In this document: in pieces, positions 1 through 64,000 of the stretch | Layout: every line of letters begins with the position of its first letter | Numbering within the stretch: the first letter of the stretch is position 1 | Assembly: GCA_026770705.1 (NCBI GenBank) | Contig: JANJGN010000052.1 | Location: 1,364,001 to 1,428,000 of the forward strand | From: Isurus oxyrinchus | Taxonomy: Eukaryota | Reading direction: 5' to 3' | Length of the DNA: 64,000 nucleotides | Notes under the pieces: model-generated | Databases searched by the model: none | The model's input: the letters and a program-made list of their open reading frames with translations, nothing else | What the model was told of the DNA's origin: nothing | Program-made: the position numbers and the translations under genes

Positions 1-196
1 TCTGGTCTCCTCCAATTCTGCTGTCAGACAGGGAGTCAGTGTATATCAGTGAGCACAGGGGTGATGGATGAATGGGACATAGTGTGAGTTTGTACACTGG
101 CTCACTGCTAAATCAGTTCCCAATTAGAGGTCAATAAGAATGTTCTTTTACAAAGACTATTAACCATAAATCTGTCCGAGCTGATGATGATCTTAC

Positions 197-236
197 CTTG
201 GAGAAGTGACAGGAGGAAGTAAGATTTCCCGATCAT
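197..236 (-). CDS. Gene E leader exon (MIGKSYFLLSLLQ); Siglec-like gene continuing off the left edge
   Basis: 40-nt phase-1 exon, ATG at 236, GT donor at 196-195; same as the other four leader exons; mirror position of the gene D leader. Confidence 0.8.
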
Positions 237-668
237 TGTCTGCTCCCAGATATTTCCTCAGCATCTAACTCTGAAGTTCTGAAAGAGAAAGGAGTTAATG
301 AGACTTCACCTCTTGTCCGAATGCTCTCGAGAGATCAGAACTGCTTTTAGACAATATCTTCACAGACTAATTTGATTCTCTGTGGGATGATAGGTGTTCT
401 GCAGAGAGTTACAAGGCTTTCAGAAAGAAAAACAATGAAGGACTTGCATTTCTATAGCACCTTTCACCACCTCAGGATGCCCCAAGCTCATGTCCCTTGA
501 GCTAGAAAGATGTTCTGTACAACAGACTTGAGTCTCACACCCAGATCTCAATAATCAGTAGAAATCTTTCAAAGGCATCGATCATTGGAATCTGTCTTTA
601 TAAAGTCACAACATCAACAAAGGACGGTGTTGGTCGTGGAAGTGAATTCCAATCATTCTGTTACTTAC

Positions 669-810
669 CCAGGACCTGTCCGACTGCTTGCCTGGGGAGG
701 AACTGCCCACACGCTCTGCTTGGGCTGAATGACCTCTTCCTGTGCTGCTCCCTCTGTGTATTTAATTAGAAAGAGCTGATGTGTCTCAGTGAGTCAAAAT
801 GAGGAAGCTG
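669..810 (-). promoter_or_regulatory. Gene E promoter / non-coding exon 1 module
   Basis: Conserved ~140-bp module ending in CTGG|GTAAGT (exon end 669); ETS/PU.1-like AAAATGAGGAAG ~796-807 next to AP-1-like TGAGTCA 790-796. Confidence 0.55.
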
Positions 811-959
811 GAACAAAGTGGGAGAACAGCACTTTGCTGTGCACTGTCAGTAAACCCTGTGTCTGTATAAGAATATAAGAACAGAACAAGTAGGATCAGC
901 TGGACACCCTGACATTTTCATTCTTTATATTCCATCCACTCATTATTTTATCCACTCAC

Positions 960-2780
960 GGAAACTATTTATCTCCCTCTGCAGCCTCTTTGTGTCCTCC
1001 TCAGAACTAGCTTTCCTGCCCAGCTTATATATTTCCTACCTATCTTCACCACACAGTCAGAAAATCTGCCTACAGTACAGTCAGTCCCTTCATCCAAGTC
1101 ACTAATGTAGATAGTGAATAGTTGAGGCCTCAGCACTGATCCCTGTGGCTCTCCACTAGTTACAGTTTACCAAGCTGAAAATCACCCATTTATCCTGGCT
1201 CTCTGTTTCCTGTCAGTTAGCCAGTCCTCTATCCATATTAATATATCACCCCCAACACCATCCAATTTCACCCTGTGCAGTATCCTTTGATGTGGCACCT
1301 TATCGAAAGCCTTTTGGAAATGCAATGTCATGAAGAGATATTTGTGTGTAACGTGTGCTTGGAAATAATATTTTCAAATAGAATTCTAGTGGTGGTCCAT
1401 GTATAGGGGTGTGTCTGTGTGTGTCTTAATTGGATTAAAGCCAGCTGGTCTGTGTGCTTTGATGTTTAGTAGTTTTGAGATGTTAATTGGGTGAATTGTG
1501 AGGAGAACAGTAAAGTGTTCATTTGCAATTGTTGAATAAACCATTCCAGACTGGGGGTAAAGTCTTGCACCTAGTTAGAAGGAGCCAAAAGATGTGTTTT
1601 TTCTTGAACTTACTAATGAAATTGGTGCTATGAAAGGGGGTTTTATTGTTCGAAGAGCTGGAGTTCAGAAGACCGAGTGATACAATGGAAAATTTACATT
1701 CAAAGGGAAAGCTAGCTATATAAAGGAAGGAGTTTGTGTGTGTGAGGCAGGAGCATTTCAGACCGAACCAGCCTGTAGCCTCCAACCAACTTGCAAAGGA
1801 ACCTCATTCGGAACTCGTAATGTCAAATGTGCTTTGCCTGGTGTCTATATTATGTCAATGGTTCATTGTTGCCTTAGTAGAGATTTACGTGGGGTTGATT
1901 AATTTGGTGATTTGTTAAAAAGTTATTATAATAGTTATTTGTAGCCAATGTGTATGTGTTAATTTTGTTGTTAAATTAATAAATGGTTTATTTAGTTTTA
2001 TATAAAAAAACCCACAAGCCTCCGTGGTCTTATTCCTACTGAATTCAACGACTTCATCTCGAAATTACAAATAGCAAAATTAGGTTATGACAGTTGTTTC
2101 AATTTTCCCTCTGGGATTTGAACAACTCAGCCTTTACCCTTGGCTGTGTCATAGTCCCTAATACACCACATCTACAGGTTCCCCTTTATCCAATCCACTT
2201 GTTACATCCTCGAGGAAATCTAATTATTTTTTCAAACATGATATCCCTTTCACAAACCCATGTTGACTCTGTCTGATTGAATTATGGATTTCTAAATGTC
2301 CTGCTGCTCCCTCCTTCATAATGAATTCTGGTATTTTCCCAATGACAAATGTTAGACTAACTGACCTGCAGTTTCTTGCTTTCTACCTCCCCACTTTATT
2401 GAACAGAAGTGTTTCATTTATGTTTTTCCAATCCACTGGGACCTTCCCATAATCTAAGGAATTCCGGAAGATTACAACCAATGCATCCACCGTCTCTGCA
2501 GCCATTTCCTTTCAGACCCTCACATTCAGGCCGTCTGCTCCATGGGACTTGTCAGCATTTGTCTCATTAGTTTTCTTAATACTTTTTCTCTGGTGATAGT
2601 GATTGTTTTATGTTCCTCCCTCCTTGTTGCACCGTGACTTTCTCCTGCTATTGGGATGGTTTTAGAGATTTTTACTGTGAAGACAGACCCAAAATTCTTG
2701 TTGAAAGTCTCTGTCATTTCCTTGTTTCCCATTATTAATTCCCCAGTCTGATTTTCTATGTGTCCCATTATTACTGTAGC
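960..2780 (-). mobile_element. Decayed CR1-type LINE fragment, interrupted by a ~830-bp solo-LTR-like insert (~1326-2152)
   Basis: CR1 ORF2-like text (GELIMGNKEMTETFNKNFGSVFT) and RT-region nucleotide patterns; insert starts TGTCATG and splits the CR1 sequence; mirrored at ~56590-58400. Confidence 0.6.
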
Positions 2781-4608
2781 TTCTCTCTTATTTTAATGTA
2801 CAACATCTCACTGTCATTGTTTATGGTTCTTGCTAGTTTACTCTCATATCATCATTTCTGCCTCTTTATTATTCTGCTGGGATCCTTCAGGTCAGATTTT
2901 TGCCCTCGGCAGGGGTGCACAGGGCTGGGGGCGGTGAGGAATCCGACTATCGCCCGCGATCAGCTCCGCGCTGCGATTTTACGCGGCCGGGCTAATTAAG
3001 GCCTGCCAGCATAAGATGTGGCTGCAGAATGAGTGCAAAGGGGCGGGCAGAGGTGGGTGCTTAGTGACTGCTTGGACCAATGGTGACCCAGGGGCCGATT
3101 GAAATCTGGCCACGGCAACCTTCAAAAGGCTTCCGGTGAAGGACGTTGAAATCATGGTGGACAGCGTTGCGGGTGGAGGGGCATTCGGCCCTGCGTTTCC
3201 CTGATGAGTGATGCTGCCCTCCTGGAGGGTGTGGATATTGACCCCACTGCTCCCCCTCCCCCACTCCGCCATTCTATCCTGGGAGACCTGCCAGGTTCCA
3301 TGTTCCAGCTGCGATGGGCAGCCCTTCCACACTTTCCTGTGGGCCCCGCCCTTCATGTCCAAAAGCGCTAAGTTAGAGCAGGGATGGAGAAATGAACAGG
3401 GGGCATGGGATAAGTGTGGGGGTCTCACAGCCAGAACAGATGCTGCCTCGGGAGTGGGGGGGGGAAGGTTTCACCAGCTATCTGTCTTAACAACATCGTA
3501 ACCACAGTGTGAAGATTGTCCCCATTCCCTGTATCTTAATAATATTGTAAAGACAACTCGGAGATGTCCTGCAATCGCTGAGAAAGTATCTGGTGTGCTT
3601 ACAGCACCACCACTGGCAAGAGAGTGTAAGTACAGTGTGACATGTTTACATGGGAAATTCTCATGATAAATGTGGACACATGAATTTACATAATTTGGTG
3701 GGGAAATGCAATGACATGAATTAACAGATTGGAGCAGGGGGGTTGTCCCAGAGTAAGCTGTTTAATAAAAATATATCTGTACAGTGTTGTCTGGGCATTT
3801 CAATCCCTTGTGACAATAAATGTAATATTATAGAAAATGCAAAAGCTTCTTTTAATCTATCACAGAATAAACAAGTTGCAGAATTCAGAAAGCACATTCT
3901 GAAATGTTAACAAAGTTCAGTGACGTCACATTTCTGCTAATTACTACTCTGCCATGTTAGCTGCACGCAGTCAGGCAGTCCCTCGGTTGTGATGTGTCCA
4001 CACAGCAGGACTGGGATGCATCAGCATCAAAGGACATGCTTAGTTGTTGCCGTGCAATGCATTTATTGCGAGCCTGTTGCACACACGCCCTGTCGAAGGA
4101 TTCTCCGTGTTTCCATTCTGAATCGAGGCAGATCAACGTTACTACAACAACTTGCATTTATATATCACACTTAAAGTAGCACACTGTCCCAAAGCTCTTC
4201 AGGGGATTGTTAACCACATATAAATCCATCTCTGAGACAAATAATGAGATATAAGGGACAGGTGACAAAAAGCTGAGTTAACAAAACCAGTTAATAAGGA
4301 CCATGTTAAAGGAGGAGAGAGATAGACAGAGATGCAGAGGGAGAGAGACAGAGAGAGACAGACAGAGAAGGAGAGAGAGATAGAGAGACAGACTGGGAGA
4401 GAGAGAGACACTGAATCTCTGTCCCCAATGACTCAGCATCAAGTCGTCTCTGGGGAAACATTTCATTCCAAACCTCACCAACCACAGACCCATTCAGTCC
4501 CTTCCTCCCTCTCTCCCCCTCTCCCCCAGTGGGTTGTCTCATGTTCCAAGTAATCACAATCCCTGCCTCCACCCACAAACCTCCTCACCCCCTCTCTCCG
4601 TTTCACAC

Positions 4609-4857
4609 TCAGTTTCGCTTGAATCTGATCTGTGCGTATTCCGTCTCCTCTTCCTTGTGGACAGTCCCATCACCACTGCGCACCCTGAAGACTTGGGGAT
4701 TGGCGTAGAGAAGGTCGTTGGGATTGTCAGGGTTCCCATGTCCAGCATTGCCTCCCACTGGACCTTCAGAGAGACCCCGGGGAGCTGGGGTCTCCCCCTC
4801 GCTAGTTGTGTCTCTGGTTGTGTTCCGGGGCTCAGTAATCAGCACGTTCTGTTTACC
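4609..4857 (-). CDS. Gene A terminal cytoplasmic exon (LLYANP and TEYAQI motifs)
   Basis: AG acceptor 4859-4858, phase 0, GKQNVLITEP...TEYAQIRFKRN*. Confidence 0.85.
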   Translation of the reverse strand, partial: GKQNVLITEPRNTTRDTTSEGETPAPRGLSEGPVGGNAGHGNPDNPNDLLYANPQVFRVRSGDGTVHKEEETEYAQIRFKRN

Positions 4858-7800
4858 CTACAGAGAAATGGAAACAGAAGACATCCTCACATCATTTACT
4901 GGCACTGATAGGGTTAAATTATTGTGCAGCCTCATTAGTGTCAGTCGTGTCTCAGTTGGTTTTACTCTCTCTCTCATATCATAAAAAAGAAACCACCTAT
5001 GACAGGGCAGCTCTCCCTCAGTACTGACCCCCGACAGCGCAGCACTCCCTCAGGACTGACCCTCTGTCAGTCTCGCACTCCCTCGGTAATGTCTTTGGCG
5101 AGTGCCGGCTTGGATTCTGCACTCAGGTACCTGACGTGAGGCTCATTAACAAGAACCTTGTAATCAGAGAGAGGATGAGAGGGAAGAGAAAGAGAGAAAG
5201 GGATAGAGATAGGGTGTTACTAATCTATTAATGTATGTAATGTAATTGGAAATTGTCTTTTTAAACAGAGGTTTAGTCTGTGGGTGTGTCTGTGAGTGTT
5301 TTAATTGGATTAAAGCCAGCCAGTCCGGGTACTTTGATGTCAAGTAGTTTTGAGATGTAAACAAAGAGGTAAAGGGGTAATTTCCATTTTTAAACAGAGC
5401 ATTCAATGTCTGGGAGTGAAATCTTAAACAAATCAATGTTTATATTACTAATAAAATTGATACGATGAAGGATGGAGTTCAATGGTCCTGATGATACAAT
5501 GAGAATTTACATTCAAATAGAAGTGCTGGGTATAACTTGAGCAGTTTTGTGTGTGCAGAGCAGAGGCTTGTAACATCAAAGCAGCTGTAAGCCTACACCT
5601 GTCTGCAAAGGAACCAAAGTGAAAGGAACCTCATTTGGAATTTGTGAGGTGAAAATGCTTTCCTGGAATCTGCTTAAAGTCTATGTGTTGTCTTAGAGGA
5701 GATTAGTTTGAGAATTTGTTAAAAAGTTATGATAGTACTAGTTTGTAGCAATGTGCATATGATTAACTTGTGTTAATTAATAAAAGTCTCATGTAGTTTG
5801 ATATAAAACCATCTCGAGAACTGGTGTTCTTATTCCTGAATTTAGAGCTGCATCTCAAACATTCCACTGGGAAATATAGGTTATGACAGTTGTTTAAAGT
5901 TTCCCTCTGGGATTTTAAACAACAGCCTTTACCAGTTTTTGTGTCATAACAGAGAGACCGCATGATACTGAACCATTGCTGACTCCACAGGTACAAATCA
6001 GTGGGTAACTGGGCTGGGAATCTGGGACATGTGTTGTCTACACACTGAGATTGAAGCTTTGGAGTGAGTGTAAACAGTTCCTGTACCTGGTGCTTCACAG
6101 AGAGTGGACTGGGAGTCAATGCAATGTCACTGGTCCCTGAAACTCTCTCCTCCATCGCTGTCTTTCTCCTGTAATAACACAATATCACACTGTGGTTATC
6201 ATATAGCAGAGAATCAGTGCAGCACAGACACAGAGCCCACTGTAACCTTACACCAACTGGGACTGTCTCTTTAAATCACTTCTGCACAAAGCACAGAATC
6301 AAGAAACTTGACACCATCTATGACAAAGCAGCCCGATTGATCTACACCCCATCCACCACATTAAACATTCACTCCCTTCACCACAAACACACAGTGGCAG
6401 CAGTGTGTGTACCATCTACAAGATGCACTGCAGCAAATCAGCAAGGCTCCTTCGACAGCTCCTTCCAAACCCACGACCTCTACCATCTAGAAGGACAAGG
6501 GCAGCAGACACATGGGAACACCACCACCTGGAAGTTCCCCTCCAAGTCACTCACCATCCTGACTTGGAAATATATCATCGTTCCTTCACTGTCACTGGGT
6601 TAACATCCTGGAACTCCCTCTCTAACAGCACTGTGGGTGTACCTACACCACATGGACTGCAGCGGGTCAAGAAGGCAGCTCACCACCACCTTCTCAAGGG
6701 GCAATTAGAGATGGGCAATTTAATAACGGCCTCACCATTGACAGTCACATTCGATTAAAGAATTTAAAATCTCACAGCTCAGGAGGAAGCCACTCAGCCC
6801 ATCGTGCCTGTGCTGGCCCTTTGTAAAAACTGTCCAATTAGTCCGAAACAAATGTTTATATTAAAATCAAGTTAAATCTTCAGACTTACTTTCTCACACA
6901 GATGAAGATGAAGATTCCAGCCAGGAAAACACTCAACATGATCCCAGCCGTGAACAATCCTACTGTCCATTTACTGGAGTCTCTACCTGTAAAAACAGCC
7001 ATTAATTACTGCACTACAGGTTTACAATGATGCTCCGATGTATCTCGAGAAGCGATACACTCACTCAGTGTTTAAATACTCATTCTCGGGCAATGCTGAC
7101 ATTTATTGTCCATCCCTAGTTTCCCCTTGAGAAGGTGGTGGGGGGTCTTCCTCCTGAACCACTGGTTTGTCCCAAACTGGGAGACCAGTTCAGAGGGCAG
7201 GTAAGAGTTAACCATGTTGGTGTTTGAGACTGGAGTCACATATACACCCAGACCTGTTAAAATGGACAGGTTTCCCTCCCTTAAGATAATTAGTGACCCA
7301 TATTATATATGTAATTTCTATATATATGTATCAACTAACCTCCCTAAAATAATCAATTATCACCTCAATTTCATGCTGTTGTTTGTGGGATCTTGCTGTG
7401 CACAAATCAGCTGTTGCGTTTCCTACATGATGACAGTGAGCTCACATTGAAACTGCTTCACTGGTTATCGAGAGTTTTGGGAATTCCTAAGTATTTTATC
7501 CATGCAAGTCTTATTTTTCGATTTAATCCATGTAACATTTATATATAATATTTATCAATGTGATCCCTATAGCATAAATTTATAATATTTATCAATATAA
7601 TCTATGTAACATTTATATATAATTTTTATCCATTTAATCTCTGTAATATTTATATATAATGTTTCTCGATTTAATCCATGTAACATTTATATATAATATT
7701 GCCCAATGTAATATATGTAACATTTATATATATTTATCCATTTAAACTGTGAAACATTTATATATAATTTTTATCAATGTAATCTATGTAACATTTATAT

Positions 7801-10800
7801 ATAATATTTCTCGATGTAATCTATGTAATATTTATATATAATATTTAGTCGTTTGGGAGGAGAACCTGAGTATTGCTGAGAAAGGACATTTTGTCAAAGC
7901 TTTCTGTCTTGCACCCAATGAAGCAGCTTATCTGGGGGAGAGGGTTCCAGATTTCCACTCCCCTTTGTGTGAAGAAGTGCTTCCTGACATCACCCCCTGA
8001 ATGGCCTGGCTCCAATTTGACCAAGTGTTGCCATTGTCACATGAGATCAGGTGATTCAAAGCTTGGTCAAAGGGGTAAGTTCTAAAGAGCATTTTAGAGG
8101 AGGTAGAGAGAGAGGTGGAGAGGTTGAGGGAGGGAATTCTCGAGTTTAGGGATCAATCCAGCTGAGTGGAGATCGATCCTGAGCGAGTCTCTCACCTTTG
8201 ACCCACAGATACACCTTGAACATGGCTTCCCCGTGTGGGTTTTGAACCGAGCAGGATGCAATCACTCCCCCCTCATCCTGGGGTCTCATCAGGGTGAGGG
8301 AACCAGTCACCAGATGCCCATCTCTGACCTGCCACGACACAAAACCTCCGTGTGTTTGGTTACCACTGATGTTGGCACTGGGCAGGTGCCAGGTGAGGTC
8401 TCCGGGTGGGTTGGAGGTGGCCACACAGATGCAGGTGACCCCCTCTGATCTCCGAGTGCACTCCGACTGCTGGGAAATCTCCGGCTTATCTGAGGAGGGA
8501 AGGACAACAATAAGACAACGTCATAGCAAAGTTAGAGCGTAAGATAGAATGTTAACACTGAAACACTCATTCCTGCCTTTGTTACCTCTGCACTCAACTA
8601 TCCCAACACTCTCCTGCCCGACCTCCCATCTTCCACTCTCCGTAAACATCAGCTCATCCCAAACTCTGCTGTCCCCATGTCCTAACTCACACCGAGTCCC
8701 GTTCACACATCACTCCCTGTTGGTCACTGAGGTACACTGGCTCCCGGTCCGACAATGCCACAATTTTAAAATTCACATCGTCTCAAATCCCTCCTTACCC
8801 CCTCCCTATCTCTGATACCTCCTTCAGACCCTTCAACCCTCCCTATCTCTGTAACCTCCTCCAGCCCCTTCAACCCTCCCTATCTCTGTAACCTCCTCCA
8901 GCCCCTACAACCCTCCCTATCTCAGTAACCTCCTCCAGCCCCTTCAACCCTCCCTATCTCTGTAAACTCCTCCAGAACCTTCAACCCTCCCTATCTCTGT
9001 AACCTCCTCCAGCCCCTTCAACCCTCCCTATCTCTGTAACCTCATCCAGCCCTTACAACCCTCCCTATCTCTGTAACCTCCTCCAGCCCCTACAACCTTC
9101 CTTATCTCTGTAACCTCATCCAGCCCCTACAACCTTCCTTATCTCTGTAAACTCCTCCAGCCTCTACAACCCTCCGAGATCTCTGTGCACCTCCAATTCC
9201 AGCTTCTTGACATTCCCCCGATTCCTATCGCTCCACCATTGGCAGCCGTGCCTTCAGCTGCCTGGATCCTAACCTCTGGAATTCCCTCCCTCATTTCTCA
9301 CCTCCTTCGGACAAAATCTGACCACCACCAAAAGCATCTTCCCTTCACCCCCACCCCGTTGGCATTCCACAGGGATCATTCCCTCCAGGACACCCTGGTC
9401 CACTCCTCCATCACCCCTAGCACCTCAACCCTCTCCGATGACATCTTCCCATGTATTTACAGAAGGTGCAACACCTGCCCCTTTACTTCCTCCCCCCTCA
9501 CTGTCCAATGACCCAAACACTCCTACCAGGTGAAGCAGCGCTTCATGCAGACTTCCTTCAATTTAATCTACTGCCTTCACTGCTCCCAATGTGGTCTCCT
9601 CTACATGGGACAGACCAAACACAGACTGGGTGATCGCTCTGATGAACACCTTCGGTCTGTCCACAAGCATGACCCAGACCTCCCTGTCGCTTGCCATTTT
9701 AACACCCCACCCTGCTCTCATGCCCACATGTCCGTCCTTGGCCTGCTGCATTGTTCCAGTGAAGCCCAACACAAACTGGAGGAACAGCACCTCATCTTCC
9801 GACCTGGCACTTTACAGCCTTCCGGACTGAATATTGAGATCAACAATTTCTGGTCATGAACTCTCTCCTCGATCTTCACTGCTTTTTGAACCCTTTTTTT
9901 ATGTATTCATTTTAATTGTTTTATTTGTTAACTGTTTTCCACTTATTTTTATTATTATTATTTGAAATTCATTTCCATTTTTATTGATTGTTTTATCCGC
10001 AGATTTTAGTCTATTTTCGATCTTTATTCCCTCCACCGTCCCCTCCCCCTGCCACACCCTCACGAAGGCCATCTGTCTCTTTCCAGAGTGCTTACCCTGG
10101 TCCGCCCATTATCACACTCTGCTTAATGTCACCATTAGCACCTCCTTTATCCAATACCACCACTGTTAACAACCCTTTGACCTTTTGTTTATGACATCTT
10201 CCACAATCTCTCCATTGCCTCCACCTATCGCTGGTTTTCTATCCAGCTCCACCTGTCCCATCGCCCCCCCTTAGACAGGATATATTTCACCACATGTCTA
10301 CTTCCCTTTAGCTCTGAAGAGGAGTCATACAGACTCCAAACGCTAACCCTGTCTTTCTCTCCACAGATGCTGCCAGATGCTCAGAATCAGCTGGATGGAC
10401 AGAAAGACCAATGAGTGGCTTAGATCAAGAGGAGACGTTCAGCAATTAAAAGGGTTGTTCAGGACAGTTAGAGAGAGAAAGTTTGTCAAGTACGGAGATT
10501 GGAAACGAAGACCTGACAGCCTTGTCCTGACAACCATTGAAGGAGAAACTGAGAGCAAAAACAGAAAGGGAGAGGAAAAATTGGATGTGTGGATAACGTG
10601 GACTGAGCGAGGATTGAAGAAAACTGGATTAAAAACAACACGATCCCAATGGCTCCACGGAGACAACAAACAAACAAATGTATCTCCACACTCACATTCC
10701 ACAGTGATGGTTATGAACCCCTCCACTGCTCCATGTTCATTCTCTGCCACACACTGATAGTCACAACCTGGGCCCCCTCTGACCTATCAGGTTGGGATAA

Positions 10801-13800
10801 ACAATCCCAAGGGTCAATACAAGGAAGAGCTCTCCCTGGTCAATATCACTCATTAGAAAAGGACCAGTTTTGTCTTCAAGTGATGTTTGTGGGATCTTGC
10901 TCTGCACATTATATCCTAATACCGCTAATATAGAATAAAGGATGTCCATACTTACATTGTACAGTCAGTACGAGGGTCCGCTCCGATGAAACAGATGGAT
11001 ATCTCACTCTGCAGCTGAGAGTGTGTCCGTGGTGTTTGAGTGATGGGATCAGGGTCAGAACAGAAGTATAGGTCAGAGTGACACCATGCTGAGTTACAGT
11101 GTTTGAGACTGATCCAGGTACGTCAGTGGGAGTGTCCCAGGTTAAGACAGGTGCTGCTGTTCCATTGCACGTTGTGTTGAAGGTGCAGCTTACATCCACA
11201 CGCTTTCCTGCAATAATTTCAGCAGGGAATATCGTGGGTTTATCTGTGAAATCTAACAGACAGAGAATGGATCCTTTTAGAGAAATATAACATGAAGCGT
11301 CAGCTCAAATAGAAACCACAGACCCACAAGAGAAAGCACTTTTACAAGGATGATATCAGAACTGAGATGTTTCAACGATACTGATAGACTGTTAGACACA
11401 ATTAGAGTGATCAATGGGAGTGGAATACATTTAATCATTGATATTAAAGTGAGTATTAGAGTTTGCTTTAGGACTGAACTGGAAGCTATCACCAGGTTAT
11501 TGAGAATCAGACAGTGTGTTATAATAAGCTGTGTTTTGTGTTAATATGTAAACGTCACAGTTTGTGTTATTTCCCATTGACTGTTGAATGTGAATTGTTG
11601 AGTAATTATAACACAGCACTTACCAGAAATGTGAAGCTGGGTTTCAGGGTAATAGTTATGGCTCGGACCATTGTCAAATTCTATTCTGAATAAATAAGGT
11701 CCTTCATCTTCCCGTCTGATGCTGTTTATAATCAGGGAACAGTCGCCATCTTTCAAGTCTCCAGACAGCCGGGTCCGATGGTGGAACCGTGGTAACTCGT
11801 GACTGTGATCCTTGGAGTGAAAGGCAATGGGAGCCCAGGGAATCTGATTCTCATTATTAAACCAGACTCCACCTTGCGCTTGGTTTTCCAGACACGATTG
11901 ATAACTGTAATGACATGGAATCTGTACACACGAACCTTCCTGCGCTGTCACCTCTCGTGGAGTGTCAACTTTCCACTCTTGTGAGGGTTCAGCTGGGGAG
12001 AGAAATCTCAATATTTAACTCTGGATGGTTTGTGGATCCACTGAACCCGATATTTACAGATGAGGCTGAATTGGGGGGATGGTCAATACTGAGGAGGACT
12101 GCAACAAATTACAGGAAGATATGCATTCTGATGAAGAGTCATACAGACTCGAAACGTTAACTCTGTCTTCGTCTCCGCAGATGCTGTCAGACCTGCTGAG
12201 ATTTTCCTGCAATTTTTGTTTTTGTTACAGATTTCCAGCATCTGGAGAATTTTGCCTTTATATTACAGGAAGGTATTAATTAACTTTCAGAATGGGCAGG
12301 TCATTGACAAATGAATTTCTACGTTAAATGGGAGGCATTACATTTTGTTCAGGAAAATGAGAAGCTTGTTTATTACCTCGAAAATAAGAATCTAATTGGG
12401 GTAGAGGAACAACGTGATCTGGGGCAGAAATACAGGAATCAGTAAACGTGGGGACACAGGTTAACAAGGGGATTAAACATACAAACTAAACACTCGAGAT
12501 TATTTCTCCAGGGATTGAATTGAAAAGTAGAGAAGTGATGTGAAACTTGTCCTGAACCTTGGTCTGACTGCACCTGGAGTCACGTGTGCAGTTCTGGTCC
12601 CCATATTATATAAAGAATATAGAGACACTGGAGAGGGTGGTAAAAAGCTTCACAAGGATGATCTCCGCAATGTGAGGCTTCACCTATCAGGAGAGGATGT
12701 AGAGGATGGGTCTCTGTTCTCTTGAACAGAGAAGGTTGAAGGGGTGACCTCATTTGACCTTTGAAGTAATGAAAGGTTTTGATCGAGTAGACATGGAGAG
12801 AGTGTTTCCACTCGTCACAATGAACAAAACCTGAGTCTGACAATATAACATCCTCACTAATAAATCCAATGGGGAATTCAGGAGAAACTTCTTTACCCAG
12901 AGAGTGGGGAGAATGTGTACTTTAAGAATTACTTCATTGGTTGTGAATTGATTTAGGATCGTCCTGAGGTGGTGAAAGGCGCTATGGAAATGCGAGACTT
13001 GCTTTTGTGTTTTGAAAGCAGGTATCCAAGAATGAGATGGGAACTGAGAGGTAACAACAATCAGCAGCAATTTTCCTATTTTCAAACTTGGTGGGGAATG
13101 TGTCACTGAGCTGAATACACTTTCACTCCCAGACCCTTGAATTGCCAACACTGGGGTGTGGGTGATGGAGCAGCCCACAGCTCATGGAACCCTGGCTCAT
13201 CATTCTCTCAGAGATCTGGGTCACTGATCCCATTGCTCTCTGTGGGATCTTCCTGTGCACAAACTCACTGCCACGTTAGACAGTGATATTGATGTACACT
13301 GTCAACACATTTAATCATTCATGTTAAAGTGAGTATTAGAGGTTGCTTTAGGACTGAACTGGAAGCTATCACCAGGTTATTGAGAATCAGACAGTGTGTT
13401 ATAATAAGCTGTGTTTTGTGTTAATATGTAAACGTCACAGTTTGTGTTATTTCCCATTGAGTGTTGAATGTGAATTGTTGAGTAATTATAACACAGCACT
13501 TACCAGAAACGTGAAGCTGGGTTACAGGGTAATAGTTATAGCTTGGACCATTGTCAAATTCTATTCTGAAAAAATAAGGTCCTGCATCTTCCCGTCTGAT
13601 GTTGTTTATAATCAGGGAACAGTTGCCATCTTTCAGGTCTCCAGACAGCCGAGTCCGATTGTGGAACCGTGATAACTCGTGACTGTGGTTCTTGGAGTGA
13701 AAGGCAATGGGAGCCCAGGGAATCTGTTTCTCATTATTAAACCAGACTCCACCTCGCGGTTGGTTTTCCAGACACGATGGATAACTGTAATGACATGGAA

Positions 13801-16800
13801 TCTGTACACACGAACCTTCCTGCGCTGTCACCTCTCGTGGAGTGTCACCTTTCCACTCTTGTGAAGGTTCATCTGGGGAGAGAAATCTCAATATTTAACA
13901 CTGGATGGTTTGTGGATGCATTATCTATCCAATATTTACAGATGTTGCTGAATTGGGGGATGGTCAATACTGAGGAGGACTGCCACAAATTACAGGAAGA
14001 TATACATTCTGATGAAGAGTCATACAGACTCGAAATGTTTACTCTGTCTTCCTCTCCACAGATACTGTCAGACCTGCTGTGTTTTTGCACAATTTTTTGT
14101 TTTTGTTACAGATTTCCAGCATCTGGAGAATTTTGCCTTTATATTACAGGAAGGTATTAATAAACTTGCAGAATGGGCAGGTCATTGACAAATGAATTTC
14201 TACGTTAAATGGGAGGCATTACATTTTGTTCAGGAAAATGAGAAGCTTGTATCTTACCTCGAAAATAAGAATCTAATTGGGGTAGAGGAACAACGTGATC
14301 TGGGGCAGAAACACAGGAATCACTAACCGTGGGGACACAGGTTAACAAGGGGATTAAACATACAAACTAAACACTCGAGATTATTTCTCCAGGGATTGAA
14401 TTGAAAAGTAGAGAAGTGATGTGAAACTTGTCCTGATCCTCGGTCTGTCTGCACCTGGAGTCACGTGTGCAGTTCCGGTCCCCATATTATATAAAGAATA
14501 TAGAGACACTGGAGAGGGTGGTAAAAAGCTTCACAAGGATGATCTCAGCAATGTGGTAGTGTACCCATTAGTAGGAAAACATAATAATTTTCATAGTGGT
14601 AATTTAATTTATTGTAAGCTAGGAATAGAGGGGTCTTGATANNNNNNNNNNNNNNNNNNNNNNNNNNNNNNNNNNNNNNNNNNNNNNNNNNNNNNNNNNN
14701 NNNNNNNNNNNNNNNNNNNNNNNNNNNNNNNNNNNNNNNNNNNNNNNNNNNNNNNNNNNNNNNNNNNNNNNNNNNNNAAATATGGCTGGGCTGAACGTTT
14801 TGAAGTCTCAGAAAAGAAGCTAAATTTGAAATGTTTAATAGGTAAACATAGCCAGAGTTTTAGAATGGGAGGTGCGAAAGGAGAATTTGCAATTTCTACA
14901 TAGTCCTGAATTTCAATGAGGTGCTTAAATGTTACACCTAGTGAAGAGAGGCTAAGGCAAACAGCGTTTTTATTATTCACAATTTTACTGAGAAACTTGG
15001 TACCATGAAAGATTTCTATTATTGGAAATGTAAAGTCCAATGACATATTGGAACAATGGGGTTTACATTCAGAAAGGGAGAAACATCTCTAAATGAGATT
15101 AGGTTATGTGTAAGGGAAGGCATTGAAAGATCTACAAGTGTGAAATGCCTCTGTGCCCCTAATTGCTGTCTGCAAGAACTGAAGGAAAGAAAATTCACTT
15201 TGAATTTAACTGTTCAGGGTATTGTGTTACTTCCTCTGAGGCTTTTTAAATCTGCTTGTTTTACTGTTGCTTTACCAGAGGAGTAACTGGGAGTCAGATT
15301 AATTAGGGAAGCTAAGAATTAGCATAGCAGTAATTTGTAGAACTGTGTATGTGTTTAAAATTATTTCTTTTACTAATAAATGCTGAATTTAGTTTTGCCA
15401 AAACCCTCTCGACCTGGTGGACTCATTACTACTGAATTCAAGGGGAACAACTCAACATAAAAATACAACTTGCAAAACAGTTGTGGCAGCTGTTCCAAGT
15501 TTACTTTGGGATTTGAGCAGCTCAGCTTTTACCGTCTGCTGTGCCATAACACTATCAGGAGAGGAAGGAGAGTCCGGGCCTGGTTTCTCGTGAACAGAAT
15601 AGATTGAAGAGGTGACCTTGGGGAGGTGGCTACGATTCTGAAATATGCTGACAGAGTCGACGCACAGAGAGAAAGTTTCCCCAGGTGGAGAGGAGGAAAA
15701 GCAGAGGCAGAAATTACCCCCCTCGGGGTGGGGGAGGTGGGGGGGGTGTTGCCTGTGCAGGGTTGGCAGGGGTGGGCGTGAACCCGATTGGTGCCCCCGA
15801 TCGAGGCTGTGCCGCCATTTGACGTGGGCCGGACAGTTCGGGCCCGCCCAGCGTGACGGGTGCCCGGGAGCGTGGGCGGGGGAGGGGAGGGGAGGGGGAT
15901 TCCCTGAGGTGCCTCAGGGAGATGAGCTTCAGGTTTAAGACGCGTCCCCTCATGTGACAGTGCCTCATGAGCTGGGACATGCTCATCAGTTTTGATGGAA
16001 CAATTTTGTGTCATGAAGGAAAACTTCAGGAAAGCTCCTCCGGCCTGCGGATGAGGCTCCATGAAAACTACAAAGGATGCCTGGAGGTGAGACGAGCAGC
16101 CCTGATCCTTGTTTAAATGACTATTTCAATGTCCTTCATGGGCCTTGGACAATTGGGCGTGCAGGCTGCGACCCCCGCTGAACTGACATTCGAAATGATG
16201 CGCAGGGACGTTGGGACATCCGCCCGACATCATTTCACTGTACGCGAGCAGACCCCACCCACACTCACCGAGACAAGAATTCCACCCCCCCCTCCCCCCC
16301 GCCACCCCAGCAGGGACCAGCAAGGTATGAAATCCCAGAGGGAATTCAGGAGGAATTCCTTTCCCCAGGTCTGGGGAGAATGTGCAATTCAGCAATTATC
16401 TCATTGTCTGTGGAGTGATTTGGTGCATGTTTGAGGTGGTGAAAGGCACTATAGGAATGCAAGTCTTTCGTTTGTTGATTTGTCAGACTTTTAAAAAGCA
16501 TTAGGTAGACTGATGGGAGTGGATAACCTGATAACATTGATGGACACAGTCAATACATTTAATCATTGATATTAAAGTGACTGTTAGCGGTTGCTTTAGG
16601 ACTGAACTGGAAGCTATCACCAGGTTATTGAGAATCAGACAGTGTGTTATAATAAGCTGTGTTTTGTGTTAATATGTAAACGTCACAGATTGTGTTATTT
16701 CCCATTGAGTGTTGGATGTGAATTGTTGAGTAATTATAACACAGCACTTACCAGAAACGTGAAGCTGGGTTACAGGGTAATAGTTATGTCTCGGACCATT

Positions 16801-18237
16801 GTCAAATTCTATTCTGAAAAAATAAGGTCCTGCATCTTCCCGTCTGATGTTGTTTATAATCAGGGAACAGTCGCCATCTTTCAGGTCTCCAGACAGCCGG
16901 GTCCGATGGCGGAACCGTGGTAACTCGTGACTGTGATCCTTGGAGTGAAAGGCTATAGACGATGTTCTCCATTCCTCATTATTAAACCAGACTCCATCTC
17001 GTGGCTGAATTTTCAAATCTGTTGGGTAACTGTAATTAAATGGAATCTGTACACAGGAACCTTCCTGCGCTGTCACCTCTCGTGGAGTGTCGCCTTTCCA
17101 CTCTTGTGACAGTCCAACTGGGGAGAGAAATATCAATATTTAACTCTGGATGGTTTGTAGATCCACTAGACTCGATATCCACCCCCTCCATCACTGGGGC
17201 ACAGTGGCTGCAGTGTGGACCATCTACAGGACACACAAGGAACTCCCCAAGGTTTCACAATGGATTGAAGAGATTCCTGGACACAGGAGTGGACAAGTTC
17301 ATTCTACATTGGCTCATGGTCCTCAGGACCCTGTTTAGTGAAGCCAGTCTTCCACCCAACACAGTGTCTACAAGATACACAGGGAAACTGTGTAAACATC
17401 TCATCTCTCTACACTGACTGGTTTGTCTTCGGTTTAACTTTCAGTATTTTTAAATTTCCATATTGTGGTTGCTATGGTGAAACTGTGCAGGAAGTGCGAG
17501 GGCTGGACTCTCTGTCTATTCTGACTGCAGCTGTGATGTAGTCGTGGTGGTTTTCAGTAAAATGAAACCCTCTGAGCTCCTCCATCCCCGAGGTTTAGGG
17601 AGTGAATTCCAGAGCTCAGGCCCCAGGCAGCTGAAGGCCCGGCCGCCAGTATTGGAGTGATGGGAATCGGGGGATGGTCAAGAGGCCGGAATTGGAGTAA
17701 CACAGAGATCTGGGACGTTGGTTGGGAGAGTTGCAGGAGGTGACAGAGATAAAGAGTCAGTTTGTGGCAATGGAGGCATTTCAACACAGTGCTCTGAATT
17801 TTATGTTTGTGATGTTGTAGGACCAGGAGTCAGAAAACACAGGTGTGAACGGAGAATGGAGTTTGGTGTGAGTTTGCACATTGGGTCACTGCTGAATCTG
17901 AACCCAAACAGAGCTCAGTAAGAATCTTAAGATTCTGCTTGAGCTACAACAAACTTGCCTATCTCTGTAACCTCCTCCAGCCCCTACAACCCTCTGAGAT
18001 CTCTGCTCTCCCCCCGTTCTGCTGTCAGACAGGGAGTCAGTGTATATCAGTGAGCACAGGGGTGATGGGTGAATGGGACTTGGTGTGAGTTTGTACACTG
18101 GCTCACTGCTGAATCAGTTCCCAGTCACAGCTCAATAAGAATGATCTTTTACAAAGACTATTAATCATAAATCTGTCCGAGATGACGATGATATTACCTT
18201 GGAGAAGTGACAGGAGGAAGTAAGATTTCCCGATCAT
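4609..18237 (-). CDS. Gene A: Siglec-like (CD33/MAG-related) inhibitory-type receptor, L-V-V-V-C2-C2-TM-cytoplasmic, ~720 aa
   Basis: Exons 18237-18198, 17117-16752, 13872-13504, 11992-11624, 11252-10956, 8489-8196, 6986-6890, 6168-6087, 4857-4609; all GT-AG; total 2163 nt, in frame; Siglec V motifs (GSCVQIPC, D/NCSL, YxFR). Confidence 0.8.
5215..5951 (+). mobile_element. Solo-LTR-like element (TG...CA), related to the 1326-2152 insert
   Basis: Begins TGTTAC, ends GTGTCATAACA; shares blocks with 1326-2152 and 14555-15551; mirrored ~53409-54150; no clear TSD. Confidence 0.45.
6087..6168 (-). CDS. Gene A cytoplasmic exon 1
   Basis: 82 nt, phase 2-0, KRKTAMEERVSGTSDIALTPSPLSVKHQ, AG/GT bounded. 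Confidence 0.75.
6890..6986 (-). CDS. Gene A transmembrane exon (uncharged TM)
   Basis: 97 nt, GRDSSKWTVGLFTAGIMLSVFLAGIFIFICVRK, AG/GTAAGT bounded. Confidence 0.85.
7500..7850. repeat. AT-rich minisatellite (~37-38-bp unit)
   Basis: Repeated ATGTAACATTTATATATAAT core; mirrored at ~51620-51870. Confidence 0.8.
8196..8489 (-). CDS. Gene A membrane-proximal Ig exon (MAG domain-5-like)
   Basis: 294 nt, phase 1-1, YKPEISQQSECTRRSEGVTCICVATSNPPGDLTW...SCSVQNPHG. Confidence 0.85.
8800..9180 (+). repeat. 37-bp minisatellite (ATCTCTGTAACCTCCTCCAGCCCCTACAACCCTCCCT)
   Basis: ~10 tandem units at 37-bp period; also at 40540-41480 and inverted at 50140-50670. Confidence 0.9.
9320..10375 (+). mobile_element. 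Penelope-like retroelement 3' fragment (GIY-YIG endonuclease)
   Basis: ORF 9530-9859 NLIYCLHCSQCGLLYMGQTKHRLGDR..EH, a GIY-YIG signature. Confidence 0.75.
10377..10620 (+). mobile_element. RTE-like LINE 3' fragment
   Basis: MLRISWMDRKTNEWLR resembles the C-terminal part of RTE-clade ORF2; mirrored at ~48700-48940. Confidence 0.45.
10696..10762 (-). pseudogene. Gene A: 3' remnant of the second C2 exon (5' part and acceptor deleted)
   Basis: DYQCVAENEHGAVEGFITITVE plus donor matches 48546-48612; upstream it joins directly to intron sequence homologous to ~44100. Confidence 0.8.
10956..11252 (-). CDS. Gene A first C2-set exon
   Basis: 297 nt, phase 1-1, DFTDKPTIFPAEIIAGKRVDVSCTFNTTCNG...LSCRVRYP. 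Confidence 0.9.
11624..11992 (-). CDS. Gene A V-set exon 3 (internal type, AEPSQEW)
   Basis: 369 nt, phase 1-1, Siglec V motifs, YLFR Arg retained, extra Cys 11892-11894. Confidence 0.9.
13504..13872 (-). CDS. Gene A V-set exon 2 (internal type, DEPSQEW)
   Basis: 369 nt, phase 1-1, YFFR Arg retained, extra Cys 13772-13774. Confidence 0.9.
14555..15551 (+). mobile_element. LTR-like insertion in the gene A V1-V2 intron, spanning an assembly gap
   Basis: Absent from the paralogous intron at ~12670-12685; ends GTGCCATAACA like the other solo-LTR-like copies. Confidence 0.45.
14642..14777. other. Assembly gap (N run)
   Basis: Run of n. Confidence 1.
16752..17117 (-). CDS. Gene A V-set exon 1 (N-terminal type, VGLSQEW)
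   Basis: 366 nt, phase 1-1, completes the signal peptide; YFFR Arg retained; B-strand Cys changed to Phe (17038-17040). Confidence 0.9.
18198..18237 (-). CDS. Gene A leader exon (MIGKSYFLLSLLQ)
   Basis: 40-nt phase-1 exon with GT donor. Confidence 0.85.
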
Positions 18238-18687
18238 TGTCCACTCCCAGATATTCCATCCACTTCTCACTCTCAAACTGTGAAAGAGAAAGGAGTTAAT
18301 GAGACCTCACCTCTTGTCCGACAGCTCTCGAGAGATCAGAACTGCTTTTAAACAATGTCTTCACAGACTAATTTGATTCTCTGTGGGATGATAGGTGCTC
18401 TGCAGAGAGTTACAAGGCTTTAAGAAAGAAAAACAATGAAGGACTTGCATTTCTATAGCACCTTTCACCACCTCAAGACATCCCAAAGCTCATGTCTCTG
18501 CACTTCCCTCATCCCTTGAGCTAGAAAGATGTTCTGTGCAACAGACTTGAGTCTCACACCCAGATCTCAATAACCAGTAGAAATCTTTCAAAGGCATCAA
18601 TCATTGGAATCTGTCTTTATAAAGTCACAACATCAACAAAGGACGGTGTTGGTGGTGGAAGTGAATTCCAATCATTCCGTTACTTAC

Positions 18688-18830
18688 CCAGGACCTGTCC
18701 GACTGCTCGCCTGGGGAGGAACTGCCCACACGCTCTGCTTGGGCTGAATGACCTCTTCCCGTGCTGCTCCCTCTGTGTGTTTAATTAGAAAGGGTGGATG
18801 TGTCACTGTGAGACAAAATGAGGAAGTGGG
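18688..18830 (-). promoter_or_regulatory. Gene A promoter / non-coding exon 1
   Basis: Conserved module with donor at 18688; PU.1-consensus AAAATGAGGAAGTG 18815-18828. Confidence 0.55.
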
Positions 18831-19049
18831 TAACCAGTGAGAAGATCGAGGATGTTTTGCGCTCTCAGCAAAACGTTTACCATGTGATGATCTGTCAGCT
18901 CATATTTGGGCAGCTGTAGTCATGAAGCTTCTCCATTGGCTCCGTGGGATTAGACTCCTGCCCCTCACTTCGGAGGCTGAAACTCAGGCGATAAGAGTTC
19001 CCAATACAGGTCTCTGGCCTTATGATACATTTCAACGATCCCTGATCAT

Positions 19050-21240
19050 TACGGAGGGAGTGCTGCACTGTCAGCGGCACTGTACTGTGGGAGTGCTGCA
19101 CTGTCAGAGAGTCAGTAATGTGGGAGGGCTGCACTGTCAGAGGGTCAGTAATGTGGGAGTGCTGCAACATCAGAGGGTCAGTAATGAGGGAGTGCTGCAC
19201 TATCAGAGGGTAAATAATGTGGGAGTGCTGAACTGTCGGTGGGTCTGTACTGAGTGGGTTCCGCACAGTTGGAGGGTCAGTATTGAGGGGGTGCCGGACT
19301 GTGGGAGGGTTAGTACTGAGGTAGAGTGGAGTGTGAGGAGATATCCTTTTATGGCAGAGTTTAACTGGAATTTATTTAAACACAATTCTTGTACTGTGTG
19401 TTATTGCAAAAGAAAGGATTTGAGGAACTAAGTCTTGTTCCCGTAAGCCTAAAAATAATTTTCACGGATTTCAATGATTTAGCATTGAAACCTCGCTCTT
19501 TGGGCACCAGTCTTGATTGAAACAACTCGCACAGCACAGTGGGAGGGTGAGTACTGAGGGTGTGCTGCACTGTGGGAGGGTGAGTACTGAGCGCGGGCTC
19601 ACTGTGGGAGTGTGAGTACTGAGGGAGTGCTGCACTGTGGGAGACTGAGTACTGAGAGAGTGCTGCACTGTCAGAGGATCAGTAATGAGGGAGTGCTGCA
19701 CTGTCAGAGGGTCAGTAATGTGGGAGGGCTGCACTGTCAGAGGGTCAGTAGTGTGGGAGGTCTGCACTGTCAGAGGGTCATTAATGTGGGAGGGCTGCAC
19801 TGTCAGAGGGTCAGTAATGTGGGAGGTCTGCACTGTCAGATGGTCAGTAATGAGGGAGTGCTGCACTGTCAGAGGGTCAGTAATGTGGGAGGGCTGCACT
19901 GTCAGAGGGTCAGTAATGTGGGAGGTCTGCACTGTCAGGTGGTCAGTAATGAGGGAGTGCTGCACTATCAGAGGGTCAGTAATGTGGGAGGGCTGCACTG
20001 TCAGAGGGTCAGTAATGTGGGAGGGCTGCACTGTCAGAGGGTCAGTAATGTGGGAGGTCTGCACTGTCAGGTGGTCAGTAATGTGGGAGGGCTGCACTGT
20101 CAGAGGGTCAGTAATGTGGGAGTGCTGCACTGTCGGAGGGTCTGTACTGAGTGAGTTCCGCACAGTTGGAGGGTCAGTATTGAGGGGGTGCCGGACTGTG
20201 GGAGGGTTAGTCCGGGGTTTGATTATTGATTCTGAACGGCGTTTGATTATTGATACTGAACGGGGTTTGATTATTGACATTGAACGGGGTTTGATTATTG
20301 ATTCTAAACGGTGTTTGATTATTGATTCTAAACGTTGTTTGATTATTGAACCTGAATGGAGTTTGATTATTGATTCTGAACGGGGTTTGATTATTGATCC
20401 TGAAAGGGGTTTGATTATGGATTCTGAACGGGGTTTGATTATGGATTCTGAACGGGGTTTGATTATTGATTCTGAAAGGGGTTTGATTATTGATACTGAA
20501 CGGGGTTTGATTATTTGTGTTATTGCAAAAGAAAGGATTTGAGGAACTAAGTCTTGTTCCCGTAAGCCTAAAAATAATTTTCACGGATTTCAATGATTAA
20601 GCAATGAAACCTCCCTCTTTGGGCACCAGTCTTGATTGAAACAACTCGCACAGCACTTCGGGAGAGTGAGTACTGAGGGAGGGCTGAACTGTGGGAGGGT
20701 GAGTCCTGAGGGAGTGCTGCACTGTGGGAGGGTGAGAATTGAGGGAGTGCTGCACTGTGGGAGGGGGAGTACTGAGGGAGTGCTGCACAGTGGGAGGGGG
20801 AGTACTGAGGGAATGCTGCACTTCGGGAGAGTGAGTACTGAGGGAGGGCTGCACTGTGGGAGGGTGTGTACAGAGGGAGTGCTGCACTGTGGGAGCGTCA
20901 GTACTGAGGGAGTGCTGAACTGTCGGAAGGTCAGTAGTGAGGGAGGGATACAGTATCAGAGGATCAGTACTGATGGAATGCTGCACTGTGGGTGAGTGAG
21001 TACTGAGGGAGTGCTGCACTGTGGGTGGGTGAGTACTGAGGGAGTGCTGCACTGCCAGATTGTCATCCATGAGGGAGTGCTGCACTGTCAGAAGGTCAGT
21101 GCTGACGGGGTGCTGCACTTGAAAAGGGTCAATAATGAGGTAGTGCAGCACTGTCAGAGGGACAGTAATGAGGGAGCGCTGCACTGACGGAGGGTCAGCA
21201 CTGAGGAAACGCTGCACTGTCAGTTCTGAGCGTGGTCTGC
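19050..21240. repeat. 33-bp minisatellite arrays (GCACTGTCAGAGGGTCAGTAATGTGGGAGGGCT type) with an embedded 24-bp array
   Basis: 11-aa periodic ORFs (TVQPSHITDPL) give a 33-bp unit; inverted counterpart at 31740-33420. Confidence 0.9.
20213..20515. repeat. 24-bp minisatellite (GGGGTTTGATTATTGATTCTGAAC), ~12.5 units
   Basis: 8-aa periodic ORFs (INNQTPFR). Confidence 0.9.
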
Positions 21241-22329
21241 ACTGTCCTAAGTGCATTCTAGGCACTGCCCAAGGTTCCGCCTGATGTCCGTGTAACAACA
21301 ACATCATGTACACGTCGAGAATATTTCTCAGTTTGGTGCAGCAAGACAGTTTTGGAATGGCACCACCACTGGCAGGAGTGTGAAACTACAATGTGACATG
21401 TTTACATGGGAAATTTCTATTATAAAGATGGGCACAGGAATTTGTATGATAGAACAAATGTGACAACATGAAGTAATGTCTTTGAGCCAAAAATATTTTG
21501 TTAAACAGCGAAACGAACAACAATCTGGGAAACAGGGAAACAATTTGTTTGGAGATTTGAGAAATTCTCTGCAGCTTAGAGGATAACAGATGTGCTACAG
21601 TGCCAGCAATGATGGGAGTTCATCAGTACAACGTGACATGTTTACATTGATATAGCCAATGAACATAGGAAATTATGATGTGAAAAATTGGTTGCAGGTT
21701 TATCTTCTTCAATATGTCATGGATGGATGAGACAGCTTTGATAACAGAATGAGATACAGCTGCAATAAACCTCAATTTTAGTCTTTCACACTTGGAGAGT
21801 ACAATTAGCATCCATCCTGATGGCTGAGTGGATGGGTGGACTGTGCGATGTGTTACAGATTACAGAAACCAACATCCTTGATCCTGGTTCCGCTCTGTGT
21901 TTGATGAGATGCTTGTATCAAAGATTGGGAAAATAAATAATCCTCCTGCATTGATCTGTATCTGGTCTCTCCCTCTATCAATGTCCTGAGGACAGAATTG
22001 GGTTCCATGTCCAAAATCAGACACATGCTTTGACTGCCCATTGAATCGGAACAGGAGGAGGCCATTCAGCCCCCTCGAGCCTGCTACACAGGAACAAGAG
22101 GGCACCTGAAACAAAAACAGAAATGCTGGAGAAACTGAGTAGGTCTGGCAGAATCTGTGCAGAGATAAACAGAATTAACATTTCGAGTCCGTATGACCCT
22201 TCTTCAGAGTCTCAAAGCAAAAACTCTGTTTCTCTCTCCACAGCTGCTGCCAGACCTGCTGAGTTAATGCAGCATTTTCTGATTTTATTTAGATTTACAG
22301 CATCTGCAGTATTTATTTTTAATGAGAGG

Positions 22330-24400
22330 AGGACATTCAGCAGCTCAAGCCTGTTACACAGGAACAGGAGGAGGCCCCATTCAGCCCCCTCGAGCCTGTT
22401 ACACAGGAACAGGAGGAGGCCCATTCAGCCCCTCAAGCCTGTTACACAGGAACAGGAGGAGGTCCATTCAGCCCCTCGAGCCTATTACACAGGAACAGGA
22501 GGAGGCCCATTCAGGCCCTCGAGCTTGTTACACAGGAACAGGAGGAGGCCCATTCAGCCCCTCGAGCCTGTTGCACAGGAACAGGAGGAGGCCCATTCAG
22601 CCACTCAATCCTGTTACATGAGGACAGGAGAAGGCCCATCAGCCTCATGAGCCTATTACACAGGAACGGGAAGAGGACATTCAGTCCCTCAACACCCTTC
22701 CACAGGAACAGGAGAGACTCTCAGCCCCTCGAGCCTGTTACACAGGAAAAGGAGGAGTCCTATTCAGCCCCATAGAGCCTGTAACACAGGAACAGGAGGA
22801 GGCCATTCAGTCACCTGAGCCTGTTACCCAGGATCAGGAAGAGCACATTCAGTCTCTCAACCCTCTTACACAGGAATAGGAAACCTATTCAGTCCCTCGT
22901 GCCTGTTTTACAGGATCAAGAGGAGGCCCATTCTGTCCCCTCAAGCCTGTTACACAGGAACAGGAGGAGGCCCATTCAGCCCCCTCGAGCCTGTTACACA
23001 GGAACAGGAGGAGGCCCATTCTGTCCCCTTGAGCCTGTTACACAGGAAGAGGAGGCCCATTCAGCCTCCACAAGCTTGTTACACAGGAACATTAGGGGCT
23101 TCATTCAGCCACTCAAGCCTGTTCCACATGAACGGGAACAAAAACAAAAATAGCTGGAAAAACTCAGCAGGTCTGACAGGATCTGCGGAGAGGAACACAC
23201 TTGACGTTTTGGGTCTGTATGACTCTTCATCAGAACTAAAGGAATCGAGAAATGAGGTGACGTTTTAGCTGGTAGAGGGGGGGTGGGACAGGTAGAGCTG
23301 GATTGTGGGCCAGTGATAGGTGGAGGTAAAGAAGAGGTTGCCAAAGATGTGATAGACAAAAGGACAAAGGGGTGTTGATGGTGGTGATATTATCTGAGGA
23401 ATGTGCTAATGGGGACATTAAGGGTAGAAAGCAGGACGAGCAAGAGACAGATAGTCCTAGTGGGGGTGGGGTGGGGGGAAAGGATTGAAATAGGCTAAAA
23501 GGTAGAGATACAACAACAGATGTAAAACATTTAAAAATAATGGAAATAGGTGGGAAAAGAAAAATATATGAATAAGAAAAATATTAAAAATGATAAATTA
23601 TTGGAAAAAGGGAGATTGGAAAGGGGGTGGGGATGGAGGAGAGAGTTCATGATCTGAAAGTGTTGAACTCAATATTCAGTCCGGAAGGCTGTAAAGTGCC
23701 TAGTCGGAAGATGAGGTGTTGTTCCTCCAGTTTGCGTTGGGCTTCACTGGAACAATGCAGCAGGCCAAGGACGGACATGTGGGCATGAGAGCAGGGTGGG
23801 GTGTTAAAATGGCAAGCGACAGGGAGGTCTGGGTCATGCTTGTGGACAGACCGAAGGTGTTCATGAGAGCGATCACCCAGTCTGTGTTTGGTCTGTCCCA
23901 TGTAGAGGAGACCACATTGGGAGCAGTGAAGGCAGTAGATTAAATTGAGGGAAGTGCAAGTGAAATGCTGCTTCCAATGATGCTCCTAATGTACTCGAGC
24001 CTGGTACACAGGAACTGGGGAAGGCCAATTCAGCCCCTTTAGCCTTTTACACAGGAACAGGAGGAGGCCCACTCAGCCCCTCGAGCCTATAACACAGGAA
24101 CAGGAGGAGGCCCACTCAGCCCCTCGAGCCTATAACACAGGAACAGGAGGAGGCCCACTCAGCCCCATGAGCCTGGTACACACTGAGAGAAGGAGGCCAT
24201 TCAGCCCACCTGAGCCTGTTGCACAGGAAAAGGAGACCCATTCAGTCCCTTGAGCCTATAACACAGGAACAGGAGGAGACCCATTCAGCCCTCTCAAGCC
24301 TGTTACACAGGAACAGGAGGAGGCCCGTTCAGCCCCTCGAGCCTGTTACTCAGGAACAGGAAGAGGCCCATTCAGTCCCTCGAGCTTGTTGCATGTGAAC
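22330..24400 (+). repeat. ~43-bp minisatellite (ACACAGGAACAGGAGGAGGCCCATTCAGCCCCTCGAGCCTGTT), split by a Penelope-like insertion
   Basis: Units at 22330-23130 and 23990-24400. Confidence 0.85.
23135..23975 (-). mobile_element. Penelope-like retroelement 3' fragment (GIY-YIG)
   Basis: ORF 23647-23901 nearly identical to the 9530-9859 ORF. Confidence 0.75.
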
Positions 24401-24495
24401 AGTCGATGGCCCTTCAACCACATTCTTGGCACGCAAAGGGTTAACTGTTTTCTAACTGTGCGAGGCAAAGAGCTGCTTTCTCACTTGGTACCAAG

Positions 24496-24635
24496 CACTT
24501 CCTCATTTTGACTCACAGAGACACATCCACCTTTCTAATTAAATACACAGAGGGAGCAGCACAGGAAGAGGTCATTCAGGCCAAGCAGAGCGTGTAGGCA
24601 GTTCCTCCCCAGGCGAGCAGTCGGACAGGTCCTGG
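24496..24635 (+). promoter_or_regulatory. Extra upstream copy of the promoter / exon-1 module
   Basis: CACTTCCTCATTTTGACTCA...CCTGG|GTAAGT; no leader exon of its own. Confidence 0.55.
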
Positions 24636-25154
24636 GTAAGTAACAGAACGATTGGAAATCACGGGGGGAGTTCTGAGGGCTCCTAATCCATTGTCCTGTC
24701 TTGTAAATCAGCACCTTAATACTGACCCTTCAACAGTGCGGCACTCCCTCAGTACTGATCCTCCAACATTGCAGCACTCCCTGATTAATGTCCCCCTGAC
24801 AGTGCAGCACTCCCTCAGTACTGACCCTCAAACAGTGGAGATCTCCCTCAGTACTGACCTTACAATAGTGCAACACTCGCTCAGTAATGACCATCCGACA
24901 GTGCAGCACTTGCTCAGTACTGACACTGGGGAGTTTCAGTCTACTCTGTGGGGCAGATGTCCCCTGAATGGGGTCTTGAATCCCACAACATTCTGACCCC
25001 CTGAATTTGGCTGTGAAACCCACTGACCCACAGGAGAAACTCCTGGTCAATGACTGTCCACCTGTGAGCAGAAATATCACCACAGGGTCAGGACACAAAG
25101 GGTTAACAGTTCACCAACATCTCAAAACATGAGCTGCTCTGTCACTTTGATCCA

Positions 25155-25294
25155 ACTTCCTCATTTTGTCTCACAGAGACACATCAATCCTTTCTAATTA
25201 AACACACAGAGGGAGCAGCACAGGAAGAGGTCATTCAGCCCAAGCAGAGCGTGTGGGCAGTTCCTCCCCAGGCGAGCAGTCGGACAGGTCCTGG
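25155..25294 (+). promoter_or_regulatory. Gene C promoter / non-coding exon 1
   Basis: ACTTCCTCATTTTG ETS motif; donor after 25294. Confidence 0.55.
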
Positions 25295-25744
25295 GTAAGT
25301 AACGGAACGATTGGAATTCACTTCCACCACCAACACCGTCCTTTGTTGATGTTGTGACTTTATAAAGACAGATTCCAATGATTGATGCCTTTGAAAGATT
25401 TCTACTGATTATTGAGATCTGGGTGTGAGGCTCAAGTCTGTTGTACAGAACATCTTTCTAGCTCAAGGGATGAGGGAACTGCAGAGACATGAGCTTTGGG
25501 ACATCCTGAGATAGTGAAAGATGCTATAGAAATGCAAATCAATCATTGTTTGTCTTACTTAAAGCCTTGTAACTCTCTGCAGAGCACCTATCATCCCACA
25601 GAGAATCAAATTAGTCTGTGAAGACATTGTCTAAAAGCAGTTCTGATCTCTCGAGAGCTGTCGGACAAGAGGTGAGGTCTCATTAACTCCTTTCGCTTTC
25701 ACAGCTTGAGAGTGAGAAGTGGATGGAATATCTGGGAGTGGACG

Positions 25745-28700
25745 ATGGTCGGGAAATCTTACTTCCTCCTGTCACTTCTCCAAGGTAATATCATCATCAG
25801 CTCGGACAGATATATGTTTAACAGTCTTTGTAAAAGATCATTCTTATCTCTTTATCTCTGTAACCTCCTGCAACTCACCCAAACAACTTCCCAGATCTCT
25901 GTGTTACTCCAATTCCGGCCTCTTGACCATCCCTCGATTCCCATCACTCCAATACTGGCGGCCGGGCCTTCAGCTGCCTGGGGCCTGAGCTCTGGAATTC
26001 ACTCGCTAAACCTCGGCGATGGAGGAGCTCAGAGGGTTTCATTTTACTGAGAATCACCACGACAACATCACAGCTGCAGTGAGAATAGACAGAGAGTCCA
26101 GCCCTCACACTTCCTGCACAGTTTCACCATAGCAACCACAATATGGAAATTTAAAAATAACTGAAAGTTAAACTGAAGCTCAAACCAGTCAGTGTAGAGA
26201 GATGAGATGTTTACACAGTTTCCCTGTGTGTCTTGTAGACACTGTGTTGGGTGGAAGACTGGCTTCACTAAACAGGGTCCTGAGGACCATGAGCCAATGT
26301 AGAATGAACTTGTCCACTCCTGTGTCCAGGATTCTCTTCCATCCATTGTGAAACCTTGGGGAGTTCCATGTGTGTCCTGTAGATGGTCCACACTGCAGCC
26401 ACTGTGCCCCAGTGATGGAGGGGGTGGATATCGAGTCTAGTGGATCTACAAACCTTCCAGAGTTAAATATTGACATTTCTCTCTCCAGTTGGACTGTCAC
26501 AAGAGTGGAAAGGCGACACTCCACGAGAGGTGGCAGCGCAGGAAGGTTCCTGTGTACAGATTCCATGTCATTACAGTTAATCATCACATTTCGTAGGGAG
26601 ATCACGTGTCGGAATCTGGTTGAAAGGAATAGATGGGAACCCTACAGCCTAAATGGTCTATAGCCTTTCATTCCGAGGGTCACAGTCACAGGGATCAAAG
26701 ATTCCGCCATCGTACCCGGCTGTCTGGAGACCTGAAAGATGGCGACTGTTCCCTGATTATAAACAACATCAGACAGAAAGATGCAGGACCTTATTTTTTT
26801 CAGAATAGAATTTGACAGCAGGAATAGTTAAAGCTACTATCCTGTAACCCAGCTTCACGTTTCTGGTAAGTGCTGTGTTATAATTACTCACCAATTCACA
26901 TTCAACACTCAATGGGAAATAACACAAACTGTGACATTTACATATTAACACAAAACACAGTTTATTATAACACACTGTCTGATTCTCAATAACCTGGTGA
27001 TAGCTTCCAGTTCAGTCCTAAAGCAACCTCTAATACTCACTTTAATATCAATGATGAAAAGCATTAACTGTATTATCAGGTTATCCATTCCCATCAATCT
27101 CTCCTGTCCTGTTTAAAAGTCTGACGTATCGATAAAAGAAAGATGTGCATTTCTGCAGCGCAATTTACCACCTCAGGAGGATCCAAATCCCTTCACAGCC
27201 AATGAAATTATTCCTGAATTGTAGTCACAGATGTTAAACACAGCAGGCAGTTTGTGCACAGCAAGATCCAACAAACCACAAGGTGATAAATCACCCAGAT
27301 CACTGAGGAAATGAGAGGCCAGTGAACCCTAACCTCTGGTCTGATGAAGAGTCATACGGACTCGAAACGTTAACCCTGGCTTCCTCTCCACTGATACTGT
27401 CAGATCTGCTGGGCCTTTCCAGCAATTTTTGTTTTTGTTTCAGATTTCCAGCATCCACAGTATTCTGCTTTTAACTCCAATCTCTGGTCTGAGCCTCTTC
27501 TCTCATCCAGTGTTCTCAATTCACATGTCTCGGAGTGAACGTGTATTAAGCTGAGAGACAGAAACACTACTGCCAAAGAGCAAGAAAATCTTTCCTGATC
27601 ATTGTAACCTCTCAGTTCTGATATCATCCTTGTAAAAGTGCTTTCTCTTGTGGGACTGTGATTTCTATTTGAACTGATGCTTCACGTTATATTTCTCTAA
27701 AAGGATCCATTCTCTGTCTGTTAGAATTCACAGATAAACCCATGATATTCCCTGCTGAAATTATTGCAGGAAAGCGTGTGGATGTAAGCTGCACCTTCAA
27801 TACAACGTGCAATGGAACAGCAGCACCTGTCTTAACCTGGGACACTCCCACTGACGTACCTGGATCAGTCTCAAACACTGTAACTCAGCATGGTGTCACT
27901 CTGACCTATACTTCTGTTCTGACCCTGATCCCATCACTCAAACACCACGGACACAATCTCAGCTGCAGAGTGAGATATCCATCTGTTTCATCGGAGCGGA
28001 CCCTTGTACTAACTGTGCAAGGTAAGTACGGACACCCTTCATTCTACATCAGCACTCCCTCAGTGCTGACCCTCTGACAGTGCAGCCCGTTCTCAGTATC
28101 CACATTCTCATGCCTCTCAAAGTGCTTCACAGTCGATAGAAGTTAATTGATCTTTATTTGATTATTGCTGAATGAAGAGACAAGCTGTCTAAACTTTACA
28201 TCTCGCACACACCATTCTCCATGGCAACACCGCCACCTATCAGAGACCACTTGCCAACCAATCAGCACTCTCTTCCCATTAAGTATAAATTGTTGTTCAC
28301 TTTCTGTCGGTAATCCTGTGAACGGGGTTCTTGATTCCCTCCCTGACATCTTAATGTCCCAATGAACAGAACAAGTTCCAACAATGAGCTGTGGTTTGTG
28401 ATTCCTCACGTTACATCCAGGGACACTGGAGACTATCAGTGTGTGGCAGAGAATGAACATGGAGCAGTGGAGGGATTCATAACCATCACTGTGGAACGTG
28501 AGTGTACACAGACTTCAACATCTCTCTCAGATTCGAACACTACACAAACACCCTCAAACATACACATCTAAGTAGACACATGCAGACACACATATATGAC
28601 CACACAGAAAGACACACTCACACACAAACACACTAACACACACTCCCCTGTGGGCTACCTGACCTCCCTCAGTACTGCCCTGGAGAGTTGGCCTGAATTC

Positions 28701-30300
28701 TGGGATTTGTGTTCCCATTCATATTTATGCAAGAATATGGAAATTACAAAGTCTATTACAGACACTCAGATGCATAGAGACATTCACAGATACTCTCTGC
28801 CTCTCCAACTCTCTCTCTCCCTTTAAGAAGCTTCCTGAAAGCTCACCCTTCGAACAATCACCGGTCCCAAATCCTCCTTATCTGATTTGTGTGATTTTCT
28901 TTGTGTATTTGAGAGTAAGAGAGAGGTGGAGAGGTTTAGGAGGAGAATTCCTGTTGGTGAAAAGCTTACATCATGTTCTCACCTTTCCAGTGCCCATATT
29001 TCACATGATGTCCAATGTCCTTGTTCATAATGGGGATTGCCTATGTAAACGTCACACTGTAGTTACAGCCTCCCACCAGTGGTGGCATTGTAGCCCTTAA
29101 TCCTTGTGTTTCCCAGCTTTTCAAGCAACTCCACTTCCCAGTTTGCTACACAAGCTGTGAGTTCATTGGAATTCAATTATTTCTCAAACGGTAGATTTGA
29201 TGTCATTTTATTGAAAACTTCCTCAGCGCCTCCCTGAAGGGTTTACACTCTCTGGGAAGCAGGAATAGGCTGGATGTTGGGGAGTTCATCTTTTCCCAGA
29301 GAGTAGGGATCCTCGGCAATGTGTTGTCAGTGGGTGTGGTGGTTGCTGATTCTCTGTCGCCTTCAAGAGGGATCTGGAGTCGTTACTGACTGGGGGAGAG
29401 ATCATGGAAACGGAGAATGATACAGCACAGGAGGAGGCCATTCAGTCCATTGTGCCTGTGCCAGGTCTTTCAATGTTCTATCCAATCAGATCCACTAACC
29501 ACCACTCCACTTTGCCCCCATCTTCCTACTTTAAGTATTTATCCAATTTCCCTTTTGAAAGTTCCTATTGAATCTGCTTCCACCGCCCTTTCAGGCAGCA
29601 CCTTCCAGATCACAACTCGCTCTGTCAAAACAAATTCTCCTCATCTCCCCCTCCGGTTCGTCAATCTGTGTCCCTCTGGTTACCGAGCCTCCTGCCCCTT
29701 AAATACATCGATACTGTTCACCTCAACCACTCCCTGTGGGAGCGAGTTCCACATTCTCCCCTCTCTCTGGGTAAAGATTGGAACTGTTTATTAAGCGGGG
29801 GGTGTAAGTCCGTGGGGGAGTCCATCTCGATCCTGCCCGATTCGCACACACGTCCGAGATGAATTTCCACCCTGCACAAAACGTTTCCAGAATTTTCTAC
29901 AGCACAATCCTGTACACAGCGATGGAGAGAAACATTGGACAGGGAGTCCAACAGCACAATGATCCATTCTCACCAATGTTCCACGCTAAGGGGAAAGTTC
30001 CGATTGTCCACTCTTCGAGTGTTTACAATGAAAACATTCATTCCACATTGAATCCCAATATTACAGCAAATGTTGCAGTGATATGAAGCTTGATTGTTCA
30101 GCCAGAGTGAGAGATTGAAAGCGGAGAGTCAGTGATGATTTCTTTCTGTGTGTTCTCTAGACAGTGGAGGAGAGATTCTGCACGTGATCCTGATCCTGGG
30201 AATACGAGCTGTGATATTCCTTGTGGCTGTGGTTATCACTATCGCTGGAGTCTGTGTCTGGGAGAGACAAACAGTGAAAGGAAGTCGACAGACTGTTTGA
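25745..30300 (+). pseudogene. Gene C: Siglec-like activating-type pseudogene, L-V(psi)-C2-C2(truncated)-TM(Arg)
   Basis: Leader 25745-25784; V 26489-26865 with TAA at 26578-26580, two frameshifts and a second stop; C2 27725-28021 intact; C2b remnant ~28345-28497; TM/terminal exon 30161-30300. Confidence 0.8.
30161..30300 (+). CDS. Gene C transmembrane/terminal exon with intramembrane Arg and short tail
   Basis: Pyrimidine tract and AG at 30159-30160; phase 1; SGGEILHVILILGIRAVIFLVAVVITIAGVCVWERQTVKGSRQTV*; Arg codon 30205-30207. Confidence 0.75.
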
Positions 30301-30419
30301 AGCTTTGTACAGCAACAATCTGGTCAGTCAGTGCGGACAAATAACGTGTGATATTGGGTTAAGTTGTAATGAAACTGGTCAGTGTCCTGGTTAGAATCAC
30401 CTTCGTATCAGAGAGGCAT

Positions 30420-31020
30420 TCCAGCAGACTGGGAGCCCATTCAGCCCATCGACTCCATGCTGTCTCTCTGTAGAGCAATCCAGTCAGTCCCATTCCCCCG
30501 CTCTATCCCCGTATCCCTGCAAGTTTATTTCCCCTCAAGTGTCCATCCAATTTCCTTTTGAAATCGTTCATCGTCTCCACTTCCACCATCCTCGTAGGCA
30601 GCGAGTTCCAGCTCATTACCACTCGCTGTGTAAAAAAGTTCCTCCTCACATCCCCCCTCTGCCCAAAACCTTCAATCTGTGTCCCCCAGTCCTTGTCCCA
30701 TCAGCTAATGGCAACAGCTTCTCTTTGTCTACCTTATCTAAACCCATCATCATCTTGTACACCTCGATCAGATCCCCCCTCAATCTCCTTTGCTCCAAGG
30801 AGAACAACCCCAGCTTCTCCAACCCAACCTTGTAGCTAAAATCCCTCATCCCTGGACCCATTCTGCTCAATCTCCTCCCCACCCTCTCAAGGACCCTCAC
30901 TTCCTTCCCAAAGTGAGGAGACCAGAACTGGACACAATACTCTAGTTGTGACCTAACCAGAGCTTTATAAATGTTCAGCATAACCTCCCTGTGTTTGTAC
31001 TCAATCCCTCGATTTATGAA
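30420..31020 (-). mobile_element. CR1 LINE 3' fragment
   Basis: YKALVRSQLEYCVQFWSP...LGLFSLEQRRLRGDLIEVYK, typical CR1 ORF2 C-terminus. Confidence 0.85.
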
Positions 31021-31739
31021 AAGCTTATTCTTTCCATCAGCACAAACAGCAATTTCCAAGCGGACTCCCATCAGCAGACAGAGTGCAATGAAACATCGGC
31101 ATGCCTGCTTCTTAATGTACGGAGAGAAACCTGGAACGAGAGATTCTCCTTCTTCTCCTCAGCAAGCTGAAACTTTTCCTTATACCTGGTGCTCCCCAGT
31201 CCTGCTGTGTGGACACGTCATAACCACGGCATTGTCTGGCTGTGTGCAGCCAACATGGTCGAATAGGAATGAACAGAAATGTGACATTGCTAAACTCTGT
31301 TCTCTGATTGGAATGTGCTTTCTGAATGCTGCACCTTTTTCATGCTGCGATAGATTGTAAGAAGCATTTGGGTTATGAATAAAATTACATTGATTTACTC
31401 AACTGATTAAAATGCTCAGCCTGTTCTGTAGATATTTATAGATTAAAATTCTTATTTTGAAGCCAAATTTTTGGCTCAAAGACATTACTTCATGTTGTTA
31501 CATTTGTTCTATCATACGAATTCCTGTGCCCATCTTTATAATAGAAATTTCCCATGTAAACATGTCACATTGTAGTTTCACACTCCTGCCAGTGGTGGTG
31601 CCATTCCAAAGCTGTCTTGCTGCACCGACACAGTGAGAAATATTCTCGACGTGTACATGATGTTGTTGTTACAGGACATCAGGCGGAACCTTGGGCAGTG
31701 CCTAGAATGCACTTAAGACATTGCAGACCACGCTCAGAA

Positions 31740-33420
31740 CTGACAGTGCAGCGTTTCCTCAATCCTGACCCTCGGTCGGTGCAGCACTGCCTCATTACTG
31801 TCCCTCTGACAGTGCTGCACTACCTCATTATTGACCCTTTTCAAGTGCAGCACCCCGTCAGTACTGACCTTCTGACAGTGCAGCACTCCCTCATGGATGA
31901 CAATCTGACAGTGCAGCACTCCCTCAGTACTCACTCACCCACAGTGCAGCATTCCCTCAGTACTGATCCTCTGATACTGTATCCCTCCCTCACTACTGAC
32001 CTTCCGACAGTTCGGAACTCCATCGGTACACACCTTCTGACTGTTCAGCACTCCCACAGTGCTGACAAACTGACAGTGCAGCATTCCCTCAGTAGTGACC
32101 CTCTGACACTGTATCCCCCCCTCACGACTGACCTTCCGACAGTTCAGCACTCCCTCAGTACTGACGCTCCCACAGTGCAGCACTCCCTCAATTCTCACCC
32201 TCCCACAGTGCAGCCCTCCCTCTGTACACACCCTCCCACAGTGCAGCACTCCCTCAGTACTCCCCCTCCCACAGTGCAGCACTCTCTCAGTACTCCCCCT
32301 CCCACAGTGCAGCACTCCCTCAGTACTCAACCTCCCACAGTGCTGTGCGAGTTGTTTCAATCAAGACTGATGCCCAAAGAGGGAGGTTTCATTGCAAAAT
32401 CATTGAAATCGGTGAAAATTATTTTTAGGCTTACGGGAACAAGACTTAGTTCCTCAAATCCTTTCTTTTGCAATAACACACAGTACAAGAATGTCTGTTT
32501 AAATAAATTCCAGTTAAACTTTGCTATGAAAGGATATCTCCTCACGCTCCGCTCTACCTCAGTACTAACCCTCCCACAGTCCGGCACACTCTCATTACTG
32601 ACCCTCCAACTGTGCGGAACTCACTCAGTACAGACCCTCCGACAGTGCAGCACTCCCACACTACTGACCCTCTAACAGTGCAGCCCTCCCACATTACTGA
32701 CCCTCTGACAGTGCAGCACTCCCTCATTACTGACCATCTGACAGTGCAGACCTCCCACATTACTGACCCTCTGACAGTGCAGCCCTCCCACATTACTGAC
32801 CCTCTGACAGTGCAGCCCTCCCACATTACTGTCCCTCTGACAGTGCAGCACTCCCTCAGTACTCACTCTCCCACAGTGCAGCACTCCCTCAGTACTCACA
32901 CTCCCACAGTGCAGCACTCCCTCAGTACTCACCCTCCCACTGTGCAGCTCTCCCTCAGTACTCACCCTCCCACAGTGCAGCACACCCTCAGTACTCACCC
33001 TCCCACTGTGCTGTGCGAGTTGTTTCAATCAAGACTTTCGCCCAAAGAGGCAGGTTTCAATGCTAAATCATTGAAATCTGTGAAAATTATTTTTAGGCTT
33101 ACGGGAACAAGACTTAGTTCCTCAAATCCTTTCTTTTGCAATAACACACAGTACAAGAATTGTGTTTAAATAAATTCCAGTTAAACTTTGCCATGAAAGG
33201 ATATCTCCTCACACTCCACTCTACCTCAGTACTAACCCTCCCACAGTCCAGCACCTCCTCAATACTGACCCTCCAACTGTGCGGAACTCACTCAGTACAG
33301 ACCCTCCGACAGTTCAGCACTCCCACATTACTGACCCTCTGACAGTGCAGCCCTCCCACATTACTGACCCTCTGATAGTGCAGCCCTCCCACAGTACAGT
33401 GCCGCTGACAGTGCAGCACT
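31740..33420. repeat. 33-bp minisatellite arrays (inverted copy of 19050-21240)
   Basis: TVQHSLSTHPP periodic ORFs. Confidence 0.9.
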
Positions 33421-33651
33421 CCCTCCGTAATGATAACAGGGATCGTTGAAATGTATCATAAGGCCAGAGACCTGTATTGGGGACGCTATCGCCTGAGTTT
33501 CAGCCTCCGAGGTGAGGAGGAGGAGTCTAATCCCACGGAGCCAATGGAGAAGCTTCATGACTACAGCTGCCCAAATATGAGCTGACAGATCATCACATGG
33601 TAAACGTTTTGCTGAGAGCACAAAACATCCTCGATCTTCTCACTGGTTACC

Positions 33652-33792
33652 CACTTCCTCATTTTGTCTCACAGTGACACATCCACCCTTTCTAATTAAA
33701 CACACAGAGGGAGCAGCACAGGAAGAGGTCATTCAGCCCAAGCAGAGCATGTGGGCAGTTCCTCCCCAGGCGAGCAGTCGGACAGGTCCTGG
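33652..33792 (+). promoter_or_regulatory. Gene B promoter / non-coding exon 1
   Basis: CACTTCCTCATTTTG PU.1-like site 33652-33666; donor GTAAGT at 33793. Confidence 0.55.
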
Positions 33793-34242
33793 GTAAGTAA
33801 CGGAACGATTGGAATTCACTTCCACCACCAACACCGTCCTTTGTTGATGTTGTGACTTTATAAAGACAGATTCCAATGATTGATGCCTTTGAAAGATTTC
33901 TACTGATTATTGAGATCTGGGTGTGAGGCTCAAGTCTGTTGTACAGAACATCTTTCTAGCTCAAGGGATGAGGGAAGTGCAGAGACATGAGCTTTGGGAT
34001 GTCTTGAGGTGGTGAAAGGTGCTATAGAAATGCAAATCCTTCAATGTTTTTCTTTCTTAAAGCCTTGTAACTCTCTGCAGAGCACCTATCATCCCACAGA
34101 GAATCAAATTAGTCTGTCAAGACATTGTCCAAAAACAGTTCTGATCTCTTGAGAGCTGTCGGACAAGAGATGAGGTCTCATTAACTCCTTTCTCTTTCAG
34201 AGTTTGAGAGTCAGAAGCTTATGAAATATCTGGGAGTGGACT

Positions 34243-34282
34243 ATGATCGGGAAATCCTACTTCCTCCTGTCACTTCTCCAAG
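34243..34282 (+). CDS. Gene B leader exon (MIGKSYFLLSLLQ)
   Basis: ATG 34243, GT at 34283; acceptor AG ends at 34200. Confidence 0.85.
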
Positions 34283-37200
34283 GTAATAACATCGTCAGCT
34301 CGGACAGTTTATGGCTAATAGTCTTTGTAAAAGATCATTCTTATTGAGTGTGATTGGGAACAGATTCAGCAGTGATCCAGTGTACAAACTCAAACCAAGT
34401 CCCATTCACCCATCACCCCTGTGCTCACTGATATACACTGACTCCCTGTCTGACAGCAGAATTGGAGGAGAGCAGAGATCACAGAGGGTTTTATGGTTGG
34501 AGGTGGTTACAGGGATTGGGAGTGTAGAGGGGGGATGGTGGGGTAAGAAATCGATGATGAGAATTTGAAATTTGAGTCATTGCTGGACTGGGAGCCAGTG
34601 TAGTTCAGCCAGTGACAGGGGAGCGATCGGCTGAATAGAGAATCAGGAACACCAACTGGGGGATGAGGTCTATCCTGATGCTGGGACTCGGATAACAATA
34701 CCCTGAAATTTTGTGTCTTTTGCTGATTTTGTCAGAATTTCCCATGAAGACAACACAGCAGCTCCTAGAATAGACAGGCTGTTCAGTGTCACACTTCCTG
34801 TCCATTCTCACCTTGCTAGATACTTCAATAAGGGAGCAAGATAACTGAAAGAGAGAAGGAAGGTAAAGCTGTCTCTGTGTAAAACTGTCAAATATTATGA
34901 GTTATCATGATTGTCTCTGATCTGCTGCAGAGTTTAAAGTTCTCAGAACATTAGCACTTTGCAGCTCAGAGAGAGACCATTGACTCACTGCCTGAAAGGC
35001 CGGTGGAAGCAGATTCAACAGGAACTTTCAGAAGGGGAACTGGATAAATACTTGAAGGGGACATTTTGCAGGGCTGTGGAGGAGAGAGCAGAGGTTAGAG
35101 TGGGACTAATTGGGCAGATCTTTCAAAGGCCCAGCACAGGCTCGATGGGCCAAATGGCATCCTTCTGTTCCGGATCATTCCACAATCTGATAAATTAAGC
35201 CCCAGATCAGTAACTCTTCAGGCTCCTGCTGCAGGGATGGATCTTTGAGAAGGACAGGGAACAAGAGGTTCCTGGTATCATTTTCATATTTCTTGACAAT
35301 TACATAAGTGTATAGATCTGTTGAATATTTGAGTCTCTAAAGCGTAGAGGTAATCTGCTGTTATGTCGAGATCTTGTGGTGGCAAAATTGTCTGGAGGTT
35401 TCTTTAATTGCTCACATTGATCTGTGGGATTGTCATTCTTTGATGTTGTCCCTGGTTTCAATTGACATTACACCCTTGATGCAATTGAGGAGGCTTTAAA
35501 CTAATATAGCAGGGGATGGGATCCCGAGAGGAGGTTCAACAGAGAGAGATGCACAGCCAAAATTAGAAGGGAGCAAATGAACCTGGAAGGCATAGAAATT
35601 ATTGGCCATTTAAGGCTCAAGATAGCGTGGTAAAGTTGGATTGTATTAATTTTAATGCAAGGAGTCTGACAGACTTGCATTCTCCTGCAGGTGTAATGTT
35701 GCTGCTCCCTTGAAACTGCCAATATTGTTGAATCTTTCTGCATATTTCAATGTTATGTTATGAACTGAGTTTATGGGATAGTTTCTGAGACTGGGACAGA
35801 CATAAATCCATTGGCTTTCGGCCGGACCGGACAATCTTGGAAGTGGGCGGGGCCAGAAAATCCCACCCCTATGGGAACATTTTCAGTTTATTTGATGTGC
35901 CCAGAGAGATCAATAAAGACCACAATCCACAATTTATTGGCAAGCCACATCAGGATATGTGTGAGAGGTGGAATATCGATCACCGCTCCTAGTCTCGTCG
36001 TATACATCATCGCCATTTCCTGGTTTGTCAGTCACCACATTTATATGTTCCTGATGGGATAGCGGATGGTCATTCTTATTGCTTGAAGGTTCCCCGTTGT
36101 GTAGGGTCTGTTTGGATCAGTGCACATCTCTTTGTAGCTGCATCAGCCTTTGCTCTAGTGCGCTGCCGCTGTCAATGGCCCTTTCTGCCACAAGCCTTGC
36201 AGGATTGGTGGAAAGCTGGGCATTTCCTTGGTGCCTGCAGAAGGCCCCACCTTCCACACGTCTCACTAGGTTTGGATGTTCTAGTGAGTGTGTCAACAAT
36301 TGATGTTGTACTGAGGACCTGTAAGCTTCGTTGACCTGCGAGGATCACTTCGTATTTATGTCCATCCTTGAGTAACTCTTCAATGCTATAGGTTTTGGTC
36401 TTATCTAGCAGATCTTTCTGGAAGGCTTCCATGGGAGTGGATGTGATCACCAACTCAACAACTCTGTCTGCAGACTCTGTGTTTGAAATCACAGTGCGTA
36501 CCCTTTTCTCTACATTGGCTGATGAAGTGGTCTATGGATTGTGTAGGCTGATGAAATGACATAAACTCTAGTTGATGAATATGGAGTTTAACCTGATTCT
36601 GAACCTGTCTTCCAATGTCGTCCATATCTATTGGGGATCCTTTCGCTCTTCTGCTGTTAATCCTGACGTGTTCAGCCTGTGTAGACCTTCATTCCCAATC
36701 GCGAGGTGAATTTTTATGGCTTGTTGGTCTGGTTCACTCACACCTGAATCAGGAAACCAGAGCTCTGTCCGCTGTTTAAACATTCTGAATTCAGATAGTC
36801 GGTCAGCTACATCCCAGTTCAAACTGGGGAATTTAGTGGACATTCTGACAATATCAGAACAGATATACAAGGATATAAAGCTGGGAGACACCTGCAGCCA
36901 AACTGTGTGAGCTGTGTTCTGCTCACAGGCCAAAGTGAAACTTGGACTGGATGGTGTTACCATCCCAGCTGTGGTTACTACTGGGCAAGTCAGATCCCAG
37001 TGTGGAACTCAGCTTGACAGGTCCTAACTTTTATTTTTTATTTAGGAATGTGGAGTGCAGCTACTGAACAGAGTCACAGGAGTCATCTGATGAACTTCTA
37101 ACAAAAGAATAAAACATTTATTAAACTAGGAAAGACAAACTATATGACATTACTCATTCACCCAGACCTATACCTTTACAGATTCATAAGTAGAACACAA

Positions 37201-40200
37201 GTTACAATAACTATCTTATACTCTCATGTTCACACTAAGTACACAGTCGATGTAAACCAATAGACGACCTGTGGTCAGGGACACCACATTCTGAAAGCAA
37301 GTGGCAGAGCCCACTTGAACCAAATTCTATGTCTCATCTGTCCCCAGACGCTTGTTGCACTGTGAGCCAACCAGTCTCACTGAAAAGCTTCTTTCATATG
37401 AGGGTTTCCAATCTCCACTCTCCAAGAACTCACTTTGGAATCTTCTCCAACATGACACTTTCACTCAGGCACCTTCCACAAGGGTCCACTTTCACTATTT
37501 CAAACTCTCCTTCCCATGTTCCTGCCCCCTGGATCGCCACGTGCATTCAGCCTTCCTTCCACGCCCTGTCTCTCCAATGCTCAGCCGTGTCAATGGAACA
37601 CCATGGCTTCACATGGCCGTAGTAATGAGTCACCAACCTGTGGTGTCTCCTAGGATCTTCTGGCTTCTCACAAGCCTATTTTGCTTTAGGCCTGTGTCCT
37701 GCTGCTTTCTCCCTTTATGCTTGAAGCCTTCTTCTGCTCCTCACTCTTAACTTCACTTAACAGGGCCTTTTCCAGATTTGACTAGAAGGTTTTCTTGGGC
37801 CCTTTCTCCTGTTCCACTCGATAGTTTTGGCTTCTTCTTTACTTTGGGACTGACTATCTGTCCCGCTCCTTTGCTGCTTCTCCTGGCAACTCCTTTCAAC
37901 AGAACTGAAAGTACTTTTCTGTTTTTTTCTGTCTCTGTGGGTCCTTCCCTCTGCATCACTGTTGCTAGGCAACAGCACAGTTTCTTATGCCTTGTATTTG
38001 TTTTGACTTCCCTTCAACAGTCATAAAACCTCAATGGAATGCTGGCTTCTTTTTAACTCAAGTTCCCCCTTTTCTCAACACCCAAATACAGAAATACAAA
38101 CTAAACTTGAACTTAAAGATAGACCTTTTGCCTAACACACACAAATACACATAGAACTTACTTAAGCGAACACCAGTTCCTAAAAATCACATGACACACT
38201 TCCCCTCGAGTGATGTCATGCTGCTGTCCCTGAAAGGCATATTACAACAGTGTTATCACTTGGCAGGTGATGTGTGCCAGGCAGACCAAGTCCCTGAGAG
38301 AAACCTGGTCACACTATCATAATGATTTTGCAATTTGTATTTATTATGAGATGTGTGCACTTAATTCAGAAGCAATAACTCCACCAATACCTTTAGAGAT
38401 TTAAAACAATAAATTAACATATTTGTCATCAAAATAAAAGATTTCAAGCACATACATAATGACAATGACTGCTATCATAACTCCTAAAATTCCTAATTAA
38501 CCTGACTCCCAGTTACAGTCCCTTTAAGGCAACAGACCAAAAATAGATGTTAGATTTAAAACAAAATCAGCAAGTTAACCCAATGCCCCGGACAGTGGAA
38601 TTCCAAATGCATTGTCCCCAACTTCAGTTCTGTTGGAGAGCAGGCTTGTGCACAAACAGGGTCCTGAGGACCATGAACCAATGTAGAATGAACTTTTCCG
38701 CTTTTGTGTCCAGGATTCTCTTCCATCTGGTGTGATACCTTGTGGAGTTCATTGTGTGTCCTGTAGATGCTCCACACTGCAGCCACTGTGCCCCAGTGAT
38801 GGAGGGGGTGGATATTGAGTCTAGTGGATCAACAAAACATCCAGAGTTAAATATTGATATTTCTCTCCCCAGTTGGATTGTCACAAGAGTGGAAAGGTGA
38901 CACTCCACGAGAGGTGACAGCGCAGGAAGGTTCGTGTGTACAGATTCCATGTCATTACAGTTATCCATCAGATTTGGTAAAGAAACCACAGGTCGGAATC
39001 TGGAAAATGAGAAGATACATACAGAACAAATGGTCTAAATGGTCTATAGCCTTTCACTCCAAGGGTCACAGTCGCGAGTTATCACAGTTCCACCATCGGA
39101 CCCGGCTGTCTGGAGACCTGAAAGATGGCGACTGTTCCCTGATTATAAACAACATCAGACGGGAAGATGCAGGATCTTATTTTTTCACGATAAAATTTGG
39201 CAATGGTCCGAGACATAACGTTTCCCCTGAAACCCAGCTTCACGTTTCTGGTAAGTGCTGTGTTATAATTACTCACCAATTCACATCCAACACTCAATGG
39301 GAAATAATAGTGTTTGATTTGCTTGTTTTTTGGCCGTGTTAACCAGCGTCACTATTTTTAATGATTTGTCTATTTCTGCTCCCAGATCCATGAGCTTATT
39401 GTGTGTGATTGAATCCACATCATAGCTGTAACGTAAACCGAGCTGAGGGGTGATGACACCTCCCCCCTGAGTGAAGTGTCTCCTCCCCACTACACCTTCC
39501 ACCCCTCACACTGTCCGTGTAAACCCCCGTCCCATCTCCAGCCTCTCTTTCCCCTCCAAAGTCCTTGAACGTGTTTCCATCTCCCGAATCCGGTTCCATC
39601 TTTCCCGGAACTCCATGTTTGAATCCCTCCAATCAGGTTCCCACCCCAGCCACTGTGCTGAAACAGCTCTTATCAAGGTCACAAATGGCATCCTGTGTGA
39701 CTGTGACAAAGGTCAACTTTCCCTCCTCGTCCTTCTCGATCTGTCTGCAGCCTTTGACACGCTCGACCACACCATCCTCCTCCAACCCCTCTCCACTGTC
39801 GTCCAGCTGGGTGGGACTGCTCTCCCCTGGCTCCATTCTTATCCATCTCATCGTAGCCAGAGAATCACTTGCAATGGCTTTGCAGCATCATCTGAACAGT
39901 ATTAGTTTTCACCTGTCCACTGAGGATCCCCAGCTCTACCTCACCACCACCTCTCTCGACTCCTCCACTGCTGCTAAATTATCAGGCTGCTTATCCGACA
40001 TCCAGTACTGGATGGGCAGAAATTCCCTCCAATTAAATATTGGAAAGACTGAAGCCATTGTCTTCATTCCTCGATCCAAACTCTGTTCCCTCGCTACCAA
40101 CTCCATTCCTCTCCCTGGCAGCTCTCTGAGATTGAAGCCAATCTGTTCACAGCTTTGTTGTCCCATTTGATCCTGAGATGAGCTTCCGGCCTCATATCTG

Positions 40201-43200
40201 CGCCCTCACTAACACTGTCTATTTCCACCTCCATAACGTCGTACGACTTCACCCTGTCTCAGCTCATCTGCTGCTGAAACCCTCATCCACGCCTTCATTA
40301 CCTCCAGACTCGACTGTTCCAACACATGCTCTACACTCCATAAACTTGAGGCCATCCAAAACTGCTGACCACGTCCTTACTCACACCAAGTCCCGTTCCC
40401 TTATCACCCGCTCTGCTCGATGACCGAGACTGGCTCCTGGTCAAGCAAAGTCTCAATGTCCAAATTTTTGAATATTTTTCCTCCCTATTACAGTAATCTC
40501 CTCCTTTATCTTCATCCACGGCAACATTCCCTATCGCAGGAGCCTCCTCCAGTCCCTACAACCCTCTCTATCTCAGGAGCCTCCTCCAGTCCCTACAACC
40601 CTCCCTATCTCAGGAGCCTCCTCCAGTCCCTACAACCCTCCCTATCTCAGGAGACTCCTCCAGTCCCTACAACCCTCCTATCTCAGTACTCTCTTCCAAT
40701 CCCGAAAACCATTCCTATCACTGCAAACTCCTCCGGACCCAACACCCCTCCCTATCTCTTTAACCTCCTCAAGCCCCGATAACCCTCGCGATATTTGTAG
40801 CCTCCTCCAGTCCTAACAACCTCCACTATCTCTGCAAACTCCTCCAGACCGAATACCTCTCCCTATCTCTGTAAGCTGGTCCATCTCTTACAACCCTTCA
40901 TATTTCTGTAACCTCCTCCAGCCCACTACAACCCTCCCTATCTCTGTAACCTCCTCCAGTCCCTAAGAGTTTCCTTCATCTCTGTAACTCCTCCAGCCAT
41001 TATAACCCTCCCTATCTCTGTAGCCTCCCTCAGCCCCAGCCACACTCCATATCTATGTAACCTCGTCCTGCCCCTACAACCCTCCCTATCTCTGTAACCC
41101 CATCCTGCCCCAAAAACTCCCCCATCTCTGTAAACTCCTCCAGTCCCTGCAACCTTCCCTACCTCTGAAACCTCCACCAGCCTTTCCAACCCTCCCTACC
41201 TCTGCAATCCGTCCAGCCCCTACAACTCTTCCTATCCCTGTAAACTCCTCCTGCCCCTAAAACCGTCTCTGCCCTTGCAGCCTCCTCCAGTCCCTTCACG
41301 TTCCCCATCTCCATAAACTCCTCAAATCCCTATAGCCCTCCCTATCTCTGCAACCTCCTCCAGGTCCTACCACCCTCCCTATCTGCGTAACCTCCTCCAG
41401 TATCTACAGCCCTCCCTATCTCTGTTACCTCCTCCAGCCCCCACAAACCTCCCTATCTGTGTAACCTCCTCCAGCCCCTGATGGAAGGTGGGTCGAGCGG
41501 GTCAGTCACTTGCATGTTTATTCTGCAGCTTTAATATTTTAAGAAGGTAAGAATGTAGGAACATAAGAAATAGGGACAGGAGCAGGCCATTCGGCCCCTC
41601 CAGCCTGCTCTCACTGATCTGGTTGCGGCCTTAACTCCATTTTCCTGCCTGTCCCCCAAACCCTTGACTCCCTTGTCGATCAAAAACCTGCCTCACTCAG
41701 CCTTGAGTCTATTCAATGGCCCAGCCTCCACTGCTCTCTGGGGAAGAGAATTCCACAGGCTAGCGCCCCTCTGAGAGAGGAAATTCCTCCTCATCTCAGT
41801 CTTAGATGGGAGAGCCCTCATTCCGAAACTGTGCTCCCTGGTTCTAGATTCCCCCACGAGGGGGAAACATCCTCCCAGCATCCACCCTGTCAAGCCCCCT
41901 CGGAATCGGATATGTTTCAATAAGGTCACCCCTCATTCTTCTAAACTCCAATGGATACAGGCCCAACCTGCTCACCATTTCCTCACAGGACAAACCCTTT
42001 AATCCCAGGAATCAGCCCAGTGAACCTCCTCTGAACTGCCTCCAATGCAACTCTATCCCTCCCTAAGTAAGGAGACCAGAACTGTACACACTGCTCCTGA
42101 TACAATCTCACCAACGCCCTGTGCAGCTGCTGCAAGACTTCCCTCCTTTTATACCCCATCCCTTTGCAATAAAGGCCAACATTCCACTTGCCTTCCTCAT
42201 TCCGTGGTGTTCCTGAATGCTGACTTTCTGTGATTCATGTACAAGGACACCCAGATCCCTCTGTACTGCATTCTGCAGCCTGTCTCCATTTAAATAATAT
42301 CCTGTTTTTCTATTCTTCCTGCCAAAATAATTTGTTGCCATTCTCCTCAGTATTGACCATCCCCCCAATTCAGCCTCATCAGTAAATTTTGAGTCTAGTG
42401 GATCCACAAACCATCCAGAGTTAAATATTGAGATTTCTCTCCCCAGATAAACCCTCACAAGAGTGGAAAGGTGACAGTCCACGAGAGGTGACAGCACAGG
42501 AAGGTTCGTGTGTACAGATTCCATGTCATTACAGTTATCCATTGTGTCCGGAAAACCAACCGCGAGGTGGAGTCTGGTTTAATAATGAGAAACAGATTCC
42601 CTGGGCTCCCATTGCCTTTCACTCCAAGGATCACAGTCACGAGTTACCACGGTTCCACCATCGGACCCGGCTGTCTGGAGACCTGAAAGATGGCGACTGT
42701 TCCCTGATTATAAACAACATCAGACGGGAAGATGCAGGACCTTATTTTTTCAGAATAGAATTTGACAATGGTCCGAGCCATAACTATTACCCTGTAACCC
42801 AGCTTCACGTTTCTGGTAAGTGCTGTGTTATAATTACTCACCAATTCACATTCAACACTCAATGGGAAATAACACAAACTGTGACGTTTACATATTAACA
42901 CAAAACACAGCTAATTATAACACGCTGTCTGATTCTCAATAACCTGGTGATAGCTTCCAGTTCAGTCCTAAAACAACCTCTAATACTCTCTTTAATATCA
43001 ATGATTAAATGTATTGACTGTGTCCATCAGTGTTATCAGGTTATCCACTTACATCAATCTCCCTAATCCTGTTTAAAATTCTTACATATCAACAAAAGAA
43101 AGATTTGCATTTCTATAGCGCCTTTCACCACCTCTGGACATCGCAAATGGATTCACAACCATTGAAATAATTCTTGAAATGTAGCCCTTGTTGTAATATA

Positions 43201-46200
43201 GGAAACACAGCAGCCAATTTGTGCACAGGAAGCTCCCAGAAACAGCAATGTGATCAATAACCTGATCATCTGCTTTAAATGCCGGTTCAGTGATTGGTTC
43301 AAATGGATTCTCTCCTGCTGGGAACTGGATAGAATTTAAATCTGGCAGATTTCGGAGAAAGTAACAAGCCAGTGTGTCAGGAACTGTGAGCTGATCCCCC
43401 ACCCTCACCCGGGATTGTCAATTCAATTGTCTCAAAGTGGAAGTGAATTCATCTGAGTGACAGAAACTCCACTAAGTCTGAAAATAGGAAAGTCTCTCCT
43501 GATCGTTGTAATCTCTCAGTTCTGATATCATCCTTGTAAAAGTGCTTTTTCTTGTGGGACTGTGATTTCTATTTGAACTGATGCTTCACGTTATATTTCT
43601 CTAAAAGGATCCATTCTCTGTCTGTTAGATTTCACAGATAAACCCATGATATTCCCTGCTGAAATTATTGCAGGGAAGCGTGTGGATGTAAGCTGCACCT
43701 TCAACACAACGTGCAATGGAACAGCAGCACCTGTCTTAACCTGGGACACTCCCACTGACGTACCTGGATCAGTCTCAAACACTGTAACTCAGCATGGTGT
43801 CACTCTGACCTATACTTCTGTTCTGACCCTGATCCCATCACTCAAACACCACGGACACACTCTCAGCTGCAGAGTGAGATATCCATCTGTTTCATCGGAG
43901 CGGACCCTCGTATTAACTGTACAAGGTAAGTACTGAAACCCTTGATTCTATATTAGCTGTAATAGGTTACAATGTGCAGAGCAAGATCCCACAAACATCA
44001 CTGGGTTGAAGACAAAACAGGTCCTTTTTTATTAGCGATATTGACCAGGGAGAGCTCTTCCTGTATTGAGCCTTGGGATTGTTTATGCCTACCTGATAGG
44101 GCAGAGGGGGCCAATGTTGAACTTAAAAGACAATATAGGATAATATAAATATTGTCTTCATTGATGTCAAAGATTTTGGGGGAGATGTAGTATAAAAGTT
44201 TAATATTAACAATGTAAATAGATAGTATTTATCATCAGTTACTCAAGGTCACATGAGAATAGAACACGGAGAGAGATAGTTCTATAGATACCTAGGTACA
44301 TAGAAACTAGGAGCAGGATTAGGACATTCAGCCCTTCAAGCCTTCTCCGCCATTCAATATGATCATGGCTGACCCTCTATCTCAAAGCCTTATTCCCGCT
44401 TTCTCTCCGTACCCTTTGATGCCCCTAATATCAAAATATTTATCAGTTTCTTTCTTGAATACACTCAGTGACCCGGCCTCCACAGCCTCTGTGATGGAGA
44501 ATTCCACAGATTGACCACCCTCTGAGTGAAGAAATGTTTCCCTATCTCAGTCCAAAATGGCCTGCCCTGTATCCTGAGATTGTGGCTCTTGGTTTTAGAC
44601 TCCCCAACCAAGGGATGCATCCTCCCTCCATCCAGTCTGTCTATCTCTGTTAGAATTTCTTACGTTTATTCAGGTCTCCTCTCATTCTTCTAAACTCTAG
44701 TGAATACAGACCCAGTCGTACCAATTCTCCTCATACGACAGTCCTGCCTCCCCTGGTATCAGCCTAGAGAACCTTCTCTGCACTCTCTCGACGGCAAGTC
44801 TATCCTTTTTTAGGGAGGGAGACCAAAACGGCACGTAGTACCCCATGTGCAGTCTCACCAAGACCTTGTATAACTGCAGTAAGACATCCCTACTCCTGAA
44901 CACAAATCCTCTTGCAATGAAGGACAACATACCATTTGCCTTCCGAATTACTTGCTGCACCTGCCTGTTTACTTTCATTGGCTAGTGCACAAGGACACCC
45001 AGATCCCTTTATACATCCACATTTCCCATTATATCACCATTTAAATAATACTCTGCCTTTCTGTTTTTCACACCAAAGCCTACAATGTCACATTCATCCA
45101 CATCATCTGCCATGTGTTTGCCCACACACACAACTTGTCTAAATCGCCTTGAAGCCTCTTTACATCCTCCTCACAGCTCACACCCTTACCCAGCGTTGTG
45201 TCATCAGAAAACCTGGAAATATTGCACTTGGCTCCTTCACCCAAGTCATTTAAATATATCGTGAATAGTTAGGTCCCAAGCACGGATCGCTGTGGTACAC
45301 CACTAGTCACCGCCTGCCACTCAGATAAAGACTAATTTATTCTGACCCTCTGTTTCCTGTCTGTCGACCAATTCTCAATCCATGCCAGTAAATTACCCCC
45401 AATCCCATGGGCTTTAATGTTGCGCACTAGCCTCATGTAGGACCTTATCAAAAGCCTTCTTGAAATCTAAAAACACCACATCCACTGGTTATCCCTTATC
45501 TATTCCACAAGTTACATCCTCAAAATCTCCAGTAGATTAGTTAAGCATGATTTTCCTTTCATTAACCCATGCTGACTTTGTCTAATCCCATTAATGCTTT
45601 CCAAGCGTTCCGTTAGCACACCTTATATAATAGGCTCTAGCGTTTTCCCCATGTTAGACTAACTGGTCTGTAATTCTCTGATTTTTCTCTCCCTTCTATT
45701 TTAAATAGTGGAGTTACAATTGCCACCCTCGAATCTATAGGAACTGCTCCAGAGCCTATAGAATTTTGGAGGATGACCACCAGTGCTTCCAATATTTCCA
45801 GGGTCACTTCCGTTAGTCTCCGGGATGTAGATTTTCAGGCCCTGGGGACTGTTCAACCTTTAACCCATTAATTTCTCCAGCTCCATTTTTTAAAACTAAT
45901 CCTGATTATCTTCAATTCCTCCCTCTCACTAGACACTTGGTTCCCTAACATTCCTGGGAAATTATTTGTGTCCTCTTTTGTGAAGACAGAACCAAAATAT
46001 ATGTTCAGTTCTTCTGCCATTTCTTTGTTTCTCATTAGAATTTCCCCCATTTCTGACTGCAAGGAACCTACATCGGTCACTGCTAATCTTTCTCTCTTCA
46101 CATATTTATAGAAGCTTTTACAGTTGGTTTTTACGTTCCCTGCAAGTTTAATCCCATGTTCCATTTTCCCCTTCTTGATCAATCTTTTTGTCCACTTTTG

Positions 46201-49200
46201 CTGAATTCTAAACTGCTCCCAATCCTCAGCATTGCTGCTTCCCCTGGCAATTTTATGTCTCCTCTCTGGATCTAATACTATCCCTAATTTCTTTTGTAAG
46301 CCCTGGTTGAGCACCATTTCCTGATTTATTTTTACGCCAGACAGAAATGGATAATTGTTGTAGCAAATGCTTCAGCCTTATCTTTTGCCCTGATGTGCTG
46401 GGCTCCCCCTTCATTGAGAATGGGGATATTTGTGGATTCCCCTCCTCCAGTGAGTTAATTGTCCGTTACCATTGGATACGAGCATTAGTGGACTGTATTA
46501 GACCATTATCGAAAATGAAAGCTGGACTCCAGTATGGCCTCACTATGATGGATATGACAACTCGATTTCCAGAGACCATCCCTTTAGGAACAATTACAGC
46601 TAAAGTAGTAATAGGGAAGTTAACCCAATTTTTTACCCATTATGGATTACCGCTGGAGATCCAGTCAGATCAAGGTTCCATCTCTATGTCTTAAAATTTT
46701 CCGAACATAATGAGTAATTTGGGTATAAAACAGTTAAAGTCCACAGCATATCATCCATAGACACAGGGATCTTTAGAGAGGGACCAACAAACCCTCAAAA
46801 CAATGATTGAAGCTATTGTCATGATCTCCCCATGACTGGGACAAAGGACTGGATTTCTTGTATTTCCCACATGAGATTCACCAACTGAATCGGCAGGTTT
46901 TAGTCTTTTTGGAATAACTTATGGACACGAGATAAGAGGCTGTTTGAAATACATCAAAGAAAGATATTCCGGACAGAGGGATGAATCCTCTATTTCAGAT
47001 GATGTGTCCATGTTTCAGGAACGGCTCATGGGAGCCTCCAAAGTGGCACAAGAACATCTTATAGTTTCTCAAACAGAAATGAAGGAATGGGGCAGACAGG
47101 CAAGCTGTGACCCGAACATCACAACCAGGGGGATGACGTGTTAGTATCATTGCCTTGGCAGGGGGAGCCTCTGAAAGCGCGGTTCAGTGGTCTCCACAAG
47201 GTAATTAGGAGGGTTGGTCAAGTAAATTATTTGATAGACACCCCAGATTGTAGAATAAAGAATCGGCTGTGACACATCAATATGTTAAAACGATACCATC
47301 GTAGGGAGGGAGGTAAAAAGGAGCAGGTATTTCATTTCCAACCAGATTCTGCATAGATTACAGAAAGGTTAATGCAGCAATAAAACCAGATTCCTACCCA
47401 ATCCCCCGTTTAGAAGATGGTATTGACGAGGTTGGCAGTGCCATGTTCCTTACTGAGATAAATTTGTTGGTAGTGGGGGGTGTTCGTGACCATCAGTGTG
47501 GAAGGGTTAGGTTTACAGGTTACACAGACCAGACACACACCAACAGACACACACACACATGTAAGCACGCACATTCACACGCACACGCGCACACACACAA
47601 CACACACACGCACACACACACACGCACACACACACACACACACACACGTAAGCACGCACATNNNNNNNNNNNNNNNNNNNNNNNNNNNNNNNNNNNNNNN
47701 NNNNNNNNNNNNNNNNNNNNNNNNNNNNNNNNNNNNNNNNNNNNNNNNNNNNNNNNNNNNNNNNNNNNNNNNNNNNNNNNNNNNNNNNNNNNNNNNNNNN
47801 NNNNNNNNNNNNNNNNNNNNNNNNNNNNNNNNNNNNNNNNNNNNNNNNNNNNNNNNNNNNNNNNNNNNNNNNNNNNNNNNNNNNNNNNNNNNNNNNNNNN
47901 NNNNNNNNNNNNNNNCACTCAGTGCTGCACTGGAGTCTCGGTGTCAGCTCCGATTCTGTGTTGAAGGAAGGTAAACTCCGGATCAACAAGACCCTGAATT
48001 GGATGGAGCAACCTCCTTAACAGAGAATTGTAGATTTACCCCTCAGTGCTCCATCGATCAAATATAATTCATTGCCTGTCAAGCCCTTGGGGACATCCTG
48101 AGGATGTGAAAGGCAGTTTCTTTAAATCTGGATGGGCAGCGTCTCTGGTGGGAGAATGCTCCTGCAGTGTGACAGTTTACATAGGCAGTGCCCATTGTAA
48201 ATGTGACATAGGAACTTATCTTGAGAGAAGGTGCCTAGAAATGCACACAGGCATCAGTTACAGCGAGATGATACAGGAAGTTTTGCTGTGCACTGTGTTT
48301 GCTCACATTAAAATCTTTATATATTTTTAGATGCACCACAGAATCTCTCAATTACTTCTCTTGATATGATTAACGCTTCATCGATCAATATAATTGCGGG
48401 GAATTCTGCAGTGATAATCTGCTCTGTCGAGAGCTTCCCAGCTTCTAACCTGACGTGGCGACATCTTAATGTCCCAATGAACAGAACAAGTTCCAACAAT
48501 GAGCTGTGGTTGGTGATTCCTCACGTTACATCCAGGGACACAGGAGATTATCAGTGTGTGGCAGAGAATGAACATGGAGCAGTGGAGGGGTTCATAACCA
48601 TCACTGTGGAATGTGAGTGTGGAGATACATTTGTTTGTTTGTTGTCTCCGTGGTCTCCGTGGAGCCATTGGGATCGTGTTGTTTTTAATCCAGTTTTCTT
48701 CAATCCTCGCTCAGTCCACGTTATCCACACATCCAATTTTTCCTCTCCCTTTCTGTTTTTGGTCTCAGTTTCTCCTTCAATGGTTGTGAGGACAAGGCTG
48801 TCAGGTCTTCGTTTCCAATCTCCGTACTTGACGACCTTTCTCTCTCTAACTGTCCTGAACAACCCTTTTAATGGCTGAACGTCTCCTCTTGATCTAAGCC
48901 ACTCATTGGTCTTTCTGTCCATCCAGCTGATTCTGAGCATCTGGCAGCATCTGTGGAGAGAAAGACAGGGTTAGCGTTTGGAGTCCGTAAGACTCCTCTT
49001 CAGAGCTAAAGGGAAGTAGACATGTGGTGAAATATATCCTGTCTAAGGGGGGGCGATGGGACAGGTGGAGCTGGATAGAAAACCAGCGATAGGTGGAGGC
49101 AATGGAGAGATTGTGAAAAATGTCATAAACAAAAGGTCAAAGGGTTGTTAACAGTGGTGGTATTGGATAAAGGAGGTGCTAATGGTGACATTAAGCAGAG

Positions 49201-52200
49201 TGTGATAATGGGCGGACCAGGGTAAGCACTCTGGAAAGAGACAGATGGCCCTCGTGGGGGTGTGGCAGGGGGGAGGGGACGGTGGAGGGAATAAAGATCG
49301 AAAATAGACTAAAATCTGCGGATAAAACAATCAATAAAAATGGAAATGAATTTCAAATAATAATAATAAAAATAAGTGGAAAACAGTTAACAAAAAAAAC
49401 AATTAAAATGAATACATTAAAAAAGGGCTCAAAAAGCAGTGAAGATCGAGGAGAGAGTTCATGATCTGAAATTGTTGAATTCAATATTCAGTCGGGAAGG
49501 CTGTAAAGTGCCAGGTCGGAAGATGAGGTGTTGTTCCTCCAGTTTGTGTTGGGCTTCACTGGAACAATGCAGCAGGCCAAGGACGGACATGTGGGCATGA
49601 GAGCAGGGTGGGGTGTTAAAATGGCAAGCGACAGGGAGGTCTAGGTCGTTCTTGCAGACAGACTGAAGGTGTTCATCAGAGCGATCACCCAGTCTGTGTT
49701 TGGTGTCTCCAATGTAGAGGAGACCACATTGGGAGCATTGAATGCAGTAGATTAAATTGAAGGAAGTCTGCGTGAAGCGCTGCTTCACCTGGAAGGAGTG
49801 TTTGGGTCATTGGACAGTGAGGGGGGAGGAAGTAAAGGGGCAGGTGTTGCACCTTCTGTAAATACATGGGAAGATGTCATCGGAGAGGGTTGAGGTGCTA
49901 GGGGTGATGGAGGAGTGGACCAGGGTGTCCTGGAGGGAATGATCCCTGTGGAATGCCAACGGGGTGGGGGTGAAGGGAAGATGCTTTTGATGGTGGTCAG
50001 ATTTTGTCCAAAGGAGGTGAGAAATGAGGGAGGGAATTCCAGAGGTTAGGATCCAGGCAGCTGAAGGCACGGCTGCCAATGGTGGAGCGATAGGAATCGG
50101 GGGAAGGTCAAGAGGCTGGAATTGGAGGTGCATCGAGATCTCGGAGGGTTGTAGAGGCTGGAGGAGTTTACAGAGATAAGGAAGGTTGTAGGGGCTGGAG
50201 GAGGTTACAGAGATAGGGAGGGTTGTAGGGGCTGGAGGAGGTTACAGAGATAGGGAGTGTTGTAGGGGCTGGATGAGGTTACAGAGATAGTGAGTGTTGA
50301 AGGGTCTGGAGGAGGTTACAGAGATAGGGAGGGTTGTAGAGGCTGGAGGAGTTTACAGAGATAGGGAGGGTTGTGGGGGCTGGAGGAGGTAACAGAGTTA
50401 GGGAGGGTTGTGGGGGCTGGAGGAGGTTACAGAGATAGAGAGGGTTGTGGGGGCTGGAGGAGGTTACATAGATAGGGAGGGGTGTAGGGATGGAAGGTGG
50501 TTGCGGAGTTAGCGAGTTTTATAGGGGCTGTAGGAGGTTACAGGGATAGGGACGGTTGTGGGGGTTGGAGGAGGTTACAGAGATAGGGAGGGTTATAGGT
50601 GCTGAAGGAGGTAACAGAGATAGGAAGGGTTATAGGGGCTGGAGGAGGTAACAGAGATAGGGAGGGGGTAAGGAGGGATTTGAAACGATGTGAATTTTAA
50701 AATTGTGGCATTGTCGGACCGGGAGCCAGTGTAGCTCAGTGACCAACAGGGAGTAATATGTGAACAGGACTCGGTGTGAGTTAGGACATGGGGACAGCAG
50801 AGTTTAGGATGAGCTGATGTTTATGGAGAGTGGAAGATGGGAAGTCGGGCAGGAGAGTGTTGGGATAGTTGAGTGCAGAGGTAACAAAGGCAGGAATGAG
50901 TGTTTCAGTGTGAAGATTCCATCTTACGCTCTAACTTTGCTATGACGTTGTCTCATTGTTGTCCTTACCTCCTCAGATAAGCCGGAGATTTCCCAGCAGT
51001 CGGAGTGCACTCGGAGATCAGAGGGGGTCACCTGCGTCTGTGTGACCACCTCCAACCCACCGGGAGACCTCACCTGGCACCTGCCCAGTGCCAACATCAG
51101 TGGTAACCAAACACACGGAGATTTTGTGTCGTGGCAGGTCAGAGATGGGCATCTGGTGACTGGTTCCCTCACCCTGATGAGACCTCAGGATGAGGGGGGA
51201 GTGATTGCATCCTGCTCGGTTCAAAACCCACATGGGGAAGCCATGTTCAAGGTGTATCTGTGGGTCAAAGGTGAGAGACTCGCTCAGGATCGATCTCCAC
51301 TCAGCTGGATTGATCCCTAAACTCGAGAATTCCCTCCCTCAACCTCTCCACCTCTCTCTCTACCTCCTCTAAGATGCTGTGTACAACTTCCCCCTTTGAC
51401 CAAGCTTTGAATCACCTGACCTCATGTGACAATGGCAACACTTGGTCAAATTGGAGCCAGGCCGTTCAGGGGGTGATGTCAGGAAGCACTTCTTCACACA
51501 AAGGGGAGTGGAAATCTGGAACCCTCTCCCCCAGATAAGCTGCTTCATTGGGTGCAAGACAGAAAGCTTTGACAAAATGTCCTTTCTCAGCAATACTCAG
51601 GTTCTCCTCCCAAACGACGAAATATTATATATAAACATTACATAGATTACATCGAGAAACATTATATATAAATATTACATAGATTACATCGAGAAATATT
51701 ATATATAAATATTACATAGATTACATTGATAAATATTATATATAAATATTACATAGATTACATCGAGAAAAATTATATATAAATGTTACATATATTACAT
51801 TGCTAAATATTATACATTAATGTTATAGGGATCACATTGATAAATATATATAAATGTTAAATTGATTACATCGAAATGCAAGACTCGATAACCAATGAAG
51901 CAGTTTCGAAGTGAGCTCACTGTTGTCATGTAGGAAACGCAACAGTTGATTTGTACACAGCAAGATCCCACAAACAACAGCGTGAAATTGAGGTGATAAT
52001 TGATTATTTTAGTGAGGTTATTTGATACATATATATATAGAAATTACATATATAATGTGGGTCACTAATGACCCTTAAGGGAGGGAAACCTGTCCATTTT
52101 AACAGGTCTGGGTGTATATGTGACTCCAGTCTCAGACACCATCATGGTTAACTCTTACCTGCCCTCTGAACTGGTCTCCCAGTTTGGGACAAGCCAGTGG

Positions 52201-54755
52201 TTCAGGAGGAAGACTCCCCACCAGCTTCTCAAGGGGAAACTAGGGATGGACAATAAATGTCAGCATTGCCCGAGAATGAGTATTTAAACACTGAGTGAGT
52301 GTATCGCTTCTCGAGATACATCGGAGCATCATTGTAAACCTGTAGTGCAGTAATTAATGGCTGTTTTTACAGGTAGAGACTCCAGTAAATGGACAGTAGG
52401 ATTGTTCACGGCTGGGATCATGTTGAGTGTTTTCCTGGCTGGAATCTTCATCTTCATCTGTGTGAGAAAGTAAGTCTGAAGATTTAACTTGATTTTAATA
52501 TAAACATTTGTTGAGGACTAATTGGACAGTTTTTACAAAGGGCCAGCACAGGCACGATGGGCTGAGTGGCTTCCTCCTGAGCTGTGAGATTTTAAATTCT
52601 TTAATCAAATGTGACTGTCACTGGTGAGGCCGTTATTAACTTGCCCATCTCTAATTGCCCTTTGAGAAGGTGGTGGTGAGCTGCCTTCTTGACCCGCTAC
52701 AGTCCATGTGGTGTAGGTACACCCACAGTGCTGTTAGAGAGGGAGTTCCAGGATTTTGACCCTGCGACAGTGAAGGAACGGTGATATATTTCCAAGTCAG
52801 GATGGTGAGTGACTTGGAGGGGAACTTCCAGGTGGTGGTGTTCCCATGTGTCTGCTGCCCTTGTCCTTCTAGATGGTAGAGGTCGTGGGTTTGGAAGGTG
52901 CTGTTGAAGGAGTCTTGCTGAGTTGCTGCAGTGCATCTTGTAGATGGTACACACACTGCTGCCACTGTGTGTTCATGGTGGAGGGAGTGAATGTTTAATG
53001 TGGTGGATGGGGTGTCGATCAATCGGGCTGCTTTGTTGTTGATGGTGTCGAGATTCTAGATTCTGTGCTTTGTGCAGAAGTGATTTAAAGAGACAGTCCC
53101 AGTCATTGGTGTAAGTTACAGTGGGCTCTGTGTCTGTGCTGCACTGACTCTCTGCTATATGATAACCACAGTGTGATATTGTGTTATTGCAGGAGAAGGA
53201 CAGCAATGGAGGAGAGAGTTTCAGGGAGCAGAGACATTGCATTGACCCTCAGTTCACTCTCTGTGAACCACCAGGTACAGGAGCTGTTTACACTCACTCC
53301 AAAGCTTCAATCTCAGTGTGTAGACAACACATGTCCCAGATTCCCAGCCCAGTTACCCACTGATTTGTACCTGTGGAGTCAGCAATGGTTCAGTATCATG
53401 CTGTCTCTCTGTTATGACACAGCAACTGGTAAAGGCTGTTGTTTAAAATCCCAGAGGAAACTTTAAACAACTGTCATAACCTATATTTCCCAGTGGAATG
53501 TTTGAGATGCAGCTCTAAATTCAGGAATAAGAGCACCAGTTCTCGACATGGGTGTTATATCAAACTACATGAGACATTTATTAATTTACACAAGTTAAAC
53601 ATATGCACATGGCTACAAGCGAGTATTATCATAACTTTTTAACAAATTCCCAAACTAATCTCCTCTAAGACAACCCATAGACTTTAAGCAGACACCAGGC
53701 AAAGCATTTTCACCTCACAAATTCCAAATGAGGTTCCTTTCACTTTGGTTCCTTTGCAGACAGATGTAGGCTTACAGCTGCTTTGATGTTACAAGCCTCT
53801 GCTCTGCACACACAAAACTGCTCAAGTTATACCCAATGCTTCTCTTTGAATGTAAATTCTCATTGAATCATCAGGACCTTTGAACTCCACCCTTCATCGT
53901 ATCAATTTTATTAGTAATATAAACATTGATTCGTTTAAGATTTCACTCCCAGACATTGAATGCTCTGTTTAAAAATGGAAATTACCCCTTTACCTCTTTG
54001 TTTACATCTCAAAACTACTTGACATCAAAGTACCCGGACTGGCTGGCTTTAATCCAATTAAAACACTCACACACACACACCCACAGACTAAACCTCTGTT
54101 TAAAAAGACAATTTCCAATTACATTACATACATTAATAGATTAATAACACCCTATCTCTATCCCTTTCTCTCTTTCTCTTCCCTCTCATCCTCTCTCTGA
54201 TTACAAGGTTCTTGTTAATGAGCCTCACGTCAGGTACCTGAATGCAGAATCCAAGCCGGCACTCGCCAGAGACATTACCGAGGGAGTGCGAGACTGACAG
54301 AGGGTCAGTCCTGAGGGAGTGCTGCGCTGTCGGGGGTCAGTACTGAGGGAGTGCTGCCCTGTCATAGGTGGTTTCTTTTTTATGATATGAGAGAGAGAGT
54401 AAAACCAACTGAGACACGACTGACACTAATGAGGCTGCACAATAATTTAACCCTATCAGTGCCAGTAAATGATGTGAGGATGTCTTCTGTTTCCATTTCT
54501 CTGTAGGGTAAACAGAACGTGCTGATTACTGAGCCCCGGAACACAACCAGAGACACAACTAGCGAGGGGGAGACCCCAGCTCCCCGGGGTCTCTCTGAAG
54601 GTCCAGTGGGAGGTGGTGCTGGACATGGGAACCCTGACAATCCCAACGACCTTCTCTACGCCAATCCTCAAGTCTTCAGGGTGCGCAGTGGTGATGGGAC
54701 TGTCCACAAGGAAGAGGAGACGGAATACGCACAGATCAGATTCAAGCGAAACTGA
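34243..54755 (+). CDS. Gene B: Siglec-like (CD33/MAG-related) inhibitory-type receptor, L-V-V-C2-C2-C2-TM-cytoplasmic, ~695 aa
   Basis: Exons 34243-34282, 38873-39250, 42447-42815, 43629-43925, 48331-48612, 50977-51270, 52373-52469, 53193-53274, 54507-54755; all GT-AG; total 2088 nt, in frame. Confidence 0.85.
36050..38200 (-). mobile_element. Decayed Gypsy-type LTR retrotransposon relic (gag with Cys/His knuckle; LTR-like segment ~36970-38196)
   Basis: MSTKFPSLNWDVADRLSEFRMFKQRTELWF and CPAFHQSCKACGRKGH gag-like text; boundaries approximate. Confidence 0.55.
38873..39250 (+). CDS. Gene B V-set exon 1 (N-terminal type; essential Arg replaced by Thr)
   Basis: 378 nt, phase 1-1, VGLSQEW...REDAGSYFFTIKF. 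Confidence 0.9.
39440..40460 (+). mobile_element. L2/CR1-clade LINE reverse transcriptase fragment (frameshifted)
   Basis: LQSG...ETALIKVTN...LLVLLDLSAAFDTLDHTILL and LQLNIGKTEAIVF RT motifs. Confidence 0.85.
40540..41480 (+). repeat. Degenerate 37-bp minisatellite directly 3' of the LINE fragment
   Basis: Same unit as 8800-9180. Confidence 0.85.
41570..42330 (-). mobile_element. CR1 LINE 3' fragment
   Basis: QRDLGVLVHESQK; MRRNFLSQR...LWNSLPQRAVEA. Confidence 0.8.
42447..42815 (+). CDS. Gene B V-set exon 2 (internal type, DKPSQEW)
   Basis: 369 nt, phase 1-1, YFFR Arg retained, extra Cys 42545-42547. Confidence 0.9.
43629..43925 (+). CDS. Gene B first C2-set exon
   Basis: 297 nt, phase 1-1, DFTDKPMIFPAEIIAGKRVDVSCTFNTTCNG. 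Confidence 0.9.
44300..46340 (-). mobile_element. CR1 LINE fragment (~2 kb)
   Basis: ORFs 44697-44978 and 45868-46317 are CR1 ORF2-like. Confidence 0.8.
46380..47450 (+). mobile_element. Gypsy-type integrase fragment
   Basis: TRFPETIPL...FFTHYGLPLEIQSDQGS followed by STAYHP-like text; decayed. Confidence 0.75.
47662..47915. other. Assembly gap (N run) following a (CA)n microsatellite
   Basis: Run of n after CA repeats ~47533-47661. Confidence 1.
48331..48612 (+). CDS. Gene B second C2-set exon
   Basis: 282 nt, phase 1-1, DAPQNLSITS...ICSVESFPASNLTW...DTGDYQCVAENEHG. Confidence 0.9.
48945..49995 (-). mobile_element. Penelope-like element (mirror of 9320-10375)
   Basis: ORF 49459-49788, GIY-YIG signature. 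Confidence 0.75.
50977..51270 (+). CDS. Gene B membrane-proximal Ig exon (MAG domain-5-like)
   Basis: 294 nt, phase 1-1, YKPEISQQSECTRRSEGVTCVCVTTSNPPG. Confidence 0.85.
52373..52469 (+). CDS. Gene B transmembrane exon (uncharged TM)
   Basis: GRDSSKWTVGLFTAGIMLSVFLAGIFIFICVRK; AG/GTAAGT bounded. Confidence 0.85.
53193..53274 (+). CDS. Gene B cytoplasmic exon 1
   Basis: 82 nt, phase 2-0, KRRTAMEERVSGSRDIALTLSSLSVNHQ. Confidence 0.75.
54507..54755 (+). CDS. Gene B terminal cytoplasmic exon (LLYANP, TEYAQI)
   Basis: Phase 0, ends RFKRN*. Confidence 0.85.
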   Translation, partial: GKQNVLITEPRNTTRDTTSEGETPAPRGLSEGPVGGGAGHGNPDNPNDLLYANPQVFRVRSGDGTVHKEEETEYAQIRFKRN

Positions 54756-57700
54756 GTGTGATACGGAGAGAGGGGGTGAGGAGGTTTGTGGGTGGGGGCA
54801 GGGATTGTGATTCCTTGGAACATGAGACAACCCACTGGGGGAGAGGGGGAGAGAGGGAGGAAGGGACTGAATGGATCTGTGGTTGGTGTGGTTTGGAATG
54901 AAATGTTTCCCCAGAGACGACTTGATGCTGAGTCATTGGGGACAGAGATTCAGTGTCTCTCTCTCTCCCAGTCTGTCTCTCTATCTCTCTCTCCTTCTCT
55001 GTCTGTCTCTCTCTGTCTCTCTCCCTCTGCATCTCTGTCTATCTCTCTCCTCCTTTAACATGGTCCTTATTAACTGGTTTTCTTAACTCAGCTTTTTGTC
55101 ACCTGTCCCTTATATCTCATTATTTGTCTCAGAGATGGATTTATATGTGGTTAACAATCCCCTGAAGAGTTTTGGGACAGTGTGCTACTTTAAGTGTGCT
55201 ATATAAATGCAAGTTGTTGTAGTAACGTTGATCTGCCTTGATTCAGAATGGAAACACGGAGAATCCTTTGACAGGGCGTGTGTGCAACAGGCTCGCAATA
55301 AATGCATTGCACGGCAACAACTAAGCATGTCCGTTGATGCTGATGCATCCCAGTCCTGCTGTGTGGACACATCACAACCGAGGGACTGCCTGACTGCGTG
55401 CAGCTAACATGGCAGAGTAGTAATTAGCAGAAATGTGACGTCACTGAACTTTGTTAACATTTCAGAATGTGCTTTCTGAATTCTGCAACTTGTTTATTCT
55501 GTGATAGATTAAAAGAAGCTTTTGCATTTTCTATAATATTACATTTATTGTCACAAGGGATTGAAATGCCCAGACAACACTGTACAGATATATTTTCATT
55601 AAACAGCTTACTCTGGGACAACCCCCCTGCTCCAATCTGTTAATTCATGTCATTGCATTTCCCCACCAAATTATGTAAATTCATGTGTCCACATTTATCA
55701 TGAAAATTTCCCATGTAAACATGTCACACTGTACTTACACTCTCTTGCCAGTGGTGGTGCTGTAAGCACACCAGATACTTTCTCAGCGATTGCAGGACCT
55801 CTCCGAGTTGTCTTTACAATATTATTAAGATACAGGGAATGGGGACAATCTTCACACTGTGGTTACGATGTTGTTAAGACAGATAGCTGGTGAAACCTCC
55901 CCCCCCCCACTCCCGAGGCAGAATCTGTTCTGGCTGTGAGACCCCCACACTTATCCCATGCCCCCTGTTCATTTCTCCATCCCTGCTCTAACTTAGCGCT
56001 TTTGGACATGACGGGCGGGGCCCACAGGAAAGTGTGGAAGGGCTGCCCATCGCAGCTGGAACAAGGATCCTGGCAGGTCTCCCAGGACAGAATGGCGGAG
56101 TGGGGGAGGGGGAGCAGTGGGGTCAATATCCACACCCTCCAGGAGGGCAGCATCATTCATCAGGGAAACGCAGGGCCGAATGCCCCTCCACCCGGAACGC
56201 TGTCCACCATGATTTCAACGTCCTTCACCGGAAGCCTTTTGAAGGTTGCCGTGGCCAGATTTCAATCGGCCGCTTGGTCACCATTGGTCCAAGCAGTCAC
56301 TAAGCACCCACCTCTGCCCGCCCCTTTGAACTCATTCTGCAGCCACATCTTATGCTGGCAGGCCTTAATTAGCCCGGCCGCGTAAAATCGCAGCGCGGAG
56401 CTGATCGCGGGCAATAGTCGGATTCCTCACCGCCCCCAGCCCTGTGCACCCCTGCCGAGGGCAAAAATCTGACCTGAAGGATCCCAGCAGAATAATAAAG
56501 AGGCAGAAATGATGATATGAGAGTAAACTAGCAAGAACCATAAACAATGACAGTGAGATGTTGTACATTAAAATAAGAGAGAAGCTACAGTAATAATGGG
56601 ACACATAGAAAATCAGACTGGGGAATTAATAATAGGAAACAAGGAAATGACAGAGACTTCCAACAAGAATTTTGTGTCTGTCTTCACAGTAAAAATCTCT
56701 AAAACCATCCCAATAGCAGGAGAAAGTCACGGTGCAACAAGGAGGGAGGAACATAAAACAATCACTATCACCAGAGAACAAGTATTAAGAAAACTAATGA
56801 GACAAATGCTGACAAGTCCCATGGAGCAGACGGCCTGAATGTGAGGGTCTGAAAGGAAATGGCTGCAGAGACGGTGGATGCATTGGTTGTAATCTTCCAG
56901 AATTCCTTAGATTATGGGAAGGTCCCAGCGGATTGGATAAACATAAATGAAACACGTCTGTTCAATAAAGGGGGGAGGTAGAAAGCAAGAAACTACAGGT
57001 CAGTTAGTCTAACATCTGTCATTGGGAAAATACCAGAATTCATTATGAAGGAGGGAGCAGCAGGACATTTAGAAATCCATAATTCAATCAGACAGAGTCA
57101 ACAAGGGTTTGTGAAAGGGATATCATGTTTGAAAAAATAATTAGATTTCCTCGAGGATGTAACAAGTGGATTGGATAAAGGGGAACCTGTAGATGTGGTG
57201 TATTAGGGACTATGACACAGCCAAGGGTAAAGGCCGAGTTGTTCAAATCCCAGAGGGAAAATTGAAACAACTGTCATAACCTAATTTTGCTATTTGTAAT
57301 TTCGAGATGAAGACTTTGAATTCAGTAGGAATAAGACCACGGAGGCTTGTGGGTTTTTTTTATATAAAACTAAATAAACCATTTATTAATTTAACAACAA
57401 AATTAACACATACACATTGGCTACAAATAACTATTATAATAACATTTTAACAAATCCCCCAATTAATCAACCCCACGTAAACCTCTACTAAGGCAACAAT
57501 GAACCATTGACATAATATAGACACCAGGCAAAGCACATTTGACATTACAAATTCCGAATGAGGTTCCTTTGCAAGTTGGTTGGAGGCTGCAGGCTGGTTA
57601 GGTCTGAAATGCTCCTGCCTCACACACACAAACTCCTTCCTTTATATAGCTAGCTTTCCCTTTGAATGTAAATTTTCCATTGTATCACTCGGACTTCTGA

Positions 57701-58550
57701 AGTCCAGCTCTTCGAACAATAAAACCCCCTTTCATAGCACCAATTTCATTAGTAAGTTCAAGAAAAAACACATCTTTTGGCTCCTTCTAACTAGGTGCAA
57801 GATTTTACCCCCAGTCTGGAATGGTTTATTCAACAATTGCAAATGAACAATTTACTGTTCTCCTCACAATTCACCCAATTAACATCTCAAAACTACTAAA
57901 CATCAAAGCACACAGACCAGCTGGCTTTAATCCAATTAAGACACACACAGACACACACCTATACATGGACCACCACTAGAATTCTATTTGAAAATATAAT
58001 TTCCAAGCACATTTTACACACAAATATCTCTTCATGACACTGGATTTCCAAAAGGCATTCGATAAGTTGCCACATCAAAGGATACTGCACAGGGTGAAAT
58101 TGGATGGTGTTGGGGGGGATATATTAATATGGATAGAGGACTGGCTAACTGACAGGAAACAGAGAGCCAGGATAAATGGGTGATTTTCAGCTTGGTAAAC
58201 TGTAACTAGTGGAGAGCCACAGGGATCAGTGCTGAGGCCTCAACTATTCACAATCTACATTAGTGACTTGGATGAAGGGACTGACTGTACTGTAGGCAGA
58301 TTTTCTGACTGTGCGGTGAAGATAGGTAGGAAATATATAAGCTGAGCAGGAAAGCAAATTATGAGGAGGACATAAAGAGGCTGCAGAGGGAGATAAATAG
58401 TTTCAGTGAGGGGATAAAAAAATGAGTGGATGGAATATAAGGAATATAAGGGTGTCCAGCTGATCTTACTTGTTCTGTTCTTATATTCTTATACAGACAC
58501 AAGGTTTACTGACAGTGCACAGCAAAGTGCTGTTCTCTCACTTTGTTCCA

Positions 58551-58690
58551 ACTTCCTCATTTTGACTCACTGAGACACATCAACCCTTTCTAATTAAACA
58601 CACAGAGGGAGCAGCACAGGAAGAGGTCATTCAGCCCAAGCAGAGCGTGTGGGCAGTTCCTCCCCAGGCGAGCAGTCGGACAGGCCCTGG
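58551..58690 (+). promoter_or_regulatory. Gene D promoter / non-coding exon 1
   Basis: ACTTCCTCATTT ETS motif plus TGACTCA 58563-58569; donor GTAAGT at 58691. Confidence 0.55.
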
Positions 58691-59123
58691 GTAAGTAACG
58701 GAACGATTGGAATTCACTTCCACGACCAACACCGTCCTTTGCTGATGTTGTGACTTTATAAAGACAGATTCCAATGATTGATGCCTTTGAAAGATTTCTA
58801 CTGATTATTGAGATCTGGGTGTGAGGCTCAAGTCTGTTGTACAGAACATCTTTCTAGCTCAAAGGACATGAGCTTGGGGACATCCTGAGGTGGTGAAAGC
58901 GGATATAGAAATGCAAGACCTTCATTGTTTTTCTTTCTGAAAGCATTGTAACTCTCTGCAGAGCACCTATCATCCCACAAAGAATCAAATTAGTCTGTGA
59001 AGATATTGTCTAAAAGCAGTTCTGATCTCTCGAGAGCATTCGGACAAGAGGTGAGGTCTCATTAACTCCTTTCTCTTTCAGAACTTCAGAGTTAGAAGCT
59101 GAGGAAATATCTGAGAGTGGACC

Positions 59124-62100
59124 ATGATTCGGAAATCTTACTTCCTCCTGTCACTTCTCCAAGGTAATACCATCGTCAGCTCAGACAGATTTATGGTTAA
59201 TAGTCTTTGTAAAAGAACATTCTTATTGAGCTCTGATAGGGAACTGAATCAGCAGTGATCCAGTGTACAAACTCACACCAAGTCCCATTCATCCATGACC
59301 ACTGTGCTCACTGATATACACTGAATCCCTGTCTGACAGTAGAATTGGAGGACAGCAGAGGTCTTGCAGGGTTGTAGGGGCTGGAGGGGTTTACAGGGAT
59401 AGGCAGGTTTGTAGCAGCTAGAGCAGAATCTTAAAATTCAGTTGCTGTCGGACGTTGGTCACTGAGCGATTGGGATTGATGGGTTGAGTAGAGAAGCAGG
59501 GATAAATACTGGTGGATGAAGCCTATCCTAATGTGAGGTCTCCTATAGCAATGGCCTGAAATTTGTGTCCTTTCCTGCCTTTATTCAAAATTGCCCATGA
59601 AGACAACACAGCAGCTCCTAGAATAGACAGGCTGTTCAGTGTCACACTTCCTGTCCATTCTCACCTTGCTAGATACTTCAATAAGGGAGCAAGATAACTG
59701 ATAGAGAGAAGGAAGGTAAAACTGTCTGTGTGTAAAACTGTCAAATATTCTGAGTTATCATGAGTGTCTCTGATCCGCTGCAGAGTTTAAATTTCACAGA
59801 ATCTGAGCACTTTGCAGCTCAGAGAGAGACCATTGACTCACTGCCTGAAAGGGCGGTGGAAGCAGATTCAACAGGAACTTTCAGAAGGGGAACTGGATAA
59901 ATACTTGAAGGGAAATTTGCAGGGCTGTGTGAAAGGTGCTGGAGAGGAATTGGGAAAGAGCCAGCACATGCACGATGGGTCAAATGAGCTCCTCCTGTGT
60001 TGTATCATTCAACAATCAGACAATTTAAGAACCTTGTCAGCAAATCTTCAGAATCCTGCTGAATCACAGATGTTTCAGAAGGACAGGGAACAAGAAGTTT
60101 CTGGTATCAGCGTTTCATGTGGGGCCCAGTTCAGTTTGAGCAAAAAAATGACAACAGCATCTTTGAAAGTCATGAACCCACCACAGCGGCACCTCCGACA
60201 CATGCAGAGTTCAGGCTAGAGGCGCTTTGTTAGTGTGTTTCACAGTCTCTGCTGGAGTAGGGTCAGTGCTGAGCTTGGGGACAAGTCAGTCTACAATGCT
60301 GCATCGGAATCAACAATACAACAATATGGGGTTTGGATCAGAAATAATCCCTTAGACAATGAGGATCCAAAGAGATTCCTTAGACAATGAGGATCCAAAG
60401 AGATTCCTTTGGCAGTAAGAATCCAAAGAGATTCCTTATTCCATTGGTTGTCTAACTGGGGTCCATGATTTTCCAAGGGGTCCTTGGCAGAATCAAATTA
60501 TCGAGCAATAGTGTGTAAAATACCGGAGAGAACGGGAAAGGTGGGATCAATGGAAAACTGTTCACTCTGTTTACACTAATGGGAGTCAGTCTCAGTAATG
60601 GAGACCATGAAACTATCATCGATTGTCATACGCACCCATCTGGTTCACTAATGGCCTTTAGGGAAGGAAATCTGCCGTCTATATCTGGTCTGGCCTACAT
60701 GTGACTCCAGACTCATAGCAACGTGGTTCCTCTGAAATGTCCGAGCAAACCATCCAGTTCTCACCATGCTAGAAACTTCAATAAGGGAGTAAGATAACTG
60801 AAAGAGAGAAGGAAGCCTAAGCTGTTCATGTGGATAGATGTCAAATATCCTGAGTGATCATGATTGTCTCTACTCTGCTACAGAGATTATGTCACGGGAC
60901 ATTAGAGATGGGCAGTAAATGCTGGCCTTGGCAGCGACGCCCACATCCCATGAATGAATACATTTACAAAATCTTATTACTTGGAAGGTGCAAGTGCAGG
61001 TTGTTATGATCCTTGAGCAGACCCTCTCAGCACTGACCCTACTCCAGCAGACCCTGTGAAACACACTAACAAAGCGCCTCTAGCCTGAGCTCTGCATGTG
61101 TCGGAGGTGCCGCTGCGGTGGGTTCATGACTTTCAAAGATGGTGTTGTTTATTTGTTCAAACTGAACTGGGCCCCACACAAAACGCTGATACCAGAAACC
61201 TCTTGTTCCCTGTCCTTCTGAAATATCCGTGACTTCAGCAGGATTCTGAAGAGTTGCTGATGGAGGAACAGGCACCCAATTTTTTTTGATAATTTACAGT
61301 TAGGAACCAATAATATTTTGTTTCAAGTAGACGAGGTTTGAGATTTAAGATGCTTGTGAAGAGAATAAAGCTACAAGATTCTATGGCTTTTAAACAAACA
61401 AAAATAAACTTTACTGCACCAGCTCAGAAAGATAAAATAATTCACAATATCCACCTTATACTCTAACATTCTGGATTAATATGAGCTCATGTGAATTAAC
61501 AGGCAAACTGTGGTCTCACAGCCACATTACTCATTAAATTGTAAACGCAACCAAGATAGAGCCCATGGATTTCACAACAACCCACCTGGACATCAGTGAA
61601 CACTGTCAGTCAACCAATCTCACTGAAACTCTATTCTCTCATGAGGGATTCCAATCTTCAACTTCGAAGATCTTGCCTTGGAATTCTCTCCAAAAGTCGC
61701 TTCAACTCGGATGGCCTCAGTGACATTCGACCTCACAGGGTTTCCATCTCTTCTCCTGAGGCTCCATTGCCCTGGATTCCCGACTATATACTCAAGCACC
61801 ACTAGGATTAGATGAAAGGTTTTGATTGACTGGGTAGACAGAGAATGTTCCCTCTTGTGGGCAGGAGAATAACTAGAGGCCGAGTGATTGGTGATTCCTT
61901 AAAAATTGAAGAGGGAATGAACACCAATCAGATTGAATCAGATTAGCCAATCAGCTGTGTTGAAGAGCAGACAGGAATGTTAGGCTAATTAGTGATTCAT
62001 GATGGTGATAATGGGGGGAGTTCTGAGGGCTCCTAATCCATTGTCCTGTCTTGTAAATCAGCACTGAATGGATCTCAGTTGGTGTGTCTTGTAGACACTG

Positions 62101-64000
62101 TGTTGGGTGGAAGACTGGCTTCACTAAGGGGAAGTGGTAGCAGAGAGGTATTGTCACTGGGCTAGTATTCCAGAGGCCCAGGGTGATGCTCTGGGGCCCT
62201 GGGTGTGAATCCTATCACAGCAGATGAATGGGATTAAAAAGCCTGGTTCACTGATCACCTGTAGGGAAGGAAATCTGCCACCCTTACCCAGTCTGGCGTA
62301 CATGTCACTCCAAACCCACAGCAATGTGGTTGATTCTTAAATGCCTCTGATGGACATGGGATGGGCAATAAATCCCATGAATGAATAATTTGAAAAAAAG
62401 CTAAACTGGGTCCTGAGGACCATGAGCCAATGTAGAATGAACTTGTCCACTCCTGCATCCAGGATTCTCTTCCATCCATTGTGAAACCTTGAGGAGTTCC
62501 TTGTGTGTCCTGTAGATGGTCCACACTGCAGCCAATGTGCCCCAGTGATGGAGGAAGTGGATATCAAGTCTAGTGGATCGAAAAAACATCCAGAATTAAG
62601 TATTGATATTTCTCTCCACAGTTGGACTGTCACAAGAGTGGAAAGGTGACACTCCACAACAGGTGACAGCGCAGGAAGGTTCGTGTACACAGATTCCATG
62701 TCATTACAGTTATCCATCACATTTGGAAAAGCAACCACGAGTTGGAATCTGGTTTAATAATGAGGAATGGAGAACATCGTCTATAGCCTTTCACTCCAAG
62801 GATCACAGTCACGAGTTACCACGGTTCCACCATCGGACCCGGCTGTCTGGAGACCTGAAAGATGGTGACTGTTCCCTGATTATAAACAACATCAGACGGG
62901 AAGATGCAGGACCTTATTTTTTCAGAATAGAATTTGACAGCAGAAATAAATACAGCTACTATCCTGTAACCCAGCTTCACGTTTCTGGTAAGTGCTGTGT
63001 TATAATTACTCAACAATTCACTTTCAACTCTCAATGGGAAATAACACAAACTGTGACGTTTACATATTAACACAAAACACAGCTTATTATAACACACTGT
63101 CTGATTCTCAATAACCTGCTGATAGCTTCCAGTTCAGTCCGAAAGCAACGTCTAATACTCACTTTAATATCAATGATTAAAAGCATTAACTGTATTATCA
63201 GGTTATCCACTCCCATCAATCTCTCCTGTCCTGTTTAAAAGTCTGACTTATCGATAAAAGAAAGATGTGCATTTCTGCTGCGCAATTTACCACCTCAGGA
63301 GGATCCAAATCCCTTCACAGCCAATGAAATTATTCCTGAATTGTAGTCACAGATGTTAAACACAGCAGGCAGTTTGTGCACAGCAAGATCCAACAAACCA
63401 CAAGGTGATAAATCACCCAGATCACTGAGGAAATGAGAAGCCAGTGAACTCAAACCTCTGGTCTGATGAAGAGTCATACGGACTCGAAACGTTAACCCTG
63501 TCTTCCTCTCCACTGATACTGTCAGACCTGCTGAGTCTTTCCAGCAATTTTTGTTTTTGTTTCAGATTTCCAGCATCCGCAGTATTCTGCTTTTAACTCC
63601 AATCTCTGGTCTGAGCCTCTTCTCTCATCCAGTGTTCTCAATTCACATGTCTCGGAGTGAACGTGTATTAAGCTGAGAGACAGAAACACTACTGCCAAAG
63701 AGCAAGAAAATCTTTCCTGATCATTGTAACCTCTCAGTTCTGATATCATCCTTGTAAAAGTGCTTTCTCTTGTGGGACTGTGATTTCTATTTGAACTGAT
63801 GCTTCACGTTATATTTCTCTAAAAGGATCCATTCTCTGTCTGTTAGATTTCACAGATAAACCCACGATATTCCCTGCTGAAATTATTGCAGGAAAGCGTG
63901 TGGATGTAAGCTGCACCTTCAACACAACGTGCAATGGAACAGCAGCACCTGTCTTAACCTGGGACACTCCCACTGACGTACCTGGATCAGTCTCAAACAC
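59124..64000 (+). CDS. Gene D: Siglec-like receptor, L-V-C2... (runs off the right edge)
   Basis: Leader 59124-59163 (MIRKSYFLLSLLQ), V 62622-62987, C2 from 63847; open frame throughout. Confidence 0.8.
62622..62987 (+). CDS. Gene D V-set exon (single V, canonical Siglec residues)
   Basis: 366 nt, phase 1-1, GSCTQIPC...DCSL...REDAGPYFFRIEFDSRNKYSYYP. Confidence 0.9.
63847..64000 (+). CDS. Gene D first C2-set exon (partial)
   Basis: AG 63845-63846, DFTDKPTIFPAEIIAGKRVDVSCTFNTTCNG. Confidence 0.85.

Follow-up and report, generated by a model that had tools for sequence, protein, structure and literature searches.

A palindromic cluster of Siglec-type gene units with two alternative membrane modules in the shark Isurus oxyrinchus

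Organisation of the locus

The window analysed, a 64,000-nt stretch of an Isurus oxyrinchus contig, holds five Siglec-type gene units (A-E; Table 1), each headed by a near-identical leader exon. The leader sharing reported in a first-pass annotation of the sequence was confirmed by pattern search, since a 45-nt leader pattern recurs at five sites at ≤3 mismatches against 0 expected by chance, and all five copies translate as M[IV][GR]KSYFLLSLLQ, each closing with a GT donor in phase 1. A copy of a non-coding first exon was also observed upstream of every leader in the cluster. All copies of the V-set exon (n=7) and of the C2a exon (n=4) are bounded by AG/GT with phase 1-1. No non-Siglec neighbour gene was found within the window, and genes D and E run off its edges, their tails lying outside.

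The gene units form a ~60-kb palindrome with ~96% identical arms, in which positions 1-12111 pair with 59359-42328 (96% identity, 4.4-kb indel) and the gene E leader mirrors that of gene D. Gene A contains a tandem V duplication (11424-12674 / 13304-14555), which adjoins one of the two assembly gaps; extra V copies could therefore be hidden there, and the V count of gene A is a lower bound. Both gaps are intronic and neither touches an exon, so that the reading frames do not depend on them. Tandem arrays are numerous in the window, and a CA microsatellite precedes the gap in gene B.

Table 1. Coordinates of exons, exon remnants and assembly gaps, in window order.
Feature	Position	Strand	Remarks
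Gene E leader exon, coding part	197..236	-	remainder of gene beyond window start
Gene A last exon	4609..4857	-	LLYANP (degenerate ITIM), TEYAQI; stop TGA 4609-4611
Gene A cytoplasmic exon 1	6087..6168	-	
Gene A uncharged TM exon	6890..6986	-	phase 1 in, phase 2 out
Gene A C2c exon	8196..8489	-	membrane-proximal Ig domain
Gene A C2b remnant	10696..10762	-	last 22 codons and donor only; no acceptor
Gene A C2a exon	10956..11252	-	domain 2; C-x6-C motif
Gene A V3	11624..11992	-	internal V class; intact; YLFRIE
Gene A V2	13504..13872	-	internal V class; intact; starts EPSQEWKG; extra BC-loop Cys; YFFRIE
Assembly gap	14642..14777		gene A intron, V1 (donor 16752) to V2 (acceptor 13872)
Gene A V1	16752..17117	-	N-terminal V class; frame open; essential Arg present; B-strand Cys to Phe (IPFNYSYP)
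Gene A leader	18198..18237	-	MIGKSYFLLSLLQ; phase-1 GT donor
Gene C non-coding first exon	25214..25294	+	donor at 25294; spliced to leader exon in RNA contigs
Gene C leader exon	25705..25784	+	ATG 25745; coding part 25745-25784; MVGKSYFLLSLLQ
Gene C V pseudo-exon	26489..26865	+	377 nt; splice sites kept
Gene C C2a exon	27725..28021	+	intact
Gene C C2b remnant	28347..28497	+	last 50 codons; no acceptor; skipped by RNA joints
Gene C Arg-TM terminal exon	30161..30300	+	short stalk; TM with internal Arg (ILILGIRAVIF); 12-aa Tyr-free tail; TGA
Gene B leader	34243..34282	+	
Gene B V1	38873..39250	+	N-terminal class; frame open; essential Arg replaced by Thr (YFFTIKF)
Gene B V2	42447..42815	+	internal class; intact; YFFRIE
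Gene B C2a exon	43629..43925	+	
Assembly gap	47662..47915		gene B intron, C2a (43925) to C2b (48331); 415 nt upstream of C2b acceptor
Gene B C2b exon	48331..48612	+	complete
Gene B C2c exon	50977..51270	+	
Gene B uncharged TM exon	52373..52469	+	
Gene B cytoplasmic exon 1	53193..53274	+	
Gene B last exon	54507..54755	+	LLYANP, TEYAQI; stop TGA (54753-55)
Gene D leader	59124..59163	+	MIRKSYFLLSLLQ
Gene D V exon	62622..62987	+	intact; essential Arg present
Gene D C2a exon	63847..64000	+	cut by window end

Gene structures and membrane modules

The exon anatomy bears out the two alternative membrane modules that had been read from the open reading frames, namely an uncharged transmembrane (TM) segment followed by a tail with tyrosine motifs in genes A and B, and a TM segment with an internal Arg followed by a 12-aa tyrosine-free tail in gene C. 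Genes A and B are composed of stacked V-set exons (three in A, two in B), C2 exons giving two or three C2 domains per receptor, the uncharged TM exon and a tail of ~110 aa, and the stretch studied (from position 4609) begins at the stop codon of gene A. All stacked V exons would enter one mRNA, to judge by the gene models of other sharks and not by reads from the locus. The C2b remnant of gene A is the product of a 4.4-kb deletion relative to gene B. In the A/B tail the distal motif, TEYAQI, is intact in both genes, and the proximal motif, LLYANP, has Pro at Y+3 and is therefore not a consensus ITIM. The same LLYANP occurs in Carcharodon, and canonical forms (LLYINV, LLYASI, ILYANI) are found in the Cetorhinus, Scyliorhinus and Stegostoma homologues. 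Given the non-consensus proximal ITIM and the loss of one key residue from the first V domain of each of A and B, the inhibitory lectin function of these genes is not assured.

Gene C is built of a leader, one V exon, C2a and a single terminal Arg-TM exon, the latter with a polypyrimidine/AG acceptor in phase 1 and with its Arg lying within the hydrophobic span. Its non-coding first exon shares homology with an exon that, in another tail type of shark Siglecs (P0016, P0007), codes for cytoplasmic sequence. The V exon carries two nonsense codons (TAT>TAA twice) and two frameshifts (a 10-nt indel and a T-run lengthened by one T), and was consequently classed as a pseudo-exon. With its lectin exon destroyed in the assembly, gene C is most likely a pseudogene, though possibly one with continuing transcription; similar cases in humans are SIGLEC16P and the SIGLEC14-null allele.

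The V and C2 exons of genes A-D had been described as closely related. The C2a copies of A, B and C are 97-98% identical at the nucleotide level, with flanking introns at 53-87%, whereas the V exon of gene C is dead and shares 77-84% identity with its paralogues; compared with gene D, the V intron flanking it is 96% identical and the V exon itself 84%. Estimates of dN/dS, derived from small counts, were ~0.1 for C2a versus 0.5-1.9 for the V exons. The near identity of C2a across ITIM-type and Arg-TM units with diverged introns would reflect exon-level homogenisation or constraint typical of paired receptors.

Siglec identity and phylogeny

The best protein matches, obtained with gene B V2 as the query for both the protein and PDB searches, were Siglec/CD33-like models of Carcharodon carcharias and Cetorhinus maximus, and the source, read from the letters alone as a probable cartilaginous fish, is an elasmobranch. 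The top 17-18 PDB matches were all Siglecs (Siglec-5, -7, -8, -10, CD33, MAG and sialoadhesin; E 1e-15 to 1e-12), the V exon retrieving Siglec-5, Siglec-7, CD33 and Siglec-8 at E ~1e-14, and in a PDB profile search Siglec-5, CD33, sialoadhesin and MAG scored 58-61 bits, with the next non-Siglec at 46 bits (~15 lower). The essential F-strand Arg aligns with that of Siglec-5 (YFFRVE) and is present in A V1, V2 and V3, B V2 and D V1, with Thr in its place in B V1. The cysteine pattern EGSC..IPC..DCSL aligns with EGLC..VPC..NCSL of Siglec-5, A V1 being the exception (IPC to IPF), and C2a carries SC-x6-C, the extra domain-2 Cys; by analogy with solved Siglec structures, the extra V Cys may form a disulfide with it. 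Together, these matches indicate that the V domains are of Siglec type, as had been proposed.

A tree of V domains, unrooted and built without a true MAG, sialoadhesin or Siglec-15 reference, placed the shark family in an elasmobranch clade (support 94/90) in which Arg-TM and ITIM-tail members are interleaved, in agreement with the lineage-specific family suggested earlier. A tetrapod CD33-related-like clade (frog, turtle and mammals, including primate SIGLEC12) received 100/100 and excludes all shark sequences; no grouping of shark V domains with tetrapod CD33-related Siglecs was found in this unrooted tree.

The Arg-TM cassette in transcripts and in other sharks

Contigs from three runs of RNA type (X10, X17 and X18), representing two species, join leader, V, C2a and Arg-TM exons through the joints 25294>25706, 25784>26489, 26865>27725 and 28021>30161. 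None of these leader>V>C2a>Arg-TM joints occurs in the DNA run X1, and the presumed RNA status of the three runs has these splice joints, missing from the DNA run, as its sole support. The last joint speaks against the condition that the first-pass annotation named as refuting its proposal, the lack of any transcript linking the Arg-TM exon to Siglec Ig exons, since contigs of all three runs link it to the C2a exon. Contigs were accepted at ≥90% likeness to the window and may thus stem from paralogues at other sites of the genome; V sequence resembling that of D or A was seen in several of them, by which the expressed Arg-TM gene may itself be such a paralogue. Homologue models ending in the cassette include Scyliorhinus torazame XP_072326180, the 'pIgR-like' model P0169 and Chiloscyllium punctatum XP_072409577, and the gene models P0006, P0022 and P0169 agree with an Arg-TM module on Ig exons. 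Three shark orders conserve the cassette together with its Arg. With this conservation and its splicing in RNA, the Arg-TM form itself is a real one.

Interpretation and alternative explanations

The five genes of the window probably form a palindromic cluster of recent duplicates within a Siglec subfamily specific to elasmobranchs, A and B being inhibitory-type mirror copies and C, of activating-type build, most likely a pseudogene. The domain build of A and B can be read from their exons; they encode type-I receptors, with a distal TEYAQI (ITIM-like/ITSM) and a decayed proximal ITIM, that would bind sialic acid via the conserved F-strand Arg and recruit SH2 phosphatases. Gene C, at the centre of the palindrome, has the build of their activating partner, and a receptor with its Arg-TM end would signal by pairing the Arg with the aspartate in the TM of DAP12 or FcR-gamma, two ITAM adaptors between which the sequence does not discriminate.

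An origin of the mirror copies in the assembly, through a false inverted duplication or collapsed haplotypes that would leave fewer than five genes, is highly improbable. The two gaps and the many tandem arrays would be in keeping with it, as would the short DNA contigs, which could not span the palindrome arms. However, the arms are ~4% divergent, the 4.4-kb indel sets them apart, one of them has an additional V exon, and their lesions are not the same (Cys>Phe in A V1 versus Arg>Thr in B V1), which is too much divergence for haplotypes or fold-back artefacts. Still less credible is that these are generic Ig-superfamily receptors of the pIgR/CD300/JAM type and not sialic-acid lectins: pIgR and JAML do appear lower in the PDB lists, and one homologue was automatically named 'polymeric immunoglobulin receptor-like', but that model (P0169) is composed of the same Siglec V exons, the top PDB matches are all Siglecs with a ~15-bit gap to the first non-Siglec, and the YFFR[IV]E Arg, the B- and E-strand cysteines and the extra interdomain Cys all align.

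The remaining alternatives concern the activating side. Gene C could be the functional activating counterpart of A and B, its V lesions being assembly errors or allele-specific, and the integrity of its other exons and of all splice sites, the recovery of every C-type junction in RNA contigs, and X17 contigs over 26794 that keep the 7-T run of the window, suggesting that C or an orthologue is transcribed, would all fit such a gene. Nevertheless, a single exon holds four independent lesions of different kinds (a 10-nt indel, a +1 in a homopolymer and two nonsense substitutions), that exon is 77-84% identical to its paralogues beside an intron 96% identical to that of D, and no lectin domain could be translated even from a transcript with the 7-T run, which makes a functional gene C decidedly unlikely. 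It is also unlikely, if a little less so, that the Arg-TM form is not coupled to an adaptor and acts as a signalling-dead decoy, as a partner-dependent retained or degraded receptor, or as a shed soluble lectin. The tail has no motif of its own, and an Arg placed in the upper third of the TM does not point to DAP12 in particular, yet the combination of a basic TM residue and a very short tail is the established mark of ITAM-adaptor-dependent receptors, and the Arg is conserved with the cassette in three shark orders. Examples of such receptors are Siglec-14, -15, -16 and -H, the activating KIR and LILRA. Siglec-15 has been described as an adaptor-dependent receptor with a basic TM residue (PMC7226832).

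The paired Siglec system put forward in the first-pass annotation is supported for the family, by the RNA joints and homologue models, and only partly at the window locus, where the lectin exon of C is dead and the proximal ITIM of A and B degenerate. As the sole Arg-TM unit in the window has lost its lectin exon, A/B and C do not form a working pair in this assembly; no functional activating gene was shown inside the window, and its activating copy is probably a relic. A broader proposal can be made tentatively and with some doubt: sharks may possess their own Siglec subfamily with the full paired-receptor design, arisen independently or inherited from a jawed-vertebrate ancestor and comprising ITIM-type and Arg-TM-type members, homogenised ectodomain exons, conversion-favouring palindromes and recurrent death of the activating partner.

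Relation to known Siglec systems and significance

Paired Siglecs have been described in mammals. The shark cluster resembles human Siglec-5/Siglec-14 and Siglec-11/Siglec-16 in having neighbouring paralogues with nearly identical ectodomain exons, an uncharged TM with a tyrosine-motif tail in one and a basic residue in the TM next to a very short tail in the other, and an activating partner prone to pseudogenisation. It differs from them in its shark host and in its V domains, which the tree places in an elasmobranch clade separate from the tetrapod CD33-related one, in inhibitory members with two to three stacked V-set domains, in a proximal ITIM that is degenerate in this species, and in the dead V exon of the window's activating copy. 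The V-C2 build of the C-type transcript recalls CD33 (Siglec-3), as do the V-set match (E ~1e-14) and the tail logic, in which a distal TEYxx[IV] follows a proximal motif of LxYAxL type, a combination that takes its canonical form in the homologues from Cetorhinus, Scyliorhinus and Stegostoma; however, by PDB profile score CD33-related Siglecs cannot be told apart from sialoadhesin or MAG, and the tree gives no grouping with tetrapod CD33-related Siglecs. Tandem N-terminal V-set domains are shared with Siglec-12, a name that NCBI gives to several shark models, but the internal V exons of sharks are a class of their own, marked by one more Cys in the BC loop and multiplied to as many as five or more copies (P0169), and their amplification is independent of the primate duplication. 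Siglec-15 likewise belongs to the activating Siglecs and carries a basic TM residue that is conserved in fish (PMC7226832), but this residue is Lys in place of Arg, the gene is a single conserved one outside any paired cluster, and its V domain is much more distant from the shark V (36-38 bits versus ~60).

The shark proteins already exist as automatic NCBI models under inconsistent names (Siglec-8, -10, -12, -13, -14, CD33-like, MAG-like and pIgR-like), and the novelty therefore lies in the interpretation and not in the genes. The locus, the transcripts and the homologues in at least three shark orders point to expanded Siglec clusters in cartilaginous fish, with ITIM/ITSM-type and Arg-TM-type ends on near-identical ectodomains. 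Fish genomes are said to lack CD33-related inhibitory Siglecs, on the basis of teleost data (PMC7226832); if the shark paired-design reading is true, this published lack of CD33-type inhibitory Siglecs would hold for teleosts only, and the arms race between exploitation of inhibitory Siglecs by sialylated pathogens and activating decoys would be ~400 million years old or convergent. For comparative immunologists, the sharks would add a second system, very distant from the first, for asking whether the activating/inhibitory pairing of sialic-acid receptors is convergent or goes back to a common ancestor, and in what way it is shaped by gene conversion, palindromes and pseudogenisation.

Siglec identity and phylogenetic position

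The V-set exon of gene B, one of five Siglec-type gene units in the window (E and A on the reverse strand and C, B and D on the forward strand, D and E continuing past its ends), matched the solved structures of Siglec-5, Siglec-7, CD33 and Siglec-8 (E ~1e-14), and the landmarks EGxC..PC..CSL..YFFRxE align between this exon and the solved Siglecs. When a profile of six intact V exons was searched against the PDB, Siglec-5, CD33, sialoadhesin and MAG scored 58-61 bits, the first non-Siglec 46 bits, Siglec-15 36 bits and CD22 25 bits; the first C2 exon (C2a) gave a weak match to domain 2 of MAG and CD33. Among 1.84 billion representative proteins searched, elasmobranch models ranked first (Scyliorhinus canicula, S. 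torazame, Cetorhinus, Carcharodon, Mustelus, Stegostoma, Chiloscyllium, Hypanus, Hemitrygon, Pristis and Rhinoraja), with the top identities to Carcharodon and Cetorhinus, which places the source of the window among sharks near the lamniforms. Shark proteins of this family are already present in automatic annotation, under names that are unreliable (Siglec-8, -10, -12, -13, -14, CD33-like, MAG-like, pIgR-like and hemicentin-like).

Two classes of V exon occur across the V-exon stretches 11624-17117(-) and 38873-42815(+) taken together: an N-terminal class that begins GLSQEWKG, and an internal class that begins [ED][PK]PSQEWKG, carries an additional BC-loop cysteine (YPSCLENQ) and is common to catshark, Mustelus and Cetorhinus models. 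Predicted proteins with two to six stacked V domains are also found in Xenopus, turtles, Arapaima, perch and a mormyrid. In an unrooted tree of 67 V domains from the window and from automatically named database-search proteins, built without curated MAG, sialoadhesin, CD22, Siglec-15 or human CD33-related Siglecs, all elasmobranch V domains fell in one clade (94/90), and tetrapod CD33-related-like sequences, including primate SIGLEC12, formed a separate clade (100/100). This single elasmobranch clade supports a lineage-specific Siglec subfamily; within it, the internal V class is a starred subclade common to lamniform-like and carcharhiniform sequences, and proteins ending in the arginine-containing transmembrane (Arg-TM) exon and in ITIM tails are interleaved.

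Organization of the cluster

Self-comparison revealed a nested palindrome covering nearly the whole window, with 1-12111 matching 59359-42328 in inverted orientation at ~96% identity, and further inverted pairs at ~17.9-19.3 kb versus 34.5-33.2 kb; its centre lies at ~19-33 kb. The leaders were located via a repeated 0.8-kb promoter segment, a hydrophobicity filter having missed them. Across the whole window a 45-nt leader pattern has exactly five sites at three or fewer mismatches, with none expected by chance; all five encode M[IV][GR]KSYFLLSLLQ and close with a phase-1 GT donor. Downstream, exon-by-exon search, with frames taken from phase arithmetic, recovered seven V-set and four C2a exons as well as additional C2 exons, each in phase 1-1 with AG/GT borders. 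Neither of the two assembly gaps abuts an exon, and the reading frames are independent of both; the first adjoins a 1.9-kb tandem V-exon duplication (11424-12674 versus 13304-14555), so that the V-exon number of gene A is a lower bound. Relative to gene B, gene A has one extra V exon and a 4.4-kb deletion that took the 5' part of C2b.

Introns and spacers hold minisatellite arrays with 33-, 43-, 37- and 24-nt units, mirrored across the palindrome arms and producing long spurious ORFs, as well as ORFs resembling reverse-transcriptase or other retroelement fragments, which probably account for the length of the introns between leader and V1 in genes B and D. A TM-like ORF at 38404-38496(-), which has neither homologue nor splice context, was rejected as a chance match. 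Scanned against Rfam at the gathering score, the whole window matched no family.

Coordinates of the principal features of the cluster
Feature	Position	Strand	Context
Leader exon	197-236	-	gene E
Leader exon	18198-18237	-	gene A
Leader exon	25745-25784	+	gene C
Leader exon	34243-34282	+	gene B
Leader exon	59124-59163	+	gene D
Exon-like segments upstream of leaders	654-761(-), 18673-18768(-), 24543-24635(+), 25214-25294(+), 33712-33792(+), 58610-58690(+)
V exon	42449-42814		gene B
V exon	26489-26865		gene C
V exon	62622-62987		gene D
TM exon, 97 nt	6890-6986	-	gene A
TM exon, 97 nt	52373-52469	+	gene B
Stop TGA	4609-4611	-	gene A
Stop TGA	54753-54755	+	gene B
Arg-TM terminal exon	30161-30300	+	gene C
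Joint, 5'UTR exon to leader	25294>25706		X10, X17, X18
Joint, leader to V	25784>26489		X10, X17, X18
Joint, V to C2a	26865>27725		X10, X17, X18
Joint, C2a to Arg-TM	28021>30161		X10, X17, X18
Assembly gap	14642-14777		gene A intron, V1 to V2
Assembly gap	47662-47915		gene B intron, C2a to C2b, behind CA microsatellite
Large minisatellite arrays	19543-21220, 31743-33011, 22326-23137, 23994-24390, 8800-9175, 40528-41479, 50143-50666
Retroelement-like ORFs	30646-31071(-), 39471-40170(+), 44697-44978(-), 45868-46317(-), 9530-9859(+)/49459-49788(-)		introns and spacers

Membrane modules and use of the Arg-TM exon

In genes A and B, a TM exon free of charged residues is followed by two cytoplasmic exons whose tail carries TEYAQI close to its C-terminal end. 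The proximal motif, LLYANP, violates the ITIM rule at Y+3 and recurs in the Carcharodon model; canonical proximal motifs are found in Cetorhinus (LLYINV), Scyliorhinus (LLYASI), Stegostoma (ILYANI) and Mustelus (LLYANI). The membrane end of gene C is a single terminal exon with a good acceptor in phase 1, encoding an arginine within a hydrophobic span (ILILGIRAVIF), a 12-residue tail devoid of tyrosine, and a stop; the arginine occupies the outer third of the TM, a position that does not distinguish DAP12 from FcR-gamma. The Siglec-like cluster noticed in the first-pass annotation is thus confirmed by its leaders, exon phases and membrane exons, and exon anatomy confirms the two alternative modules described there, an uncharged TM with a tyrosine tail and an Arg-TM with a short tail.

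That the Arg-TM exon is joined to Siglec Ig exons in transcripts, on which the first-pass reading depended, was examined with contigs of four public sequencing runs mapped to the gene C region only (25100-30500) and accepted at 90% likeness or more. All four joints from the 5'UTR exon to the Arg-TM exon were present in three of three RNA-type runs from three studies (X10, organism A; X17 and X18, organism B; RNA status guessed by the tool), and none in the DNA run X1; within the RNA-type runs, spliced contigs were far deeper than unspliced ones. Transcripts thus link the Arg-TM exon to Siglec Ig exons, and the absence of such a link, which would have refuted the first-pass reading, was not observed. 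Some contigs carry D- or A-like V sequence, with loose ends at 26656 and 26702, so that, at this acceptance threshold, the Arg-TM transcripts may stem from a paralogue; X17 contigs over 26794 retain the frameshifting 7-T run of the window, which hints at transcription of gene C itself or of its orthologue.

The same Arg-TM cassette ends S. torazame XP_072326180 (P0006), the 'pIgR-like' model P0169 and Chiloscyllium punctatum XP_072409577 (P0022), and these predicted gene models are independent support for use of the exon. A word-indexed search that took the P0006 Arg-TM segment as query returned two proteins and missed P0022, and is therefore a poor gauge of cassette spread. P0169, an S. torazame model named 'polymeric immunoglobulin receptor-like', is a Siglec with at least five stacked V domains, C2a and the cassette.

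An exon-like segment ~450 nt 5' of every leader has 70-80% protein-level identity to a cytoplasmic coding exon from a second type of shark Siglec tail (P0016, P0007), so that the duplication unit seems to start within what was once the tail of an upstream gene. In gene C, this segment acts as a non-coding first exon.

Mosaic units and decay

Among genes A, B and C, C2a shares 97-98% nucleotide identity, versus 53-87% in adjoining introns, and dN/dS, from small counts, is ~0.1 in C2a and 0.5-1.9 across V pairs. Between genes C and D the V exons are 84% identical and the 300 nt of intron downstream 96%, and the units are thus mosaics, as gene conversion and decay would give; the greater divergence of the exon points to patchwise conversion of one copy besides decay.

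Several signs of wear had escaped the first-pass annotation. Four independent lesions mark the 377-nt V exon of gene C as a pseudo-exon, namely TAT>TAA nonsense changes at two codons, a 10-nt indel and a T-run lengthened by one T; C2b in genes A and C is a 3' remnant lacking an acceptor; V1 has lost its B-strand cysteine in gene A and the essential arginine in gene B.

Implications for paired receptors

The paired-receptor principle is known from mammals. The searchable literature yielded no paper about pairs of shark Siglecs or about shark DAP12, a whale-shark genome paper making passing mention only, and a teleost study reported the absence of CD33-type inhibitory Siglecs from fish (PMC7226832). 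At the present locus the paired interpretation of the first-pass annotation is in part undercut, the sole activating-type unit (C) having a pseudogene lectin exon and the inhibitory units being worn, whereas for the family it stands. By analogy with Siglec-14, -15, -16 and -H, activating KIR and LILRA, members of this family would bind sialosides via the essential arginine, the tyrosine tail would recruit phosphatases, and the TM arginine would pair with the aspartate of an ITAM adaptor.

What the first reader, a model, noticed from the sequence alone, without database searches (positions are those of the whole stretch)
30161..30300. Hidden activating-type TM exon with intramembrane arginine, not in the ORF track
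Seen: after a clean pyrimidine tract and AG, a phase-1 exon reads SGGEILHVILILGIRAVIFLVAVVITIAGVCVWERQTVKGSRQTV*, with Arg at 30205-30207 inside the hydrophobic stretch. Its phase matches the upstream C2 donors. It shows no resemblance to the TM exon of A and B. The resulting V-C2-C2-TM(R) layout parallels human Siglec-14. Adaptor coupling is an inference.
Basis: partly seen in the sequence, partly recalled or inferred. Interest (0 to 1): 0.75.

Follow-up and report, generated by a model that had tools for sequence, protein, structure and literature searches.

The report
Shark activating-receptor membrane exon, on pseudogene
This is a real, conserved shark exon for a membrane anchor with a buried arginine, the kind that lets immune receptors switch cells on through a partner protein; several shark receptor families share it, but the copy here sits on a broken gene.

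Summary
The exon is real: AG at 30159-60, Arg codon 30205-07, stop 30298-300. It is single-copy in the window. It forms the C-terminus of 34 predicted Ig receptors, and is internal in one more, from eight shark species in three orders; Arg is kept in 35 of 35. The V-C2-C2-TM(R) layout is wrong here. The V exon has two stops and two frameshifts, and the second C2 lacks its acceptor and first 129 nt, so this gene is a pseudogene. Intact paralogs join the first C2 straight to the exon (12 of 12). The first C2 is 97-98% identical to that of neighbouring genes with uncharged TMs and tyrosine motifs, a paired-receptor pattern. The same exon also caps CD22-like and SLAM-like receptors, the latter on other chromosome-scale records. 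This resembles the tetrapod NxxR-TM module, but NxxR is absent. The outer-leaflet Arg favours FcRgamma over DAP12; this is inferred, not tested. New variant of a known kind.

The parts
30139..30160 (+). Polypyrimidine tract and AG splice acceptor
   Evidence: Sequence; junction residue D/N/Y in 28 of 30 homologous models
30161..30300 (+). Terminal phase-1 exon: short stalk, TM helix with Arg, 12-residue tail without Tyr, stop
   Evidence: 76-96% identical to the matching C-terminal stretch of the 9 shark receptor models; further homologs
30205..30207 (+). Arg codon CGA; 7 apolar residues before it, 18 after it
   Evidence: Arg in 35 of 35 exon-bearing proteins
25745..25784 (+). Signal-peptide exon of the host gene (intact, phase-1 donor)
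26489..26865 (+). Broken Siglec V-set exon (two nonsense codons, two frameshifts)
27725..28021 (+). First C2-set exon, intact, phase-1 donor; the donor type that intact paralogs join to the TM exon
28345..28497 (+). 3' remnant of a second C2 exon (153 of 282 nt, acceptor missing)
34243..54755 (+). Inhibitory-type paralog: signal, V (38873-39250), V (42447-42815), C2 (43629-43925), C2 (48331-48612), C2 (50977-51270), uncharged TM (52373-52469), two tail exons (53193-53274, 54507-54755) ending in a TxYxxI motif
   Evidence: exon phases compatible; transcript not shown
4600..18240 (-). Second inhibitory-type paralog (approximate ends): three V exons, C2, truncated C2, C2, same uncharged TM (from 6986) and tail

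Best explanation
The segment is the last coding exon of the activating-type arm of a shark paired-receptor system. In intact paralogs a Siglec-like V domain (sialic-acid-binding Arg kept) and one C2 domain are spliced to it. It supplies a TM helix with an Arg in the outer third and a tail too short to signal. The receptor would pair that Arg with the acidic TM residues of an ITAM adaptor dimer and signal activation, opposing neighbours that have almost the same ectodomain but an uncharged TM and tyrosine motifs. My split on the adaptor is FcRgamma/CD3zeta type about 0.55, DAP12 0.25, DAP10 0.05, none 0.15. The exon behaves as a portable module: homologous copies cap Siglec-like, CD22-like and SLAM-like ectodomains in galeoid sharks. 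The copy in this window belongs to a pseudogene. Shown: exon, conservation, layouts of predicted proteins, gene lesions, sharing across families. Inferred: splicing in vivo, adaptor binding, activation, direction and mechanism of exon transfer.
For: Homologs: 9 of 79 candidates, 18 true of 19 hits among 7999 scored candidates, 9 true of 10 hits in 1.84 billion representatives. Arg in 35 of 35 exon-bearing proteins among 58 examined. The tail is 15 residues or fewer and has no Tyr in 34 of 35; the exception is a model with the exon internal. In 21 distinct versions, positions -4 to +1 around the Arg are invariant. Siglec identity: the best solved-structure match of an intact paralog is CD33 (E 1.9e-26), with the F-strand Arg and the V-domain cysteines aligned. 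Pairing: first C2 exon 290/297 and 289/297 identical to the two inhibitory-type genes. Sharing: TM 20/27 identical between a Siglec-like and a SLAM-like model whose ectodomains barely align (28/108, score 44), and 26/27 between a Siglec-like and a CD22-like model. 4 of 23 SLAM-like relatives carry the exon and a short tail, while others carry uncharged TMs with TxYxxI tails. SLAM-like and Siglec-like carriers lie on different large records in two species. Adaptor rule: Arg in the N-terminal TM segment goes with FcRgamma, central Lys with DAP12 (PMC1440944, passages).
Against: No transcript or binding data. All homologs are predicted gene models, one flagged low quality. A shark FcRgamma or DAP12 was not retrieved, and the listings of the paper searches showed nothing on them. 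Eighteen apolar residues follow the Arg, nearly enough to span the bilayer alone, so the Arg could sit at the surface. Siglec-14 signals through DAP12 (PMC13358205) and, as I recall, uses an Arg. Homologs were found with Arg-containing queries, so the invariance has some ascertainment bias. The SLAM label rests on source names (21 of 23 hits) and tail motifs; the solved-structure search ranked CEA/CEACAM1 first and CD2 weakly. The TM tree had no well-supported branch (0 of 12 starred).
Confidence: 0.7

Rival explanations
1. It couples to DAP12, as the activating mammalian Siglecs do.
For: Activating Siglec-14, -15 and -16 all use DAP12 (PMC13358205, PMC6288428, passages). In this copy the Arg is the 8th residue of the apolar run, near the position 9 given for DAP12 partners (PMC1440944).
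Against: In 11 of 12 white-shark-type paralogs and all 4 SLAM-like carriers a polar residue five places upstream makes the Arg the 5th TM residue. Lys-to-Arg cut KIR-DAP12 assembly to 15% (PMC1440944).
Confidence: 0.25
2. The Arg only marks the outer membrane boundary; these are non-signalling decoy or uptake receptors with no adaptor.
For: 18 apolar residues follow the Arg. Some skate SLAM-like models have an Arg at the very edge of a different TM.
Against: 4-7 apolar residues precede the Arg in 16 of 16 rows shown. The Arg and its flanks are invariant across three orders and three ectodomain families, while the ectodomains diverge.
Confidence: 0.15
3. This very copy is functional, either through a V-skipping transcript (signal-C2-TM is in frame, 477 nt) or because the V lesions are assembly errors.
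For: Signal, first C2 and TM exons and their splice sites are intact, and their lengths sum to a multiple of three. One lesion lies in a T run.
Against: Four separate lesions, two of them point nonsense changes, plus a truncated second C2. None of the 33 exon-bearing models compared has this copy's exact TM sequence. A V-less product could not bind sialic acid.
Confidence: 0.1
4. Sharing across receptor families is an artefact of gene predictors joining an orphan TM exon to whichever Ig exons lie upstream.
For: Some models are clearly irregular: P0032 has the exon internal, P0031 has inserted non-Ig sequence, P0030 has an altered junction. CD22-like and Siglec-like carriers share one record in the bamboo shark.
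Against: SLAM-like carriers occur in four species and have their own diverged TM version. They lie on different records from Siglec-like carriers in two species. The CD22-like junction recurs in two genera.
Confidence: 0.12

Closest known systems
NxxR-motif TM exon of tetrapod FcRgamma-coupled receptors (LILRA, NCR1/NKp46, GPVI, FcalphaR, OSCAR; Xenopus FCRL and CD2/SLAM families)
   Same: One conserved Arg-bearing TM exon reused by several Ig receptor families, including SLAM; Arg near the N-terminus; acidic residue at the C-end; short tail (PMC2413239, PMC4536121, PMC6557307, passages).
   Different: No Asn at Arg-3 (Leu in 21 of 21) and no DYT motif. Here it is also attached to Siglec-like and CD22-like ectodomains. 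FcRgamma binding was shown for Xenopus XFL, but is untested here.
Siglec-5/Siglec-14 and Siglec-11/Siglec-16 paired receptors
   Same: Near-identical ectodomains with opposite TM/tail modules; activating members often inactivated (null alleles frequent in humans, PMC6288428).
   Different: Intact white-shark-type members are V-C2-TM or V-V-C2-TM. There is no special sequence affinity to Siglec-5 (CD33 96 bits, MAG 89, Siglec-5 86). The mammalian activating members use DAP12. Orthology is not indicated; convergence is more likely (inference).
Siglec-15
   Same: Two-domain V-C2 Siglec with a basic TM residue and adaptor signalling (layout recalled; DAP12 link).
   Different: Much weaker match (38 bits against 96 for CD33); uses Lys (recalled); a conserved single gene, not an expanded paired family.
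RefSeq shark models named CD33-like or Siglec-11/12/13/14/16-like (e.g. XP_041038478.1, XP_041037190.1, XP_038669862.1, XP_072325011.1)
   Same: They already end in this exon.
   Different: The names shown are likeness labels and say nothing of the Arg or of activating function; this window's copy is on a broken gene.

Membership tests
Siglec family | N-terminal V-set domain followed by C2-set domain(s), type I TM | tested here: met
   Pfam V-set/Ig_CD22 and C2-set_2 on window exons and on P0011. Met for the family; this gene's own V exon is broken.
Siglec family | Essential Arg on the V-domain F strand | tested here: met
   Aligns with CD33; present in 5 of 6 open V exons in the window and in every V of the 12 white-shark-type carriers; out of frame in the pseudogene.
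Siglec family | Unusual cysteine pattern (B-E strand and V-C2 disulfides; pattern recalled) | tested here: met
   The V and C2 cysteines of P0011 align with those of CD33; bonds not modelled.
Siglec family | Sialic-acid-dependent binding | not testable with these tools
   Needs a glycan array.
Siglec-14 | V-C2-C2 ectodomain on an Arg TM (layout recalled) | tested here: not met
   Second C2 truncated here; 12 of 12 white-shark-type carriers lack it. A second-type C2 does precede the exon in 4 models from other sharks (P0005, P0025, P0026, P0032).
Siglec-14 | Specific relationship to Siglec-5 | tested here: inconclusive
   CD33, MAG and Siglec-5 score 86-96 bits, with no preference for Siglec-5; no family tree was built.
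Siglec-14 | DAP12 association | not testable with these tools
   No shark adaptor sequence was in hand.
NxxR-TM module | Asn three residues before the Arg | tested here: not met
   Leu in 21 of 21 distinct versions.
NxxR-TM module | DYT motif at the exon start | tested here: not met
   Absent from all rows printed.
NxxR-TM module | Arg in the N-terminal TM segment and an acidic residue at the C-end | tested here: met
   Arg is 5th or 8th in the apolar run; Glu at Arg+19 in 19 of 21.
NxxR-TM module | FcRgamma association | not testable with these tools
   Needs co-expression.
Paired immune receptors | Near-identical ectodomain shared with a counterpart bearing an uncharged TM and tyrosine motifs | tested here: met
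   First C2 97.3-97.6% identical; V 78-85%; counterpart tail ends in TxYxxI, and its upstream Tyr is not a canonical ITIM.
Paired immune receptors | Opposite signalling outcomes | not testable with these tools
   Needs reporter assays.
High-copy repeat | Multiple dispersed copies unlinked to Ig exons | tested here: not met
   One copy in 64 kb; every true protein hit is an Ig receptor. Genome-wide DNA copy number was not checked.

The most novel reading that the evidence does not exclude
Galeoid sharks evolved their own portable activating TM exon, separate from the tetrapod NxxR exon. It was copied between unlinked Siglec, CD22-like and SLAM-like clusters before the three orders split, and it wires Siglec-like lectins to FcRgamma rather than DAP12. 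That would be a second, independent origin of a plug-in activation module and an activating Siglec type with a different adaptor.
Probability: 0.4. Interest if true: 0.65.

Novelty: new variant of a known kind. Interest (0 to 1): 0.45.

Why it matters
It points to activating/inhibitory Siglec-like pairs in cartilaginous fish, far older than the mammalian pairs in lineage terms and probably of separate origin. It also repeats, with a different sequence, the pattern seen in Xenopus, where one Arg TM exon serves several receptor families. The exon is a ready marker for counting activating receptors in shark genomes, and it makes the adaptor question testable with one co-expression experiment. Limits: the principle is well known, public models already include the exon, and this copy is on a pseudogene.

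Tried and rejected
Repeat origin: rejected (protein hits). A second copy downstream of the other genes in the window: none found by blastn or tblastn; the last gene runs off the window end. Use of the second C2 remnant: its acceptor and first 129 nt are replaced by sequence with no other match in the window. Supply of a V domain from another exon: the V exons upstream in the window are all on the opposite strand. Pfam gave nothing for the exon. The Atlas look-alike search gave only scores under 0.8, uninformative. The TM tree had no starred branch; the SLAM group (89/87) and the carpet-shark group (93/97) are only suggestive. Hits P0034 (E 3.1) and P0036 (repetitive, 10 stretches) were dropped as spurious before counts. 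No carrier was found outside the three galeoid orders, although horn shark, squalomorph, ray and chimaera SLAM-like models were in the collection; this is weak evidence of absence. No structure or complex prediction was run: no shark adaptor sequence was in hand. dN/dS was not possible without paralog DNA. Ten paper searches were made. None listed a paper describing shark activating Siglecs or this exon. I saw listings only, and only the top 20 of 52, 304 and 912 papers; subscription papers are not in the library. The whale shark genome paper mentions Siglecs once, in general terms (PMC8455134, passages); its supplements were not read and may bear on this.

Full report
Observation. The sequence is as described. 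A pyrimidine-rich tract (17 of 20 bases) ends in AG at 30159-30160. The exon starts at 30161, reads 45 codons after two split bases, has CGA at 30205-30207 and stops at 30298-30300. It is single-copy in the window and has no local similarity to the other TM exons. It is the most hydrophobic of 198 acceptor-like phase-1 open stretches, although that scan missed the two inhibitory TM exons.

The exon is real. A search with the 45 residues returned 9 proteins among 79 candidates, all Ig receptors ending in the exon. The named ones are from Carcharodon carcharias, Scyliorhinus torazame and Chiloscyllium punctatum. A profile added Hemiscyllium ocellatum, S. canicula, Rhincodon typus, C. plagiosum and Mustelus asterias (18 true of 19 hits; 9 true of 10 hits in the index-free search). 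These eight species fall in Lamniformes, Carcharhiniformes and Orectolobiformes, all Galeoidea (three species looked up, the rest from general knowledge). The closest named relatives are white shark models at 91-96% identity. The residue at the junction is D, N or Y in 28 of 30 readable models, which is what a phase-1 donor base plus AC gives. The Arg is present in 35 of 35 exon-bearing proteins among 58 examined. All are predicted models; transcripts were not checked.

The host gene is broken. Upstream on the + strand lie a signal exon (25745-25784), a V exon (26489-26865), a first C2 exon (27725-28021) and a remnant of a second C2 (28345-28497). The V exon is 377 nt against 366-378 nt multiples of three in six paralogs. 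It carries TAA at 26578 and 26829, a frameshift within 26620-26647 and an extra T at 26794-26800. The second C2 keeps only its last 153 of 282 nt and has no acceptor. All 12 white-shark-type carriers join the first C2 directly to the exon, giving V-C2-TM or V-V-C2-TM. A V-skipping transcript would be in frame but would lack the lectin domain.

Family and pairing. An intact paralog matches CD33 best among solved structures (E 1.9e-26), then MAG and Siglec-5, with the F-strand Arg and the cysteines aligned; Siglec-15 is far weaker. The window holds two genes with the same ectodomain exons but an uncharged TM and a tail ending in TxYxxI, at about 34.2-54.8 kb (+) and 18.2-4.6 kb (-). Their first C2 exons are 97.6% and 97.3% identical to that of the Arg-TM gene. 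Similar ectodomains with opposite TM and tail modules define paired receptors (PMC13358205 and PMC6288428, passages; PMC8198044, passages).

In carpet sharks it caps CD22-like, sialoadhesin-like and Siglec-like ectodomains almost unchanged (26 of 27 TM positions identical between a Siglec-like and a CD22-like model). It also caps a SLAM-like receptor in four species. Four of 23 SLAM-like relatives carry it with a short tail, while others have uncharged TMs, several with TxYxxI tails. A Siglec-like and a SLAM-like carrier share 20 of 27 TM positions, although their ectodomains barely align. In S. canicula and H. ocellatum the SLAM-like and Siglec-like carriers sit on different chromosome-scale records, which argues against local mis-joining. 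Against this: some models are irregular (P0030, P0031, P0032), one is flagged low quality, and the SLAM label comes from source names and tail motifs, since the solved-structure search ranked CEA first. The TM tree is unresolved.

Mechanism. The tail has no tyrosine and at most 15 residues in 34 of 35 carriers, so any signal needs an adaptor (inference from established receptor biology). The Arg has 18 apolar residues after it and 4 or 7 before it in 15 of the 16 rows shown (20 after in the other), so it lies in the outer third of the helix. PMC1440944 (passages) reports that FcRgamma partners carry Arg in the N-terminal segment and DAP12 partners a central Lys, and that swapping the residue sharply cuts assembly. 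I therefore favour an FcRgamma/CD3zeta-type adaptor (about 0.55) over DAP12 (0.25), DAP10 (0.05) or none (0.15). Siglec-14 is the counter-example: DAP12 coupling is stated, while its TM Arg and three-domain layout are recalled (one search found no paper). Shark adaptors were not retrieved, and binding is untested.

Comparison and novelty. The nearest known system is the NxxR TM exon, which is used by LRC receptors and by Xenopus FCRL and SLAM families and promotes FcRgamma association (PMC2413239, PMC4536121, PMC6557307, passages). The shark exon works like it in layout and reuse but fails membership: Leu, not Asn, at Arg-3 in 21 of 21 versions, and no DYT motif. It is like Siglec-14 in role but not in layout, and orthology is not indicated. 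Ten literature searches listed no description of shark activating Siglecs or of this exon, within the limits of the library and of the listings I saw; no supplements were read. From recall only, paired activating receptors of another family (MDIR) are described in skates, and a subscription review covers Siglec evolution in fishes.

Verdict. A real and strongly conserved activating-type TM exon, already present in public gene models, here attached to a pseudogene. Its interest lies in the family it marks and in its reuse across shark Siglec-like, CD22-like and SLAM-like receptors. New variant of a known kind; interest 0.45.

Noticed in passing
window 1-7772 and 51620-59359: Inverted duplication at 96% identity, covering the inhibitory TM and tail exons and the next gene's signal exon; the cluster is built of recent copies in both orientations.
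   Followed up: partly
window 38873-39250: The first V exon of the + strand inhibitory gene has Thr in place of the essential Arg; the second V keeps it.
   Followed up: no
window 16752-17117 (-): This V exon has lost the conserved B-strand cysteine (2 Cys against 3-4 in the others).
   Followed up: no
window 10688-10762 (-): The second C2 exon is also 5'-truncated in the - strand inhibitory gene, at a different breakpoint; this exon has been lost twice in the cluster.
   Followed up: partly
window 54507-54755: The membrane-proximal tyrosine of the inhibitory tail has Pro at +3, so it is not a canonical ITIM; only the distal TxYxxI fits a switch motif.
   Followed up: no
proteins P0054, P0055, P0057: Two skate SLAM-like models and one unnamed near relative have different TMs with an Arg at the outer edge, two of them with short tails; possibly a separate activating type in rays and skates.
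   Followed up: no
window 24552-24635, 25211-25333, 33661-33831, 58607-58690, 18649-18819, 669-752: Segments upstream of each signal exon match the C-terminal part of model P0020; probably a mis-joined model, possibly a further tail exon.
   Followed up: no
window 19040-21250, 24710-24930, 31740-33430: Long 33-bp-period minisatellite arrays recur upstream of the genes (period read from the offsets); they could promote conversion or rearrangement.
   Followed up: no
window 14642-14777 and 47662-47915: Two assembly gaps (runs of N), each inside one of the inhibitory-type genes.
   Followed up: no
window 31378: First AATAAA after the stop codon, about 1.1 kb downstream; possible polyadenylation signal, untested.
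   Followed up: no
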